Virus record (IMG/VR): IMGVR_UViG_3300022924_000016
Span: 1-64,000 of that record
DNA length: 64,000 bases
Origin: a virus
Strand: one strand, 5' to 3'
Part shown: in pieces, positions 1-64,000 of the stretch
How positions within the stretch are numbered: the first letter of the stretch is position 1
How the letters are laid out: the number at the start of each line of letters is the position of its first letter
Made by a program: the position numbers and the translations under genes
Notes under the pieces: model-generated
Seen by the model: only the letters and a program-made list of their open reading frames with translations
What the model was told of the DNA's origin: nothing
Databases searched by the model: none

Positions 1-110
1 TTGGATTGTGATTTTTTTTAGGCTCTAAAGAATCACCTTGCATATTAACCTTTTCGCCTTTTTGGTTTGTCCAACCGCTATAACTTCCATCTGGTAAATA
101 ATCTCCCATT

Positions 111-596
111 TTACTTTTGTTTTAAAATTATAAGTTTTCCTTTGATTAGTTTTGATTCGTAGGATTGCCATTCTTTGTACTGTTCAGAAGTCCAAGAGTT
201 TTCCGAATCTCTTAATATGTTTGGTGTCTTTCCCATAGGATTTTTAAAGTAAATTTCATTAAAACGCAATAGGCTTCGGAAACTTTGCTCACTAGATTCT
301 AATGAAAATGATTTTTCTTCATAATCCCAAAACATTTCTTTTGGATGAAGTTCGCCTCCATACTTATATTCAGGAATATCAATTGATTCTTCGCATTCAA
401 TAAAATCGCCTTTAAAAATGTTTGTCTCAGTATCTGTGACTTCTCTTAGAATTTCGAAATTACCCTCTAATTTAGTCCAAGCGAGCCATTTCCCATCTTG
501 GAATATACATAACCAGTTAGTATTTGATATTTTGAATTTATTGGCTTCTAAAGGCACTTCATTCGCAATAAGATTTGTTGGGGTTAGGGTTTTCAT
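111..596 (-). CDS. hypothetical phage protein
   Basis: 161-aa ORF in the tightly packed minus-strand array. Confidence 0.7.
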   Translation of the reverse strand: MKTLTPTNLIANEVPLEANKFKISNTNWLCIFQDGKWLAWTKLEGNFEILREVTDTETNIFKGDFIECEESIDIPEYKYGGELHPKEMFWDYEEKSFSLESSEQSFRSLLRFNEIYFKNPMGKTPNILRDSENSWTSEQYKEWQSYESKLIKGKLIILKQK

Positions 597-608
597 AGTT
601 TAATTATT

Positions 609-956
609 TTAGTGAAATACTTTTGCTCTTTCTTCAATAATTTCATCATACCTTCCTTTATATTTCACATAATAAGAGCCTGTTCTTTTGTCGATATAAG
701 TTACTTCAGCTTGTACTGTTCTTGCCGAACTTGTACTGTCGTATTGATATGCAATTATATCTCCTACTTTCATTTCGTTACTATTATATTCTTTTTTTAC
801 AATAGGATTTTCTTTTTCTAAATTTGCATAATATTCTCCTTCCTGTTCTTTTTGATATTTGTAACTTTCACTTGTATGTCTTTCAGAACAAATATCACAC
901 ATTCCTGCAGTACAAGTGTCGCAAATTGATTCTTCCAATTCTTCGTTGTTTTCCAT
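609..956 (-). CDS. hypothetical protein (N-terminal CxxC-x3-CxxC, SH3-like C-terminus)
   Basis: CDTCTAGMCDIC; MKVGDIIAY beta-rich C-terminus. Confidence 0.6.
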   Translation of the reverse strand: MENNEELEESICDTCTAGMCDICSERHTSESYKYQKEQEGEYYANLEKENPIVKKEYNSNEMKVGDIIAYQYDSTSSARTVQAEVTYIDKRTGSYYVKYKGRYDEIIEERAKVFH

Positions 957-1189
957 AATTAATTATTTGTTAGTTATTCTGTTGCTGATTTAATTAACGA
1001 GAAAGTCCGTTACGTTTCATTACTTTATCAAAAGCCTTTATCCCTATTTCAGCTTCCGCATCAGCTGATAAATCACCCTCATTATCAACATCAGCACAAC
1101 CAACCATCGCTTCAGCTGTATCAATAATACTTATAATTGCCAAAAGTTCTTTTTCGGTAACTTTTAATTGATAATATTTTGTTGCCATT

Positions 1190-1438
1190 CTAAACTTCTT
1201 TAATAATAGTTACATTTTTATTTTCCAATTTCTCCAATTGATTCTTAAGCTGGATTAACTTCTTTTCTTTGCGTTGTTCAGCGTTTTTTATTGCTTCTGA
1301 TTCTGTTTCAAACCATTCGCCAACATGAAAATAATTATTCCATGATGTTGATTCACAAACTATATTTGTTCCAGTTTCTTTAACTTCCATCAACAAAATA
1401 CCTCTTGTCAATGCGTACTTGGTTACGTAGACTTTCAT
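1190..1438 (-). CDS. small phage protein
   Basis: VYVTKYALTRGI N-terminus resembles a common phage hypothetical family. Confidence 0.65.
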   Translation of the reverse strand: MKVYVTKYALTRGILLMEVKETGTNIVCESTSWNNYFHVGEWFETESEAIKNAEQRKEKKLIQLKNQLEKLENKNVTIIKEV

Positions 1439-1441
1439 AAA

Positions 1442-1927
1442 TTAATCAGTATAGGCGATGAATTCAAACCTTCCTGTTTTAGTGTCAAGTCTTTGAAATC
1501 TTCCTCCAAATGTTCCATCAATTTCTTTTCTTAATTGAGAAATTTCCATTGAAATTGGAAAAACGCCATACTTAATCATAGAAAAATGCGTATGACTTTT
1601 AGAACGATAATCAAATTTTTCAACTAGGTGTTTACTTTGATATAGGTTTTCAAATTCTTTTGCCAAAATCTGAATTTTTTCGTTCTCTTTTCTATAAAAT
1701 TCAGCTTGACCAGAATTAACGAAATGCTCATTATCTATTCTAATTGATTCCTGTTGTTCCTCATTTCCATCCCAGTCACATTCTGGACAATATTCTCTTG
1801 ATGTTTCGCAATAAGAACATGGCGGATTTATGTAGCAACTGCAACAACCATCTGAATCATGTTCTTGAATAATTCCTTTGCAGTTATCTCTATTGCAAAT
1901 GTCTCCTTTTGAATATCCTTCTTCCAT
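1442..1927 (-). CDS. Cys-rich putative metal-binding phage protein
   Basis: CNRDNC...CCSCYINPPCSYC...CPEC; C-terminal GTFGGRF...FIAYTD. Confidence 0.7.
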   Translation of the reverse strand: MEEGYSKGDICNRDNCKGIIQEHDSDGCCSCYINPPCSYCETSREYCPECDWDGNEEQQESIRIDNEHFVNSGQAEFYRKENEKIQILAKEFENLYQSKHLVEKFDYRSKSHTHFSMIKYGVFPISMEISQLRKEIDGTFGGRFQRLDTKTGRFEFIAYTD

Positions 1928-1939
1928 AAATACTATTTT

Positions 1940-2350
1940 TTAGATTTTAAAGACTCCCCTATCTTTAGCCCAAAATCCTGAATAAAGCTTTGGATCAAAA
2001 TCATTAGATTTAAGGTAATCTCTATATTGTTTTTCTAGTTTTAAATTTTCTTTTAGCTCTTCAAAGTATAAATCTACTTTTTCTTCTTTTGTTCTTACTG
2101 TTTCTTTTATTTCAATTTCTTTTTCGGGCTTATATCCTACGATTTGATACTCCGTGTCTTTGAACAGTTCTCTATAGTTCCACACTTCTTGGATTATATA
2201 ACAGTAGTAATCTTCTGTTGATTCTTTTAGGTCTGTTCCTTCTATTGTATAATTGTTTCCTGCTTCTAGAGATTTTATCTTTAATCCTTTTGTCAGTTTT
2301 TCTTTTAGGTATATTCTGTTGTTAAATCTTGATGGTTGTACTGTTTTCAT
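1940..2350 (-). CDS. hypothetical protein
   Basis: 136-aa ORF in array. Confidence 0.65.
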   Translation of the reverse strand: MKTVQPSRFNNRIYLKEKLTKGLKIKSLEAGNNYTIEGTDLKESTEDYYCYIIQEVWNYRELFKDTEYQIVGYKPEKEIEIKETVRTKEEKVDLYFEELKENLKLEKQYRDYLKSNDFDPKLYSGFWAKDRGVFKI

Positions 2351-2502
2351 TTAGAAAGTTTAATAATGTTTGTTTTAATCCTCTTTTTCTTTTAGCTATT
2401 ATGATAAGCTGTTCTATGTTTAACTTTTCTAGCTGTTTTTTTGTAGGCGGATTTTGAAGCCATCCTGTTGAAATACCTTCACCGTTTGTAAAATTTATCA
2501 TT

Positions 2503-2871
2503 TTAATTATTCTTTTTACGGCGATTTTTAAATAAGTTGTAGATAATAACAGGGATTCCACAAAATAAAGCTATCAATCCCATTTCTATTAAGCCTCTTC
2601 TTGCTAATTGGTAGTGGGGGATATAGAAGTCTGAACCTTTAGCTCGTCTTGCAAAGTTCCCTCCGCAGAAACCATTTTCTATTCTTTTTACCAAGAAAGC
2701 TTCCTCTGCCAAACTTTCAGTCAAAGGATTAGTTCCTAAAAAGATATTTCTTGAAGAATACTCAGGAAATTGGTACACATCAAAACCTAAAATTGGGAAC
2801 ATATAAACTTCTCCAACTTTTATATCTCTCCTTAAGAACCACTGTTTTTGACTATCTGTGAATAATTTCAT
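2503..2871 (-). CDS. hypothetical protein with C-terminal TM helix
   Basis: LIEMGLIALFCGIPVIIY followed by basic tail; promoter immediately upstream. Confidence 0.65.
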   Translation of the reverse strand: MKLFTDSQKQWFLRRDIKVGEVYMFPILGFDVYQFPEYSSRNIFLGTNPLTESLAEEAFLVKRIENGFCGGNFARRAKGSDFYIPHYQLARRGLIEMGLIALFCGIPVIIYNLFKNRRKKNN

Positions 2872-2888
2872 ATCTTATTTTGTTTCTA

Positions 2889-2896
2889 CAAATATA
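2889..2896 (-). promoter_or_regulatory. Bacteroidota sigma70-type -7 element (TATATTTG)
   Basis: Matches TAnnTTTG; intergenic, just downstream of a terminator. Confidence 0.65.
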
Positions 2897-2933
2897 CTAA
2901 TGTTTATCTGATATTAAAGTTAAGACTTAGTTA

Positions 2934-2961
2934 AAATAAAAAAGACAGCTATTATACTGTC
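2934..2961 (-). terminator. intrinsic terminator
   Basis: AGACAG-loop-CTGTCT then T-run on minus strand directly after ORF 2962-3156. Confidence 0.65.
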
Positions 2962-3156
2962 TCATTTTGATAATTTCGCCGATAAAAAGATTAGAAACAG
3001 TAGAATAACAACAGCTAAAACACTAAACAATCCTAAAACTAAAGGAATCCAAATAGGACTAAATACCCAAAGCCAAGTAATTTCAGTCCCTGTTAGTTTT
3101 AACAAAATAAATACGATGAACAAAGTCACAATAAATTCTAGGAACTTTCTTAACAT
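2962..3156 (-). CDS. small membrane protein
   Basis: ILLKLTG..TWLWVFSPIWIP motif typical of a phage TM protein family. Confidence 0.7.
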   Translation of the reverse strand: MLRKFLEFIVTLFIVFILLKLTGTEITWLWVFSPIWIPLVLGLFSVLAVVILLFLIFLSAKLSK

Positions 3157-3695
3157 CTTCTAAATAATTTAAGTTTCTTTTTTATACTCTTTTTCCCGCC
3201 CGAAATCTCTGAAATCCTTTCTTCACATTGCTCCCTCGAACCAAATACTTCTATCTTGCCTGTGAAAGGTTCAGTTAAAACTTCTGATAAGATATGAATT
3301 CCAAACCAATACTCATCTATCCTGATAAAATAATTCAAGCCTTGTTCTACTATTGTGTGTTTAGTCTTTTTCATACCAGTCCAATTAATAAACAGCTCAT
3401 CCCTATAAGGAACATGCCACAAAAACATCTACCCCAAATACCCTCCTCTGTATATTTATTCCAAGTCACTAAAACATAACCCCAATATAAAGCATTTAAA
3501 AGTATCAGTAAAATTATAATAAAGTCTTTCATTCTTCTATATGATTTCCAATTAATTTACAAACCCACACATTTTCCAATTCATACATCCCGCAAGTTAT
3601 AAAGGCATCGTTTTGTGTTTCAAACAGTTTTATCTCATCTTCGTCATTTCTAAAATAACCCATATCTCTTAGGTCTATGATTACATATTTATTTT

Positions 3696-4010
3696 TCATA
3701 CTTCCAAAGCTTTTAATATTACTGCTTCTAGAGCGTCTTCATAAGTACTATATTTACCGTTTTCTCCCGCCTCAGATAACTCAGGAATTTCCGCACACCT
3801 CTTTGCTGTTAAATCGTACCCTGAAAAGTTCCACTCCCTTAAAATGTTTATGTCTATAACAAAGTGAATACTGCAATACTCTCTAATAAACTTTTGGATA
3901 TAAGCCAGCTGTATAAACTTAGGAATGTCCCAAAACATTGCTGTGTAAGGAGCTAACTCTTGTTCTGCCAGCCACTTTTCAAATCCTAACTTAATTAATT
4001 TTTCTTTCAT
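3696..4010 (-). CDS. hypothetical phage protein
   Basis: C-terminal YSTYEDALEA motif common in Bacteroidota phage hypotheticals. Confidence 0.65.
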   Translation of the reverse strand: MKEKLIKLGFEKWLAEQELAPYTAMFWDIPKFIQLAYIQKFIREYCSIHFVIDINILREWNFSGYDLTAKRCAEIPELSEAGENGKYSTYEDALEAVILKALEV

Positions 4011-4444
4011 AGTAATTCCCCATTAATTACATCATCCACGGAATCTTCTACAGATTCAATAACATTATCTATAACTTTTCCTGTATTCTCAAAATCCCCT
4101 TTTAAAGTGTCAGTTACTACGACAATAGGAGATATAGCCACGTTTAAAGCCCCTTTTAAAATGTTTCCAAATAGTCTCATTAGTTTTTTAGTTTTAAAGA
4201 TTCAAAAGTATTAAAAGTTGAAATTATCACACTGAAAATTAAAAGTATTACTAAAGTCAAATCGTTTTTTAGGAGAGCTAAAACTGTTGCTATTGATATA
4301 AGTAGGCTACAAACAGCTAAAATTCTTGAGTTGTATATTTCATTACGTACTTTGAAATTTAAGTAGAACAGTAATATATGCAATCCTATAAAAATAGTTT
4401 CCAGAATTATAATCATTTTTTCTTGTTTTTAATTTTGTTATAAT

Positions 4445-5158
4445 CTATTTGTTTTTACTGCCGAAATATTTTAAGTAAATTTTATAATCCTCTGAGATTT
4501 TTTCAGCTACCTCTCTTAAGTCTTTTAAAGCCTTTTCTGCACGTTCTTTAGAGTAAGGTGTAGGAATCACTTTTACTTCTCCTGACAGTCTCATTTTGAA
4601 GTTTCCTGTGCCGCTTAAACTACTTCCCTTACGACCCAAACCAAAAACCTCTGATTTTGTAACTGTAAAACCTTTCTGCTCTCTTTCATGACAGTATAAT
4701 GTTGTCTGATTATAGTCCTCTGACTCGTATTTTTCAGGTTTTGATAAATTTAAGGATTTATAATCTCTGATTTCAACATTTTTACCATCATAGCAAGCCC
4801 TATCTATAAATCCTTGTGCACAAAAATCTCCACAATCGATAATGACTTCTTCTTCATATACGCAGTTATTAGGATAATCTACCTTACTTAAGAGTATTTC
4901 GCAATCTTCTAATGATAGGCAACCTCTATCAGGAGTTTTATTTTTTTCTCCTATGTGCTGGATATACTCACCGCAACTAGATCCAAATTCCGCAAATTCG
5001 CCACTTGGTAATTTTATGCCTGAAAAATACTGCACATAATAGTCATTTTGATACTCTAAGTCTTTATAAGAACTGTATTGACTATAGCTAATCTTAGGCT
5101 TTCCTTTTAAATGTGGATACAGGCCTTTATCATCTTCAAAAATTCTTGGTAGTTGCAT
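4445..5158 (-). CDS. PD-(D/E)XK nuclease (RecB/Cas4-like exonuclease)
   Basis: ISYSQY N-terminal motif; E...GFIDR...DYKS catalytic motif; QxxLY. Confidence 0.8.
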   Translation of the reverse strand: MQLPRIFEDDKGLYPHLKGKPKISYSQYSSYKDLEYQNDYYVQYFSGIKLPSGEFAEFGSSCGEYIQHIGEKNKTPDRGCLSLEDCEILLSKVDYPNNCVYEEEVIIDCGDFCAQGFIDRACYDGKNVEIRDYKSLNLSKPEKYESEDYNQTTLYCHEREQKGFTVTKSEVFGLGRKGSSLSGTGNFKMRLSGEVKVIPTPYSKERAEKALKDLREVAEKISEDYKIYLKYFGSKNK

Positions 5159-6118
5159 TTATAGTGTTTTAAAAAATTCTGTTACTTCTTCTGTCCTAGC
5201 CTCGTTAATTTCTTTTAATTCTTTTTTATTTTGTGCCATCACATCCACCTTTTCAAGATAATGAGCTAAAACTAATTTCAAGACTGTTGGTTTGTCTTTT
5301 TTCAGTATTTTCAAAGCTTTCAATTCTTTTTTAACTTCTTCTGTGAACGATTTACTTTGATAAAGTTTTGTCAGTAGTGGCACTTCCTCTACAAAATCTT
5401 CCGTTTTATCTACTACATCTGTAATGAAACCTCTTTTGCCTTGTAGGGCGCAAAAAAGTTCGGCTACTGCTTTTACGTCTTTCTTACAATAATCTGAGAT
5501 TCTTTGAATACCTCCTTCATAATAAACTCTGCTTACATCGGCTCCTGAAATATCATCTTTTGGCGTATCTACACCACTGAGCATGCACATTGCATCTAAA
5601 GATAGATTATAGTAATAAGTTCCCTTAGTAATTGTCATAGTATCGTACATGCCCTCTGCAATTACCCACGGTTTAGCTTCTGAATCATTGAACCTGTCAG
5701 AAATTATTGTCAAATCAATATTTTCCTCTAAAGATTTTAGACGTATCGTTGGAATATCGAATGAAATAATGTTGTGTCCACAAGGGATAAATCCCGTGGA
5801 ATTTAAAATATTATAAAACTGTTCTATAACTTCTTTCTGCGAACCCGTCAAAGATTTTAAATAAAGTGTAGTATCCTTGATATAACCTACTGTTATACAT
5901 ACAATCTTGTTAAAAACAGGGTCTAATGCACCATTTAAAATATAATGCTCTTGAACATCATTTGAAGGAGGCAATTTAGAATTTTCTTTATCTCTTAATT
6001 TCCACGCATATAAATCATACTCCTTAGAGTTAATGTCCAGGCTGTTATTTCTTCTGACTGTTTCACAATCTAGGAAAAGTAATTTTTCTAAATCTTGTTT
6101 TCTTACTCTACTATTCAT
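5159..6118 (-). CDS. 3'-5' exonuclease, DnaQ/PolB-exo-like (DEDDy)
   Basis: ExoI FLDCET, ExoII GHNIISFDIP, ExoIII YCKKDV. Confidence 0.85.
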   Translation of the reverse strand: MNSRVRKQDLEKLLFLDCETVRRNNSLDINSKEYDLYAWKLRDKENSKLPPSNDVQEHYILNGALDPVFNKIVCITVGYIKDTTLYLKSLTGSQKEVIEQFYNILNSTGFIPCGHNIISFDIPTIRLKSLEENIDLTIISDRFNDSEAKPWVIAEGMYDTMTITKGTYYYNLSLDAMCMLSGVDTPKDDISGADVSRVYYEGGIQRISDYCKKDVKAVAELFCALQGKRGFITDVVDKTEDFVEEVPLLTKLYQSKSFTEEVKKELKALKILKKDKPTVLKLVLAHYLEKVDVMAQNKKELKEINEARTEEVTEFFKTL

Positions 6119-6126
6119 TTATTTGA

Positions 6127-6540
6127 TTATTGATTAAACATTCTTGATTCCTTAAAAACTTCAAAGAATAGTTCAGAGGCTTCTAGAGCTTCTTTCTCTG
6201 ACTTAAATAAAAGGCGCGCAGAAGAACTAGAAAGACCATAGCCGTAATTCGCACAGTCCAGACGAAATTCATCTAAGTAGAGCCACAAGTAGTACTTTCT
6301 CTCATTTTTGTCTTTAAAATTTGGAATCCAACCCTTATTATAATAAGCTACAATCATACACTCTTTTTGATAAGCTTTTACGTGATTTGGAATACTTTGA
6401 TACAGCTTATTAAACTCTTCTTCTGTTGTACTGTGATACTCATATACCTTGTCCATAGGACTAAGTTTCTTGGCATCTTCTAAAATTTTACTCAGTTCTT
6501 CTACAGTGTAATCAGAACCATTAATGTTAATTGTTTTCAT
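6127..6540 (-). CDS. hypothetical protein
   Basis: 137-aa ORF; NKGWIPNF...KYY...SARLLFKS pattern typical of Bacteroidota phage proteins. Confidence 0.65.
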   Translation of the reverse strand: MKTININGSDYTVEELSKILEDAKKLSPMDKVYEYHSTTEEEFNKLYQSIPNHVKAYQKECMIVAYYNKGWIPNFKDKNERKYYLWLYLDEFRLDCANYGYGLSSSSARLLFKSEKEALEASELFFEVFKESRMFNQ

Positions 6541-6552
6541 AATAGTTATAAT

Positions 6553-6843
6553 TTATAGTTTTTCTTCGTTACCTTGCCAAGCTTCTCTTTTCTTGCCTTT
6601 TTTATTATCGGAACCATCTTTGTTAAGTTCCACACCAAAATAAACACAGCTTGGATATTTTTCTCCAAACCCGACCTTAGATTTAATTGTTTCTACTCTG
6701 ATTCTTCCAATACGGTCTTGAAATATGTCTCCTACTTTATAAGGGTTGTTTGATAGAGCGTAATCTTTAACCAAAAGTTTTTTCTTATTTTCAAAGTCGG
6801 CTTGCAACTCTTGCATTGCTTTGTCATATTCTAATTTTTCCAT
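6553..6843 (-). CDS. hypothetical protein
   Basis: 96-aa ORF, NNPYKVGD motif; starts 4 nt after a -7 element. Confidence 0.65.
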   Translation of the reverse strand: MEKLEYDKAMQELQADFENKKKLLVKDYALSNNPYKVGDIFQDRIGRIRVETIKSKVGFGEKYPSCVYFGVELNKDGSDNKKGKKREAWQGNEEKL

Positions 6844-6847
6844 TTGA

Positions 6848-6855
6848 CAAATATA
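6848..6855 (-). promoter_or_regulatory. -7 element (TATATTTG)
   Basis: TAnnTTTG consensus, intergenic. Confidence 0.6.
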
Positions 6856-6895
6856 AAGATTATTTATTTACTAGTTGTTAATAGTTTGCTAAATT

Positions 6896-7222
6896 TTACA
6901 AACAGTCTTTTAATTGATTAATTCTACTTTGTTCTATTATTTTCATCTTTTGCGCCATTTCTACAGTCTTTAAGTGAATTAAATCTAAAATTTCTTTCTT
7001 GATTTTTGATATTTCCGCCGATTTTAAAGATTTATTCAAGAATATCTCTCCACAAGAAGCTACTATGGCGTTATCTAAAATCAAAACTGTTCCTCCTGTT
7101 TGAGTTTCGATGTAAATATTATCAGTATTCACATAAATTTCTTTGCGGTTTTGATAAGCCTTTAAACAGACCTCTAAAACTGTCTTTGATTCTTCTGTTA
7201 GTTTAGTTTTTAAAAACTCCAT
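6896..7222 (-). CDS. hypothetical protein
   Basis: 108-aa ORF in array. Confidence 0.6.
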   Translation of the reverse strand: MEFLKTKLTEESKTVLEVCLKAYQNRKEIYVNTDNIYIETQTGGTVLILDNAIVASCGEIFLNKSLKSAEISKIKKEILDLIHLKTVEMAQKMKIIEQSRINQLKDCL

Positions 7223-7526
7223 TTTGTATCTTTAATTTTAATTTCTTCCATATTTCTTTTCTGTCATCCTTTGAATAAATGTTTTTAATAATCTTTTTTG
7301 TTAGTAATTTTAGCGCAAATTCCGTATTATGTAAATCATTATCACATTTTACAATTTTATCATTACCTATAAGAAGTCCATTTTTGAATACAAGGCATTG
7401 TGTTACTAATGGGAAAGTTTTATTTCTTGCTCGTCCATAGATTCGTCTACCTCTTAAATAGAGTAGTTTGTATCTGACACTTTGGTCATCTACTGTATGC
7501 TCTAATTCAAATAGAATATTTTCCAT
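7203..7526 (-). CDS. hypothetical protein
   Basis: 107-aa ORF in array. Confidence 0.6.
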   Translation of the reverse strand: MENILFELEHTVDDQSVRYKLLYLRGRRIYGRARNKTFPLVTQCLVFKNGLLIGNDKIVKCDNDLHNTEFALKLLTKKIIKNIYSKDDRKEIWKKLKLKIQNGVFKN

Positions 7527-8280
7527 AAATGTTATACTTTATCTCTTTTAATTAATATTTCCGCTTGTTCTTGCGTATTTCTATTATAAAAATAGCCCCC
7601 GCCTGTAATAATCCATTCTTCCGTAGAGTCTACGCTAATTGAATTCAAACAAGTGCGCCCTGTCTTTAGGCACTTAAAGGCTATTAATTTTGTCTTAGAG
7701 TAGATGTCTTTATCCAATTTTTATTACTTCAAAGGGTTGTCCTGAGTAGAAGATCTTTAGAGAGTTTGCTTTAGCTTGTGCCACTTGTCGGTCTTGAAAC
7801 TTAAAAGCTTCTGATTCTTCTAATACAAAAACTGTCTGCTTATCTTGCCTTGCGTAGTATTGACTGTTTCTTTTTATGATAAAACTCATCTTTCTATTGT
7901 TTTTATTATTGCCGCGGATAAAGGAAAAACTAACAAAATACAGATTATCAGATTTAAAAATTGCAAAGTAACTAAAAAGCAGATTGCAAAAACCAAGTTT
8001 ATCAAAAATAAAACTGCTAGAAATCTTAATACTAAGTCTTTCATGTTCCTAAATTTAAATTGTTAATTACCAATCCCAAGTAATATAAGTTTTGTTATTT
8101 GAATGAGAAATTAAATACCCCTGTTCCTGTAATTGTTTAACTTTAGGGTCATTTTCATTTAATTTATCAATTGACATTCCTGCAAAACCATTATTAGCCT
8201 GAACTCTTATTTTTTCCTCTAAAGAAAGTGTTCTATTTCTTTCTCTGTAAATACTTCTTGCTTCCTTTGCATCCATACCC

Positions 8281-8541
8281 TTAAATTATTTTTGGCGTTT
8301 TTAACTGTTGGACTATTTTTTGGTTTACTTTTTCAGGATGTTCCTGCCCAATTTCAAATCGCGGAAAAGATTTAGAACAAAACTCTTTAACTTCCGTCAA
8401 ACAATCCTCTGTAAGAGATAAACTAACACCACCTACTGTGATATTTGCATAATCATCTGTACCTTTGTCTAAAACAAAATCTATTACTTTACAAGCCTCC
8501 CCGTAAGTTAATAACCTGATGTAGTATTGTAGTCTAATCAT
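8281..8541 (-). CDS. hypothetical protein
   Basis: 86-aa ORF in array. Confidence 0.6.
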   Translation of the reverse strand: MIRLQYYIRLLTYGEACKVIDFVLDKGTDDYANITVGGVSLSLTEDCLTEVKEFCSKSFPRFEIGQEHPEKVNQKIVQQLKTPKII

Positions 8542-9113
8542 TTTCTAAATATTTTATGGTTATACCTTTATTCGTGTATTCTAACTCAACTGTATCTTCG
8601 TAAGGAATTAAAAGCAGTTCTTGTGTTAAGATGTCTTTTATGTTTTCTAAGCTCAATTCTATTCTAACTCTTTTTTCCGTGCCCATATCAGTTTGGGTTA
8701 AAATTAAGTAAATCAAATTCTAGCTTGTAAATACTTCTCAATTGTTCTAAAACGGCGGTTAGAGAAAAACAATACAAATTAATGTCTTTATCGATATACT
8801 GCCAATAATTGAAACCGTTTATTTCTATGTTTTGGATCATTTTTGATTTCTTTTGTTGTTAAACTCTATGTGCAATACTCCTTTTGAATCATAGTAGCCT
8901 TTTAAAGTGTCAGTTGCCTTTACTTGATTTATTTCTTCGGGCAGATTTATTTTGCCTTTGCCCATATTCCCTATATAAAGACCGCCACAGTAACAAAGGA
9001 TAATTATAAACAAAATTTTAAAAGTTTCTATGTGTTCGTCTTTCATATTTAGGATATTTGTGCCAACCATTCCCACCAATTACCTACGAAGTATTGGTAT
9101 TTTCTTTTGGTTG

Positions 9114-9121
9114 CAAATTTA
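9114..9121 (-). promoter_or_regulatory. -7 element (TAAATTTG)
   Basis: TAnnTTTG consensus upstream of 8837-9079. Confidence 0.5.
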
Positions 9122-10514
9122 TAGATAGATGCGTTCTTACCTTCCTTTAAAAGGGTGTTTTTAACTGTAATTGCTTGTGATTTAGTTTCAGTTTTCATAA
9201 TTAAAATTGTTTTTGGTTACTGAAAAAACTGTTATTCCTTAACTTCGGGCGATAATTTTCTGTCAAGCCAAACACTAAACTAAATTCAGGACAGTCTTTA
9301 ACAATCTTTTTGACCGTTTCTTCTCGGTTCATGCCTTGCAAGATTACTAATTCGTTATCTCCTTTTAGAGTCCCACCGACTAATAAAGTTGCTATGCAAG
9401 AATTTCCTGCAAATATGCTGTATTTTGTTGCTGTGTAATTCATAATAAACTGTCTTTTAACTGTTTCTCTTTTAATTCTAATAGTCTCGCCAATTTTATA
9501 GCGGTTGTTTCTAGTTCTAAATCTATAAACTCAAATTCTTCTTTGCTGTCCTGTAAAAGATAAAACTCACAATCCGACTCTTCGGTGCCAAACGCCTCGC
9601 AATAGATAACCTTATCAAATAAGTCTGTCAAGGGCTTTTTAAATCTCTGCAATCTTTCCAAATTGTTTAGAGCTGATTTAAATTCTTGATTAGTTAGTTT
9701 CATCTTTTAAAGTCAGGTACTTCAATAATTAAGAACTCTTCTTTATTTTTGAAGAGTTGAGATGCTGTTTCATAAGCGTTTTCCGCCGTAGAAAAAACTA
9801 AAGATTTTCCTCCATAACCGTAAAGAGCTTTCTTTGTTTTTAAATCTACGATAAAATAATTTTTAATTTCTTTCATTTTCAAGAGGTTTTATTTTTGTTA
9901 AGTGATACAGAATACCAAAATTAGTTTTAAGTGTCTGTAATCTATTATAATTGGCTTTCTGAGAAGATTATGATCTCCAAGTCTTCTTTGGAATAGCATT
10001 CTTTTGTTTCTACTCTGTTTTCAATTTCTTCTTGTTTTAGTTTTTCGCCGAAAAGAAAACCTAAATAACAACCTAAATAAAAAACTGCTACGAAGCCTAA
10101 AACTGTCAATACATTTTTCATAACTAGTAAGTTTGTTTGTAGCCATCCTTAACTAGGAAAGCCAAAGTGTTAACAAATAATCTTTTCTTTTTAAACTGTC
10201 TTGTCTCTCCGTTATTTAGGTTAATGACGTAGCAGTCTTTATTCTTGCCGTGTGATGTTGTGTATGTTTTCATCTTATGAAGATTTAATCTCTTTTATTA
10301 ATATTTGCTTGATAACAGCTTGTTGGTGGCAATATTCCTTGAAATTATTGCAAAGCTGTTGTAACTCTTTTATTGAGTGTTCGCCATCGCCTTTATAGTA
10401 AGGCATTTCTATCGGAGTATATTGTTCGGGTAATAAAAAGCTGTCTGATTTTATATTCATCCCTAGTTGTGGAAAATCTTTTAGTTTCATAATTTTTCGA
10501 AATAAGTGTTAAAC

Positions 10515-10706
10515 TTAAATAATTCTAATATAGCTTTCATCTAATAGTAACTCCTGATAGTTGACAGCAATTTGAAAACCTTGTAAACTATAAACTGTAC
10601 CTTGTGATTCTGCTTCTGTCATAAATTCTTCATCTGTAAACTCTCTAGCATCCACATCTTCTTTTAGAAAATTTATGTCAACTATATACACTCTTAATTC
10701 TTTCAT
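10515..10706 (-). CDS. small acidic phage protein
   Basis: DEEFMTEAESQGTVYSLQGF motif typical of Bacteroidota phage proteins. Confidence 0.65.
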   Translation of the reverse strand: MKELRVYIVDINFLKEDVDAREFTDEEFMTEAESQGTVYSLQGFQIAVNYQELLLDESYIRII

Positions 10707-10972
10707 AATCTTATCTTTTTATGGCGTAACTTGCGCCGATTGCTAATTCTTTTAAAATTCTCTTTATTGCTTTCATTATTTTCGCGGGATAAAAATTAAG
10801 AAGAAAGTAAAATAGCTTTCAACTGTTTTAAAATATCTAAAGTATTATTATATCTCAATACTTCATTTTTATAAGTCTCAGATAAAGTATTTGAATCTTC
10901 TAATAACTTACTACGTTCCTGGTTTTCCTTCTCTAATTTCAAGATAAGGTTTCTAAGCTGTTCTTTCATAAC

Positions 10973-11374
10973 TTAGATAAATTTGATTACTTCAACACAC
11001 TTCTTTTTTCTGTCTGTGGGGTGGTTTTTTATCAAGTGTACTGTATTATTATGCATTTCAAAAATATTCCCCGAATCAATTAAAAAAGCTCTATACTCAG
11101 AGTAACCAAATTCATCCTCTGAATTATACTTTTTATTATGAATTCTCAAGAAACCCCTTCCGCTCATGAAATCCTTATCAATATCAAAACTATTAAAGAT
11201 ACTAACCTGACTTCTCTCAATCTTATTAGCTTTTAGTCCTAAGCCTTTGAGAAGTTGGTTTTCTTTTTTAGATGTTGGATAAAAAGTCTGACTTTGCAGA
11301 ATTTTATCTTTCCCAATTTTATTTAGTACCCCTCTTATTTGGGATAAATTAGATGCGTTTACAACTGCTTTCAT
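10973..11374 (-). CDS. hypothetical protein
   Basis: 133-aa ORF with -7 element at 11397-11404. Confidence 0.65.
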   Translation of the reverse strand: MKAVVNASNLSQIRGVLNKIGKDKILQSQTFYPTSKKENQLLKGLGLKANKIERSQVSIFNSFDIDKDFMSGRGFLRIHNKKYNSEDEFGYSEYRAFLIDSGNIFEMHNNTVHLIKNHPTDRKKKCVEVIKFI

Positions 11375-11396
11375 AGTTTTTATGTTTTTAGTTTGG

Positions 11397-11404
11397 CAAA
11401 ATTA
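11397..11404 (-). promoter_or_regulatory. -7 element (TAATTTTG)
   Basis: TAnnTTTG consensus, intergenic. Confidence 0.55.
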
Positions 11405-12215
11405 TTAACTATTTGCCGAAGTTTAACTCTTTATACTGATCTCTTAATCTGTCAATCGGTTTCATAATTTTAAATTCTTTTTGTTATTTAAAAAGACAGG
11501 CTACTATTATTACAGATAAAGCTGTTGTTTAAAGCTCTATTCTGTGGCTTCAGCTGTCTTATATTTTTGCGCGAAAAGGACTAAACAGAAAATTGACAAA
11601 TTCTATCATCACTCAAAAGATTATCATAATAGTAGACTGTTATCATAGTTCTACCAACTTCTACTTTATTAACCACATAACGAGGTTTCAAAAATCCATC
11701 GTTTAGAGCTATTTCAATTACTTCTTTAATGTTTGTCATAACTTTATTATTTTAGTGCCTTAAAACGGCTGTTAGTAGTCTTAATTTAAGTTTTTGGCTA
11801 ATGCTTGTGAATAAATCGGCGGGAAAAAGAGTTAAACAACAATAACATTCGTATAATCAAAAGAACAGTTTCTATCATAGAGTAAAGAAGCCAAATCTTT
11901 AAAGGTAATATAAACAAAACTGTCAGAACCTTCCTTAAATCTAGTATAGCTGTCTAATACCAGTTCAAATTCATAATCCGTATAGCTATCATAATCCGAA
12001 AACTTACAACAGCCCTTATTAATAAGCTCCAAGACTTTTTCTTTTGGTATTTTTATTGTGTCCATATATTACAAGTTTTTAAATGTGTTTATTGGGTATT
12101 TATGTCCTTTTTATACAACCCTATGTATACTTTTACTAATTTAATATATCTATATCGTGCTAACTTGGTATAGGTTTGATTTTTAAATTTTTTGCGGTTT
12201 TGGTGGTTGGTTGGT

Positions 12216-12237
12216 GGGGTTTAGGGGGTTGGGTGGG
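12216..12237 (+). other. G-quadruplex-forming motif
   Basis: GGGG TTTA GGGGG TT GGG T GGG in a non-coding gap of an AT-rich genome. Confidence 0.6.
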
Positions 12238-12295
12238 TTTCTCCTCCACTCTTACTTTGTATTTCAAAGTACTTTTATACAATTAAAGAAGCCTT

Positions 12296-12523
12296 TTAAC
12301 TCGTTAAATCCGACAAATTGTCTTTTATGTCATTACCTCTATCCTTATTGGGGATTGTTTTGGCTTTTGCAAATACAAATCCGTTGTAAATCTTCTCTGT
12401 GAAGGTGTGTTTTGCATTACGTTGCATAGTCTTTTCGCTTATTCCTATCATATTTGACAGTTTTGATGCTCCTTTAGAGTAGAATAGTTCTTTTGTTTGT
12501 ACGTTTTGCACGATGTAATTCAT
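12296..12523 (-). CDS. small HTH-like DNA-binding protein
   Basis: GASKLSNMIGISEKTMQR resembles an HTH (NUMOD1-like); own -7 element at 12555-12562. Confidence 0.5.
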   Translation of the reverse strand: MNYIVQNVQTKELFYSKGASKLSNMIGISEKTMQRNAKHTFTEKIYNGFVFAKAKTIPNKDRGNDIKDNLSDLTS

Positions 12524-13216
12524 AATTATAGTCTTTTTTATTCGTTAGATACGACAAAAGTACTAAATCTATTTGATTCTACCTAATTAAAGTTAATTCT
12601 TTAAGACTCTTTTAATTCTCTGTAGTGTTACGAGGGTATCTAGTGGTGTATTAATCTTTGTTATTTCTATACTACCTTTTACTACTTCCAATGCTTCTTT
12701 TAAAACTGTTTCTAACTCTTCTTCGCGGAAAATACTCTTTTGCAGTTCTGTATGTAGCCTGTCTCTTTCAAATCGTACCGTATCTACTTGATTCTGTAAT
12801 ATGCTTACTATTGATGTTGTATTGTTCATAGCTGTTTTTATTTACTTTGTTTAGTTTTCTTTTTGCGCCCAATTATAAAACTCTAAAACTGCCTCTTTGA
12901 AATCTTCTTCGTCCATTAGGTAGGCATAATGTCCTTCACTTAAGGCTGTATTGTTTGAATACTTTTTGAATAGTTCAGCTATTAGAGTGTTAGCCTTATT
13001 ATTGTTTTCTGTTGTGTTCATGATTTTTTACTGTTTTTATTTTCTCCCCTGAAAATAGATAAACTTTTTTACATGGTAATAAGTTTTACAAATCTCTTTT
13101 GCTTCTTTTAGTGTGTCAGCTGTTATTACTTCTATCGTAACTTCTCCCTCTGAACCTATAAATGTTAATTCGTAATCGTTCATACTGTTTTTGTTTTAAG
13201 GTTTTTCTTCCGCCGA

Positions 13217-13534
13217 TTACAAATCCCAAAATCTTTGGCTATTTTCTGTCACCTGTCTGTTCCTTCTTATTGCTTCGGTCAAATCTTTATTAACATTTAT
13301 CTCGCTAAATAGAACTCTTATGGTGTCACCCATATAAAGGACATTTATAAACTCATGCTCTCTTTTACCTGAATATAAACTATCTATATCCTCTTTATAG
13401 GGTTCTGAAACTATTAGCACTTCTTTCGGATCATCTCCTAACATATTACCTGCCAGACAATAATCTTCTAGCCCTGTTAAATTCTTAGCATAGCTATTGT
13501 CGTTAGGAACGTATTTTTTATTTAAGTAACTCAT
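13217..13534 (-). CDS. hypothetical protein
   Basis: 105-aa ORF. Confidence 0.65.
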   Translation of the reverse strand: MSYLNKKYVPNDNSYAKNLTGLEDYCLAGNMLGDDPKEVLIVSEPYKEDIDSLYSGKREHEFINVLYMGDTIRVLFSEINVNKDLTEAIRRNRQVTENSQRFWDL

Positions 13535-13750
13535 AGCCTTTATATTTTAGGGCAGTTATCCCAATTGATTAAATATTTGTTACAGTTTATTGTGATTGTT
13601 TTTAAGCCTTTTCTTGGCTGTCTTAATCTTGAATCACATATGAGTTTTACCTTTCCTTCTAACTTAAATACTGTTGTTACATAGTTAGAACTGTTTCTTG
13701 TTCTTGATGCTGTTAATGTTTTTCATTTTTTAATTCTTTTTTCGCGCGAT

Positions 13751-14116
13751 TTAAAGATTATCTTTTAAAGTGAAAAACGCTTCGGCTAAATTGTTCCAAT
13801 AGTCTTGGCAGAATTGTTCTTCGTCTTTTATTTTTATGCCCGCGTCTTGAGCATTCTCAATGATTTCATTGTAATAAAATGGCACGCTTAAAACACTTGG
13901 CAAACCTTTCAACCACTCCGCAAAAACCTCTTTCAACGGCTGATTACAGTTATTAGCGTGGACGTATTCCGACTTAAAAATATTGAAGCAAGTTTTGATC
14001 TTATCATAAAGATAACATTCATTTGAATAGCCGTAAACATCAAAGTCAATATTATCAATGATTGTTTTTTCAAAGTGAGTATAAACTGAAGTTTGCATAA
14101 TATTATATTTTATCAA
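13751..14116 (-). CDS. early phage protein (FAEWLKGLPS motif)
   Basis: Motif recurrent in phage early-region hypotheticals. Confidence 0.65.
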   Translation of the reverse strand: MIKYNIMQTSVYTHFEKTIIDNIDFDVYGYSNECYLYDKIKTCFNIFKSEYVHANNCNQPLKEVFAEWLKGLPSVLSVPFYYNEIIENAQDAGIKIKDEEQFCQDYWNNLAEAFFTLKDNL

Positions 14117-14286
14117 TTAACATTTCTAAAGTGTTTAAAACTGCAATAAGAGCTAGGATTATTAAAGCTATTATTGATATGATTTCTCTGTTTAGCCAAA
14201 ACCAATTGTTACGTATTTTTTTGGCAAAGCCTTTATAGATTGTTTTCATTTTTAAACTGTTTTTAAATTCTTTTCTCCCGCGAAAT

Positions 14287-14580
14287 TTACAACCAATATA
14301 AAGTTGTTTCTAATGAATCAGTAATGCACCACTCATTAGCATAGTCTTCACTAATCAAACCATCCTTTTGGTAGCGATCTACTTTGTTGTTATACGCTTC
14401 ACGCCTTGCTGGTCTGTCTGGTACTCCATCACGTTCGTATTGTTTTGCTATTTCGTGTAAATCGTTTAGCTTAAATTCCTGGTCAAATTGTTGCTTTGTC
14501 ATGATATTAGATTTTAGGTTGTTTCTTTGCCTCTGAATACTCTTTAAAAAATTTAACTCCAAAATATTGCAAGTTTTCAT
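14287..14580 (-). CDS. early phage protein (DRPARREAYNN..D...KDGLI); true start possibly the internal Met (MTKQQF)
   Basis: Motif recurrent in phage early hypotheticals. Confidence 0.6.
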   Translation of the reverse strand: MKTCNILELNFLKSIQRQRNNLKSNIMTKQQFDQEFKLNDLHEIAKQYERDGVPDRPARREAYNNKVDRYQKDGLISEDYANEWCITDSLETTLYWL

Positions 14581-14655
14581 CTTTGCTTAATTTGTCGTAA
14601 CTTCCTGAATAAACTTTGTTATCAACTGGACTTTTATAATAAACTAGCATAGCTT

Positions 14656-14928
14656 TTACTTTTTAAATTTATATTCTCTTACGGTTTTACTTTGTTTGTC
14701 GGGCGAAGTTGAAACAAGCTTAACCACAACATAACCCGCATAAGTATAGGCACGTGTAACAGTTTCAGAACCTCCTAAACGTCTGAACCACTTAACGGTG
14801 TCTTCATTTGTAGTTAATCGGTGTTGCTCTTCTGTTACCTCTTCAACTTCTTTGCTTATTTCTTTGTAGGCGTTTTTTGTGCCTGCTTTTTTCTCTAACT
14901 TTGTTTTAGTTTCTATGATTGTGTACAT
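14656..14928 (-). CDS. early phage protein (WFRRLGGSET motif)
   Basis: 90-aa ORF. Confidence 0.65.
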   Translation of the reverse strand: MYTIIETKTKLEKKAGTKNAYKEISKEVEEVTEEQHRLTTNEDTVKWFRRLGGSETVTRAYTYAGYVVVKLVSTSPDKQSKTVREYKFKK

Positions 14929-14932
14929 AATA

Positions 14933-15259
14933 CTATTTTTTTGTAATTAATTTAATAGCTTTTTTAATTGCAGTTTCTATGTGGGAATCATTGCATCCGT
15001 CTGGATAGCTTTTAAAATCGTAATCGAAATTTAAAATATTTTCGCCTGGATTTTCTACTAACTCGCCATCAACTAAGGAAAATTTTCTTTTTAAAATTCC
15101 TTCAGAAATTACTAAACGATTATGTTTTTGTCCTTCTGAAAATTCATTATAAACCATACTATGTAAACGCAAAACGCCTACAGAATCAAGGTCAAAATAT
15201 TTATGAAAAATAGTTAATACTTTAACTAATACTTCAAATTGGTTAACTGGATATTTCAT
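14933..15259 (-). CDS. early phage protein, first sizeable ORF after the promoter cluster
   Basis: 108-aa ORF, C-terminal NDSHIETAIKK. Confidence 0.65.
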   Translation of the reverse strand: MKYPVNQFEVLVKVLTIFHKYFDLDSVGVLRLHSMVYNEFSEGQKHNRLVISEGILKRKFSLVDGELVENPGENILNFDYDFKSYPDGCNDSHIETAIKKAIKLITKK

Positions 15260-15649
15260 AATAATAAGTTTTAAATTGTTTAGTGCCGTTTGCTAATTGA
15301 ATAGCCACAACTATATTGAACGGCTTTTTGTTTTTCTTTTCCCGCATTTCGCCAACAAAAAAGAATTAATAATATATAAAAAATCCCTACTAAATAGGGC
15401 GTGATAATTTTCGATAAATTTAATAATAGTTTTTAATTAGAACCTTAACTAACTATGACTTTTCTCGCACCCTGCAATCGCTCGGCTAAATTAATAGTGA
15501 GTTTTATATGGTACTTTCATAGCTCCCAATTTCCGCAAAAAAGATAAAACAACCGTTTATATCATCTTAATCACTTATTGTTAAAACCCAGGCAAAGTCT
15601 TAGAGAGTTGGTTTAAAGCCTGTCAGTATTTCAAAGGACTGTAATATAA

Positions 15650-16075
15650 TTCTTTTGTAAAGGTAAGCAACTTAAATCTAATAACCTAATTTATTTTGTT
15701 AAATTTTTCGGGCGAAAAAAGAAACTAAACAAAGGATAAAAAGAACTGCTTAACTAATACATTACAAAGATAAGGAAGTTAATTGAATAAACAATAACTA
15801 AAAGTGTTAAAGTTTATAATTAATTTCAATACCTCAAAAAGAACTTTGTTGACTAACAACATTACAAAGGTCAGCATAAAATAATTAAAATAAAAATAGG
15901 ATATGAATTATTATTTTTGTATTACGTGCGGGCGCGATCATATTATTAGAAAAGCATTTGATTTGATTTGTTATTTATTAAATCCTGAGCAAAAAGAAAA
16001 CTAAAAACAGGAGCAACAACTGCTAATAACATAACTAAATAAGAGTAGTAAAACAGTAGCACAAAAGTAACTAAG
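15650..16075 (-). promoter_or_regulatory. cluster of tandem leftward (early) promoters in a ~1-kb non-coding region
   Basis: -7-like elements at 15658-65 (TACCTTTA), 15765-72 (TATCTTTG), 15865-72 (GACCTTTG) and 16062-69 (TACTTTTG); imperfect repeat AAGAACT..ACTAA..CATTACAAAG at ~15741 and ~15839. Confidence 0.6.
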
Positions 16076-16238
16076 ATAGTAACCAAGGCAAGCACTTTTT
16101 TCCAGGTTCAAACTTTTTGGCTTCTAAGGCTCGAAAATAGTTTTGAGATAGCAAGGTAGGGAGTACCAAACAAACAGCCCGTCTTGAACCAGTGGAACCC
16201 TAAGGTGGACAGGTGCAATACCACTCTCAATAAATTTT

Positions 16239-17330
16239 TTATATTAGATACTTGTCTACATCTTCCTGCTCAAATATCCAAGTCTTATTTTTTATTATTG
16301 AGTCTATTATGCTTTCACTTACTTCACAAATTTCAGAGAGTTCTGCTATTGTGTGTTTACTTATATTATCCCTTATAAAAGTTGCTTTGTCAAAGTCAGC
16401 TTTTGTATGTCTATTCATTTTACAGTTCATACTTAAGGGAATCCATCTACAATTTTCTGGATTGTATCCTTGGTCGTTATCTCTTCTGTCAATGGATAGA
16501 TGTTCTTTATATCCGTTCTTTAGAGCCCACTTATAAAACTCTTGTGAGTCGTCTAACCACTCTTTATAAATATCTATACCTCTAGATCCGTAATTTTTAT
16601 AATCCTTGCAGTTTTGATTATAACATCTATTCTTCATGGCATGGAAAATTCTTTTGAGCCTTGAGTTTTTTATATTATTATTTTTCTTTTTACCCGCGGA
16701 TTTAGCACAACAGCTCGAATAGAATTCCGCATTTTCTATGGAATAAGTCTTTACTCCTCTACAAATCCTACATAATAAGTCTATAGAATTATTTTTATAA
16801 TCTATATGTTTTATTAGTTTCTTCGCCCCGTTTTTAAGGTAATGCCAATTTCTCTCTTTAATGGGCTTTCTACATCTTTCTTTAGTACAACTACAAGCCT
16901 CTTGCCTAACTGTCGTTATAGTTCTATTGTATGTTTTAGAACAGCTTACACACTCAATTTCAAAAATTCTATGAGATGCTTGTTCATAGTCCTCATTTAA
17001 AATTTTAAATCCATTAATTATACTTCCAATCTCTATTGGTTCTGGCTTCCTCACTTTGTATCCGTCAGGTTTGTAAACCCAAAGTAAATTATCCGCCTTT
17101 ACATTCATATTATTACCATCCTTATATCCCACATAACTGAAATTTTCAGGGTTAGGTATAAATAATCTAGCAACTGTAATTGCAACTAGGAGTTTAGTTT
17201 CTTTACCATCGAAACTAAGTTTAACTACCCTTTGTTTATTCATCTTAAGAATGTTTCCCGTCTTCTTGTTTTTTACCTCTCCATTTTCATTTACTTCAAA
17301 CTGTGGGTATTTTTCTATTGTCTTAAACAT
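16239..17330 (-). CDS. HNH-family homing endonuclease-like protein (two nuclease-like domains)
   Basis: N-terminal NUMOD4/HNH-like (FEVNENGEVKN...VARLFIPNP...KDGNNMN..ADNL); C-terminal MKNRCYN..YKNYGSRGI...SIDRRDND..Y.PENCRW. Confidence 0.8.
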   Translation of the reverse strand: MFKTIEKYPQFEVNENGEVKNKKTGNILKMNKQRVVKLSFDGKETKLLVAITVARLFIPNPENFSYVGYKDGNNMNVKADNLLWVYKPDGYKVRKPEPIEIGSIINGFKILNEDYEQASHRIFEIECVSCSKTYNRTITTVRQEACSCTKERCRKPIKERNWHYLKNGAKKLIKHIDYKNNSIDLLCRICRGVKTYSIENAEFYSSCCAKSAGKKKNNNIKNSRLKRIFHAMKNRCYNQNCKDYKNYGSRGIDIYKEWLDDSQEFYKWALKNGYKEHLSIDRRDNDQGYNPENCRWIPLSMNCKMNRHTKADFDKATFIRDNISKHTIAELSEICEVSESIIDSIIKNKTWIFEQEDVDKYLI

Positions 17331-17399
17331 ATTTCTGTTTGGTTTTTATTTTTCGGCAATTCTCAATAAATTTTTGTATCCTCTCAAAAGAACCATCTT

Positions 17400-17714
17400 C
17401 TAATAATTATATTCTAACCAATAGTCAGGGTTCTCCTGTAATATTTTAAGTAGTCTTTCAACGTAAGCTCTATCCCCTCCATTCAGAGTTTCAGTCCACT
17501 TAAAAGCTTTTTTATCAAAGTTCAGAGGCCTGTAATACTCTTCCCAATCTAATTCTTTACCACTACTTAAGGTTTCTAATTCTATATTTCTAGAGATTTC
17601 ATATCTTATGCTATACCTTGTAGAATCCCAATCTTCTATTTCTGGTGATACAGTATTTAGATAGCCGTTGTCTTTTATTCCTATGTGTTTTATTATGTTT
17701 AAATCTAATCCCAT
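17400..17714 (-). CDS. hypothetical protein
   Basis: 104-aa ORF starting MGLD. Confidence 0.6.
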   Translation of the reverse strand: MGLDLNIIKHIGIKDNGYLNTVSPEIEDWDSTRYSIRYEISRNIELETLSSGKELDWEEYYRPLNFDKKAFKWTETLNGGDRAYVERLLKILQENPDYWLEYNY

Positions 17715-18538
17715 TTTTAATTTTCTTTTTTCGGCGGTTTTATTATACTCTCTATGAGTTTTTATGTACTCACAACTTATTTAAACCCTTTTCTCAAACT
17801 ATTGATAGCAATATACCACTTGTAAAATTATCGTCTCTCTAATCAGTTAAAATCAAATGTCTTCTTTTTCTATTATATTCTCTATACTTATCAGACATAT
17901 AGTTTTCTACTCTTATAATGTAATCGAAGTGTACTAACCACATAGAATCTTCTTCTAAGTTTAATACGTGTGCCATTTGCGCATCTCCATCAATTAAGCT
18001 TACCTTGCATACATCTACTGTTCTATTCTTATATATCCAAATAATTGAATTTTCTTGTATTTGGTTTTCTACTGTTGGTATTACTTTATTATCTTTTTGT
18101 TCTAGTTGTTCCATTTTTAGTTTTCTTTTTGCGTGATTAATTCGGGAGCCTCTTCTCGCCATGCCGTAAAGCAATTAGCATCGTCGTTCTCTGCTTTTTC
18201 AAATCCCTTGTAAAAACATTTTTTACCAAAGGCTATTAAATCTTCTTTTTGTATAGTTTTTCATTTGTTTTATTTTTTATCCGCCAATTTTTAAAATTAA
18301 AGATATTTTACAGTCCTTACTATGTCATTGACAACATCTCCAAAGCATATTACTGTTGGTTGTGAGTATCTTTGTTCTAATGTTTTAAACTCAGGAGTTT
18401 CTTTCAACCCTTCTCTTACCATTTTAGCCATATCCTGTAATCCTTGAGTATGTTGTTTTTGCAAGTCATTTAATTTTGACAATTCTTTGCAATGGGTTAT
18501 CAGTTTTTGTATTACGTCTTGTTTATTCATTTTTATTT

Positions 18539-18883
18539 TTAAATTAATTCTTTCCCCGCCAAACTAAAATATAGATTCTGAAGTTGGTGTACGTACTCGC
18601 AGTTTAAGCTAAAAGAGTGGTCTGCGATATTTATAACCTCTCTTAATTCCGCTTTGCCTTCTATACTTAAAACTAGATAACAATATTCTTGAATTTGAAT
18701 TGAAAAATTTCCATAAGTGTCATCTCTAAATCCGTTGTTAATAAGAAACTCTTTTGTTAGGGGAATTCCTTGATATTCAGAAGCTATGTTTTTATTTATC
18801 CTAGTAGTACTTAGTCTACTTACTGTTTCTGTCCAGCCGTTTCTTAGTAGTAGGTTGCCTAGTCTTAATTCTTTTATTTTCAT
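18539..18883 (-). CDS. YopX-like/Bacteroidota phage conserved protein
   Basis: ELRLGN...IPLTKEFL..NGF...YVHQLQNLYFSL.G.EL signature. Confidence 0.65.
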   Translation of the reverse strand: MKIKELRLGNLLLRNGWTETVSRLSTTRINKNIASEYQGIPLTKEFLINNGFRDDTYGNFSIQIQEYCYLVLSIEGKAELREVINIADHSFSLNCEYVHQLQNLYFSLAGKELI

Positions 18884-18898
18884 CTTTTTTCCGCGATT

Positions 18899-19288
18899 TT
18901 AATATTTATCTAAAGTTTGTTTTAAGTACTTCCAGATTTTAGGGGCTTTATTAGGCAAATCAGCCAGTCCTACACCAATTTGAGGTATAACTAAAGCTCT
19001 GTATTTCTCGCTTTTTAGAGCCAAATCTACTTTTTCAATATCACTGTTAAATTCTAATAACCAACTGTCAAAATCTGAGTCCTTGTAAAAACTGCTATAT
19101 TGATTGCTAGGGTATTTCTTTGAGAGTATTCCTATGGCATTTTCTTCCCCTCTCATTTCTTTAGCCTGCCCGCCTAGTCCTTTTCTTAAAAGATTATCGC
19201 CAAATAAATAAAGTACATCTAGATTTTGTTTTAACTTCTCCCTCTTTATTATTTTTTCAGTTCTATAAACTGTTATATTGTTTTTCAT
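18899..19288 (-). CDS. macro-domain-like protein
   Basis: YLFGDN..R.G.GGQA...NAIGI and P.IGVGLA (macrodomain-type GxGxA loop). Confidence 0.55.
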   Translation of the reverse strand: MKNNITVYRTEKIIKREKLKQNLDVLYLFGDNLLRKGLGGQAKEMRGEENAIGILSKKYPSNQYSSFYKDSDFDSWLLEFNSDIEKVDLALKSEKYRALVIPQIGVGLADLPNKAPKIWKYLKQTLDKY

Positions 19289-19289
19289 T

Positions 19290-19616
19290 TTAAAAACTTA
19301 TTCTTAAAGCTCTAAACCAATTCAATAATTTTAGATATTTCTTTTCAAAACTGTACCCCCAATTACCCGTGAACAAGAAATTAATAGGAAGTAGGAGAAA
19401 CATCAAAATCATAGTCAATATAGCAAAAGGTAATGTCAATCTAGTCCAAAAACTTACAGGCACTTTCTCTTCAGAATAGAAATCCATTTTCATAGCTATA
19501 AACCTGTCACATAGTTCTTCACTGCTTACTTTATTTAATTCTGGAAACAACTCCTTGAATCTTGGGATGTAATTTAGGTCGCTATGAGACCATGTTCTTT
19601 TAAGTTTTCTGTACAT
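19290..19616 (-). CDS. membrane protein
   Basis: RLTLPFAILTMILMFLLLPINF TM segment. Confidence 0.65.
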   Translation of the reverse strand: MYRKLKRTWSHSDLNYIPRFKELFPELNKVSSEELCDRFIAMKMDFYSEEKVPVSFWTRLTLPFAILTMILMFLLLPINFLFTGNWGYSFEKKYLKLLNWFRALRISF

Positions 19617-20509
19617 TTTTATTCGTGTATAATATATTAGTTATTTTAGTTATAATTTACTTTAATTGGATAATATGTTATCTATTCTAAGTTTTTAACA
19701 AGGATATTATAGTAGTTAAATCCGCTTTCTAATATTTCAAAATCAGTTTTAGAAGCTTTCTCTTTAAAACCTATCAGTTTTATGGGATGCCCCTCATAAT
19801 AATCAATTATTATCTCTGCATTCTGATTGTTTCTAACTACTTCACTATCTGTAATAAACTTTGATAAATTCATATTAAATATATTAAAATTTCACTTCCT
19901 ATGTGATTTCCATCTCGAAATCTATGAGATTTTATTTCTTCTTCTATTTGAAACCTTTCTTTTAAGGATTTATCAGAGCAATTTCCCCAACTGTCAGTTT
20001 TTTCTTTTGTAAGTAGTATTTCTTTACTACTGAGTCTTTCTATTTTTATCATCTTTTAAAAATTAATTCTGAACTTACATCACTACCATTAGACAAACGA
20101 AATTGACCTAGAAAAATACTGTAGTTGGTTATTATCAGAGTATCTTTTCCTAATACTACAGTTTTGCCTAAATTCTCTTGATATTTTTCTCTTTCTGCGC
20201 GATTTTGGCTATCAAATTCTGTAGCTATTGCTAAAAGAATTGTTATTGACACTATAGCTAGAATTGAAAACAGTAAAATTAATTTTTTCATATAATCACT
20301 TTATTATTTTATAAACTCGGTTCCTCTTGAAAGACTTTGTGGATCATACCACTCTTTGCAAATCAAAACTGTTTCTCTAGATTTTAATTCTTTTAATATT
20401 TCTGATCCTTGCTTCTCACCAAAACGTTTTAAAATATAATCCTCGTCTTCATAAGGACTTAGAGAGTACTCTTTTAGATTTTCTGGCGGATCATAAGTTT
20501 TTATTATTT

Positions 20510-21232
20510 TCATAGACCTAAAGAGGCTTTAACTTTTTTATGCGCCAATTCTTTTATGACATCATCTGTCAACATTTCTTTAGCTTTATCTACAATGAGC
20601 TGTTTTAAATCCATATCTTCCATAGCAACTTTCAAGCCCTCTCTAAAACAGTTCTCTAAAGCCCAGTCAAACGCATCTTCAAATTTATTAGCTTTATTGC
20701 TAACCCAAGATTTTTTAAAGTACTCATCTAAACTGTTATTTATATTTTCTCGGTTTTTGTCAACTGCCTTCAAAACCATTTGCTTCATTGATTCTAAAGC
20801 CATCTCTTTTAATTCTGCTACTGTAAATTCTATCTTATCCATTTTTAAAGTGTTTCTGTAATTGTTTTTTTTAAATTCTTTCTCCACCATTTCTAAGTTC
20901 TCCTTAGACTTTTTTAAACTAAGTCTCTGCTGTTCTTTTAATTCCTCAGGCTTTAATATAAAATTCGCCAAAGACAGTTGAAAAGAAGAGTCGGATAGGC
21001 AAGCTTCATACCAATTAAATAGATTATCTTTTGATATGCTATATCTAAAACAGTCTAATACATTCTGAAAATCAAAAAAATAATCTGCAAATTCAAAAAC
21101 TGTTCCTATATCTCCCGCAACCCAATAATAATCCAAATCCTCATCCAAGCTTAGATTAAAATACTTCTTAATCCACTCTTGAGTAATTTTTTCTGTTAAT
21201 TTATTCCAATCTTCTATCATACTTTTAACCAC
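20510..21232 (-). CDS. hypothetical; probably two genes fused through an A8 tract
   Basis: Removing one A from the A8 (20865-20872) gives TAA followed 2 nt later by the ATG of MDKIEF. Confidence 0.55.
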   Translation of the reverse strand: MVKSMIEDWNKLTEKITQEWIKKYFNLSLDEDLDYYWVAGDIGTVFEFADYFFDFQNVLDCFRYSISKDNLFNWYEACLSDSSFQLSLANFILKPEELKEQQRLSLKKSKENLEMVEKEFKKNNYRNTLKMDKIEFTVAELKEMALESMKQMVLKAVDKNRENINNSLDEYFKKSWVSNKANKFEDAFDWALENCFREGLKVAMEDMDLKQLIVDKAKEMLTDDVIKELAHKKVKASLGL

Positions 21233-22001
21233 TCTTTTAAGTCTTCTATTAAAGTTTTTTCTGCGCCCGTTTCTGATATATGCGTCAATTTACCTTTATG
21301 GTAAGCAAAGTAACCACAATCTTTACCGCCTATTTCCAAAGAAAATTCATTATCCGAATCTATTTTCCAATCTACAATCAATGTTCCAATTTTTGATTTA
21401 TAAATATCTGTTATTTTAGAGTGGTGTTCACTAACAAGAGCAATTATTTTCAGACTACTTATATAAACAGATTCGCTTACATCCGCTTCTACTATTTCTT
21501 TAAGTATTTCTAGTTTCGTCATCCTTTTATTTTATCTGAAATATCTTCTAAAACTATTTCCATTGCTCTGTCTAAACTGTTTACTTTTGCGGGGATATGC
21601 CAAACAGTTTCTTTTTGATCGGGCGTTGTAGCTATAATCCAAAAAGGTTTTCCATCATCACCTATGTCAAACTGTATATAAAAACCTTTATATCGTTTCA
21701 TTTCTTAGGTACTCTTTAATTTCCTCAATACTCATTTCATCAATATCTTCTAAAGCCATCTCACAGAACATACTTGTTTCCCTTTGTTTATAGTCGGCTA
21801 TAATGCTCTGTAAACTTTCTAAAGTATAATTTGTCTTACTTAAACCACTACATTCTCGCATAAACAATTCTACTCTTGATTCCATATTTATAGCATCTAT
21901 AACCTCTAAATAGAGCTGGTTCAAAAGTTGGGACTTACTCATCTTTTCAAATAATTTTACTAAGTCTGGTCTCTGTTCTTTTAATTTTTTAATTGTTTCT
22001 A

Positions 22002-22352
22002 TCATAATAATTGTTTTACTTTTTCTTTCACGGCGAGAAATTCTTCTTCTGTAATTGTTTTTATACTTTCTTCGTCGTTCAAGTTCTCACCTTTAAAATA
22101 AAGTTCAGCAATTGTTGGCAAACTGTCTCGATAATCTTTGCGGAAAAGAACTAAATAATCCTCATAGCTATCTCTTACTTTTGTAAAACCTACTTCAGGA
22201 TAAACATCTGAATTACCAGAAGTCTCTATCTCAATTTTGTAGTATTCATAAGGCTCCCCTCCAAAATAACCCAAAGAGAAGTAATAAATTCCATCTCCAA
22301 CAGTTATTTCTTCTGTTACAGTTTCTATTGTTTTATTCTTTATTAATTTCAT
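22002..22352 (-). CDS. hypothetical protein
   Basis: 116-aa ORF. Confidence 0.6.
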   Translation of the reverse strand: MKLIKNKTIETVTEEITVGDGIYYFSLGYFGGEPYEYYKIEIETSGNSDVYPEVGFTKVRDSYEDYLVLFRKDYRDSLPTIAELYFKGENLNDEESIKTITEEEFLAVKEKVKQLL

Positions 22353-22519
22353 CCTCTAGTTTTACGTATAAAAATATATTATCTTTCTTCTTGCCTGTCT
22401 CTGTGTCAACTTCATAAGCTATAGAGCCACAACAAGGTGTACTACCAAACCAATTCTCATACCAGTTTCCACATACATTACAAGCTACTGTAAAATTCTC
22501 TTCGTTCGCCATAGTTTTC

Positions 22520-22900
22520 TCATCTGTTAAAATACCAAATTATTATTGAAGTGTTTATTAAAATGTGGAATATATTGTCCACAATTATCATTAGCCAAGT
22601 GCTAAGCCATACAGGTGTTTCTTTTTCAAATCCCCAATTATCACTTTTGAAATTCCAATTTACTAATTTTATCCAATATTGAGCAAGCCTATATCTGTCA
22701 ATAAAATAATGTGTGATTAAGATAGGGAGCCAAAAATAAAAATTAACTAGATATAAAAACAGTAGGCTATAAGTTATAGCATGTATGAAAGCAGGTAAAA
22801 AACGTTTAGTTTTATTTTGTGCCACCCAATTGTTCTGAATCAAGTAGTCACCTATAAAATGGAACAGTATTCCTAGCATTACCGCTTTAGATTCTTCCAT
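22520..22900 (-). CDS. DUF3307-family membrane protein
   Basis: HFIGDYLIQ..W.A..K, H...Y, TH..ID and DN.FH motifs. Confidence 0.8.
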   Translation of the reverse strand: MEESKAVMLGILFHFIGDYLIQNNWVAQNKTKRFLPAFIHAITYSLLFLYLVNFYFWLPILITHYFIDRYRLAQYWIKLVNWNFKSDNWGFEKETPVWLSTWLMIIVDNIFHILINTSIIIWYFNR

Positions 22901-22909
22901 AATTTTTAT

Positions 22910-23434
22910 TTAAGGTTGCCAATATATATCTTTATGGATACTTTTAAATTTATTTTCATATTTTATAAAATTCCAAATGAAGCCGTAGTCATGGCAAACG
23001 AACTTATTCTTTATCCAACCGAAATTACTAACTTTCAAGTCAGACATAAACTTAGGAACTGTTTTTGGTCTTTCTTTTCCTGGTTTTTCTTGTGTCCGCT
23101 CCATTATTAAAATTTTACCATTAGGACTTATCCATTTAACAGGTGCAAACCAGTCCTTGACCCACTCTAAATGATTTTTAAGACCTTTGACTTCTTCCCA
23201 AAGTAAGTATTCTGCCATATTACAGCTCCCGTTATGAGGCTCTACTTTAATTACGTATCTAGGATCCAAATTGTACTCGTATACTGAACGATAACAACCT
23301 TCTCCAAGTTTTTGCCCACAAAGCATAGTTACAAAATCTGTTGCAACATCTTGATAAGACAATAAAGCATGTACTTCATTTAAATTGTTTAGATTATTCT
23401 TTAATCTATTAGGTTCGTAAGGGTCACTAATCAT
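22910..23434 (-). CDS. minimal protein-kinase-like protein
   Basis: LGEGCYRSVY (Gly loop), VIKVE, LIMER, DLKVSNFG (catalytic loop), CHDYG (DFG-like). Confidence 0.75.
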   Translation of the reverse strand: MISDPYEPNRLKNNLNNLNEVHALLSYQDVATDFVTMLCGQKLGEGCYRSVYEYNLDPRYVIKVEPHNGSCNMAEYLLWEEVKGLKNHLEWVKDWFAPVKWISPNGKILIMERTQEKPGKERPKTVPKFMSDLKVSNFGWIKNKFVCHDYGFIWNFIKYENKFKSIHKDIYWQP

Positions 23435-23681
23435 AATAAATATTTATCAATTGTTCTCCAACGTGTGACTTCAATCCCTTCAAAACCGCTTGAAGTATAT
23501 GATTCTTTTAATACTTTATAGGTTTCAAGCCACACTGTAACTTTACCTACTTTCTTTGGCAACCAAGCATATTTTAGAAATACTTGTTTAGTTCCATCTT
23601 CTATGTTTGCTGATAGTATTCTCATAGTGTAAAAGTAATCTATTTTAAATGTAAATCAAATATATTTAACTTTATTATAAC

Positions 23682-23709
23682 AAAAAACCGAAGTGTTTTA
23701 GGCTTCGGT
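23682..23709 (-). terminator. intrinsic terminator
   Basis: ACCGAAG-loop-CTTCGGT + T-run on minus strand after 23741-23941. Confidence 0.8.
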
Positions 23710-23740
23710 CTAACTTAATTTTCACGTCGAATGAAAATCT

Positions 23741-23941
23741 CTATGATGTTGCAAGCTTTACTGCCCACATGCAAGCTTCTTCAAATTTTGTGATTGCTAT
23801 TGAAGCAAGTCTCGGATCTAATTCTTTTGCATCTTCTATCGCATTAATAATTCTAGCCGTTTGTTCTTTGAAAAAGTTCACATTTCCAACTCCGCTTGGA
23901 TTAAATTCTGCTCTTACTATTTGTTCTCCTTTTGTTTTCAT
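23741..23941 (-). CDS. Tad1/Acb2-like nucleotide-signal sponge (anti-defence)
   Basis: 66 aa, two helices; RLASIAITKFEEACMWAVK matches the Tad1/Acb2-type C-terminal motif. Confidence 0.7.
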   Translation of the reverse strand: MKTKGEQIVRAEFNPSGVGNVNFFKEQTARIINAIEDAKELDPRLASIAITKFEEACMWAVKLATS

Positions 23942-24515
23942 CTTAAATAAATTCTTCTATTTTTGTTGTAAGGTCTGACATATCTTCGATAACATCTTCC
24001 AACCAATTCAATTTGTACTTCAAAATATCAACAGTAGGTATAAATACAGGCTCTCCACTTTCAACTCCTTTTGTGGGAGCTTGGAGTCCTGCGCCGTACA
24101 CTTTATTTACTTTTGATTCTAGCCTTTCTCTGACTTCAACTAATCTTTGAAGTTTATAGTCCAACTGTTGTAAAAAATTATCTAAGTCTGGCTGTTTTTG
24201 TACTACGTTTAAATCACTCATTTTTGTTTGAATTTAATATTTTGACATTACCAAAACCTCCTATATAATAATTTGAAAACTCTTTTGTAGTAGAACATTC
24301 GGTAGCTTCTGTCTTTTTTAACATTTGTGCTATTGTTTTATGATCCTCGTCGGTTACGGGATAAAATATATACGGAGGCTCTTTTATAAAAAAATCAGGT
24401 TCTTCACTAGCTAAATGGTATAAAGAATCTAGGACTTTTCTAAGGTTTGAGTTGCTAAAATCATAAATGTCAGAGTAGTGATTATTTAATGATACTTTCA
24501 TTTTGTTTGTTTTAA

Positions 24516-26054
24516 TTATTCTCTAGGAGAAATTATACTGATTACGTCTATGTTTAATAATAAAATCGCTGTTGCTTTCGCATTCTTTAAAGCTACTGAA
24601 ATACCTTTCTTAGAATCGATGATAGAGTCTTTCAAAAGATTTGAAGTTTCATCTGTTGAGCCGTTATAACCCCATCCATAAATTTCAAATGCTTTTTTAA
24701 GGTGTTCTTCGGGACTTCTTCTTGCATTTTGGCAAATCTGCTTTAGAGGTGATAGTAAAGCTCTCTTGAAAGCATCATAACCATATTGCATATCTGAATT
24801 TTCAAAGGTTTTGTTCATCAAATTAGAAATATGTGCCAAAGCTGAACCTCCTCCTGCTAGAGAACCCTCCAATAAGACTGATTTTACCGCTTTTATGGCG
24901 TCATCTACCCTGTCAAACACTTCTGATGCTCCAACTTCAATATCCCCCCCTACAACAACTGTAACGGATTTCCCTTCTAGAGTTTTTATGCGGTGATTTA
25001 AAAAGTCTGTGTCAATTTCAGCATCCTGACTCTGCAAGTTCCTAAGTTCTTGCAATTTCAAATCAACTTCTTGCTTTCTAGGATTCGTTATGTTGGTTGA
25101 ATTCAAGTTTACGGTTACTTTTTCTGCAAAACCTGCTTCCAAAGGTTCTTGCTGTCCTTGCCTATAGACTTTTCCGCCCGTATACAAAGCGATGTCTCTC
25201 ATTGTCTGCATCCTACTGTCATCATCTCTATACATGGGAGCTTCAATAAGCATTACGCTTGCTCCTGAAGCGACCACTTTAGCTAATTTCTCACTTGCGA
25301 AAGTGGGATCGCCCAAACGTTCAACAACTAATAAAACTGATTCTCCTTTGTTCTTCTTTGAATTGATATAGGATTTTACTTCTTCTGAATCATGCACTTC
25401 ATACCCTTCAAATACCAAGACGTTGCAATTATCAGCCTCAAATACCCCTTTGGCTTCGTTATTGATAAGGCTTGGCGTGAACCATCCTCTATCTAATTTC
25501 ATTCCCGTGGAAACTCTCAAAGAAACTGATTTTTCCTTTATGGATTGTATTGAATCTATGATTCCTTCTCCATTATTGGATTCTTCATAGGCTCTTGCAA
25601 TAATTTCTCCAATGTTTTTATCGTTATTGGCTGAAACTGTTGCAATGTCCCTTACTGTTTTCTTTGTAGTTTTCTTGGCGAATTTATTGAGGTACCTTTG
25701 AGCATCTTTATGTGCCTCTTCCATACCGAACTCCATTTTCTTGTTAAAGTTTTCTCCAATTTCTTCTACTAGGGATTGAGCTAGGACTAGAGTTGTTGTG
25801 GTATTATCCCCAATCTCTGTCAAAGTTTTAACGGCCGCCTGTTTAGCCAGAAGAACGCCCTGATATTTCACAGGGTCATTCTCTAGGATATGTCGGGCAA
25901 CAGAAACACCGTCTTTGGTAACTTTAGGTACTCCCATTTGGGTATTCTCTAAAACAGCGAGTTTTCCCTCTGCCCCTAAAGTTCTTTTTACGGCGTTGCA
26001 AACTATATTAAAACCTTCCAATAAATCTTTTTTATCTCCTACTAATGTTGCCAT
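24516..26054 (-). CDS. groEL: phage chaperonin GroEL (Cpn60)
   Basis: AVKRTLG, VTKDGVSVA, GDNTTT, IATVSANND, DRVDDA, GGG; no GGM tail. Confidence 0.92.
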   Translation of the reverse strand: MATLVGDKKDLLEGFNIVCNAVKRTLGAEGKLAVLENTQMGVPKVTKDGVSVARHILENDPVKYQGVLLAKQAAVKTLTEIGDNTTTTLVLAQSLVEEIGENFNKKMEFGMEEAHKDAQRYLNKFAKKTTKKTVRDIATVSANNDKNIGEIIARAYEESNNGEGIIDSIQSIKEKSVSLRVSTGMKLDRGWFTPSLINNEAKGVFEADNCNVLVFEGYEVHDSEEVKSYINSKKNKGESVLLVVERLGDPTFASEKLAKVVASGASVMLIEAPMYRDDDSRMQTMRDIALYTGGKVYRQGQQEPLEAGFAEKVTVNLNSTNITNPRKQEVDLKLQELRNLQSQDAEIDTDFLNHRIKTLEGKSVTVVVGGDIEVGASEVFDRVDDAIKAVKSVLLEGSLAGGGSALAHISNLMNKTFENSDMQYGYDAFKRALLSPLKQICQNARRSPEEHLKKAFEIYGWGYNGSTDETSNLLKDSIIDSKKGISVALKNAKATAILLLNIDVISIISPRE

Positions 26055-26056
26055 TC

Positions 26057-26431
26057 TTATAAGTCCTCCGTTTGTTTTTTAGCTGTTCCGTCTTCTACTA
26101 AAGCCTTGTGTACGTTCTTAAATACATTGACTAAATCTAATGCGTGGGCACCCAGAGTAGTCATTCCTGATACAGGTCTTTGACTGAAAAATGAATTCGC
26201 ATTTGGATATCCCGCCCATTCAATGTCAACCGTATCTAGATTCTTATCCTCTGTGAAATTAGGATTTACTAATTGCGGGTAGACATCTAAAAACACATCA
26301 TCTACTCTGTTATCGGCAACTACCAAATTCAATAATTCGATTAGATTATAAATTTGATACCCTTTAACGTCAATAGTAACCACTTGATCGGGGGAGTAAG
26401 TATACTCCATTAAATTAATTTTTTCTTCCAT
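26057..26431 (-). CDS. hypothetical protein
   Basis: 124-aa ORF. Confidence 0.65.
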   Translation of the reverse strand: MEEKINLMEYTYSPDQVVTIDVKGYQIYNLIELLNLVVADNRVDDVFLDVYPQLVNPNFTEDKNLDTVDIEWAGYPNANSFFSQRPVSGMTTLGAHALDLVNVFKNVHKALVEDGTAKKQTEDL

Positions 26432-26432
26432 A

Positions 26433-27110
26433 TTAAAAAGGGAGTCCTGAATTATCTACTGTTTCCTGTTTCTTAGTTTCTGCTTTTGGCACAGGTTGTT
26501 CATTACTTTCTCCCGAAACCCATTTCAATCTTTCTGTCTGTGCTTTTAGGACTTCTAAAAGATATTCATTCTTAGCTTCTAAACTTACCGCACTTGGCTT
26601 ATTTTTACCTAAAGCATCTTTTTTCCAAACGATTGCAGGAATATCTCCTTTTACTGATGTGCCGTCTTTATAGTAAGCGTTTGTCAAAGTTCCTTTTAAT
26701 TTCTCACCATCAATTTGGATAGAAATTCCAATTTTAGAATACTTATCTCCTTCTGGAATAAAGTTATATGCTTTAATAGTAATATTATCACCTTTGTTTA
26801 GCTTAGGTAAGAACTTAATTAAACTTTCTGCGTAAGTATCTACATTTCCTTTTTGATCGGCTATAGACACTGGTACATAATGAACAGTATCCCCATCTTT
26901 AATATTTAGAGATATATCATCTCCAAATTTGCCAGAATAAATAGAAACAGATTCTAAAATTCCACTAACCCCATCTTTATAGTACTTTCTATAGGAGATG
27001 TTACCCTTTGTAGACTCGTGTCTGACATAATTCGCTTTTTCTTCTTTTGAATATTCAAACCATTGACCTGATCCAAATTCAAGCTGAAGAAACCTTTTTT
27101 CAATTGCCAT
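26433..27110 (-). CDS. putative single-stranded DNA-binding protein
   Basis: Beta-rich core, flexible tail ending in DNSGLPF (SSB-like C-terminal tip). Confidence 0.55.
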   Translation of the reverse strand: MAIEKRFLQLEFGSGQWFEYSKEEKANYVRHESTKGNISYRKYYKDGVSGILESVSIYSGKFGDDISLNIKDGDTVHYVPVSIADQKGNVDTYAESLIKFLPKLNKGDNITIKAYNFIPEGDKYSKIGISIQIDGEKLKGTLTNAYYKDGTSVKGDIPAIVWKKDALGKNKPSAVSLEAKNEYLLEVLKAQTERLKWVSGESNEQPVPKAETKKQETVDNSGLPF

Positions 27111-27547
27111 TCTTATTTAATTTAGTTATTTAATTTTTCTGTTATGCGGAAGTATTCTCCCAAATTCTTTTGCAATTCTAAATACTCCTCAAATTCATCA
27201 GCTAGAACTGCTCTCTTTTCAGCTTCTTCTCTGATTAAATCTGCTGTTGATTTTTCCACCGCTTTATATGAGTCTGTAAAATTTAGGGTAGCAAAACTAT
27301 CAGTAATACCACTACTTCCAATATAGCCCACATTACTTTGTGGATAATTTCCCAAAACTTCACTTTTTGTCTTTGTAAATCTTAGTGATAATTCTAAGAA
27401 TCTTTTGAACTTTTCTTCCATTTTATTGTGTTCTTGATAATATTAATGATTCTGCTATGAGATTGGACGCATCTTTTTCATCACCCTCTATCATTTCAAA
27501 TGTAATTTTTGCGTGAACTCTTTTACCTTTATAGTCCGATTTAATTT

Positions 27548-28000
27548 CTAATTTGTTTTCTTCCATTTTATTTCTTTTACCCAATCTGTTAATTTTTGAT
27601 ACCAAGGTCTTGAAATCATGTGAATCATATAGTAAATCATCTCAGGGGTTTCTTCAATTTCATAAATATCTCCTGATTTGGTTGTCAATATGCTTGAAAT
27701 CATTGAAGTTTCCACACAAGACTGAAATTCTTCTAAGTCTATAATTAAATCATTGAATTCATATTCAACCTCATCTTCTGGAAGTAGCATATAACCATTT
27801 TCGTCGATTTCTTCTGTTTCATCTTCCTCTAAATCAGAGGGAGGTGTGATATTCATAGACTTAAACCAAGCAGATGTCCCAGGCTTTGCAAAATCTTCAT
27901 CCCCATCAGAATTTCTATTTTTCTTGACGGCTTTTTGAATTCTTTTTTGACCTTCTTCTGTCGGTATGGTTGTTACTGCGGTTAAAAAAAGTAATTTCAT
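27548..28000 (-). CDS. acidic hypothetical protein
   Basis: 150-aa ORF with D/E-rich centre. Confidence 0.65.
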   Translation of the reverse strand: MKLLFLTAVTTIPTEEGQKRIQKAVKKNRNSDGDEDFAKPGTSAWFKSMNITPPSDLEEDETEEIDENGYMLLPEDEVEYEFNDLIIDLEEFQSCVETSMISSILTTKSGDIYEIEETPEMIYYMIHMISRPWYQKLTDWVKEIKWKKTN

Positions 28001-28660
28001 CTATTTTTTAATTTCTAGTTGGTCAAGTAAGATTGAACAGTTTGTTAAACACGCCGCTAAATGGTCTTTAAAATTTTCTTCATCTCCTTCAATAGGTTGA
28101 ACCATTTTCTTTACATGTCTGAATAATGCCCATAAAATCTGCTGTTTGTCTAGAGGTTTTTTACTGTTACCGTGTTCATATTTACCTTTATTCGCCGAAA
28201 ATCTGTCAGCCATCAAATCTAAAATACCTAAATTAATTTCGGAGTAGTCTGCTTTATTGACTGTTTCTTTTTTACCTTCTGTTGTTTGAAAGGCAGGTTG
28301 TTGCCACTTACTTTCCCACTGTTTAATAACTTTCTGTTCGGCTAGACCTTTATTAAGCTCTTTTTGCCTTTCTTGATTTGCTTCTGAAAGTTTATCTTCT
28401 CTGAATAGTCTATTAAACTTTGCATCTTCCGCTCTATTTAGAATATTTCCCACACTCTTTAACAAAACATCAGATTGAGCCCTATTTAATTGTACTTTTC
28501 TAGCTTGGTCAATAAGCTCTTTACCCTTATCTGTCATTGAACCTGCCCCAATATCTTGTAGTTCTGTACTTGGTTTGGCGGGCGAACAATAAAAAATAAC
28601 ATCAATATCTTTTGAAGTGGTATTCACATTTGTAGTTTTTCCGTTTTCAACTTTAATCAT
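28001..28660 (-). CDS. dATP/dGTP diphosphohydrolase-like (DUF5664-type) C-terminal domain
   Basis: K.DYS...LDLMA......GKY..GN.KK.....I..AL.RH......E..DHLAA...N. Confidence 0.6.
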   Translation of the reverse strand: MIKVENGKTTNVNTTSKDIDVIFYCSPAKPSTELQDIGAGSMTDKGKELIDQARKVQLNRAQSDVLLKSVGNILNRAEDAKFNRLFREDKLSEANQERQKELNKGLAEQKVIKQWESKWQQPAFQTTEGKKETVNKADYSEINLGILDLMADRFSANKGKYEHGNSKKPLDKQQILWALFRHVKKMVQPIEGDEENFKDHLAACLTNCSILLDQLEIKK

Positions 28661-28834
28661 CTAGACTTGAATTAATTTTTGATTTACTTGATAAGATTCT
28701 CCCCAAAATTTAAAAGTTTGTGCACCTTGTAAATAGGCTTTCAGCATTCTTTGGTGAAAAGCTTGGTCTTGCTTTGAATTGAAATTTTCAGTCTTACCTA
28801 AAAATCTTCTTGTGTGAGTTGGTTTTTTTAGCAT
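28661..28834 (-). CDS. 57-aa basic protein not in the ORF track
   Basis: MLKKPTHTRRFLGKTENFNSKQDQAFHQRMLKAYLQGAQTFKFWGESYQVNQKLIQV*; abuts the next ATG. Confidence 0.6.
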   Translation of the reverse strand: MLKKPTHTRRFLGKTENFNSKQDQAFHQRMLKAYLQGAQTFKFWGESYQVNQKLIQV

Positions 28835-29124
28835 TATTGAATAGTTTGAAGTAATTCATTATAGTTTTTTATCACGTCTTCTATACAGTATGTGGCATTT
28901 AAGTTTGATGCGATTCTCAATAAGTCTAGTTTTTGTTCTGTTGTCATTTTTTTTGTTTTAGCTATTAAAATAATCCTTTTTATTTAACCTCCGCCAAAAA
29001 GAATCAAAAAATGTGTTAGTCACTACGATACTAAAGAGCTTCCACGACACTATAATAAGGAAATCCGAAGATACTCCTAAGCTGTAATCTCTGTCTACGT
29101 TCCTCACGTCTGAGGATAATCTTG

Positions 29125-29197
29125 TGGTTTTGGAGAATTACGATATCCCGACCCTTGAATTATGAGTTCAACGCTCTTACCTCTGAGCTACAAAACC
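29125..29197 (-). tRNA. tRNA with CAT anticodon (Met or Ile2)
   Basis: GGTTTTG/CAAAACC acceptor stem, GCTC/GAGC D-stem, TTGAA-CTCATAA-TTCAA anticodon arm, T-arm with atypical ATCGTAA loop; no encoded CCA. Confidence 0.85.
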
Positions 29198-29365
29198 TTT
29201 AAAAATAAACCTATAAATATTGATGCTGGTTTCATCTACATCCTGAGCTTGCGGAAATACTTATAGGTTTAATAATTTAATTAGAACTATACTCTCATTT
29301 CTGATTCGTGCGCCTATACCTAGAGGTAAAGTATAATTTTTAGGCAACTAATTAAATTTCTTATG

Positions 29366-29373
29366 CAAATATA
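29366..29373 (-). promoter_or_regulatory. -7 element (TATATTTG) upstream of the tRNA/ncRNA region
   Basis: TAnnTTTG consensus. Confidence 0.65.
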
Positions 29374-29412
29374 CAACCATTATTCCAATAAAACAAATCG
29401 ATTAACCTAAAA

Positions 29413-29736
29413 TTAACAATATTTTGAATAAGAACTGCATTGTCTTTCATAAGTTGGAATTTTCGCGGAAGAAAGAGTTAAAGAATCAGTAATAAGTTCA
29501 TACTTCTTATCTAAAATATACTGTCTAGAAATCTCTCCATTAATATCATAGAAACTGTCTTCAAACTCCAAAATCCAATGACCATCTATTTGAGAATACC
29601 AAGGCTTAATTTCGGGTAGGAGGCAAACTAAAATAGAATATAATCTAAAACAGCTACCCTCAGTATAAATCATTTCATTGAGGTGGTAGGAGGCTTTTAA
29701 TTCTTGTAGAAAAAGAAGTATTTGTTTTTTACTCAC
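29413..29736 (-). CDS. hypothetical phage protein
   Basis: YTEGSCFRLY...H......FYDING motif. Confidence 0.65.
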   Translation of the reverse strand: MSKKQILLFLQELKASYHLNEMIYTEGSCFRLYSILVCLLPEIKPWYSQIDGHWILEFEDSFYDINGEISRQYILDKKYELITDSLTLSSAKIPTYERQCSSYSKYC

Positions 29737-29897
29737 TGCTAGAATTATTTTTATATTTTTTAATAAGTGTTTTTATTAATTCTTCGACTATTTTAAAATC
29801 ATCTTCCTTAAGACTGTATACACCTTTTAATAAAACTCCTTTTCTTAATTCTATAATATTAGAATCTAACATATTTATTTCTATTTAGTTAATTTTT

Positions 29898-30662
29898 CTA
29901 TAATTCTACAAATTCAAATCTAGTCTTGTCTAGTTCAAAAACCTTACCTCTTCTTTTTTGTATTTGTAAGTAATTCTTGGTGATTTCTATAATTTCTTTT
30001 CGGCGCATCTGATGTTTTTCAGGATCTAATATAGCAATAGCACAATTACTAACACCACTTATCGATTCTAAAAAATCATTTAAGCCTGACTTCATACCTA
30101 TATCACTCTGAACAGCATCCGCATTTAAAAACATTTTAGAACTTTGTGGGAGTCTTGTTATGTAAGTATGAGCTTCAGAGGCAGTTAGATTTTGTAATTC
30201 TGAGACTATAACGCAACTGAATTCGGGAAATGTGTTACCGCGCTGAAAACCCACGTGTTCAAATTGAACTTTTGATTTTATAGAATTTGAATTTTCCTTG
30301 CCAACTATTTTATCAATAGAATCATAAAAGCTTTTCAAGTACATGTCAGTTTTTTCTGACAGAGTTCCTGGCATAAAACCTATGGATTTAGATGCCTCAA
30401 TTATTGGCTTACAGATAATTACTCTTTCAAACTCTTTATTCTTTAAGGCCTCTATAGCTCTATACATTTGAACAAAATCTTTAGCACACCCAGCATCACC
30501 TATAACAACAGAAATATCTTGCTCTCTTAAAAAATTTGCTACTGCTTTTTGATGTGGTTTTAATTCAGAAGTCTTTACCTGCTTGTTGCTTGTAAGGGTA
30601 TGTTCTACGACTTTTGGTTTTTTGATCTCTTTCTTTGAACTTGGTTTTTTCTCTCCTGTCAT
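29898..30662 (-). CDS. phoH: PhoH-like protein
   Basis: GDAGCAKD, IGFMPGTLSEK, RGNTF, ELQN, TRL, D..QSDI motifs. Confidence 0.85.
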   Translation of the reverse strand: MTGEKKPSSKKEIKKPKVVEHTLTSNKQVKTSELKPHQKAVANFLREQDISVVIGDAGCAKDFVQMYRAIEALKNKEFERVIICKPIIEASKSIGFMPGTLSEKTDMYLKSFYDSIDKIVGKENSNSIKSKVQFEHVGFQRGNTFPEFSCVIVSELQNLTASEAHTYITRLPQSSKMFLNADAVQSDIGMKSGLNDFLESISGVSNCAIAILDPEKHQMRRKEIIEITKNYLQIQKRRGKVFELDKTRFEFVEL

Positions 30663-31156
30663 TTACTTGATTGTTATTAGACTTCTAAAGTACTTATTTT
30701 ATTTGGTATTTCCTACTGTTTTAACAGAAATTTATTCAGTTGTTGTTGCTTATCTTCAAGGTATTTTCTAACTTCTTCTTTCGCCGAATTTAAATCATAT
30801 TCTGTTAAAAGCCAAGTATCTTCCAATTGAACATCGTAGCTAGGATTTTCCTTATAACCTTTCCATTCAATTCTAAATTTACCTAAAGGGGTTTCTAAAT
30901 CGCAGTGGTTATAGTAACTCTCGTTTTCTATTGGCGGTTTATTTTCTGTCCAATTCATTTTATTTTTCAGGTTTTATCTCTTTCCAAAACTCTTCATTTC
31001 TTTCCACTTCCCTTTCGGAGATTGTTGCAAATCTTGTTGAACCTTTTAAAGAAGGGTGTAATTCATACTTTAAGTTGTCTCTTTCTACAACTACTATAAA
31101 AGAATTGTACCACTCTGTTGGTAAAGACGGATACCATTTCCTTAATAAGTACTCTT

Positions 31157-31582
31157 TCATTTTTTATTTGGGTTTAAATGCTTAGCATAAACTGTTGATT
31201 TACACCAAAAATTGTAATAATCTTCACTTAGTAAACTGTCCGAACAATATATAGCCTGACTTTCATAATATGTCAATTCAGCTTTTGTAAAGCACCACCT
31301 TAAAATTTCTTTTTTATAAATGTCGCCGTTTTTAATATCTTCTAGTAGCATCTTCGAAGAACCACAATACGAAGACCAAGAATAAGCTCCTTTAGAAATT
31401 CCTTTATTTACTCCGCTTTTATGTTTAGGTTTTAACATAGTTTTTCTACCCAAATACTTTTTATTTTTAGTAATGTTGGTTATTTCGTAAATAAATCCCA
31501 AAGCATTTGGTTCACAATCAGCTAGATTTTTTATTTCTTTGCCGTTGTAAGTCCAATTTACTGTTTGTTTTTTTATAGCCAT
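31157..31582 (-). CDS. GIY-YIG-family nuclease-like protein
   Basis: GFIYEITN...KYLGRK...Y.GSS...EIL...YYE...YYN. Confidence 0.7.
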   Translation of the reverse strand: MAIKKQTVNWTYNGKEIKNLADCEPNALGFIYEITNITKNKKYLGRKTMLKPKHKSGVNKGISKGAYSWSSYCGSSKMLLEDIKNGDIYKKEILRWCFTKAELTYYESQAIYCSDSLLSEDYYNFWCKSTVYAKHLNPNKK

Positions 31583-31741
31583 TTTCTATTTTTATTACCA
31601 TAGGTAAATCCGCCCATTACTATTGCATTAAACATTCGCTCAAAAAATAGATTATTAACATCCCCTTCGAGGACTTTAACTGTTATTGTAGTTTCTATTT
31701 TTTTACCCTGGGATTCTCCTGTAAAAACTCGGGTCTCGGTA

Positions 31742-31942
31742 TTATGTAAAGTTTCCATATTCAATTCTGTTTAGTTCTTTTCTAACTGTTTCTATCCCTT
31801 CTTGGGTTCTAATTAAATCTGAAGGTTTTGCATTTAGATATTTATTTTCTTCTTCCAGCCATTTTTTAAATTTTTCTGATTCATTATTAAAAACTTCTAA
31901 GCCATATTCAAGCAGTTCATAATTTTCCAAACATTGTTTCAT
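31742..31942 (-). CDS. stand-alone Xre/MbcA/ParS antitoxin toxin-binding domain (DUF2384-like)
   Basis: GLEVF....KF.KWL...N..L...P.DL..T.EG...V..EL.RIEYG.F matches the domain pattern over its full length. Confidence 0.8.
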   Translation of the reverse strand: MKQCLENYELLEYGLEVFNNESEKFKKWLEEENKYLNAKPSDLIRTQEGIETVRKELNRIEYGNFT

Positions 31943-32222
31943 ATTCTTCTTTTGGGTATATTTTAAAACTTAAATCGTTTATTTTATATTCTTTTTCGCC
32001 GAATAATGGTATACTTGTATTGGCAACAGAATTTATAAAATCAAATGTTTCTTGTGATAATTCAAGAGTAGTAAACTGTTTTAAGTTGTTTGATTGCTTG
32101 TCGAAATTTATAGGTATAAACTTTAGCTTACTTAATTCTTTTTTAAGTTCCTCTACGTTAAATTTTTCTGGTTCAATATAAACCTCTCTATCTAACACTT
32201 CTGTTATTGCTATGTATTTCAT

Positions 32223-32891
32223 TTATATCTCATTTTTTTGGCTATGTAAAACACTTAATTCTTTCTGTTTTATTTTTATTAATTTTTCTATATCTGAAAT
32301 TTTCTTTTGGCGCGATTTTTCTTTTTGAATTTCTTCTTTTGTGGCGAATTTAAACTGAGTCAAATTTTCTTCTGATATAGAATTTTCAAACTCATTTACA
32401 AATGGATCGGAAACAAAGCCATAAGATTTCTCTTCGCTTGATAATTTAAAAGTTTTCAAACCTCCTGAGGAGTTTATAAAATACTCACAAAATCTAGTAC
32501 CTTTTACTGGATATTCATTTCTAAACAATGTTACCCAAACTTCTCCTTCTTTCACCTTTTCTCTTAGATACTCAAAACTATGTATATGATTGTCTAAAGT
32601 CCAATACTCGTCATATATTTCTTTGGCTTGGGAATAATCTATGATTTTATAATCTCTTATCTGTTTTAAGATTGAAGCTATTAAATTTCTTGTACTACAT
32701 CCTTTTCTTTTGGGTGTGAAGTGTCTATATCTATTTAAGAAATTAGATTTGTTCTTTATTTTACTTACGTCTTTATTCCACTTATATAGAGTCCAAAGAT
32801 TTTTTATTTGTGTTAGCATATTAAAATTTTTATAAATACTTTCTAGCAAAAACCAAACTATAATGACTATAATACTAATTTTTAGATTCAT
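32223..32891 (-). CDS. hypothetical protein (likely start at internal MLTQIK)
   Basis: Long ORF in array. Confidence 0.6.
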   Translation of the reverse strand: MNLKISIIVIIVWFLLESIYKNFNMLTQIKNLWTLYKWNKDVSKIKNKSNFLNRYRHFTPKRKGCSTRNLIASILKQIRDYKIIDYSQAKEIYDEYWTLDNHIHSFEYLREKVKEGEVWVTLFRNEYPVKGTRFCEYFINSSGGLKTFKLSSEEKSYGFVSDPFVNEFENSISEENLTQFKFATKEEIQKEKSRQKKISDIEKLIKIKQKELSVLHSQKNEI

Positions 32892-33249
32892 CCTTTTTAT
32901 TCATCTCATCTATTATGTAAGAAGTACAGAAAAATATGGAAGCGCAGATAATACAAGTACTCCAATTAGAAAATAAAGAGGTTATTAAAAATACCCAACC
33001 CGTTATTCTAGCACATAATTTATTTGTCATAATTCTTCTATTTTTAGATTATTCAACCACTCTTTAAAATCTCCTTCTGGATTATCTTCTTTAACTCTTT
33101 GTTCAATAACTGATACTAAACTTTTCTTGGCGAGTTCTAAAGAAGTTATTACTTCCATTAAATAAGTAGCCCCTGTTGAATTAAGAGCTACTTTATTATT
33201 TTCACCATCATTTGTTACTTCTATTATAATTGTGTTGTTTAGTAGCATA

Positions 33250-33699
33250 TTATTTCATTCTATCTTTTGTCTCATTGATGTACATATTAAGATCATCCCT
33301 TAAATCAGAAATATTAGTTAATGATTCCCTGAAAAAACCTCTTTGGTCAATAAACTCTTTATATTTTTTACTTCCTGATGCCAATTTTTCTGCCGCATTT
33401 AAAGAGCACTTTTCATAAATTGTTTCATCTTCTGGATCGGAGTATCTTCCTTCACTTATTGCCACACAAATTCTATACTTAATTGAAGTTGCTGACTTGT
33501 CATCACGTCTGATCCATTCTTTTGTAAAATAAGTATGGAATTCTCTTAGAGAAGCTTTAATGTCTATAAAACGCCCTTGGAACTCCAAAAGCGTATTTTT
33601 ATTAGCATCACCTGTGTTTATAAAGTCTCTATAAGATTGTCTATCGTTATCGAATTTCTCAATAAGAACCTGCAACCTATCTCCGAAATTATCTTGCAT
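33250..33699 (-). CDS. helical protein, possible UvsY-like recombination mediator
   Basis: 149-aa all-alpha ORF overlapping the 3' end of recA; size and position only. Confidence 0.4.
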   Translation of the reverse strand: MQDNFGDRLQVLIEKFDNDRQSYRDFINTGDANKNTLLEFQGRFIDIKASLREFHTYFTKEWIRRDDKSATSIKYRICVAISEGRYSDPEDETIYEKCSLNAAEKLASGSKKYKEFIDQRGFFRESLTNISDLRDDLNMYINETKDRMK

Positions 33700-34684
33700 C
33701 TTTTAGTTGTTTTTTTAGGAACTCAAAGTCTTCGAGATTGGCTCTCAGATAAACTGCGAATTTATCCGTGCCTTGCACTTTTTTCTCTTCTCCAAATCTG
33801 TCAGGGAATGTAATCCACCCTGTTGCACCTGCATTTACTAATTTAGTCTCACAAAAAATTTGAGCATATTCATCTATTTCTTGAAAACCTCCATCATAAT
33901 AAAAATTTAAAGTAATAACTTCTTTTTTGTCAAATGCTCCTGCCTTACTTTTCTTAATCCTTACGTCTAATTTATGCCCTATTACATTTTTTTCTTCATC
34001 TCTGATTAAATCTTTTTTTGTAAAATCTAAATGGGTAAAAGGCATGTATTTGTTAAACTGACCACCTGGAAGGGTTTTATTATCCCCGTGCATAACTCCT
34101 GGATTCTCCCTCCATTGATTTAAAACAATTAATCCTGTTCCTCTTCTTGCACAATTGGCGTTGATTATTGGTAATCTCGTGCCCAGTTTCTTGGCCTCGA
34201 CACCTATAGAAAAATCTTCGGCAGACTTAGCTTCAATGGCCACGGAATAGAAAGCTTTGATAGAGTCAATAATAATTCCACAAATATCTTCTGATTGCGA
34301 AAATACTTCTGCTGTATCTAGCATATTTTCCAATACCGAATCTTTATAGACAATAAGACGATTTTTATCTAAACCAAATCTTTCCACATGGCTGTCGGTA
34401 ATGGTCTGTTCTCCGTCTAATACCGCAACAGTTTTTGTAGGATACTTTATTTGAAGCTCTCTTGCAACTATTAATGCAATACTTGATTTACCACTCCCTT
34501 CCCAACCTGTTAGCATTGTCATAGCACCTAAAGGAATAACTTTACCTTCCATATGGTAATCTAAATATGCACTACCCGACGAAGAGAAATCTAAATTAAG
34601 CGTCTCGATGTCTGAGACTTTTTTAACTTGATCTTCTACTGCTTTTCCCTTATTTAATTTCTTTAATGTTTCCTCTAATGTCAT
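33689..34684 (-). CDS. recA: RecA/UvsX-like recombinase
   Basis: SSGSAYLD, GWEGSGKS (Walker A), DGEQ, IIIDS (Walker B), NQWR, PGG. Confidence 0.9.
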   Translation of the reverse strand: MTLEETLKKLNKGKAVEDQVKKVSDIETLNLDFSSSGSAYLDYHMEGKVIPLGAMTMLTGWEGSGKSSIALIVARELQIKYPTKTVAVLDGEQTITDSHVERFGLDKNRLIVYKDSVLENMLDTAEVFSQSEDICGIIIDSIKAFYSVAIEAKSAEDFSIGVEAKKLGTRLPIINANCARRGTGLIVLNQWRENPGVMHGDNKTLPGGQFNKYMPFTHLDFTKKDLIRDEEKNVIGHKLDVRIKKSKAGAFDKKEVITLNFYYDGGFQEIDEYAQIFCETKLVNAGATGWITFPDRFGEEKKVQGTDKFAVYLRANLEDFEFLKKQLKDAR

Positions 34685-35369
34685 TATTTTGTTTTTTATT
34701 ATCTCTTATTATTTTTCTATAATGGTATCTGCAATAACCTTTAGGGAAGTAAATGTGACCTAATCTATGCTTTTCTCCCTCTTTTTCGCACTTACTTATT
34801 TTGCAACATTTTGGCTTCTCTTCGTCGGATTTTCTTTCTGGCACACATCCGTATACTTCATATGTGTAGAGAGCTTTATCATAAAGTCTTGCTACTTCTT
34901 CCTCATATTCTGAATACCCTAAGTAATAGGAAACTTTATTTATATGTATAGTTCCTCCCCATACGTTATCTCTTAACTTATGTACCCCTACATATTTAGA
35001 TGTATTATTTTTATTTGGACTTTCAAAGCTTACATTTTCTCTGACAGTGCAATATCTTAGATTTTCTAATCTATTGTCTTTTATATTACTATTAATATGA
35101 TCTACTACTAATTCAGAACATCCTTTGAAAGCCATCATAACTAATCTGTGAACTCTGAATGTAAACTTTTTTCCATTTTTAGCTAAATTCAACTTTAAAT
35201 AGCCGTCTTTACCCTCAACATGCGATATTATAGTTCCTTTTATATCTTTACTTCTACCTAGAGAATTTATTATAACCCTATCTAATCCTCGGATTCTACC
35301 TAAATCCGAAGCTTGATAATAACCTTCAAAATTAGGAATATCTTTCCAAATTTCATTCGTATCTGTCAT
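34650..35369 (-). CDS. NUMOD4-HNH homing endonuclease with AP2-like domain
   Basis: EIWKDIPNFEGYYQASDLGRIR; VHRLV..AF..VDHIN...DNRLENL; SKYVGV...YLG. Confidence 0.9.
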   Translation of the reverse strand: MTDTNEIWKDIPNFEGYYQASDLGRIRGLDRVIINSLGRSKDIKGTIISHVEGKDGYLKLNLAKNGKKFTFRVHRLVMMAFKGCSELVVDHINSNIKDNRLENLRYCTVRENVSFESPNKNNTSKYVGVHKLRDNVWGGTIHINKVSYYLGYSEYEEEVARLYDKALYTYEVYGCVPERKSDEEKPKCCKISKCEKEGEKHRLGHIYFPKGYCRYHYRKIIRDNKKQNNDIRGNIKEIK

Positions 35370-35733
35370 ATACTTTATAATTAATTTTTTCTGTAATATT
35401 TTGTTCTAACTGTTTGAATACTTCTTGTACTTTTGGATAAATATTCATTTGTTTTACTTTTTCTGCGGGAAAATTGTCATAATTTGAGTGACAGTTATTT
35501 TTAGAAAAAATTCCACACAAATAAAGAATGTTACTATCTTCGGTTGCTACCGACTTAAAATATGACTTAGGTAAAACGTGTGCTATCTCAGATGCATTTC
35601 CTTTTAGTTTTTCCCCGCATTCTTCGCAATATTTTGTTTTTGCAATTCCTATGTGCTTTTGGAAAAATTCTGGAAAGTCTTTTCGTTCTTCTTTTCTTTT
35701 TTCTAATCCTTTTTTACTATATTTTCTAATCAC
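35353..35733 (-). CDS. small Zn-binding HNH endonuclease
   Basis: CEECG...AHVLPK...NILYLC...CH..YD. Confidence 0.75.
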   Translation of the reverse strand: MIRKYSKKGLEKRKEERKDFPEFFQKHIGIAKTKYCEECGEKLKGNASEIAHVLPKSYFKSVATEDSNILYLCGIFSKNNCHSNYDNFPAEKVKQMNIYPKVQEVFKQLEQNITEKINYKVYDRYE

Positions 35734-36086
35734 AATAATTCCTCTAAATCTTGAATTACTAAAGTAAAAATCTCATATTCTTTTTCTAAAACCGCCAAAG
35801 AAATATTAAAGTCGTTAATTTCTTTTTCAGACATTCCTTGTAATTGAACTTTGTTAAGCTCTTGAATCTCCATAAGAATTTCTAACTTCGTCAACTTTCT
35901 TATTTCAATTAATTCTTTTATTTTATCTATCATTTTAAACTGTCTTTAAATTCTTTTTTCGCAATTTTTTCTTTAAGTTCTTTCCTATCAATACCCAAGC
36001 AATGAAAACATCGGCACTCATAACCAGTTGTCTTATCTTTCAACCCTTCTTTATGTACTTTATCGTATTTATCTTTTCTTAACGTA

Positions 36087-36404
36087 TTAGCCATTGTCAA
36101 TCTTTATAAACTTAATACCTTTATGCAAATTAATCATCCAATTCTCCATTTTTGACTTCTCTTCATCTGATAAACCATCAATGATACTGTTCGCTTCTTC
36201 CTCAGTAAAGCTGTTTACACTTTTTACGGCGTTTTCCAAAACCAAAACATTATTGTAATCTTCTAAAGTCAACAGGTTTTCTCCGCATTCAGGACAGGCT
36301 CTGTTAATCATTGATTCATATTGGTATCTCTCAACTGTATCATCTCTATAATCGCAGTGGTCACACTTCAGTCCTTTGTGATTTAAAATTACTTTATCTT
36401 CCAT
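36087..36404 (-). CDS. Zn-ribbon protein
   Basis: LKCDHCDY...CPECGENLLT. Confidence 0.7.
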   Translation of the reverse strand: MEDKVILNHKGLKCDHCDYRDDTVERYQYESMINRACPECGENLLTLEDYNNVLVLENAVKSVNSFTEEEANSIIDGLSDEEKSKMENWMINLHKGIKFIKIDNG

Positions 36405-36697
36405 TTAAAATCTCTCTTTATTAAATTATTACAGACTAGAGTTCCAACTAAATACATTAGATTCAAGCTTTCAGTTGACATCCAATTGTTTTTCCATTCG
36501 ATTATATAGTATTCTTCTTCTAAGTCTACTGTTACTGTGCAATGATTGTTTTTGAATTTATTTTTATGCGCGTAAAAATCATTTTCAAGAAAGAATGGAG
36601 CTATTAATTCCATAATTCTTTGGTCTTCTACTTCTTCCATTTTCTGTTTATTATTGTATGGTAAAAGTAATTAAATAAAGTTAGATTAGCTAAGATT

Positions 36698-38089
36698 TTA
36701 ACCAAACATTAACTTCAAAGTTTCTTCAATTTTTTTATTCGGCGAAGTATATCCACTTTCATAAAGATATTTCAAATACCATCTGTTTCTGAAATAAAGT
36801 TGCTTTAGACTTCTCCCTTGGAATTTCCCATTTAATAGTTTATCCGAACCATTATGTTCTTCTGTAAATTCAAATTGGGTACTCTTAGGCTTTCCGTGTT
36901 TAAGAAGATACTCTTTTGTTGTTATTTCTTTTGAGCCCGCGGGGACGTCTGTAAGTAGCTTATCACCGCTGAATAAACCCCAACCATAACCTTTAATATT
37001 TTCAAAATTAAATTTAGAAGCTGATCCGAATTTTCTATAATTCCCTGAAAAACAAATCACTCTTCCGAATTCTTTATCAGGATGTGTTCTTAAAATTCTA
37101 CCGTATCTTTGCATTATTACTCTTACTGAATTTGTAGGCGAACAATCGACCAGTGAAAAAAGTCTTGGAAAATCAAAACCCACATTCAATGCGGACACCG
37201 ATATCATGGTCTTATACTTTCCACTTAAAAAGCCTTTTGTGTTTTCATCTCTTAAAGTGTCATTCATTTTAGAGTGTACAGAAACAGCTTCGGGTAATAA
37301 TTTTTGTAATTCTTCCAAGCAAGCTATTGAGGGAACAAATACTAAAGCGTTTTCATTTTCAGGCATCCTAAGAAGAAAATCTCTTACCTGTTCAGATAGA
37401 CTCATTTCTTGGTAAAACAGTTCTTTACTCTCATCCGTAAAATCTGATTGATTTGTATTAAGTTCAAGAAACTTTGCCCCATCTTCTTTATAAACATCGT
37501 AGTATTTTATAGGACTCCAATGTCCATCTTTTATCATTTTTTCGGGAGGAACAACATAACAAATATCAGTGAAGAAGGCTCCTTTAATTCTTGTCATAAC
37601 TTTCGCCATAGAACCATCTTGGCCTGTTGCATCAATATGTATGGGACTAGCTGTTAAACCGAGACAAGATTTAATTCCCAACTGTTTAAGCATTTTAATG
37701 ATGTGGGAATCCTCCTTACTTCCGTGGTCACATTCGTCTACGATTACATACTTTATATTTTGGTCTTTTAGTATTTCATAAGAGACAGATTTTGGTGTGG
37801 CGTATATCAAGTTTTCAGAAAGTTCTCGTCTTTTCATACTTGCACTATAAACAGATGGGAAAATACCGAATGATTCTACCTTACTTAAATTTTGCTCTAA
37901 AATATTCTTATCTGGCTGCAAGCAAAGTATCTTACCTTCTACCAATTCTTTAGCTATTCCTGCTATTATCAAGCTCTTACCAGATGCTGTGACTGCGAGA
38001 ATAATCTCTCTTCTTCCTTTTGGGTCTCTTAAAACTTCTAATCCTTTCTTAACAGCCTCTTCTTGGTAATCTCTGAATTTAAACTCCAT
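36698..38089 (-). CDS. superfamily 2 DNA helicase (UvsW/RadD-like)
   Basis: RDYQ (Q motif), TASGKS, DECD, LTASP, GFDFP, QRYGR.LR. Confidence 0.9.
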   Translation of the reverse strand: MEFKFRDYQEEAVKKGLEVLRDPKGRREIILAVTASGKSLIIAGIAKELVEGKILCLQPDKNILEQNLSKVESFGIFPSVYSASMKRRELSENLIYATPKSVSYEILKDQNIKYVIVDECDHGSKEDSHIIKMLKQLGIKSCLGLTASPIHIDATGQDGSMAKVMTRIKGAFFTDICYVVPPEKMIKDGHWSPIKYYDVYKEDGAKFLELNTNQSDFTDESKELFYQEMSLSEQVRDFLLRMPENENALVFVPSIACLEELQKLLPEAVSVHSKMNDTLRDENTKGFLSGKYKTMISVSALNVGFDFPRLFSLVDCSPTNSVRVIMQRYGRILRTHPDKEFGRVICFSGNYRKFGSASKFNFENIKGYGWGLFSGDKLLTDVPAGSKEITTKEYLLKHGKPKSTQFEFTEEHNGSDKLLNGKFQGRSLKQLYFRNRWYLKYLYESGYTSPNKKIEETLKLMFG

Positions 38090-38856
38090 TAAAGTGTGAA
38101 TAGTTTTTCAGTTGAAAGTTTATTTCCACCAGATTTCCCATTAGCACTTAAAGAAGATTTCAATTCTTTTTGCCAAACACATTTAAAATTTTCAGGCATT
38201 TCATATTCTGAGACATAGACATAATGCCCTTCTTTTTTCATTTCTTCACACCATTTATAAAATGCATCATAATCGAAATTTTTAGATGTGGAATAATGTT
38301 TAGTATTTTTATAAGGGATATCGCAATAAATTATAGCTTCTTTTTTGGGACTTATGGTTAAGATATCTTTGCAAGAAAATATTACTGATTTTAATAAAGG
38401 CATTTGCTTTTCAATACCTCTAATGCTTTCTGAAATATAATTCCTATCTGTTCCTATTTTAGTTTTTGAAATTCCAGAATAACCTCCCTCAAAAAATCTA
38501 CCGTTTGCTGAAGCCATATAACCAATCCATCCTATTTCAAAATCAGACATATCCGTTAAAATGTTATTATTGTAGATATTTCTTGCTTTTGAATAAAGTT
38601 CTTTACTTATTTCTAACGGTCTTTCTAGATTATTTTGAAGTCCTTTATATAAAGCAATAAGGTATCTATTATTATCTAAAGCATACCTTGGAATATAACT
38701 AGGTACTTTATCAATCAGATTAGCTCCTCCAACACAGGCATCAATAAATATCATTCCACCTTGATAATGCTCTAAAATAATCGGCAGAATTTCTTTTGCT
38801 ATTCTTGCCTTGCTTCCCATGTATTTCATACTAAAATAATATTTCAAATCTCTCAA
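38089..38856 (-). CDS. DNA adenine methyltransferase (D12/Dam-like)
   Basis: MKYMGSK, DACVGG (SAM binding), IYCDIPY (DPPY variant), VSEY. Confidence 0.85.
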   Translation of the reverse strand: MRDLKYYFSMKYMGSKARIAKEILPIILEHYQGGMIFIDACVGGANLIDKVPSYIPRYALDNNRYLIALYKGLQNNLERPLEISKELYSKARNIYNNNILTDMSDFEIGWIGYMASANGRFFEGGYSGISKTKIGTDRNYISESIRGIEKQMPLLKSVIFSCKDILTISPKKEAIIYCDIPYKNTKHYSTSKNFDYDAFYKWCEEMKKEGHYVYVSEYEMPENFKCVWQKELKSSLSANGKSGGNKLSTEKLFTL

Positions 38857-39371
38857 CTATTATCTGTGGAGATTTTGTTAAGTTTTGATTTTCTTTTATT
38901 CCATCGTGAATCCTAAAGTAGTGATTTTTAATATCATCTTCAAAATAGTTTTCACTCACCCTCACTTCAACTTCGGTTTCATCTGAAAACTGAAAATATT
39001 GTGCTTTATGTGTTAGGGGTACTTGATTACAAAAGTAAACTAAATCACCTTTTATTTTTACCAAGTATAAAAATTCTTTCTTTTCCATTTTAATATTTTT
39101 CTAAGTCTTCAATTACAGTGAACCAAAACTCTAAATCGTCTATTTCATAACCTTTTACTAAATATATTTGTTCATTTCTATTAATCATAGATATTTGAGA
39201 TTGCACCAACATTATTGCATTATTTACAGCCTCTTCCTTATGCTCATTAATATCTATTATAGGAGTATTGTGCAATTTAAAATAGTATATTGAATAGCTG
39301 TTTATCAATCTATTAACTATTTTTTTAATTTTGTCCATAATTCTTATTTAGAAAGTAAAGGTAAGCTTTAA

Positions 39372-40583
39372 TTATTTATTATCCAAATTTTTATAATCTA
39401 AATTTAAAATTTTAACAGAATCTTTTATATACCTGTACCACCTTTTTACTGTTCCCATTGACATATCTGAATTATTTACAATGGATATTTGGTCTATTTT
39501 CCCAAAGTTTTCAAAGTCCCAATCGTTTATAATCTTAAACATTTTTGATATTGTATTCTCCCTTCTTATTTTTGCTATTTGATTTACACTTAATGAGCGT
39601 CTTTCCTTAACACTAAAGTTATAGTCAGGGTTAAAAAGAATTCGCTTGGTCTTGTTAAGTATTATTTTTGGAGCATCTTGATTAAATACATTCTTAACAA
39701 TATTTAAAAGTTCTGATTTTTCTAAAGGTGGCTTAAATCTATCTTCGTTAACCACTTGTGCCCAACTTGTAAGTTGTGAGATATTAATCCAATTATTCAG
39801 TCCATAAAATTGACTCAAAACTGAAAACATTACCGTATTTCTATTTCCCAAAGTTACTATTGGTATGTAAACTTCTGAATAACATATTTTGTTATCTCCT
39901 AAATCTATGAAAGGTTCTCCGTTAAAATCTATGTCAGAAATTTTGTCTTGTAAATTTGTATACCTATATTTTGTATCCTCAAAAAGATTCGTTCTCTCGC
40001 ATCCTATAATATTATTAGTTTTAATGTTACTGAACGAAACTTTATCCTTTATAACCTTTAAGCATTCCTTATATTCATAAGTAGAGTAGAACTCATTGTA
40101 GTAAATATCTTTATCATAAGATAATACGCATAACCTATCTATTGATATAGCCCTTGTATCAATCTCTATTCCTAATTCATCTCCTAATTTTTTAGTAACT
40201 TCCTTATAGTTTGTAACTGTTAAACCTTTAACTGATAATAAAATCCCAAAACCCTTGTTTGATAAACTTTTCCAAAAAGAAACCACGTAAGGTATTTCAG
40301 ATAGATTTATACTTTCTACATTATCTATATCCAAATAGAGAAATCCTGTAGGATTTACAACAGTACTTCCGCTTACATAACTGTCGTGTGAAAAATTAAA
40401 AACTATTGACGGCAAGCCACACTTTAAAACAGAATATTTTTCAGATTTTCTGTCAAGGGTTCTTGCAAAATCAACTTGTGACTTTCTAATATGGTCAGGA
40501 TTTCTAATAGATTCTACAAAATCTGGTAATGTAAGTAGACCTATAATATCTCTCTTCTTAATATTCGCGACTAAATCAAACAT
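39372..40583 (-). CDS. primase-like replication protein (BT4734/VirE-N domain + PriCT-like + C-terminal HTH)
   Basis: K..LP...F, TGFLYLDID, SLS.KG, D......RL..LSYD; GNRN...F...PPL...E; SMGTVKRW. Confidence 0.75.
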   Translation of the reverse strand: MFDLVANIKKRDIIGLLTLPDFVESIRNPDHIRKSQVDFARTLDRKSEKYSVLKCGLPSIVFNFSHDSYVSGSTVVNPTGFLYLDIDNVESINLSEIPYVVSFWKSLSNKGFGILLSVKGLTVTNYKEVTKKLGDELGIEIDTRAISIDRLCVLSYDKDIYYNEFYSTYEYKECLKVIKDKVSFSNIKTNNIIGCERTNLFEDTKYRYTNLQDKISDIDFNGEPFIDLGDNKICYSEVYIPIVTLGNRNTVMFSVLSQFYGLNNWINISQLTSWAQVVNEDRFKPPLEKSELLNIVKNVFNQDAPKIILNKTKRILFNPDYNFSVKERRSLSVNQIAKIRRENTISKMFKIINDWDFENFGKIDQISIVNNSDMSMGTVKRWYRYIKDSVKILNLDYKNLDNK

Positions 40584-40594
40584 ATATAAAATTA

Positions 40595-40700
40595 AAAATC
40601 CCCGAATAATAAAAACCTTAAAGTGGAAAGGAGGCTTCTATTAAACAGGGAAATCTTAAATTCTGTTATAATTGTATTTTTTGCTACCCTTTCCACAGAA
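40595..40700 (-). promoter_or_regulatory. structured 5' leader (hairpin plus loop-complementary upstream element)
   Basis: Long hairpin 40597-40654; its loop (40623-40631) is the perfect complement of 40688-40696; promoter -7 at 40731-40738. Confidence 0.55.
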
Positions 40701-41001
40701 TCACAAAAACCTATATTTTAATTTTGTATGCAAATGTAGCTATTATATTCTTAATAACCAAACAGTTTAACCTTTCACTAAGAAAAATAAAGCCGTTTCT
40801 AAGACCTGAGCATCTCTTTTTATTGATATTTCCTGAACTTCGCTGGTATAATAACTGTTCCAAAGCGAATAAAGGATTTCTTCTCTTTTTTCCTCTTGAA
40901 AGGAATTTATTATAAGTTCATTCAAGAAACCGTAGATCACTTCTTTATATTCGAAGAATCCGAGTTTGTCTTTTTGCATTTTAATTTCTTTTTTCTCCCG
41001 A

Positions 41002-41109
41002 CAAAGATAATAAATTTAATTCTTTTAAGCAAATCAGTAAATAGAATATTTATCGCTGTTAAACTTTAGTTAAAGTTCTTGTGTATTAAATTATATATTA
41101 ATATCTTTG
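41002..41109. promoter_or_regulatory. divergent promoter pair at the strand switch
   Basis: TATCTTTG on minus (41002-41009) and on plus (41102-41109). Confidence 0.7.
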
Positions 41110-41113
41110 TATA

Positions 41114-41542
41114 GTGAAGCGTAAATACAATGTAAAGCAAAAATATTATACGAGGTTCATTCTTTTGATAGAAGCGGAATTATTAAGCCAAGACTTTATT
41201 TTAGACAAGAAGAATTTAGATATGAAATACTACCTCAAAGGAGATTATGGAGTTTTCATACCTAAAAAATTAGTTGAAGATTTAGGTCTTGTGATAATCA
41301 CTTACAAAGACTTATCAATCGGATACATAAAATTTGATGATTTCCCCTTTGGTCAAAAACCCGCATTCATTCAAAGAAGAAAAGATTTTTTGCAATCAAT
41401 AAATTCAATAATAGAAACACATAAATATGAACTTGACATTCCCTGGAAAAAAATTAATCGTATCAAACATAAGCTCAGAACCTTTGGGGGGGACATCTTC
41501 CACAGTGCAAGTTTTATTTGCAGGAGAGGATTCCTTCTATAA
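41114..41542 (+). CDS. hypothetical protein
   Basis: First plus-strand ORF; GTG start 4 nt after the -7 element; 3' end overlaps the next gene. Confidence 0.5.
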   Translation: MKRKYNVKQKYYTRFILLIEAELLSQDFILDKKNLDMKYYLKGDYGVFIPKKLVEDLGLVIITYKDLSIGYIKFDDFPFGQKPAFIQRRKDFLQSINSIIETHKYELDIPWKKINRIKHKLRTFGGDIFHSASFICRRGFLL

Positions 41543-41669
41543 GAAAGGGGATAATGTCTTGATTTTTTCTAAGAACGAGCATCCCAAAATAAAATTTAAA
41601 GATATCGACGGACTTTGGATAAGAAACTCTGATTTGGAAGTCGTAGGAAGGGTGGAAGAGAATGAGTAG
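41427..41669 (+). CDS. GroES-like co-chaperonin
   Basis: 80 aa; PGKKLIV...VQVLFAG....KKGDNVLI...IKF....LWIR..D..VVG parallels the Cpn10 pattern. Confidence 0.55.
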   Translation: MNLTFPGKKLIVSNISSEPLGGTSSTVQVLFAGEDSFYKKGDNVLIFSKNEHPKIKFKDIDGLWIRNSDLEVVGRVEENE

Positions 41670-42039
41670 TCCCGTAGCTTTAAAATTAGACTTTGAGTAC
41701 TCTAATGATTTCAGGTTCATGGACTGCTTGATTTATATGTTTTCAAGGTGCCAAAAAAATTATATCTTATCCAAGACAGAGTGTGAGATTTTAAGGGAGT
41801 ACCTTTTAAGGGGATATTCATCGGAGACTAAAAAGCACATAGTTAAATCTTTGAAGACCACTATAACAAGCGTAAATACTTTGAATTGCAACTTGCAGAA
41901 GAAAGGTTTTCTGATGCCCGATCCAAATAAGCAGATAAACAAAACTTTGAATCCTGAGCTTTTAAAATTAAAGCAGTTTTACGAAACAGACTCGCAAAGA
42001 AAAGTACTGCTTATAAATTTCATAGACGAAAATGTTTAA
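41662..42039 (+). CDS. winged-helix DNA-binding protein
   Basis: LSKTECEIL...IVKSLKTTITSVNTLNCNLQKKGFL. Confidence 0.55.
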   Translation: MSSPVALKLDFEYSNDFRFMDCLIYMFSRCQKNYILSKTECEILREYLLRGYSSETKKHIVKSLKTTITSVNTLNCNLQKKGFLMPDPNKQINKTLNPELLKLKQFYETDSQRKVLLINFIDENV

Positions 42040-42424
42040 GGTAAAAGACCCTCTGATAACAGAAGAGATGATTATCCAAAATTACCTGCAAAGAGGAAAT
42101 AAAAAGGATGAAAGGGCGGTGAGAGAAGTGTGGCGGGTCTTAAAGGAGTTCATAAAACAGTCGGGAAAGACTCATACCAAAATAAAAATAGGGAACAGGC
42201 TAGAAATATTCTCCGATTTATATCTGAAAGCTGAAACAAAAGAGTATGAGGGAGAACAGCTTCAATACCTGATGAACAGTTTATACTGCGACAAGCCAAG
42301 AAAGTATGATGAGAACTACCTAATGAATTCAAAGTACCGAGAAAATAACATAGAAGAAATAGTAGAAGATGTGGAAAACTTTTTTAAGAATCCTCCTTTC
42401 AAGAATAAGAAAACAAAAGAGTAA
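42032..42424 (+). CDS. hypothetical, possibly IHF/HU-like
   Basis: Helix-helix-strand pattern (EVW..L.EFIK....IKIG); crAss-like head modules carry IHF-like genes. Confidence 0.35.
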   Translation: MFKVKDPLITEEMIIQNYLQRGNKKDERAVREVWRVLKEFIKQSGKTHTKIKIGNRLEIFSDLYLKAETKEYEGEQLQYLMNSLYCDKPRKYDENYLMNSKYRENNIEEIVEDVENFFKNPPFKNKKTKE

Positions 42425-42677
42425 CAGGAAAATCTCAGAGAGAATAGAAGAATGCCTCAACTGCCCCAAGAACAGCTTGAACATGAAAGAAAGTGAAATA
42501 CCAAAAAGCAAAAAACTTTTAATAAGACTTTCAAACTTCTATTCTCTGATTACAGGACAAAAACACAAAGACAAATTTGGCAATTGCACAGCTTGTCATT
42601 CTTGCTCGGTATATTATAAAGCAAGAGAAGGAGAATGGGAAAATTGCCCCGAAAACAAATGGAAACAATGGAAATAG
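42369..42677 (+). CDS. Cys-rich Zn-binding protein
   Basis: R.EECLNCP...CTACHSC...CPENKW. Confidence 0.65.
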   Translation: MWKTFLRILLSRIRKQKSNRKISERIEECLNCPKNSLNMKESEIPKSKKLLIRLSNFYSLITGQKHKDKFGNCTACHSCSVYYKAREGEWENCPENKWKQWK

Positions 42678-42976
42678 AACTAATAAACAAAGAAATAGCC
42701 GAATTTACAAAAGACGGTAAAAACCATATTTTAAATTATGGTTATAGGCAAAGGAACAGTGATTTAAAAACCGACCTCAAAATAGAAACTAAAGAAATAA
42801 TCAGCATAGTAGCTACCTGTCCTTGCACAAAGATAACAAAGAACAAGACAGATTACGGATATGATGTTACTTTGGAGTATGATTCAAAAAGGCTGAATGC
42901 TTTTTCAAAAGTTTTGAAGGTAGTCGCGGATAAAAAAGTAATAGCAGAAATAACACTAAGAGGAACAATTTTATAA
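42635..42976 (+). CDS. Ig-like protein (DUF1573-like)
   Basis: ATCPCT motif and beta-strand pattern ending ITLRG. Confidence 0.5.
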   Translation: MGKLPRKQMETMEIELINKEIAEFTKDGKNHILNYGYRQRNSDLKTDLKIETKEIISIVATCPCTKITKNKTDYGYDVTLEYDSKRLNAFSKVLKVVADKKVIAEITLRGTIL

Positions 42977-43299
42977 TGGATAAAATAGGAATTGTAGATA
43001 AAATATTAATGTTGTATCAGCAAAGAGACAATTTCAGGTTAAGACATGAGTATGAAAATGAAGATTCTAATTTTAGAGAAAGTTATGTCGGTATAACGAA
43101 TGATGAAGATTTCTATAGTTGGAGAAAATCTCAAAAAATAAAAACAGAAAGGTTTTATGAAGACAGTCTTATATACGCCCATAATGAATTAGATAACCTT
43201 GTAATAGAAGAAACCTTAATAGAAAATATAAGTTTGAAGCATTTGAAAGAGTTAAAAGACAATTTACTAAATACCTACAAGAAAATTAATAAATTATAA
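42976..43299 (+). CDS. hypothetical protein
   Basis: 107-aa ORF, translationally coupled. Confidence 0.6.
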   Translation: MDKIGIVDKILMLYQQRDNFRLRHEYENEDSNFRESYVGITNDEDFYSWRKSQKIKTERFYEDSLIYAHNELDNLVIEETLIENISLKHLKELKDNLLNTYKKINKL

Positions 43300-43763
43300 T
43301 GGGAGTAACAAAGGAAGATATTGAAGAATTATATCAAGATGCCAAGAAATTAGATATGATAATTGAGGACAAAACAAAGTTAGATGAATTTTTAAATATA
43401 TCTGAAAAAGAGAGAATTACAAGTAAAATATACAATTTAGAACAGGAAAAGAATTTGTTATTAGCAAAGTCATTTTTAATAATGGCTACAACTTGTGAAG
43501 CAATAGGTGTATACAAAGAAGAAGTTTGTCTTTATGGAGATAATATGGAGTTATTAGCTAGAGCCTCTATTAAAAACTATAAGGTTGAGGGCACAATTAA
43601 TAAAGTCCGTAGTTATAAAATAGGAGATGGTTATTTTTTTAAAATTTTAGATGAAAAATTAATTCAAGAGTTTGAGAATACTTTTATACACAAAGCAAAA
43701 TTAGACCAAGAACAAAAATTACTAGAAGAGGTAAAAGAACTGTATAACAAAATAAAAAAATAA
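43299..43763 (+). CDS. hypothetical protein
   Basis: 154-aa ORF, translationally coupled. Confidence 0.6.
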   Translation: MGVTKEDIEELYQDAKKLDMIIEDKTKLDEFLNISEKERITSKIYNLEQEKNLLLAKSFLIMATTCEAIGVYKEEVCLYGDNMELLARASIKNYKVEGTINKVRSYKIGDGYFFKILDEKLIQEFENTFIHKAKLDQEQKLLEEVKELYNKIKK

Positions 43764-44023
43764 TGGAAGAAACAAATTTCAAAGGAAACCTGCATACAGT
43801 TCTAGGAGATATATTTACAAAGTATCCCGAAGTACCCACAGCTCACGTATTATATTCAATCTTGCACAAAAGCAATTTCAAAGGCAGTCATTTTTTTGAT
43901 ATGAATGATGAAAGACTTTATGCTTCGGCGGAAAAATTTCTAAAATATGGAGATTTAGAAGATGAACAATATACGGACGAAGAATGGGAACAATGGAGAG
44001 CAAGTAAATTTCAAGGGGTATGA
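43763..44023 (+). CDS. hypothetical protein
   Basis: 86-aa ORF. Confidence 0.6.
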   Translation: MEETNFKGNLHTVLGDIFTKYPEVPTAHVLYSILHKSNFKGSHFFDMNDERLYASAEKFLKYGDLEDEQYTDEEWEQWRASKFQGV

Positions 44024-44194
44024 TAAATAAACTTGACATTAATAGTAAAAATAGCCAAATAAAAGAAATCTACAATAACGAGGGGTTTGAAATGTTAAAT
44101 TATATTGAAGAAGGATTAAAAAACACGCATGATACGGAATTTGATGATGCAATAAAGTATATCTATGAATTAAGAAATAAGTATTCAAAATAAT

Positions 44195-44614
44195 ATGACG
44201 GAACAATTAAAAAATAAATTTGAAGAAAAATACAAGTCTTGGAAAGCCTATACAAACTACATTGAATCAAACCAAGAACAGTTAAAAGAAAAACAGAAAG
44301 ACTTCTCTAAAAGAGTTGTAAACATCACCACAAAGGAACAGATGGAAGAACTCTTCAAACTTCAAGGAGAGCCAGGAAAACATCTTTCAGACCATACAAA
44401 TCTCTCAAATGACTTAGTTTTGCTTTATAGTTTGTTCACAGATAAGTCAGAATTCCCGCAAGAAGTAAAAGACGACATGGAAAAGCTAGGAACAAGAAAA
44501 TTATACTATATCGTAACAGACGGAAAGCTTGTCAAGATAAATGAAGAAATCCATGAAATCGCAAAAGAGCATTTCTACCAAACAATGCAAAACGTTTTGA
44601 CACTTGGAAAATAG
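44195..44614 (+). CDS. helical protein upstream of TerL
   Basis: 139-aa ORF overlapping the TerL TTG start. Confidence 0.65.
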   Translation: MTEQLKNKFEEKYKSWKAYTNYIESNQEQLKEKQKDFSKRVVNITTKEQMEELFKLQGEPGKHLSDHTNLSNDLVLLYSLFTDKSEFPQEVKDDMEKLGTRKLYYIVTDGKLVKINEEIHEIAKEHFYQTMQNVLTLGK

Positions 44615-47600
44615 TAGCAACGAGCAGATTGATGAGTTCATAAAAAGAAATAGTCCCCGATTCAAGAAGTGGAAACAGCATTTAGATGATTTCGATTGGA
44701 GCAAGGACGTTCACCTTTTATTTATAGAAGAAAAAGACATAGTTATGTTCGGAAAGACGGCGAACTATGAGCACGAATTTTATCAAAAAGATAATGAATT
44801 TAGAGTACAGGTCGGTTTAGTTAAGAAAATACTAGACCGACTTAAGTTTTTTATAGACAAGTCAAAAGGAGATTATAAAAATCCCAAGTTCAAGGCATTT
44901 TTCAAACTCGCCACAAACATAATAAGCATCCACCTAAAAAGATGTGACAAGTATTCCTTAGAAATTGACGAGACGGATATAAAAATCCACGATCTGAGAA
45001 GCAAGGAAGCAAAGTTCAATTCAGAAGTATTCGCAGAATATTCAAAAGTTGACAGCACTCTAAGTTCATACGGCTTCGTTGAAGAGGAAGATAAAGGCTC
45101 AGACTATATTGAGTTCTTTGATAACAAGAAAGCTTCTCTAGCAGTCTATAAAGAGGTTGTCAGAGATTTTCCCGCAGTAAAGGAGAAGATGAAAACAATG
45201 AAAATTGATTTTGACTCTTTAGCTCCCCAAAACTTACACATATTAAATGAAAACCCACCGATATGGAATCCAGAAAAACACTTCTGGGAGCAGGAAAAAG
45301 AAACAGTTCAATATTATGTGGATGAGTTAAAAAAGATAGAAGACGGAGTAGAGATTGACGGAGTTTACTTTGATGGATGGATATACTACCACATAAATCA
45401 TTTCAGAGTTAAGTATCCAACAACAGTAATGGTTAATGGGCATCCAAAATCTAAAGATGTTACAGGTAGACCCCCTTTAAGGGACAATGAGTGGATTATG
45501 TCTGAATATTTTATTAAGGCTAGTCGAGAACAGGGTTATGCACTTATCGCTGCCACAAGACGTGCCGCTAAGACAACTTTAAATGCGTCTCGTGTTGAGA
45601 GGGCTAAAGTTCTTGGTAGAATGGGTATATTATTAGCAGGCGGGTCTTCCTCAGATTTAGGTCAGATTATTGATAATTGTAAGGTCAATATGGATAATTG
45701 TGAACCAGCCTTTGCATTAGATTCTTTAGGGGAAACTAAAGAAGGTAAGGGAGAAGAATTTGGTATTAGAACGAAAGACAATAAACGTAAACGACATGCT
45801 GCTTTATATGTTAAAAATCTCGACGGAGGAACTAATAAGAAAAAAGGTGAATCCTTAGCAGGATTCACTATTGATGAATTTATTTTAGATGAGGCTTTCA
45901 AATTTCCTTTTATGAATCAACTACAAGGATTGGAACCAGCTTTGTTTGGAGAAGGTGTAATGAGAGCAACGCCATTACTAACAGCTTGTGTTTGTGCGGG
46001 AACTAAGGTTTGGAATAACGAAGGTAATTTAGTAAATATAGAAGATTTAAAACAAGATGATGGAATTGTAGGTTTTGATATAATTGAAGAAAAAATATCA
46101 AAAGAAAACATAACTTACTGGCAAAAACCTATTGAAAAAGAATGTTATAGATTGACAACAAATAAAGGAAGAATTCTTGAATGTAGTCATGATCATCCTA
46201 TATTAACTCGTACAAGAGATGCTTGGGATTTCAGAAAAGGTAGAGATAAACCTTTTAGAAAAATGTTTTTTGACAAGACTGAAAATTTAAAAGTAGGTCA
46301 AAATATAGGAACTGTTGAAAACATTCCAATCGAAGGTAATAATAGAATGTGGAATCCAAGACTGGTGGGACTTTTAATAGGAGATGGAAGTTATGGTAAA
46401 GATAAAACACCTATTTTATCCAACTGTGATGAAGAGGTAAATTCATATATCTCTAACAATTTTGATTGTATAGTAGAAAGGGAAAGGCTTACTTTAGATG
46501 GAAAACATTATAAAGAGACAAGAATAAAAGGAATAACTAAAGAATTAAGAAACTTAGGTATATATGGACAAACTAAAAATAATAAAAGATTGCCATTAAA
46601 CGTACATTCTTATAGAAACGAAGATATTTATGAATTGGTTGCAGGACTAATAGATTCCGATGGACACGTAAGCATATCAAAAAATAATGCTACTATTGGA
46701 GTAACTTTTTCAGGAATAGAATTAACAAGAGAATTACAGCTCTTGTTACAGAAAATAGGAATACATTCTAATATACAAAAAAAGATGCCGAGTAAAAGTA
46801 GCTATGGTACAAATCCATATTATACTCTACAAATATTAGACAGAGATAGTATATTAGTTTTTTGCGAAAAAATAAAATTATTAATTAAGTATAAGCAAAT
46901 TAATTTAGAGAGATTAATTGATATCTATAAACACAGGAAGAGTGGGGCAAAACAAAAAAATTTAAAGAATATAAGATTTGAAAATATAGTAAGTATAGAA
47001 AATATAGGTCTCAAACCTGTATATAATTTAACTGCTGAAAATACTAACACCTATATTGCAAATGGGATAATAACACATAATACAGGAGGCGATGACGAAT
47101 TAGCAGCAGACGGTATAAAAATGTTGAGCAATCCTGAAGCAAATAAGGTGATTTTAATGAATTGGGATGACTTGAATAGAGGTGTTCCTAGCGAGCACAA
47201 AACTTGGACTGAAAGACCTTTTGGACTATTTTTACCAGGTCAAATGTCGATTAGATTCGGCCAAAAGAATGCTATGACTATGAGTGACTATTTAGGCTTA
47301 AAAGCTGAAAATTGTCCTAGTCTCTCAAAACTTATAATAGGCGTTACTGATTGGAAAAAAACACTTGACAATATAAATATAGAGAGAGATAATAAAGTTA
47401 GCGATAAAAAAGCTTATGTTAAATTACTTGCTTATCATCCAATAGACCCCTCTGAAATATTTCTTTCGGGTAAAGTTAATCCCTTTCCTGTTGCAGAAGC
47501 AAAAGCTCACAGAAAATATTTATGGGAATCAGGATTGTGGGATAGACGTAGAGAACTCTACAAGGATTCAAATGGAAAGATACAAGTAGAACTTTCGCAG

Positions 47601-48404
47601 AGACCCTTGATTGAATACCCGTATAAAGGAGTGATGGATGCACCATTTATGATTTTTGAAAACCCTCCTGAAAACAAAGTACCGATAGGTACATACACTG
47701 CTGGATTTGATGATTATAAGCAAGAAGACTCAGACACTGATTCCGTTGCTACCTTTTATGTTTGGAAGAATGAAATATTAGGTGATCCATTCTCTAAAAA
47801 AATTGTAGCTTCTCTTTCCATAAGACCTCTAAAGCATAAAACAGTTTGGGAAAAATGGTTATTATTGATGGAAGCTTATCAGTTAGAGACAACTTGCTTC
47901 GGTGAGAATGAAGATTTTAAAATTAAAGACTTCTTAGACAATAGACAATTAACTGAAAAATATTTAGCCAATAGCTTAGACTTCACTTCAAGTTTCAATA
48001 GACCTAATAATGAAAAGCGTAAATTTGGGTGGACTCCTAGGGCAGTAAAGAGATTCATATTTGACTTTTTTGTTGAATACTGTAATGAAACTTTCGACAT
48101 AGAAGTTGAAGATAAACAGACAGGTGAGATTAAAATAGTCGAATTAAAAGGAGTACAAAGAATAGACGATATCTACCTTTTAGATGAAATCATTTCTTAT
48201 CAGGAAAATGCCAACGTCGATAGGATTATCGGGGCAATGGGTGGTTATGCTTATTTAGAATATTTGATAAAAGCTTTGCATTGGGTGCCCTCAAAATCCT
48301 TCGATAGGTTTAAGGGAAGAAAAGAAGAAGCCAGAAAAGAAATACAAAGAACAAAGTCTTTCTACCAAAAAAATCTAAAACCGACTTACCGATCAAGACG
48401 TTAA
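44604..48404 (+). CDS. terL: terminase large subunit (crAss-like), intein-containing
   Basis: P.LRDNEW, ATRRAAKT (Walker A variant), FILDEA (Walker B), post-splice LLTA|TGG coupling motif, RNase H-like AGFDDY...DRI; followed by portal. Confidence 0.9.
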   Translation: MENSSNEQIDEFIKRNSPRFKKWKQHLDDFDWSKDVHLLFIEEKDIVMFGKTANYEHEFYQKDNEFRVQVGLVKKILDRLKFFIDKSKGDYKNPKFKAFFKLATNIISIHLKRCDKYSLEIDETDIKIHDLRSKEAKFNSEVFAEYSKVDSTLSSYGFVEEEDKGSDYIEFFDNKKASLAVYKEVVRDFPAVKEKMKTMKIDFDSLAPQNLHILNENPPIWNPEKHFWEQEKETVQYYVDELKKIEDGVEIDGVYFDGWIYYHINHFRVKYPTTVMVNGHPKSKDVTGRPPLRDNEWIMSEYFIKASREQGYALIAATRRAAKTTLNASRVERAKVLGRMGILLAGGSSSDLGQIIDNCKVNMDNCEPAFALDSLGETKEGKGEEFGIRTKDNKRKRHAALYVKNLDGGTNKKKGESLAGFTIDEFILDEAFKFPFMNQLQGLEPALFGEGVMRATPLLTACVCAGTKVWNNEGNLVNIEDLKQDDGIVGFDIIEEKISKENITYWQKPIEKECYRLTTNKGRILECSHDHPILTRTRDAWDFRKGRDKPFRKMFFDKTENLKVGQNIGTVENIPIEGNNRMWNPRLVGLLIGDGSYGKDKTPILSNCDEEVNSYISNNFDCIVERERLTLDGKHYKETRIKGITKELRNLGIYGQTKNNKRLPLNVHSYRNEDIYELVAGLIDSDGHVSISKNNATIGVTFSGIELTRELQLLLQKIGIHSNIQKKMPSKSSYGTNPYYTLQILDRDSILVFCEKIKLLIKYKQINLERLIDIYKHRKSGAKQKNLKNIRFENIVSIENIGLKPVYNLTAENTNTYIANGIITHNTGGDDELAADGIKMLSNPEANKVILMNWDDLNRGVPSEHKTWTERPFGLFLPGQMSIRFGQKNAMTMSDYLGLKAENCPSLSKLIIGVTDWKKTLDNINIERDNKVSDKKAYVKLLAYHPIDPSEIFLSGKVNPFPVAEAKAHRKYLWESGLWDRRRELYKDSNGKIQVELSQRPLIEYPYKGVMDAPFMIFENPPENKVPIGTYTAGFDDYKQEDSDTDSVATFYVWKNEILGDPFSKKIVASLSIRPLKHKTVWEKWLLLMEAYQLETTCFGENEDFKIKDFLDNRQLTEKYLANSLDFTSSFNRPNNEKRKFGWTPRAVKRFIFDFFVEYCNETFDIEVEDKQTGEIKIVELKGVQRIDDIYLLDEIISYQENANVDRIIGAMGGYAYLEYLIKALHWVPSKSFDRFKGRKEEARKEIQRTKSFYQKNLKPTYRSRR
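45987..47081 (+). mobile_element. intein with LAGLIDADG homing endonuclease (365 aa)
   Basis: N-terminal CVCAGT, block B CSHDHP, LVGLLIGDG and VAGLIDSDG, C-terminal VYNL....TYIANGIITHN followed by Thr. Confidence 0.93.
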
Positions 48405-48448
48405 GTTAATAGAAAATTTACACTTTTGGTAGATTCCTATTAAAGAGT

Positions 48449-48456
48449 TAAATTTG
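48449..48456 (+). promoter_or_regulatory. -7 element (TAAATTTG) upstream of portal
   Basis: TAnnTTTG consensus. Confidence 0.6.
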
Positions 48457-48476
48457 CAGATATTTTATATAACCCA

Positions 48477-51308
48477 ATGGCAAAATACGAAGGCGAGTTA
48501 GCCAATTTTAATATAATTGATGGCGGAATAGGAAACTCAATTCCTATCCAATACCTCCCAAAAAACAAGAAAACTACAGATTGGAAAAAAGCAACTGTGG
48601 ATTCTATTTGTAATTATGGGAACAGAATGCTTGCAAGAAATAGAAAGTTTGCTGAGTATAGGAAAATGAAAGATGGTGAGTACACAGGAATGGCTACCGA
48701 TTTCATAAGAGAGTTTCAAGATGAATTTGAAATATTTGGAGATGACGATTTCAATAAGAGCGGAGCACCTGAATGGGTAAGGCATTATGATTTTACAGCT
48801 ATTATTTTAAATGCGTTTGTATCTGTTTTCCAGGAACTTGACGATAAATACAGAATCGAAAGTGAAGATGAGTATTCAACAAATGAGTTTCTTAGATTCA
48901 AAAACGAACAGATAAGAAAAAATGCTGAACTTTTATTTGCTGAAGAATTAGAAAGAATGCTTCTTTTAAAAGGAGTAGATGTAAACAAGTCAGATTTCCA
49001 ATCAGAGGAAGAGCAAGCACAGTACCAAGAATATGTAGACCAAGAAGTAAAATCCCTAACACCTGATGAAATTGAGAAATTTGTTGCAAAAGGATTCAAA
49101 GTCTTGGCAGTTGAGTGGGCGCAGAATAAATTAACAGCAGACAAAAAAGACTTCAATTTCACAGAACTTGACAAAGAACAGTTCATGGATATGCTGTTAT
49201 CAGGCAGATATTTCAGACACTATAAAGTTAAATTCGATACTTATGACATAGAAAGATGGTCTCCTGAAGAAACTTATTTCTCCGCGGAAGTTGATACAAA
49301 ATTACCGCAGAAAGAAGAATTTATAGGAAGAAGACGATTTATGTCCAATTCTAGCATCATAAATACTTACGGTCATATAATGTCGCCAAAGATGATTAAG
49401 GACATAAGTGAGTATTGGGGGTCTGAAAAAACTTATAAAAATTACGGTTTTGGAAGCTATTCAGGAGAATTCTTTACCTCTGATTATAAAAAAGCTTTGA
49501 TACCTCAGCCAGTAGTTACTCCTTTTCATAATTATTTTGAACACAAATTCTTAGAGAAGCTAGAGGATGCTACAGGATTCCCCACAGGAATTACGACAAC
49601 AGTAGATGAAGAAGGAGAAGAACATTCTTTCAGAAGCTTCGTACCGAGAGAAGAATACGGATATTCAGCTAACCGACCAAAAGGCTATCTAAGGCACGAC
49701 ATAGAAGTCAGAAGAGATTCTATTCAAGTGGATGAAGGATATTGGAGAAGCTACAAGCAGATGGGTATCTTGATTTTTGAGAATCAGTATGGGCAGGTAG
49801 AATTGAGCATAGTAGATGAAGAACTTTTAAAAGGATTCCTAGAAAAAAACGAAATAAAAAAATTAACTACAAAAAGCATATCTGAAATAAAAAAAGCTTT
49901 TGAAAGCCAGGACTTTTCAGATTATATAAATACAATAACTTATTTCCCCCAACCAGAGTCTTGGAAATTCGTAAGAATAAAAGGTAACGGGTTTACTATC
50001 AAAGATGATTTATATTTAGACGTAGCACCAACAGATTTTCAGATAAAAGGCACAGACGGAAACTTATTTGACGTTCTATTGCCAGTATCAGGACTTATAT
50101 CGACAGGAGTAATTCCACACATCATAAATGAGCAGATTGGGTATAATATCCAAATGAACGGCATTACCGAACTTACAATGGATGAGTTAGGAGTTATCTT
50201 TGCTTTGGACGTTACGGGTATTCCTGATGAATATAAAGGGGAGAGTACTATGGAAGCTCTAAATGGTATGTGGGATGCCGCAAGAGCAACAAAACTTATG
50301 CCTTTGGATTTAAGCCGTCAAAATACGCAAGGCAACTCTCCAAACGTATTTCAAAGACAAGACTTGTCATTTACGGATATGATAACCGCTAAATGGAACT
50401 TTGCTAGAAATTATAAACAGGAAGCTTTTAATAAATTAGGCATTTCAGCAGAGATTCTAGGAGCTCCACAAGCCTACGCAACAGCAGAAGGAGTAAAACA
50501 GGGAGTTAATGGATCAATGGCTTTAATGTCACCGTATTTTGACAAATTCAATTATGGAAAGACAGAAGGCATAAACTTTCACTTGGCATTTTCACAATTC
50601 TGCGAGTACAAAGGAATACGAAAATCATCCATTTATAGAAATTCTGATGGAGACACTTACTATCTTGATATTATGAAAGAGGATGGTGAGATATTCCCCC
50701 TAAGAAAATTAGGAATAGTTGCCGAAACAGATAATAAAGACAGAAAAATTGTAGAGACAATCAGAAACGTGGTAATGAATAATAACACCATAGTAAATGA
50801 TTTGGATGATATGATTACTTTGTTCACCAATCCTGTGCTTGCTGAGTTAAAATCGGCCGCACAAGAAATGAAGAAAAGAAAAGAAGCTCAAGGACAATTA
50901 GATTTTGAAAGACAACAACAGCTTAACCAACAGAATATAGACGCACAATCTCAGGCAATAGATAAAGACTACGCTCACGAGAAAGAGATAACGGCAATGA
51001 AGATCCAAGGAGATAATGAAGAGAAATATATCGATGCAATGGGCAGAGCGGCCGATAAAACTTCAAATACCGATGGTTATGACAGGATTGAAAAAGCCTA
51101 TAACCAATCAATACAAGACGATTTCCAAAAAGCAAACCTCTTGATAAAGAATGATGACGTAAATAGAAAATTAATAGCCGATGATAACAATAAGGCGGCT
51201 AAAATGCAAGAATTGGGTCTTAAGGCTAGAGAAATCGCCCTAAAAGAAAGAGCCTTAGCTGTTAAGGAAAGAATAGCACTCACACCAAAAACAGTTAATG
51301 TAATTTAA
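48477..51308 (+). CDS. portal protein (crAss-like)
   Basis: 943 aa after TerL; N-terminal PIQYLP..KKT..W, C-terminal coiled coil; synteny. Confidence 0.8.
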   Translation: MAKYEGELANFNIIDGGIGNSIPIQYLPKNKKTTDWKKATVDSICNYGNRMLARNRKFAEYRKMKDGEYTGMATDFIREFQDEFEIFGDDDFNKSGAPEWVRHYDFTAIILNAFVSVFQELDDKYRIESEDEYSTNEFLRFKNEQIRKNAELLFAEELERMLLLKGVDVNKSDFQSEEEQAQYQEYVDQEVKSLTPDEIEKFVAKGFKVLAVEWAQNKLTADKKDFNFTELDKEQFMDMLLSGRYFRHYKVKFDTYDIERWSPEETYFSAEVDTKLPQKEEFIGRRRFMSNSSIINTYGHIMSPKMIKDISEYWGSEKTYKNYGFGSYSGEFFTSDYKKALIPQPVVTPFHNYFEHKFLEKLEDATGFPTGITTTVDEEGEEHSFRSFVPREEYGYSANRPKGYLRHDIEVRRDSIQVDEGYWRSYKQMGILIFENQYGQVELSIVDEELLKGFLEKNEIKKLTTKSISEIKKAFESQDFSDYINTITYFPQPESWKFVRIKGNGFTIKDDLYLDVAPTDFQIKGTDGNLFDVLLPVSGLISTGVIPHIINEQIGYNIQMNGITELTMDELGVIFALDVTGIPDEYKGESTMEALNGMWDAARATKLMPLDLSRQNTQGNSPNVFQRQDLSFTDMITAKWNFARNYKQEAFNKLGISAEILGAPQAYATAEGVKQGVNGSMALMSPYFDKFNYGKTEGINFHLAFSQFCEYKGIRKSSIYRNSDGDTYYLDIMKEDGEIFPLRKLGIVAETDNKDRKIVETIRNVVMNNNTIVNDLDDMITLFTNPVLAELKSAAQEMKKRKEAQGQLDFERQQQLNQQNIDAQSQAIDKDYAHEKEITAMKIQGDNEEKYIDAMGRAADKTSNTDGYDRIEKAYNQSIQDDFQKANLLIKNDDVNRKLIADDNNKAAKMQELGLKAREIALKERALAVKERIALTPKTVNVI

Positions 51309-51375
51309 ACACATAAAAAATAAATTAACTTATTATTAATCAATTTATACATTTTGCAAATTAAAACAACATACT

Positions 51376-51383
51376 TAACTTTG
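51376..51383 (+). promoter_or_regulatory. -7 element (TAACTTTG)
   Basis: TAnnTTTG consensus upstream of scaffold/MCP. Confidence 0.6.
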
Positions 51384-51399
51384 CAGAGCATTCAAGAAA

Positions 51400-52518
51400 A
51401 TGGAACAAGGAACGCAATTATTTGACACAAAAGGTTTAGCTGAATTCTTAGAGGTTAAAGAACCTGTAATAGTAGAACAGCCGAAAGTTGAAAATGAAAT
51501 AAAAACAGTTGAAGACTTATTTGACAAGAAAGAAGAGGAAACTCCTAAAGCAGATGAGCCTAAAATAGAACCAAAACAAGAACAAAGACAGGAGGAGATT
51601 CAAGCACCCAAAGGAAGTGACTATTCTGAACTCGTTAAGTCTTTGGTCGAAAAAGGGGATTGGGGAGACTACAAGATAACAATTGCCAACGAAAATGGCG
51701 AGGATGAAGAAGTAGATATCCTAGATTTAAAACATATTGACAAAGAACTGTTTTTTGAATTGAAAGAGGCGCAAGAAGCTGAAAAGAAATCAGAATTTGA
51801 TAAAAACTATATAAGTAAGGAAGGTATAAACGAATACACTGAAAAACTTATTGAGATTTCAAAAGAAGGCGGGGATATATCACAGCTTATCCAAACCCAA
51901 TCACAGCTAATTAATCCTGTATTACAGATCAAAGAAAACAGAGATGAAAAGTCCTTAATTGATTTGGTGGCATTTAAAATGCAAAGCCAAGGATATGAAT
52001 CTGACTATATCAACTTAAAGATATCTAAGTTTTTAAAAGATGGAACTTTAGATGAAGAAGCTGATAAAGTCATTAACGAGATAGAAACAAACTACAATAC
52101 ACATCTCGAAAATACCAAATTACAATTAAAACAGCAGAGAGAGCAGGTTGAAAAAGACAGAAAGGAATACAGGAAAACCCTTTCAGATAAAATCAACGTA
52201 TTCAATCTAAAAGAGCACGACAAAAGAAAGACTCTAGAAACAGCTTCAAAATATGATGAGAATGGAGTATCAGAAGCAGAGAAACTTTTTTATAAAATCA
52301 GGCAGGAAGACCCTGAAAGATTCTTAGAAGTGGTAATGCTCTTATCAGATAAAGAAATGTTTGAAAGCGTAAAATATACAAAAGCAAAAAATGAGGCAAC
52401 GATAGGTACATTTAAAAAAGTACTCCAAATCAAAGCTAAAACAAATACGGCAGAGAAAACTCCCGAAAAGAAAGAAGACGGTTTTGAAGCCCTCTTCAAG
52501 ACCAAGCAATCCTTATAA
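51400..52518 (+). CDS. acidic coiled-coil scaffold-like protein
   Basis: E/K-rich; lies between portal and MCP. Confidence 0.6.
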   Translation: MEQGTQLFDTKGLAEFLEVKEPVIVEQPKVENEIKTVEDLFDKKEEETPKADEPKIEPKQEQRQEEIQAPKGSDYSELVKSLVEKGDWGDYKITIANENGEDEEVDILDLKHIDKELFFELKEAQEAEKKSEFDKNYISKEGINEYTEKLIEISKEGGDISQLIQTQSQLINPVLQIKENRDEKSLIDLVAFKMQSQGYESDYINLKISKFLKDGTLDEEADKVINEIETNYNTHLENTKLQLKQQREQVEKDRKEYRKTLSDKINVFNLKEHDKRKTLETASKYDENGVSEAEKLFYKIRQEDPERFLEVVMLLSDKEMFESVKYTKAKNEATIGTFKKVLQIKAKTNTAEKTPEKKEDGFEALFKTKQSL

Positions 52519-52540
52519 ACATTAAAATTAAAAAAGACAA

Positions 52541-54238
52541 ATGAGTTTTTACACAAACCATGTAGCGAATAGAAATTCTGATATGGCTGTTGCATTTACA
52601 ACGGCAGACGCAGCGAGGTCATTAGTATCTCAACAAGGATATCAAGACTATTCAACATTACAAGACATTTATGAGGAAGATCCTCTAAAAAATCACTTAG
52701 GACTTATCAATCAATTTGGTGAGCAAGGAGACGTATCAGTAGTACCATTCTACCAAGACGCACTATCTTCAGGAGCAATTCTGGAAGTAAACGGATGGGA
52801 AGGAAAGTTCCACTATGACTTACCTATCGAAACAGATAACAGAACAAAGACTACAGGAGATACTTCTGACCAACCTTTGGCAGGTATCGATGGAACAACT
52901 TTCCAGATTATCTTGAACAAAGAGTTCGCTCCAAATACAACTTTGACAGCAAATGCCATCGATGATGAAGGTATGACTATTGTTGTTTCAGATGCAGAAC
53001 CAGTTCAGGCAGTATCAGGAGGATTCTTGCATACAGTTGTTTTAGGAACTAATGATTCTGAAAAAACTTATGACACATCTCTTTTAAAATCTGATGTTAC
53101 TTATATTGATTCAGGTCATGGAGTTGCAGAGTATGGAGAAAAACTAGCCTTGGCTCATTTAGAAGCAGGTTCAAACTATCAAACTTTTGAATTCCAAATT
53201 GGTTCTCCAATGGGAGCTGAAACTTTCTATACAGGAAAGGCCAACGAAGTAGATTTAGCTTGGGGTAAAACGAGTTCTAGAGATTTGATTTCAGATGTTG
53301 AGAATTATGCAGCACAAGGAATGGAAATTGCTTTCCTAAAACAAAACGTACCAGGAAGAGGAACAGTTAAATCTGTAGCTTCTATGATGCAAATCTTGAC
53401 TATCAGAAAATTTAATACTTTAATGTCTCGCTCATTAATGTGGCAGAGAGGTTTCACAATCAAAACTGAAAAAGGTATCGTAAGATATAATGAAGGATTG
53501 TGGCATCAGATGAGAAGAGGATTTATTTTGACATACGCAAAACGTATGGGAATGAAACCAAGCCATTTAGCAGTTTTAGCTGATTATGTATTCAAGCAAA
53601 ACCCTATGATGGATGTTATTGATAGAGTATTGAGATTCAAGACAGGTACAGAACTTGGAAAGAACTTCGAGATGATTTATCAAAATGAATTTAACGAACA
53701 GATTAACCGTATTGCACCTCTTTTAGGAGCAGACAGAGTAATGACTACAAGCCCTGTTTCGGGGCCTTGGGATGCCTTGATTCTTAAGCCTGTAAAAGTA
53801 AAATCAGTTTACTTGCCAGGAATTGGACAAGTTGAGCATACAGTCGACAAAGGGTTGGATTACGCAGCACAAGGGCTTCAAGACAGAAGATTCCAAGGAG
53901 CTAATGCTAATGGATTCTCAAGCACTACTTACTCAGGAATTATGTGGGATGTAACAGACCAAGCATACTCAAATAACGGTAGAATGCCAGCAGGAGTTAC
54001 AAACATCGGAGGAAATGACAAAGCTAATATCCACTTGGTTGTACCAAAAGGAGATAAAGTTTTCTGGGGTACTGAAAATGGACGTTACAGCTCTAAATCT
54101 GCAAAAGATATTGTAGCTTCAAGAAAAACAATGACAGAATCATTCTTCATTTACGGTTCTGCTTCAACTTGGATGAGAGACCCTTCTAAATTTGCAATGA
54201 TTGAATTGGCAAAAGAAGCACGTAGAGGTTACAACTAA
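52541..54238 (+). CDS. major capsid protein
   Basis: 565 aa, strong codon bias, position after portal and scaffold, followed by a terminator; C-terminal W..DPS...IEL. Confidence 0.75.
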   Translation: MSFYTNHVANRNSDMAVAFTTADAARSLVSQQGYQDYSTLQDIYEEDPLKNHLGLINQFGEQGDVSVVPFYQDALSSGAILEVNGWEGKFHYDLPIETDNRTKTTGDTSDQPLAGIDGTTFQIILNKEFAPNTTLTANAIDDEGMTIVVSDAEPVQAVSGGFLHTVVLGTNDSEKTYDTSLLKSDVTYIDSGHGVAEYGEKLALAHLEAGSNYQTFEFQIGSPMGAETFYTGKANEVDLAWGKTSSRDLISDVENYAAQGMEIAFLKQNVPGRGTVKSVASMMQILTIRKFNTLMSRSLMWQRGFTIKTEKGIVRYNEGLWHQMRRGFILTYAKRMGMKPSHLAVLADYVFKQNPMMDVIDRVLRFKTGTELGKNFEMIYQNEFNEQINRIAPLLGADRVMTTSPVSGPWDALILKPVKVKSVYLPGIGQVEHTVDKGLDYAAQGLQDRRFQGANANGFSSTTYSGIMWDVTDQAYSNNGRMPAGVTNIGGNDKANIHLVVPKGDKVFWGTENGRYSSKSAKDIVASRKTMTESFFIYGSASTWMRDPSKFAMIELAKEARRGYN

Positions 54239-54254
54239 AATAGAATAAGCATAT

Positions 54255-54289
54255 CCTCCCTTGACCTAAGAAAATCAGGGGAGGTTTTT
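54255..54289 (+). terminator. intrinsic terminator after MCP
   Basis: CCTCCCTTGA...TCAGGGGAGG + TTTTT. Confidence 0.8.
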
Positions 54290-54317
54290 AAAAGAAAAAA
54301 GAGAAAAACAAAACAAA

Positions 54318-55280
54318 ATGAGTGAAGTAACACTAAAAGTGGGGAATACCGAAATTACAGTAGGTGGGAACCATAAATATACAATTATTGGAAAGCCTGA
54401 TTTGGATGCCCCAAAAGGTTTTGCTGAATATGATACTTCAAAATACCTGATGTCAGGAATTGGAGAAAAACATTCAGTGCCTTACGATTCACAATTAGAC
54501 TGCTATGATACATCTTTTGATAAAGATTCAGCTTCTAACGAAGGGGTTGAAGAAAGTATAATCAAAAACTATGTAACTCATATCCAAAAACCTTATGAAA
54601 CAAGATTCAAAAAGAAATTAGATTCTACTAATGATGAGTTTTGGGGAGAAGGCGGAGATAAAGGCTTTATGATGGATTTGTACATAGGTAAAGTTTTTGA
54701 TATGAATAACTTTAAGCACCGTTTGGAGTTGTTCCAAGCTTTGAAAAAAGGACACATCTGTGAAAAAGGCGAAAAAGACCACTTCTATCAAAAAGCTAAA
54801 TATTGCATCGTAGACAATAATAAAAAACAAAATGTAAAAGAGAAAAAAGCAAAAGACAAAGCAAAAGCATTCTTTACTTTTATGAATCTCTTGAACGAAA
54901 TTGAAGAGAACGATGACCTTTATTCAATCTTGGAATGGATTAATTTCCCAAATCCAAGAGGAACAGACAAGGATACTTTAATGACACAAGTTTCTATCTT
55001 CTTTGATAACCTTACCACAGGACAAAAGAACTGTGAGAAATTTATGGAAGCCTATGGTATGCTTGATGACAAGGACAAAAAAGTTGAAATGGAGTATTTC
55101 TCAGCCTTGAACAAGCTAAACCATAACAAGAAACTTACATACAGAAGAAGTCAATACTATCTTGGAGATCTTCTTTTAGGAAACAGCTTAAAAGCAGCCG
55201 CTAAAGTCGCAGTACAAAAAGACGAAAAAGCTTCCCAGCTTAAAAAAGCAATTCAAGACGAATTAGACAATATAGAATAA
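54318..55280 (+). CDS. conserved head-module protein
   Basis: 320 aa; synteny with the gene following MCP in crAss-like phages. Confidence 0.6.
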   Translation: MSEVTLKVGNTEITVGGNHKYTIIGKPDLDAPKGFAEYDTSKYLMSGIGEKHSVPYDSQLDCYDTSFDKDSASNEGVEESIIKNYVTHIQKPYETRFKKKLDSTNDEFWGEGGDKGFMMDLYIGKVFDMNNFKHRLELFQALKKGHICEKGEKDHFYQKAKYCIVDNNKKQNVKEKKAKDKAKAFFTFMNLLNEIEENDDLYSILEWINFPNPRGTDKDTLMTQVSIFFDNLTTGQKNCEKFMEAYGMLDDKDKKVEMEYFSALNKLNHNKKLTYRRSQYYLGDLLLGNSLKAAAKVAVQKDEKASQLKKAIQDELDNIE

Positions 55281-55281
55281 T

Positions 55282-55941
55282 ATGACACCCGAAGATATCT
55301 ATCTAATATATTTGACCAAGGCGGAAAAAAACCTTACAAATGATGCAAAATCAACAGATAGAGGAAGGTTTCAAATACTATGGAACAACCAGCAGATAGT
55401 CTATTACCGCAGGCTACTTGAAATGAAAGGGAGTGATAACATAAGAGAAGCTCAAATTTTTCTAGAAATATCAAAACCTTTGGAACTAGATTCCAGAACA
55501 ACCCAATCTTCAAGATTCAAACTACCCCAAAACTTTTTCGACTTAGGAGACATAGAGGCTTACGCCACAAAAGAAGAATGCAAAAACCAAAAGATTTTTC
55601 TCTATGAAACATCTCCTGAGAATTACACGGAATATTTAAGAAACTCAGACACAAAACCAGACTTCCTATGGAGAGAAAGCTTATACTCTCTCTCCTCGGA
55701 TACGGTTGAAATATTCCAAGACGACTTCACGATAGAAAAAGTTAAAATGTCCTACTACCAAAACCCAACGGAAATCAAATTGATGCAAGAAAATAATCCA
55801 GAGTCAGACTTTGACGATGACTTCATCATAGAGTGGGATGACAAATCAATTTACAAAATTATCGACCTATGTGTCCTAGAATTTGACACATCGGCTAACT
55901 CAAACAGGATAAATCCTGATTTAAACAGATTACAAAACTAA
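55282..55941 (+). CDS. putative neck/ring (head-tail adaptor) protein
   Basis: 219 aa; KPDF.WRE, YY..P motifs; synteny. Confidence 0.5.
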   Translation: MTPEDIYLIYLTKAEKNLTNDAKSTDRGRFQILWNNQQIVYYRRLLEMKGSDNIREAQIFLEISKPLELDSRTTQSSRFKLPQNFFDLGDIEAYATKEECKNQKIFLYETSPENYTEYLRNSDTKPDFLWRESLYSLSSDTVEIFQDDFTIEKVKMSYYQNPTEIKLMQENNPESDFDDDFIIEWDDKSIYKIIDLCVLEFDTSANSNRINPDLNRLQN

Positions 55942-55961
55942 CAAAAATTAAATAAGAAACG

Positions 55962-58106
55962 ATGCCAGGTATTCATTCAGCATTATCTCGCCACCTTTTT
56001 ACAATTGATGGCGCAGTAAAGACAGCAGGGGTAGGATCAAAATTAGCCCAGGGACAGTTTGCATTAGTGCAAAAAGACAAACCAGTTACAATTGGAACGC
56101 AATCAGGAGCGGCAGTATTGAGCGCAGGCTTGATTTCAGCACTTTCTCCTAATGCGCAATTGGAAATGAGAATGGGAAAATTCCAACTTCCTAATCCAAC
56201 AAACGTATATAATAACAAACCTAACTCTTCTGAGGTATTCAGATTAGGAGATATCAAGGCTATTAAAACAGTTGCACCTAAATATTCAGAACAGGAATTT
56301 GATTCTTGGATTATCGGCTATGACGGTATCAACCCTTCAACAGCTTTAACAATTCCAGAAGGAGGTTACTCGGTAGTAGATATTTCTTTCTGCGGAGATG
56401 CTTTGGAGTTTGTTACGGGTACTAAAAAACATTTGGCAAAATTCCACATTCAAAGAGAAGTGGGACAGTCAATGAAAGAAGTAATTGAAGAACTTTATAG
56501 AAATATTCAAAACTATACTATTCAAGGAAACATTCCTTTGACTTCACTAGCTTCTGTAAAACTAGTAGATTCTACGGGAGAAGCATTGACAGGAGACGAA
56601 TATGTATTCGCAACTTTGACAGTACAAGACCAAGGAGAGCCAGCAGATTTGGCAAGAATCCAAGCGCAGTATGATTACACAGTAGTTTTAAAAGAGCGTC
56701 AAGGAATTAATTCTGTTTATTCAGTAGTAAGACCAGAAGGAGTTGCTTTAGCAGATTACGTGAGAACCTTCGGAGGTTACGTTAAAGGTTGTGAGGACTG
56801 TCCAGCAGGATATACAGAACTTGCAGGCGGTGTAATTTATTCAGTGTCTCTAGAAGATGACGGAGGAAGTTCAGCAGCATTAGTACAAGCACTTCCAGGA
56901 GCAGTAGCAGCATCAGCAGTAAAAGTAGGAAACAGTGATGGTATGGGAACATACACAGTTGTTTTAGATAACGAACTTACTGTAGCTGAAATCAATACTT
57001 TCGTAGCGGCAGGGACAATACAAAAAACCGCAGAAATTCAATTAGTAGGACTTGTATCTGATTTGTGTAACAATACAACAGAAACAGAATTTGCATGGGT
57101 TGATGGAGAAAGCTGTTTCGCCTCTACTGAAACTTACCAAATCCAACTTCAAGATGACGATTGCGACGGTTCAAGACTAGCTGAATTGCAACTAGCTTAC
57201 CCACAATTGACAATTGCAGTAGTTAATACGGATTTTGCTACAAGAACAGTGACATTGACAGGAACATCAGGAACAGCTAACGTTTCAGTTAAAGGTACAA
57301 ACTACTTGGCAACTTTTGCAACGAGCCTTGCAGTTACGGCTACAAACTTCGTTACAACGCATTCTGCCGCTTTAGCAACAGCAGGAGTACAAGTTACAGC
57401 AAATGGAGCAGTTTTGACTTTCAGAGCCTTAAATGCAGATGTAACAGGTATTACAATCACAAATGCAACTACAAACTTAGCAGGAACTTTAGGAGCAGTT
57501 ACTCCAATCGCTTCACAAGGAGGATGCCAGACAGTTTATCAAACAACAGTAGCAACAGACCTAGTTTGTGAAGACTGCGACCCTATCTTCACAGAACTTT
57601 TCACTTCGGAAGCTCCTAACGCTTATGAAGGAATTGAATGGAGAAGATTAGATGTTGTAGAAGACGCAGAAGGATTAATGGGAATCAAGATTACAGGTAA
57701 GCCAATCATCCAAAGACCAGATGATATCGCAAAAGACCAAATCCCTTACTATGAAACTTCTGTAAGAATTATGGTTGCTGGCGGATACGCTGAAGAAATC
57801 AACTTATCAACTTATGTGAACATCGAACCTTTTGCTATAAAGCAATTGAGCTGGGCACAAGACAGAGATAATTTAGGATGGCATTTGTTAGGATGGGAAG
57901 AAGCATCAAGAGTGTATTTTGAAGGAACTTTCCGCCATAAAGACAATATGTATGCAAGACAAGTATTGGGAGAAGCTTCTAATTTGAATTTCTCAGCACA
58001 ATATGTAGGTTTTGAAATCACTATAATGGATAGAAAATTCTCTCAAGGAGTAGGGCACACTTCCAATATCGGAACAAGCTATACAATTTGGGCAGAAGTC
58101 GGATAA
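55962..58106 (+). CDS. abundant virion structural protein; frame continues past TAA to 58184
   Basis: 714 aa, MCP-like codon bias, Cys pairs, Ala/Thr-rich insertion; terminator follows. Confidence 0.7.
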   Translation: MPGIHSALSRHLFTIDGAVKTAGVGSKLAQGQFALVQKDKPVTIGTQSGAAVLSAGLISALSPNAQLEMRMGKFQLPNPTNVYNNKPNSSEVFRLGDIKAIKTVAPKYSEQEFDSWIIGYDGINPSTALTIPEGGYSVVDISFCGDALEFVTGTKKHLAKFHIQREVGQSMKEVIEELYRNIQNYTIQGNIPLTSLASVKLVDSTGEALTGDEYVFATLTVQDQGEPADLARIQAQYDYTVVLKERQGINSVYSVVRPEGVALADYVRTFGGYVKGCEDCPAGYTELAGGVIYSVSLEDDGGSSAALVQALPGAVAASAVKVGNSDGMGTYTVVLDNELTVAEINTFVAAGTIQKTAEIQLVGLVSDLCNNTTETEFAWVDGESCFASTETYQIQLQDDDCDGSRLAELQLAYPQLTIAVVNTDFATRTVTLTGTSGTANVSVKGTNYLATFATSLAVTATNFVTTHSAALATAGVQVTANGAVLTFRALNADVTGITITNATTNLAGTLGAVTPIASQGGCQTVYQTTVATDLVCEDCDPIFTELFTSEAPNAYEGIEWRRLDVVEDAEGLMGIKITGKPIIQRPDDIAKDQIPYYETSVRIMVAGGYAEEINLSTYVNIEPFAIKQLSWAQDRDNLGWHLLGWEEASRVYFEGTFRHKDNMYARQVLGEASNLNFSAQYVGFEITIMDRKFSQGVGHTSNIGTSYTIWAEVG

Positions 58107-58196
58107 CACCAAGACCTCCAAGTCTTAGTAAACCAACTGGCCGCTAAAGTTGGGATTCCAGTGGAGAAAGCTTTTGTAGCATAATAGATTAAAAAT

Positions 58197-58228
58197 AGAG
58201 GGAGGTGTAAAAAGCTTCCCTCTTATAT
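58197..58228 (+). terminator. probable intrinsic terminator
   Basis: AGAGGGAG...CTTCCCTCT hairpin + T/A run. Confidence 0.65.
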
Positions 58229-58252
58229 TAATAACAATAAAATTATAATACT

Positions 58253-58747
58253 TTGAAGATTGATATAGATTTTTACGTCCTGCCTACTTCACCAAGAACG
58301 ATAGCAGTATATGATGACAGTGATTGGTCTTATGCTTCAAAGAAGACTGCTTATATACAGATAGTGCCACCAGGATCAAAGAAATGCACAACCCTGACTT
58401 TTCGCAAGAATAATATTAATATTATTAATGCGAAAGATTTAGGACTCGGATGCGGAGACTTGCCTGATGGGATTTACGAGATTAAAGTTCTGAGCAAGTT
58501 TGAAGATATCAGTGAAAGCAAATACTATCTCAAAACAGACTCTTTAGAATTCCAACTATCAAAAAAGATAATAAAAATAAATGAGCTTTCATATTTCGGC
58601 GAAAAAGAAATAAAAAGTGTGTTTCAACTAAAATGGCTATTAGAGGTTGCTAAATCTTACATAAAGGAAGGTAATTATCAAAAAGCTGTACAATCATATA
58701 ATTCTGCCAAAACTTTAGCAGAGTCAATAAACTGTGAATCATGTTAG
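58253..58747 (+). CDS. putative virion protein
   Basis: D.SDW...LPDGIYEI motif typical of crAss-like structural modules. Confidence 0.6.
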   Translation: MKIDIDFYVLPTSPRTIAVYDDSDWSYASKKTAYIQIVPPGSKKCTTLTFRKNNINIINAKDLGLGCGDLPDGIYEIKVLSKFEDISESKYYLKTDSLEFQLSKKIIKINELSYFGEKEIKSVFQLKWLLEVAKSYIKEGNYQKAVQSYNSAKTLAESINCESC

Positions 58748-59070
58748 CAGGACAGATAAGTTTTAAAAAGTACTCTTATGATGACATTGAAAAAACAGCA
58801 CAAGAGAATTACCAAAAACATTATAAATATAAACATTTCAGGATAGGTTCGGACATAGACTTCTTAAAGGACTATTTTAAAATGGAAGCCTATAGAAATT
58901 TCTATGAGTGTCTGGAAGATGAAATAAAAGAAGAGATAAACAATCAAACTCAAAAGAAGTGTAAAAAACACGGATTAAAAGCACATTGCAATCACTATAA
59001 GGAACATAAATGTGATTGGTGTGAAGAATTCAAGATATTAAGAGAATGTGCGCCAAAAATAGAATGGTAA
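58741..59070 (+). CDS. hypothetical Cys/His-rich protein
   Basis: 109 aa. Confidence 0.55.
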   Translation: MLAGQISFKKYSYDDIEKTAQENYQKHYKYKHFRIGSDIDFLKDYFKMEAYRNFYECLEDEIKEEINNQTQKKCKKHGLKAHCNHYKEHKCDWCEEFKILRECAPKIEW

Positions 59071-61775
59071 CTATGGAATGTGAAAAAGAAAAGTGCAAAG
59101 AAAACAGCATAAATTGGGTAAAGAATTTGCCTTCAAAACCATGTCCTAATTCCATATACTTTCTAAAGACTTCTGATGGAGTTTTGATGTATGTATCTTC
59201 TCTTACAGGAGTACTTACTCAAATAGGCGGTTCTAGTCAAGGAGGTGATATAACAATAACTTCACCTGATTCAAGCATCACAGTAACTGAGAACGGGCAA
59301 GATTTTCAAATTAAAGTTTCAGATATTCTTCAAAGTCTCATACAATCTGCATTACAACCAGGAAATAATGTATCAGAACTTGTAAATGACGCAGGGTACT
59401 TAACGGAATTAGGAGAACAGTTTCAAACAGTAGCTACAGATTCTTATGTAGGAGATAGGTTAGTTCCAGTAGATGCAAATATAAACGGCCTCCTGATAAA
59501 TAAAAACTCAAATACAAGAAACGGATTTGAAGCAGTAAACATAAATGCAGGAAATGGAGCAACTTCTTCAATAGTGGCTAGAGGTTCCGCAAATCTATAT
59601 GAAAAAAGCATTTCAATGCAATGGTTTGGATCAGGTTATTTTGTACCCTACTTAAGAGATAAGGGAGCTATAACTTCAACTAATGATATTGTAATTGCAC
59701 CAACAAATAATACAGGAGTAGATTTCAAGACAGGAAGTACAATTTCGACACTTACAACTAAGATGAAGTTGGACGGGGATGGAACTCTGAATATAATCAC
59801 ACAGCCCATAACAGATAACACAGTCACAAAAGGACTCGCAAGAAAATCAGATGGAAAGGTTGTTGAATTTGACATACAAGGAGAAACATTGCAAGACTTA
59901 CAATCTGTAACAGATGAAGGTCAAATTACTACAAATAGTATGGCTATTATTGGAGAATCTAAATCCTTTAATGTTAACAGTGATTCCTCTGGAGATAATT
60001 CTGCTGGAATGTATCTAGAGGGCACTACTCCTAAATTTCAAATTAGAAAAGGATTAGTTGACTATAATATATACGCTCAAAATATAAATTCTATTGTCAA
60101 CAGACAAGCTTCTAATCAATCAGGTTATGAAGTAGTTTCAGTGAATGGAAATCTAGCGGACTCTAATGGTAACGTATTAGTATCGGCAGGTGGTAATTTC
60201 ATCCCTCTTACAGGAACAACAGAAGGTAATCCTGTTACTGGGGATATTGAAATGTATAATCCTGCAAACGACGATTCTTATAAAATTAGTGCTTCAGATG
60301 ATTTTTCAGTATATAGAACTTCAGACGGAAAAGGATTCGGAATGAATTCTACAGGTATTAATTTTAATTTTGACGAAGACTCTAAAGGAATTCAAGGTTC
60401 TTTTTTATACGACAAGCAAGATGACCCAAATGCTTTTGCACAGATGGGAGATTTAAATATAAAAGTTTCAAAAGGATTAATCTCAGGAGATTCTACGATT
60501 GCAGCTTACCTAGGACAAAACGCAGTAGCCAGTTACATACTAACTTTTGCAGATATTTCCGCAGGAACAACTCTAACAGATATAGCAGTTCCAGGTCATA
60601 CAATTACACAACAAAAAGCTAATTGGTTAGCTCTCACTGACCAAAATACTTACGATTGGATTATTGTTGAGATTGGATTAAACGATACGGATGACGGAGA
60701 AACTGTTTCAGGAGCAATTTCTAAATATCAAGATTATATAGACACCATTAATCTTACTAGAAAAGCAAGTTCTAAATTAATAATTGGAACAATGACTCCT
60801 TGTAGAGCAGTTGCAGGTATTGATTATTCTGTATGGCTAGGACTTAATGAAGCCATTATGGGCGGTGGAGCTACACCTATTACAGGAGTAGATATTAGAG
60901 TAAACAATCACACTCTTTTGCTTTCAGACGTAAATGATAATTTATTACCAGCTTACGATATGGGAGACCATATCCACGAAAATAATTTAGCTAGAAATGT
61001 AATAGGCTGGTCTTACAGAAGAGTATTGAGAGATATAAATTATATTCCTCAATCAAGTATTAATACTACAGAAAAACTTACAAGTACTGCTGGAGGATAT
61101 GTTGATCTTATCAATAATCAAACTATTGCTGGAGAAAAGTCTTTTACAGATACTTTACTTTATAAAGTTGGTAGTCAATCTGTAGGATTTGGAAAAGATG
61201 GCACAGACCCTGTTTTACTATTTAACGGTGCATATAGAATGCTACACAGTGCAGGTTATGGAACAATATTTAATGTTTCACCAGGAGAAAATTATGCATG
61301 GAGAATAGGTAATAATTTAAATATTGAAATGCATTTACATCCTGATGGTAATTTAGCTAATGGTTTTGCTTATAATGTAAATACAGGAGAAAAGCTTCAG
61401 ATTAATGGAGATGGTAAATTTGTAGGTAAAGTTTCTGGATTAGATGCAGTATTACCTGAACATTTTGTACCACTTGGTCAATTGTCTAGTAATACGTTAT
61501 CATCGGCTAGCTCATTAGCATTATTACCTACAAGCAAAGTAATGTACTACAGCTATACAGGAGCAACAGCCACAACTTGGACATTACCGACAATAGCAAG
61601 TAATTCTAGAACAAGGTTTGTATTAATAAATACAGGGACAGGCACTATAACACTGAACAGTAGTTCTGGAGGAAACGATATATGGGATTCAGGAACTGTC
61701 ACAAACACTTACCCTATATCTCCAGGCTCTAGTATGGAGCTATTCAATAATGGAAATTCTTATATAATACTTTAA
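59046..61775 (+). CDS. tail fibre/spike with SGNH (GDSL) esterase domain
   Basis: Fibre motifs (SELVND.GY, LQSVTD.G, VVSVNG, NQTIAG.K.F); SGNH blocks GDS, G, GLND, DHIH. Confidence 0.75.
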   Translation: MCAKNRMVTMECEKEKCKENSINWVKNLPSKPCPNSIYFLKTSDGVLMYVSSLTGVLTQIGGSSQGGDITITSPDSSITVTENGQDFQIKVSDILQSLIQSALQPGNNVSELVNDAGYLTELGEQFQTVATDSYVGDRLVPVDANINGLLINKNSNTRNGFEAVNINAGNGATSSIVARGSANLYEKSISMQWFGSGYFVPYLRDKGAITSTNDIVIAPTNNTGVDFKTGSTISTLTTKMKLDGDGTLNIITQPITDNTVTKGLARKSDGKVVEFDIQGETLQDLQSVTDEGQITTNSMAIIGESKSFNVNSDSSGDNSAGMYLEGTTPKFQIRKGLVDYNIYAQNINSIVNRQASNQSGYEVVSVNGNLADSNGNVLVSAGGNFIPLTGTTEGNPVTGDIEMYNPANDDSYKISASDDFSVYRTSDGKGFGMNSTGINFNFDEDSKGIQGSFLYDKQDDPNAFAQMGDLNIKVSKGLISGDSTIAAYLGQNAVASYILTFADISAGTTLTDIAVPGHTITQQKANWLALTDQNTYDWIIVEIGLNDTDDGETVSGAISKYQDYIDTINLTRKASSKLIIGTMTPCRAVAGIDYSVWLGLNEAIMGGGATPITGVDIRVNNHTLLLSDVNDNLLPAYDMGDHIHENNLARNVIGWSYRRVLRDINYIPQSSINTTEKLTSTAGGYVDLINNQTIAGEKSFTDTLLYKVGSQSVGFGKDGTDPVLLFNGAYRMLHSAGYGTIFNVSPGENYAWRIGNNLNIEMHLHPDGNLANGFAYNVNTGEKLQINGDGKFVGKVSGLDAVLPEHFVPLGQLSSNTLSSASSLALLPTSKVMYYSYTGATATTWTLPTIASNSRTRFVLINTGTGTITLNSSSGGNDIWDSGTVTNTYPISPGSSMELFNNGNSYIIL

Positions 61776-61788
61776 ATTACAACGATTA

Positions 61789-62916
61789 ATGAAAAATCTT
61801 TTAGCACTAATTACAATTTTACTTTCTTCAACAATTTACTGCCAAACTCCCAGAGCGGGAGGAATTAATAACTTACAAGCAACAGTTTTAAATACAGTGC
61901 ATGATAATTTTGTAGGTGTTCAGACAACAAATTTAAACTCTTTCGCAGTTTACAGCTTTGGAAGTAATTTTGATTATAATCTAGGACTAAAATCTACAGA
62001 CAATATCTCTGAAGGAGTTACAAATAAATATTTCAGTAATACATTAGCTAGAAATGCTTTTAGTGCAGGGACAGGTTTAAATTATTCAGCAGGCATATAT
62101 AGCTTAGATAGTGCAACGCAAGGGACTCTAGCATCTATTAACAATAAATTCAATACCCCAACAGGTACTGTTGTGCAGTATTTAAGGGGAGATGGCTCCA
62201 TATCCAATTTTCCAACAATACCTTTAGCCCAAGTTAACAGTGATTGGAATTCAAATAGTGGTGTAAGTCAAATACTAAACAAACCAATATTATTTAGTGG
62301 TTCTTATACTGATTTATCTAATAAACCAACAATACCAGTTAATACAAATCAATTAATCAATGGTTCTGGATTTATTACTGGATATACTGAAATAGATCCT
62401 ACAGTTCCTTCTTATTCAAAAACACTAAGTTCTTTTAATATAATTAAAACTTCTACAGATGGGTTATATCAACCTTTAGGAAGCTATCTTACTAAAACTT
62501 TAGCTGATACATATTATTATCCATCGACAGGCAACCCTAGTGGATTCTTAACAAGTCTACCGACAAAAAGTTTTAATAATTCGGCGGTAAAAACGATAAA
62601 CGGAACAGGAGTTCAAATATCTACAACAAGAGATGCCTTTGTAACCTATACAGTAACTCACACTATAGCTTTGACATTGTTGTTAGCTTCAGGAAGTTCG
62701 CAAGTATTTTTAGAAGTAAGTCCAAATAATTCAACTTGGACTACAATAAGTCAAGCAGGGTATTCAGACGGAGTAGCAGTAGCCGTGGCACTCACAAAAA
62801 CAACTACGAACAACGTACAAGGAATGATTCCAGCAGGAAATTATGTCAGACTAAGAAGCGTGGTATCAGGTGGAGGGTCAACAACCTTCACAAACGGTCA
62901 AGAAGTACTTAATTAA
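61789..62916 (+). CDS. tail-fibre-like protein with N-terminal signal-like peptide
   Basis: STDNISEG.TNKYF, QYLRGDG, QVNSDWN..SG..QILNKP, GSYTDLSNKP, E.DPTVP. Confidence 0.65.
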   Translation: MKNLLALITILLSSTIYCQTPRAGGINNLQATVLNTVHDNFVGVQTTNLNSFAVYSFGSNFDYNLGLKSTDNISEGVTNKYFSNTLARNAFSAGTGLNYSAGIYSLDSATQGTLASINNKFNTPTGTVVQYLRGDGSISNFPTIPLAQVNSDWNSNSGVSQILNKPILFSGSYTDLSNKPTIPVNTNQLINGSGFITGYTEIDPTVPSYSKTLSSFNIIKTSTDGLYQPLGSYLTKTLADTYYYPSTGNPSGFLTSLPTKSFNNSAVKTINGTGVQISTTRDAFVTYTVTHTIALTLLLASGSSQVFLEVSPNNSTWTTISQAGYSDGVAVAVALTKTTTNNVQGMIPAGNYVRLRSVVSGGGSTTFTNGQEVLN

Positions 62917-62935
62917 AAACCAAATAAAAACAAAA

Positions 62936-63142
62936 ATGAAATTATTCCACGACAGTGCTTATTTTGTAAGCGGTTCAAATCCAAATGCAATTCCTGACGC
63001 TATTAATGCCCTTAGAGATTTAGGTATAACAGTGGATGAATACGATCCCTATGATTTTGAAGCTTTGGGCATATACCTTTCAGCTACTGAACAGCAAAGG
63101 TCGGGTTTGCCACTTCCCCAGAAACCTAAGAAAAGAATTTAA
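62936..63142 (+). CDS. small hypothetical protein
   Basis: ATG at 62936 after A-rich leader (the track start at 62870 overlaps the upstream gene). Confidence 0.55.
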   Translation: MKLFHDSAYFVSGSNPNAIPDAINALRDLGITVDEYDPYDFEALGIYLSATEQQRSGLPLPQKPKKRI

Positions 63143-63153
63143 CTACTAAAAAT

Positions 63154-63177
63154 CCTCCCAGAGTAAAATTTGGGAGG
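63154..63177 (+). terminator. hairpin, possible terminator
   Basis: CCTCCCA...TGGGAGG; weak U-tract. Confidence 0.45.
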
Positions 63178-63195
63178 TAATTAAAAATTAAAAAC

Positions 63196-63561
63196 ATGTG
63201 TAAAGATATAAATTCCTGTGGTGACGTTACTTTTGCGCAGTGCGTGAGATACGAAGAAGATTTACCAGAATTTTCAAAAATAACAAAAGATTGTGTTAAT
63301 ATAGAAGATACCAACAAGGATATTTATGAGCTTATTGGAGAAATAAAAGAAGGGATTCCTGCAAATTTAACAACAAGATTAGAAGAATTAGAATCGCAGG
63401 TTTCAGAACTTCAAGAACAAGTAACAGCTTTACAGAATCAAAATGTTTGTTTAAAAGATATAACAGAATGTATTAATGTATCAACAATAGAAGATCCATG
63501 CGGGGAAGAAGTAACAAATTTAGGACAAGTTTTGAATTACATATTAAGCAGACTTCCCTAA
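63196..63561 (+). CDS. Cys-containing coiled-coil virion protein
   Basis: CGD...AQCV.Y; heptad repeat; DPCG. Confidence 0.6.
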   Translation: MCKDINSCGDVTFAQCVRYEEDLPEFSKITKDCVNIEDTNKDIYELIGEIKEGIPANLTTRLEELESQVSELQEQVTALQNQNVCLKDITECINVSTIEDPCGEEVTNLGQVLNYILSRLP

Positions 63562-63893
63562 TAAGTAAAATAGCATATTTACCCGTAATACTAGCATTCA
63601 CATATTTGACTATATACAATTTCATTGATTTTAATTATTATATAAATCTGTATTCCAAGCTTGTGATAATAGACAATATAATGGTATTTTTTGCTATAAT
63701 AGGCTTTATTTTAGGAGGTTATAAAAAATGGAAATTGGAAGTCATAAGGTGTTTTTCTTTTGTTATAATACTTAACATTTTAACTGAATATGCAAGATAC
63801 TATGATGATATAGATTACTTCAAGTGTTACTTTGCGATACTTATTCTTTTCATAGTCTCTTTCACCATAACAAGCACACAAACTAATGATTGA
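63498..63893 (+). CDS. multi-pass membrane protein (start uncertain)
   Basis: Four hydrophobic segments. Confidence 0.45.
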   Translation: MRGRSNKFRTSFELHIKQTSLISKIAYLPVILAFTYLTIYNFIDFNYYINLYSKLVIIDNIMVFFAIIGFILGGYKKWKLEVIRCFSFVIILNILTEYARYYDDIDYFKCYFAILILFIVSFTITSTQTND

Positions 63894-64000
63894 TAAAGCA
63901 CTAGAATTTCTAAAGACGCTTGTTACCCTCACCAATAGACAAATAATAATTTTACTTTTTTCAATAGTGGTGGCAGGTTTAGGAGTAGTTATATGGAAAC
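63887..64000 (+). CDS. partial membrane protein (holin-like?), truncated by window end
   Basis: MIDKALEFLKTLVTLTNRQIIILLFSIVVAGLGVVIWK. Confidence 0.45.

Follow-up and report, generated by a model that had tools for sequence, protein, structure and literature searches.

A Lineage-specific Asymmetric DNA Element at the Small-gene Junctions of Large Bacteroidota Phages

Repeated Intergenic Sites in Phage Genomes

Repeated intergenic sites as such are already known from phages, with stoperators, PeSL cassettes, and the repeats of halovirus HF2 among the described examples. The KorB operators of IncP plasmids (TTTAGCSGCTAAA) consist of a T-run, a GC-containing core, and an A-run, a layout like that of the element described here, and the MotA box of phage T4, at -30, is a factor site that, at many genes, replaces or overlaps the upstream promoter element, with fixed orientation and fixed spacing to the -10 element. 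The stoperators of cluster A mycobacteriophages, sites of the L5 gp71-type repressor, have a fixed length of 13–14 bp, an orientation that follows transcription, and a position separate from promoters, and all are bound by a single, known protein, the immunity repressor of the temperate phage (PMC9283540, PMC6550527). In the hyperplastic regions of T4-type phages, PeSL cassettes join a sigma-70 early promoter of the host to a stem-loop terminator and coincide with the end points of indels (PMC2839356, PMC4122927). The archaeal HF2 system has virus-specific, AT-rich intergenic repeats of 29–58 bp that stand before genes, carry TATA-like promoters, and show promoter activity in reporter assays (PMC8707807).

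Here, an asymmetric element is described that recurs some 20–45 times between small accessory genes in a family of Bacteroidota phages of ~130–145 kb with crAss-like virion genes. The window is a 64-kb stretch of a genome that is 141 kb in full. A first-pass annotation of the window had interpreted its strings of T-run, GC core, and A-run as a genome-wide, quasi-palindromic site of about TTTCSSCGAAA, active both between and within open reading frames (ORFs). All 14 strings that it cited lie where it placed them and, as it described, they occur in both settings: by the crude gene calls used for placement, seven are at gene junctions (10781, 11564, 13741, 14271, 15704, 17727, and 18886) and seven within ORFs (10041 in a 58-aa ORF, 12722, 28191, 29461, 30779, 32305, and 43924). 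Observation and interpretation hold in part, and what is new is a lineage-specific, asymmetric junction element.

Make-up of the Element

The element is about 25–40 bp long, with a T-rich arm, a short CG-rich core, and an A-run, and the junction copies belong to a consensus of approximately cTGTTTTTA(A)TTC-T5-[4-8 nt CG core]-A4-TTAAA. The short quasi-palindrome first proposed gives way to this longer form, as in 35 of 50 sites a C precedes the T-run and a T follows the A-run, and only 3 of 50 cores are palindromic. A core varying from 4 to 8 nt, within a total of 11–18 nt for T-run, core, and A-run, would be awkward for a rigid DNA-binding dimer and is a point against a protein-read site. A closing C-G pair is found in about half of the cores (counted by eye from the core list), which is the chance expectation. 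The genome is indeed CpG-poor (observed/expected 0.64), but CG-containing cores are unremarkable in themselves because CG occurs in 72% of G/C runs of at least 4 nt, versus 69% expected a priori.

In Bacteroidota promoters, a TAnnTTTG box lies ~7 nt upstream of the transcript start and a TTTG ~19 nt further upstream (-33 TTTG/-7 TAnnTTTG). The element holds no such consensus and does not match a Bacteroidota primary-sigma promoter, the TAnnTTTG box being absent; T-run plus G yields TTTG in half of the sites, yet without the conserved A. Intrinsic terminators consist of a GC-rich hairpin and then a U-run. The element does not match this layout: its T-run comes before the GC core and an A-run after it, the opposite order, and the core lacks both palindromic symmetry and a fold; no stable hairpin was predicted over 52 junction sites (mean RNAfold z-score +0.2). 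Scans of 9.5–19.8 kb returned sigma-70-like and terminator-like matches at chance level, with no terminator-like match at any element. N4-type promoters, in which an extrudable hairpin of 5–7 bp with a 3-nt loop serves an injected virion RNA polymerase, are not matched either, as stability is not above that of shuffles and no phage RNA polymerase was recognized in the genome. The element is neither a host-type promoter nor a terminator.

Number and Distribution

Profile R1, a sequence-only model trained on 44 sites that all come from other family members, identifies 20 non-overlapping sites in the 141-kb genome and 19 in its close relative G001 at E<0.05; relaxing the cutoff to E≤1 gives 42 in the 141-kb genome. 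Three motif-less relatives (397 kb) give 4 matches at E≤1 and none at E<0.01. Junctions, taken as the non-coding DNA together with 20 nt at either end of every gene, make up 13–14% of the genome and hold 55–63% of the R1 sites. Enrichment over a null model is seen at these positions: T3-core-A3 occurs 4 times at window junctions, where dinucleotide shuffles give 0.26 (none of 300 attains 4), 7 times versus 0.48 in the whole genome, 9 versus 0.50 in G001, and 14 versus 0.33 in G003. Junction copies are 15–40 times commoner than in such shuffles, and the mirror form, A3-core-T3, has no occurrence at junctions. The junction copies are a true element, an asymmetric site with tens of copies, most of them in short gaps between genes.

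This element is not genome-wide. Sites cluster at about 3–20 kb and 105–139 kb, the second outside the window; the interval from 10 to 20 kb holds 8 of 16 junction sites, a further concentration of the real elements lies at about 105–128 kb, and the replication genes at 20–41 kb, over which the site had been thought to extend, are not covered. The reported thinning in the structural genes is true of the junction elements but not of the short form, whose density is the same in one arm (25 copies in 41 kb) as in the other (53 in 92.65 kb). Roles in DNA ejection, compaction, or shielding from nucleases, also suggested at first, gain no support from sites confined to small-gene junctions.

Sites in the Window

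At the 3′ end of ORF 2962–3156, a weak element on the minus strand (2967–2999; CTGTTTCTAATCTTTTTAT-CGGCG-AAATT) has an R1 E of 0.026. The TTTTCGGCGAAAAA element at 10036–10059, also on the minus strand (cited as 10041; E 0.017), is within the doubtful 58-aa ORF between genes 9700–9882 and 10275–10490; in G001 its T-run and core are kept and its A-run is not. Further minus-strand junction elements are found at 10773–10806 (CTTAATTTTTAT-CCCGCG-AAAATAATG; cited as 10781; E 0.12) in the gap 10707–10795, and at 11559–11592 (TTTCTGTTTAGTCC-TTTT-CGCGC-AAAAATAT; cited as 11564; E 0.0041), directly past the stop codon of the upstream gene. Another at 11805–11835 (GTTGTTTAACTC-TTTTT-CCCGCCG-ATTT; weight-matrix arm score 14.3) in the gap 11740–11831 has the upstream stop codon TAA within its T-arm and was missed by R1 because it has no A-run.

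Junction elements on the plus strand include 12851–12879, which on the gene (minus) strand reads GGGCGC-AAAAAGAAAACTAAACAAAG...CAGCTATG (E 0.0053); 13724–13757 in the gap 13535–13750 (gene strand TAAAT-CGCGCG-AAAAAAGAATTAAAAAATG; cited as 13741; E 0.0015); and 14259–14291 (gene strand TAAATTT-CGCGGG-AGAAAAGAATTTAAAAACAG-N7-ATG; cited as 14271; E 0.0049), which is kept in G001. A 979-bp non-coding region contains the minus-strand element 15528–15549 (GTTGTTTTATC-TTTTTT-GCGG-AAATT; E 0.0077). The two-armed element at 15694–15724 (TTTGTTTAGTTTC-TTTTTT-CGCCCG-AAAAATTTAACAAAATAAA; cited as 15704), assigned to neither strand, scores on both (E 0.0031 on minus, 0.016 on plus), and in G001 it has a 12-nt insertion, yet retains the layout of T-run, core, and A-rich segment. 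Three more plus-strand junction elements follow: 17714–17740 in the gap 17715–17838 (gene strand AAAA-CCGCCG-AAAAAAGAAAATTAAAAATG; cited as 17727; E 0.3; arm score 9.8), 18265–18296 in the gap 18163–18296 (gene strand AAATT-GGCGG-ATAAAAAATAAAACAAATG; arm scores 11.7 and 9.6), and 18870–18900 (gene strand TTAAAAT-CGCGG-AAAAAAGATG; cited as 18886; arm score 13.6), in a 15-nt gap between two genes where G001 homology stops at the site.

Three other matches are of lesser standing. An element-like site on the plus strand at 31978–32006 (E 0.00046), lies inside ORF 31917–32222 and is fully kept in G001; gene 31742–31942 starts 54 nt downstream of it, and a function of the site is doubtful. Another at 35452–35475 (plus strand; E 0.0077) falls in the gap 35370–35527 of the crude gene calls, an uncertain junction as the listed ORF 35353–35733 (minus) covers it. 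The best score in the window (E 2.4e-6) belongs to a minus-strand look-alike at 58588–58616, inside ORF 58253–58747 of the structural arm; it is probably a chance match and is not kept, TTTCGGCGAAAAA reading TTTTGGCAGAAAA in G001.

Placement Relative to Genes and Promoters

Junction sites found by R1 are oriented with the genes in 14 cases and against them in 7 (24:10 by a stricter two-run definition); orientation does not follow transcription. At eight junctions of genomes G000–G004, representing about four promoter contexts, the element lies in the 5′ leader 34–52 nt downstream of host-type TAnnTTTG -7 boxes, with a spacing of 34–42 nt in six of the eight. At other junctions the core is 3–17 nt upstream of the -7 box. 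Altogether, a -7 box is present, at distances that vary, in 31 of the 59 co-directional gaps with an element. Relative to the -7 boxes, the element sits where operators and activator sites sit.

We favor, with a probability of roughly 35%, a reading in which the element acts on double-stranded DNA as the predicted recognition site of a protein that modulates transcription by the host RNA polymerase at the starts of small-gene units. This reading leads because the motif is structureless, occurs in both orientations, and is placed specifically at junctions beside promoters; recognition on DNA rather than on RNA is suggested because an asymmetric element is found in both orientations. The site would be operator- or stoperator-like, or an activator site, and its binder may be a protein specific to the phage family or possibly a host protein. 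Transcription control by a protein-read site thus persists, conditionally, from the first interpretation, shorn of its genome-wide and palindromic parts and of the binders named.

Possible, although on balance unlikely, is a phage-specific promoter or composite terminator-promoter cassette that would place every small gene in a separate transcription unit, read by a host RNA polymerase that a phage factor redirects, on the model of T4 middle promoters with MotA boxes, T4-type PeSL cassettes, or the HF2 intergenic repeats, which have been shown to carry promoters (PMC8707807). One element stands before many small genes where host-type promoters are few, in places in tandem with TAnnTTTG promoters like the early and middle promoters of T4, and junctions show a 2:1 bias toward a T-arm upstream of the gene. 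In 6 of the 14 with-gene sites the core is 12–19 nt before the ATG and followed by an A-rich leader, a position that would equally suit a promoter or a leader element. Such a promoter is difficult to reconcile with the one third of strong junction sites that oppose the genes, whose gene strand carries no T-arm (e.g. 13724, 14259, and 42648 of G001), with the missing TTTG/TAnnTTTG consensus and chance-level scans, or with a genome in which neither a sigma factor nor a phage RNA polymerase was recognized.

Conservation and Mosaicism

The extended consensus is common to at least 10 contigs of the family and is retained in genomes whose portal proteins are merely 33–42% identical, and beside non-homologous genes; the genome and its closest relative have 113 of 246 proteins in common. 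The three relatives in which it is nearly absent have similar G+C (26.7–32.7% versus 29.7–32.9% in motif-bearing genomes). At the seven junction sites alignable to G001 on both sides, weak sites included, identity is 0.775 for the motif and 0.869 for the flanks. That the motif is no better kept than its flanks at these seven sites counts against a protein-read site.

Elements are located in the most mosaic of the small-gene regions, flanking genes that relatives do not have in common, and homology to G001 is present on one side only at 14 of 47 sites. Most of the proteins confined to motif-bearing genomes are HNH endonucleases, a GroEL-like protein, or small unknowns, and HNH endonucleases of the homing type are frequent. 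The mosaic setting, the one-sided homology, and the homing-type endonucleases would suit a recombination linker or mobile cassette boundary at which homologous recombination exchanges accessory genes among related phages. PeSLs have been proposed to act in this way, and the element would then require no part in regulation. This explanation is improbable, as homology breakpoints within 25 nt are not enriched (24% of sites versus 37% of gene boundaries in the same regions), and a pure linker leaves the asymmetric consensus, the layout of A-run and T-run, and the proximity to promoters and start codons unexplained.

Slightly more improbable still is a signal in the mRNA leader or between cistrons that would act in translation start, processing, or stability. 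The host group does not use Shine-Dalgarno pairing, and such a signal could be an A/U-rich landing site for ribosomal protein S1 bounded by a GC clamp. Most junction sites have the core about 7–46 nt from the start codon, with an A-rich leader next, several lie within leaders downstream of host-type promoters, and A4+CAG just upstream of the ATG goes with the core, occurring in 15% of core-bearing genes and in 0% of the others. The two orientations, however, would give U-rich and A-rich RNA, which one RNA-binding factor could not both read, there is no stable fold, and the strong sites 11559, 15528, and 15702 are hundreds of bases from any start codon.

Copies Within Open Reading Frames

Look-alikes inside genes are ordinary coding sequence, and the proposal of a site working within ORFs is not upheld. 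Compared with a shuffle preserving protein, codon usage, and dinucleotides, TTT-S-AAA occurs 10 times versus 8.2 (z 0.85) and TT-S4-7(CG)-AA 60 times versus 44.8 ± 4.9 (z 3.1); the intragenic copies stay near this null. Nor are they selectively retained, with identity to G001 of 0.824 versus 0.828 for their flanks, and some matches are signal peptides (e.g. MKKLFLFLILFCAISC at 126051). A functionless by-product of composition, arising where T-rich antisense strands of genes rich in Lys and Glu, A-rich leaders, and signal peptides rich in Phe and Leu meet occasional GC runs, stands for these copies, including the unconserved best match at 58588, but is already refuted for the junction elements by their excess over shuffles, absent mirror form, family-wide consensus, and near absence from relatives of similar G+C, and is very improbable for the element as a whole.

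Candidate Binding Proteins

The binders first named, an HTH (12296), a wHTH (41662), and an IHF-like protein (42032), matched no DNA-binding family in the searches run. None of these ORFs has a significant Pfam match, that at 41662 alone matched PHROGs (a family of unknown function), and that at 42032, the sole candidate searched against PDB sequences, gave no HU/IHF-like match. Throughout the genome, PF00216 (HU/IHF) has no match, ParB/KorB-like and sigma-70 domains are absent, and PF01381 (HTH_3) has one weak match, at 140306–140416 rather than at 12296; no repressor-like gene was recognized. That the binder was not found among the domains searched in the genome is a further point against a protein-read site. 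Neither integrase nor repressor was seen, and the phage is therefore probably lytic. A 2445-aa protein with a DFDTD motif resembles the crAss muzzle protein, a weak lead (score 0.90).

It is conceivable, if doubtful, that the element is the site of a novel global transcription factor or sigma-appropriation system in large Bacteroidota phages with crAss-like virion genes. Such a factor would direct the host RNA polymerase, which reads TTTG/TAnnTTTG promoters in this phylum, to dozens of small accessory genes or away from them. Both the DNA site and the protein would be new, and the system would correspond, in Bacteroidota, to T4 MotA/AsiA or to the L5 stoperators.

Comparison with Known Systems

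Unlike the KorB system, the element is found in a genome with no ParB/KorB-like domain, and its spacing of 3–17 nt to the -7 box sets it apart from MotA boxes. With the HF2 repeats it shares a virus-specific, repeated, AT-rich intergenic sequence before genes, whereas one third of its sites oppose genes. Like PeSL cassettes, it is a small conserved junction sequence between variable small genes that is common to distant family members (PMC2839356, PMC4122927), but the host primary-sigma promoter, the stem-loop terminator, and the indel or replacement end points of a PeSL are all three lacking, breakpoints not being enriched. The stoperators differ in that the element has a variable core length, mixed orientation (14:7), and no recognized repressor; both are short asymmetric sites present in tens of copies per phage genome, mostly in short intergenic gaps.

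The junction element and its intragenic look-alikes

The element treated here, in which a run of T, a CG-rich core and a run of A follow one another, is real and lineage-specific where it occurs at gene junctions (non-coding DNA together with 20 nt of each gene end). The first-pass annotation had cited 14 such strings, all of which are present where it placed them; seven stand at junctions and hold up as examples, while the seven inside open reading frames are ordinary coding sequence. A short form of the pattern, in which a G/C core with CG stands between a T-run and an A-run, has the same density in the two arms of the genome (25 copies over 41 kb, 53 over 92.65 kb). Within coding sequence its frequency is close to that given by a shuffle that keeps proteins, codon usage and dinucleotides, with TT-core-AA found 60 times against 44.8 ± 4.9 expected and TTT-core-AAA, under the same type of null, 10 times against 8.2 ± 2.1. 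Thirty intragenic copies could be aligned with G001, the closest relative; they show 82.4% identity, against 82.8% for their flanks, and copies such as those at 28193, 32309 and 58597 are altered. Enrichment over a codon- and dinucleotide-preserving null and retention in a relative, the two tests that the first-pass annotation had named for refuting its proposal, thus both go against the intragenic copies, and a genome-wide binding site working also inside genes is unsupported. As half of the examples are coding sequence, the associated idea of genome-wide shielding or compaction can be dropped.

At junctions the picture is one of clear excess. Over the 11.2 kb of junctions in the window, T3-core-A3 has four instances, against 0.26 in dinucleotide shuffles (none of 300 reaches four). 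Junctions of the whole genome have 7 (shuffles, 0.48), those of G001 have 9 (shuffles, 0.50), and those of G003, a more distant relative, have 14 (shuffles, 0.33). The mirror form, A3-core-T3, has no occurrence at junctions. Seven junction sites, weak ones included, could be aligned to G001 on either side; their identity is 0.775, that of the flanks 0.869. Aligned on their cores, the junction copies are longer than the short form and read about cTGTTTTTA(A)TTC-T5-[core]-A4-TTAAA, with a varied core of 4-8 nt, most commonly CGCCG/CGGCG, and with T-run, core and A-run together spanning 11-18 nt. This element is asymmetric, 35 of 50 junction sites having C before the T-run and T after the A-run (or the reverse complement). 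A true palindrome was rejected, and the quasi-palindromic site of the first-pass annotation is unsupported: palindromic cores number 3 in 50, and no genome has more than 0-6 sites with two strong arms. A hairpin or cruciform was likewise rejected, the mean RNAfold z-score of 52 junction sites being +0.2 relative to dinucleotide shuffles.

The genome and its relatives

The window covers the opening 64 kb of one 141,323-bp phage contig that comes from a leaf-litter metagenome, with a G+C content of 32% and a CpG observed/expected ratio of 0.64 over the contig. Of the sequencing runs listed for its region 9500-19400, two are of DNA, both from leaf-litter metagenomes and one of them the likely source, and none is of RNA. 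Genes run leftward up to about 41 kb, rightward from 41.2 kb to 133.6 kb and leftward again over the last 7.6 kb, with the terminase, portal and major capsid genes opening the right arm. The capsid protein is 33% identical to those of Cellulophaga phages phi4:1 and phi17:2 and 31% to that of a crAss-like gut phage. The Bacteroidota promoter box TAnnTTTG, present in many intergenic regions, places the host in that phylum. At the contig end the opening ~127 bases recur as a direct repeat (window 1-127 and contig 141184-141310, with divergence beyond); the record itself is entered as linear, with no end repeats. This duplication resembles either a terminal repeat or an overlap left by circular assembly, and the genome is therefore probably complete.

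Seven relatives were fetched, comprising six contigs (G001-G006) and phi4:1. The portal of G001 is 92% identical to that of this phage, with only 113 of 246 proteins shared between the two; portal identity is 33-42% for G002, G003 and G004 and 26-31% for G005, G006 and phi4:1. T4-core-A2 sites number 16-36 per genome in this phage and G001-G004 (mirror form, 2-4) and 0-1 in G005, G006 and phi4:1, the motif being absent from phi4:1. Arm-pattern scans of IMG/VR recovered further contigs that share proteins with this phage and carry the element at about one per kb.

Independent detection relied on a sequence profile of the junction element, R1, trained on 44 sites from G002-G004 and four IMG/VR contigs, with this phage and G001 left out. 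In this phage R1 has 42 matches at E<=1; non-overlapping sites at E<0.05 number 20, and G001 has 19 at that threshold. The three relatives that do not carry the motif, 397 kb in all, give four matches at E<=1, with nothing below 0.01. Junctions make up 13-14% of the genome and hold 55% of the E<0.05 sites in this phage and 63% in G001. In this phage the elements are concentrated in two small-gene regions, at about 3-20 kb and at 105-139 kb. One source of false R1 matches is a small open reading frame (contig 126051-126290; 76678-76917 in G001) that starts MKKLFLFLILFCAISC, a signal peptide of lipoprotein type that includes a lipobox; the T-rich codons mimic the T-arm, the T-rich side of the core.

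A counterpart in host genomes was also considered and rejected. Across 596 Gb of bacterial genomes, a 22-nt arm pattern gave 28 scattered single matches; three were inspected, and these have no A-run and are unlike the element, two of them seemingly in coding sequence. There is thus no sign of a host genome element.

Composition also varies among these phages. CpG observed/expected is 0.34 in phi4:1 (NC_021788), far more depleted than this phage (0.62-0.64), and also low in G005 and G006 (0.40-0.42), so that the motif-bearing lineage is the CG-tolerating one. The junctions of motif-less G005 (IMGVR_UViG_3300000970_000007) are instead enriched in the words ACCACCT/CCACCTA, whose reverse complement, AGGTGGT, resembles a Shine-Dalgarno sequence, unusual for phages of Bacteroidota.

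Orientation, promoters and possible function

Our preferred reading, to which we give a probability of about 0.35, is that the element is a double-stranded DNA site for a protein acting on transcription, whether as operator, "stoperator" or activator site. A putative protein would recognize the element on double-stranded DNA and, once bound, would act on transcription. This reading is suggested because the motif is one of sequence without structure, because it is asymmetric yet used both ways round, because it is restricted to junctions and adjoins or lies within promoter regions, and because it is kept across very divergent genomes beside unrelated genes.

The main rival, a phage-specific promoter or composite junction cassette, is judged somewhat less likely. 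A 2:1 bias of orientation and a tight spacing to the ATG speak for it. By R1, the T-arm is upstream of the core relative to the genes at 14 junction sites and downstream at 7, and a stricter definition gives 24 with the genes and 10 against; at 6 of the 14 with-gene sites, 12-19 nt separate the core from the following ATG. Against a promoter or cassette, a third of the strong sites point the wrong way, and there is no recognizable sigma factor or phage RNA polymerase.

At with-gene sites the upstream stop codon often falls in or just before the T-arm. Against-gene sites have, on the gene strand, the form core-AAAAAGAAT(T)AAAAACAG, in many cases immediately ahead of the ATG. Of leaders with a core, 15% contain an A4+CAG string, whereas it is absent from all those without.

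The element is separate from host-type promoters, yet often close to them. At eight junctions in this phage and G001-G004, representing about four promoter contexts, it lies in the leader 34-52 nt downstream of TAnnTTTG (34-42 nt in six of the eight), and at other junctions the core is 3-17 nt upstream of the box. The box itself is somewhat commoner in gaps with an element than in those without (odds ratio 1.9, p = 0.03). Scans for sigma-70-like and terminator-like sequences over 9.5-19.8 kb gave matches at chance level, with no terminator-like match coinciding with an element. A repeated promoter cassette, TTTTATTAAGTTTTTCTTGCGGGAAT-N15-TATATTTG, is present three times in G004 (94912-95015, 99663-99729 and 109693-109820), two of these copies directly following an intrinsic terminator, and once in G003 (102206-102303).

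A role at the level of RNA is hard to reconcile with the two orientations, which give unlike RNAs. A leader peptide was rejected, as the 15-codon upstream reading frame over the element at contig position 113270 is shifted by a 1-nt indel in G001, and the resemblance between ATCTGTT and the class II termination signal of T7 was judged coincidental because in most cases CAT is the neighbor's start codon and because a T7-like polymerase is lacking. A recombination linker is not supported, homology breakpoints not being enriched at the sites.

The three binders proposed by the first-pass annotation, a helix-turn-helix (12296), a winged helix-turn-helix (41662) and an IHF-like protein (42032), matched no DNA-binding family in the searches run and have no Pfam support; only the 41662 product matched a PHROG, of unknown function, and the 42032 product, the only one compared with PDB sequences, gave no HU/IHF-like match. 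The whole genome lacks HU/IHF and ParB domains, and a search for a phage sigma factor found none. Phylogenetic profiling of five motif-bearing against three motif-less genomes yielded a GroEL-like protein, HNH endonucleases, an SLT-domain protein, a BT4734-like protein and small unknowns, with no DNA-binding candidate. Small open reading frames confined to motif-bearing genomes lie at 27548-28000, 117159-117404, 121547-121930 and 127637-127897. The genome has several HNH-type endonuclease genes (window 16239-17330; contig 99892-100650 and 124081-125187), and two such genes have relatives only in motif-bearing genomes, in a small sample. A 2445-residue virion protein (contig 70855-78192) has YDFDTD at residue 1702, resembling the catalytic DFDxD motif that virion RNA polymerases of crAss-like phages carry. 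No claim of polymerase function is made for it: it matches a virion structural PHROG and no PDB sequence, and the ESM Atlas clusters closest to it are those with PF25731 (crAss_MUZ, muzzle protein), a weak lead (score 0.90).

Relation to known systems

Little is known of the timing of gene expression in phages of Bacteroidota, and an element with about 20-45 copies per genome, common to at least 10 related contigs and absent from sister lineages, provides a concrete handle. Its pattern of presence and absence in the family can narrow the candidate factors, and it aids annotation by marking real gene boundaries and start codons amid tiny reading frames.

In the crAss-like phage phi14:2, early transcripts have no common upstream motif, and middle and late promoters are of host type (bioRxiv 10.1101/2020.03.07.982082). 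A limited literature search found no published description of the junction element. Its closest analogues include the stoperators of cluster A mycobacteriophages (PMC9283540), from which it differs in having neither a fixed orientation nor a known repressor, and the PeSL cassettes of T4-type phages (PMC2839356, PMC4122927), compared with which it is without host promoter, stem-loop or breakpoint association. The intergenic repeats of halovirus HF2 are also close and carry promoters (PMC8707807), with promoter activity shown there, an activity that the present element would have only on the rival reading. The element falls short of defining features of all three; it would belong among the repeated intergenic control sequences of phages.

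Follow-up and report, generated by a model that had tools for sequence, protein, structure and literature searches.

What use is the toxin-binding part of an antitoxin to a phage that carries neither the DNA-binding part nor the toxin? A small gene on the minus strand of the window (the whole stretch of 64,000 nucleotides that was analysed) raises this question. The window belongs to an IMG/VR virus record of 141,323 bp with 33% G+C, rated 96% complete by CheckV, and the gene, at 31742..31942 including the stop codon, encodes a protein of 66 aa that ends RIEYGNFT. An earlier note on this DNA had taken the protein for a minimal antitoxin, captured by the phage and directed in trans against the RES-domain toxins of its host.

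RESULTS

The gene encodes a toxin-binding domain alone

In the ORF list the gene starts with ATG, and relatives of 62-63 aa share its start region. Residues 16-63 match PF09722, the Xre/MbcA/ParS C-terminal toxin-binding domain of Pfam, over positions 4-51 of the 51 profile positions (E 1.5e-11), with 44.5 bits against a gathering threshold of 24.5 bits. A six-frame search of the genome found the same domain at 31754..31897 (minus strand) with 43.9 bits, as the only copy of PF09722 in the whole phage genome. The NCBIfam model for the full-length antitoxin, NF049845, was matched by its C-terminal half alone (profile positions 51-111 of 112, 56.1 bits), and its cut-off of 90 bits was not reached. 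Searches of PHROGs and PADLOC gave no match for the 66-aa protein. The earlier note had identified the protein from its letters as the toxin-binding domain by itself and had proposed an HMM match to the MbcA/ParS C-terminal family as a check; the full-length PF09722 match, well above threshold, confirms this.

The reading frame is open for just 9 codons 5' of the ATG (a 75-aa frame), and therefore no HTH can be attached in frame. No match to the Xre-like HTH PF20432 was found in the 66-aa protein by Pfam, and an HMM of the N-terminal region of Bacteroidota antitoxins found nothing in the six frames of the whole genome (best E 0.17). The RES toxin is missing as well: a six-frame Pfam search for PF08808 was negative over all 141,323 bp of the record, and a Bacteroidota RES HMM likewise gave nothing over the six frames of the genome (best E 1). 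Both HMMs were built from the closest bacterial antitoxins and their RES toxins and were run without filters. Hence the two absences described in the earlier note, of an Xre HTH in the protein and of a RES toxin in the window, both hold, the latter for the complete 141-kb genome; a cognate RES elsewhere in the phage, which the note had named as the finding that would overturn its reading, was sought genome-wide in six frames and not found. With no HTH, no operonic RES gene and an NF049845 score below the cut-off, the 66-aa protein does not qualify as a complete type II RES-Xre antitoxin. As to other counter-measures around NAD+, neither a Macro domain nor a NAPRTase was found in the phage genome.

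The gene stands in a replication-arm gene string

The gene is placed in a densely packed string of minus-strand genes in the replication arm of the phage. The string comprises a primase-like gene, a Dam-type methylase, a helicase, an HNH/NUMOD4 endonuclease, a RecA-like recombinase, small ORFs of unknown function and the antitoxin-domain gene, and continues with a SegE-type GIY-YIG homing endonuclease, PhoH, a YunG-like gene, a MazZ-like gene (PF18909) and a chaperonin. The chaperonin, of the Cpn60/GroEL family, has 512 aa and lies at 24516-26054 of the window (minus strand; PF00118, E 3.8e-42). The SegE-type gene is found just downstream of the antitoxin-domain gene, at 31157-31582 of the window (minus strand), and stands directly after it in two short metagenome contigs as well (L070:677-913 and L071:607-927). 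A scan for promoter and terminator consensus sequences around the gene gave 19 sites, no better than shuffled sequence (14.1 +/- 4.0).

Small unknown-function ORFs overlap the antitoxin-domain gene at both ends. The same two contigs, L070 and L071, hold its near relatives, 89% and 86% identical to the window protein, and show the neighbours to be dispensable: the upstream ORF of 101 aa is absent in L071, and the downstream ORF of 63 aa is absent in both L070 and L071, so that neither a split antitoxin gene nor a fixed partner is present. We also considered the upstream ORF (31917-32222) as a split-off HTH and rejected it; besides being absent in L071, it has no HTH match, and the HTH profile is negative throughout the genome.

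Short forms recur on phage contigs

An exhaustive phmmer search gave 182 representatives at E <= 1e-3. Among the best 150 of these about one quarter are proteins of 56-75 aa that hold the domain alone, the remainder having 80-240 aa; the Xre-like HTH PF20432 is present in 56 of the 149 homologues scanned. Wherever the surroundings of a short form could be read, they were phage-like and held no RES. These contigs carry long co-directional runs of small ORFs together with DNA polymerase A, ribonucleotide reductase, an intein-bearing DnaB, dUTPase, PhoH or homing endonucleases. RES was not found on the phage-like metagenome contigs L002, L003 and L066-L071, nor in any of six IMG/VR records with relatives (12-172 kb, 25-30% G+C), five of which encode forms of 62-63 aa. 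The flanking genes vary among L004-L009 and among L066-L069. In the sixth, L009 (IMGVR_UViG_3300033571_022960, positions 5473-6192), the domain forms the C-terminus (PF09722, E 1.7e-8) of a 239-aa fusion with an N-terminal MazG-type pyrophosphohydrolase domain (PF03819, E 2e-5). Other fusions among the homologues are rare and involve DUF892, MerR, ACP and LAGLIDADG, one distant homologue being joined to a LAGLIDADG_2 endonuclease; it might be possible that homing endonucleases carry the antitoxin-domain cassette from phage to phage. A tblastn search with three short forms against 50,697 GenBank phage records gave no match among cultured phages.

Bacterial relatives are the antitoxins of Bacteroidota RES operons

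When one genome per prokaryotic species was scanned, 53 loci were found, nearly all of them in Bacteroidota (among others Flavobacteriales, Chryseobacterium, Flavobacterium, Emticicia, Saprospiraceae and Chitinophagaceae), with 41-59% identity over residues 9-66. All 53 encode long forms, 52 as ORFs of 146-236 aa and one in an ORF ended by the contig edge. A RES gene follows immediately downstream in 52 of the 53 and starts at, or a few bases from, the stop of the antitoxin gene. The sole bacterial locus without RES is in Flavobacterium sp. SUN046 (L050:4671-5580), where an ORF of 124 aa occupies the toxin position; no match to RES was found in the whole genome of this strain, and here the toxin may have decayed, or the antitoxin may be a cellular orphan.

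The inspected Bacteroidota RES-Xre loci lie mainly beside uvrA, fumarylacetoacetase, ValRS, arginase and similar genes, and only occasionally beside defence-like ones (NACHT, SocA/Panacea). In one locus, L010, checked with Pfam, the Xre-RES pair comes immediately downstream of uvrA and a fumarylacetoacetase gene. In further loci of Flavobacteriales and Chryseobacterium MAGs (L011-L014, L016, L017, L022, L023 and L032) the ORFs agree with these in size and position, so that this looks like one conserved insertion, shared in the core genome rather than placed in a defence island, with L010 as the Pfam-checked example.

In a quick maximum-likelihood tree of the domain only, the resolution of which is limited because it has only 65 columns, the window protein falls into a supported clade of 29 rows (SH-aLRT 96), of which 25 are short forms and 4 are slightly longer. 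In three of these 4 there is an internal Met that would give proteins of 63-65 aa. This clade is nested within the cluster of Bacteroidota RES-linked antitoxins. Since further short forms are placed in other parts of the tree, truncation or capture took place on more than one occasion. The capture of a minimal antitoxin by the phage, as the earlier note proposed it, thus gains in plausibility: among cellular proteins, its nearest relatives belong to Xre-RES operons of Bacteroidota as their antitoxins, in keeping with capture from a host.

The fold and the C-terminal plug are retained

AlphaFold2, given an alignment of 149 homologues, predicted four helices (residues 2-17, 22-30, 40-43 and 47-63) with a mean pLDDT of 89.6. 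When the model was compared with the PDB by Foldseek, the top 13 matches were all RES antitoxins: ParS (6D0H), NatR (8QNL/8QNQ), the Xre of P. putida (6GW6/9R35), VPA0769 (8GUG) and MbcA (6FKG). The query-normalised TM scores were 0.66-0.82 at an rmsd of 1.5-3.5 A; owing to the small size of the protein, the E values were weak (0.1-1.7). The solved antitoxins were also matched by a profile built from the sequences of the short family (8GUG_B at 2e-8, 6GW6_B and 6D0H_B at 1e-7, as well as 8QNL_A and 6FKG_C). In the ParT-ParS crystal 6D0H the ParS chain has 72 residues, and it is called a 'fragment' in the related entry 6D0I. By analogy, this suggests that a domain of the size of PF09722 may by itself be able to hold a RES toxin.

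We compared 48 short, 53 RES-linked and 109 other long forms column by column. Conserved in RES-linked antitoxins and phage forms alike are G14, V17, F18, N19, F25, W28, L29, L36, P40 and L43, and likewise G49, V53, L57, R59, I60, E61, Y62 and G63; the core and plug motif (G, VFN, F, WL, P, G, V, L and RIEYG) is present in the 66-aa protein. The C-terminal helix and tail, residues 47-66 ending in VRKELNRIEYGNFT (31745..31804, minus strand), are the predicted active-site plug, on the grounds of the AF2 helix 47-63 and of conservation, and the tail NRIEYGNFT of the window protein comes very close to the Bacteroidota consensus NRIEYGNFA. The 53 RES-linked antitoxins of bacteria show little or no variation at S42, D45 and E52, whereas phage forms vary there, and a shift in specificity may have taken place. 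As a rule, an antitoxin is specific for its cognate toxin. Nei-Gojobori estimates of dN/dS were 0.14 and 0.29 for the window gene against L070 and L071, and 0.44 between L070 and L071; a further pair from phages gave 0.24. All these values, though from small samples, point to purifying selection on the gene.

What the C-terminus does is known from characterised systems. Within the NatR-NatT complex, NatR's C-terminal helix reaches into the substrate cavity (PMC11535050), the active site of ParT receives the C-terminal carboxylate of ParS (PMC7758455), and MbcA fails to neutralise MbcT once its final ten residues are removed (PMC6436930).

DISCUSSION

A plug for host RES enzymes is the leading reading

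The domain, its fold, its orphan state in phages, its origin among Bacteroidota RES antitoxins and the retention of the plug are shown by the analysis; that the protein binds RES proteins of the host, to the benefit of the phage, is an inference from them. We consider the protein most likely to act in trans as a plug for the host's RES NAD+ phosphorylases, with a probability of roughly 55%. Its ancestor would most likely be the antitoxin gene of a Bacteroidota Xre-RES pair that was captured by a phage, lost HTH and toxin gene so as to be trimmed to a minimal plug, and then diversified among large Bacteroidota phages. Made during infection from the replication-arm gene string, the protein would bind RES-domain NAD+ phosphorylases or ADP-ribosyltransferases of the host, its C-terminal helix and the tail NRIEYGNFT entering the NAD+ pocket. 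In this way the RES enzyme might be kept off when the labile antitoxin of the host decays or when a RES defence protein is triggered; NAD+ would be preserved and infection could proceed. Since it has no HTH, the phage protein would be unable to repress the host operon.

As candidate targets we see RES toxins of toxin-antitoxin type, RES toxins of rival mobile elements, and HEPN_RES_NTD1-RES proteins resembling aRES, the stand-alone RES proteins shown in 2026 to defend via NAD+ phosphorolysis. Such targets would be at hand in the relevant bacteria: among 301 sampled genomes from the class holding Flavobacterium, RES was found in 75 (the sample includes the unpublished genome G174, of which the figure is independent), and at least three of these genomes encode HEPN_RES_NTD1 (PF18870) and RES (PF08808) in single frames of about 400 aa (G102:C1:1149780-1150784; G214:C38:722-1705; G247:C5:159390-160418). 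The aRES phage-defence proteins, of which only examples from Enterobacteria have so far been tested, have this same architecture.

That the host of this phage belongs to the Bacteroidota we infer from the bacterial relatives, the low G+C content and a weak T9SS match. This match is the C-terminus of a 683-aa ORF outside the window (G000:C1:103877-104056, plus strand; L072), which resembles Por_Secre_tail at E 7.4e-4 and 17.3 bits, below the cut-off of 27 bits. A T9SS sorting domain would be consistent with a Bacteroidota host, without proving it.

It might also be possible that the domain has been repurposed, either to bind a partner other than RES, for instance a phage or host enzyme such as a MazG-type nucleotide pyrophosphatase, or to act as a small adaptor or regulator. 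The MazG fusion of L009 speaks for such a role, as does L004, in which the gene next to the short form is MazZ-like (PF18909), and a PF18909 gene lies 3 kb off in the window too; the rare fusions with DUF892, MerR, ACP and LAGLIDADG and the variability in phages of several positions that are fixed in antitoxins point in the same direction. However, PF18909 was found in just two of five checked phage records carrying PF09722, neighbouring genes vary even between near-identical relatives, and the residues retained are those retained in RES-linked antitoxins, the plug tail included. We regard repurposing as unlikely, and a link to MazG or MazZ, suggested by the L009 fusion and the L004 adjacency, is kept as a minor rival only.

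Still less probable, in our view, is an antitoxin to an unrecognised phage toxin of another fold, that is, a cryptic toxin-antitoxin or immunity pair. The overlapping small ORFs at both ends of the gene could be seen in this light, and L069 has a 151-aa ORF without a family that overlaps the stop of the antitoxin-domain gene. Yet no neighbour is conserved, given the loss of the 101-aa and the 63-aa ORF from near relatives and the differing flanks in L004-L009 and L066-L069, and neither Pfam nor the Bacteroidota RES profile detects a RES in six frames. That the gene has no function and is what remains of a captured toxin-antitoxin operon would suit the shortness of the protein relative to cellular antitoxins and the absent partner gene, but we hold it to be very improbable. 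An architecture of mostly 57-66 aa with conserved start region and plug recurs across many divergent phages, dN/dS is below 1 in every measured pair, and the AF2 fold is confident.

Known systems and precedents

The protein is encoded by a phage that lacks the toxin and is homologous to a cellular antitoxin; in these respects it resembles the phage orphan antitoxins that serve in counter-defence, with which it may belong. With the solved RES antitoxins (6GW6, 9R35, 6D0H, 8QNL/8QNQ, 8GUG and 6FKG) it shares the Pfam domain, the predicted fold and the C-terminal helix with tail, but unlike them it has no N-terminal HTH and no adjacent RES gene, is phage-encoded and stays below the NF049845 cut-off.

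The anti-defence concept for phage orphans of RES antitoxins has been known since 2019. In Freire et al. 2019 (PMC6436930), gp52 of Mycobacterium phage Ibhubesi, a homologue of MbcA, was proposed to neutralise MbcT as an anti-defence measure. Likened by description, gp52 and the window protein are both phage homologues of RES antitoxins without a toxin and have the same proposed function, although they come from different phages, one of an actinobacterial and one of a probable Bacteroidota lineage. Orphan antitoxins of phages that resemble DarG have been experimentally established against DarTG1 (PMC11825919), and a DarG2-like protein of a chimallivirus is a further phage orphan antitoxin (PMC13309987). 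Like the window protein, the DarG-like proteins, and T4 Dmd against RnlA/LsoA, are phage antitoxins or stand-ins without a toxin; they serve to neutralise a host defence of toxin-antitoxin type. However, the DarG-like proteins act enzymatically on modified DNA, whereas the window protein would plug sterically, and Dmd has no homology with the antitoxin of the host, whereas the window protein is the homologous binding domain.

Closest in mode is aRad1, a phage product of about 70 aa which obstructs the active site in the RES domain of aRES (Osterman et al. 2026, bioRxiv 10.64898/2026.01.28.702374). Blockage of a RES NAD+ pocket by a small protein from a phage is just what we propose here, although aRad1 differs by description in being unannotated and in using a flexible loop (Gly15) and a conserved Trp. 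The screen that yielded aRad1 dropped proteins with HHpred matches to annotated families (bioRxiv 10.64898/2026.01.28.702374), and therefore PF09722 orphans were probably excluded from it. In the light of the proposal of Freire et al., the proven DarTG orphan antitoxins and aRad1, the mechanism can no longer be called undescribed, as it was in the earlier note. Of phage-borne forms, a NAD-ADPr survey across viral proteomes names complete RES-HTH pairs only, and in the full-text literature on DUF2384 and phage we found no paper describing a short PF09722-only family.

The earlier note had also presumed that RES-Xre pairs act by abortive infection. This premise is unproven; NatRT was tried against more than 50 phages and affected none (PMC11535050), and the loci inspected here lie mostly among housekeeping genes. 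Neither MbcTA nor NatRT is known to have a natural trigger. We know of no RES-Xre toxin-antitoxin pair that has been demonstrated to protect against a phage.

Against this background we put forward a wider reading, tentatively and at somewhat less than even odds. The PF09722-only proteins of 57-66 aa could form a widespread, so far unrecognised family of phage RES-NADase inhibitors derived from an antitoxin, and their spread among Bacteroidota phages could be a first, indirect sign that chromosomal RES-Xre pairs, beyond aRES, counter phages in nature. A minimal RES inhibitor of 60 residues would also be a handy tool. A phage-borne plug domain without HTH, under selection in many phages of a phylum in which RES is carried by about one quarter of the genomes sampled, offers a concrete reagent for the role of RES-Xre pairs against phages. 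If the protein neutralises Bacteroidota RES toxins, and if a phage without the gene is restricted by hosts that have RES, RES-Xre would join DarTG and ToxIN among the systems for which phages carry an antidote.
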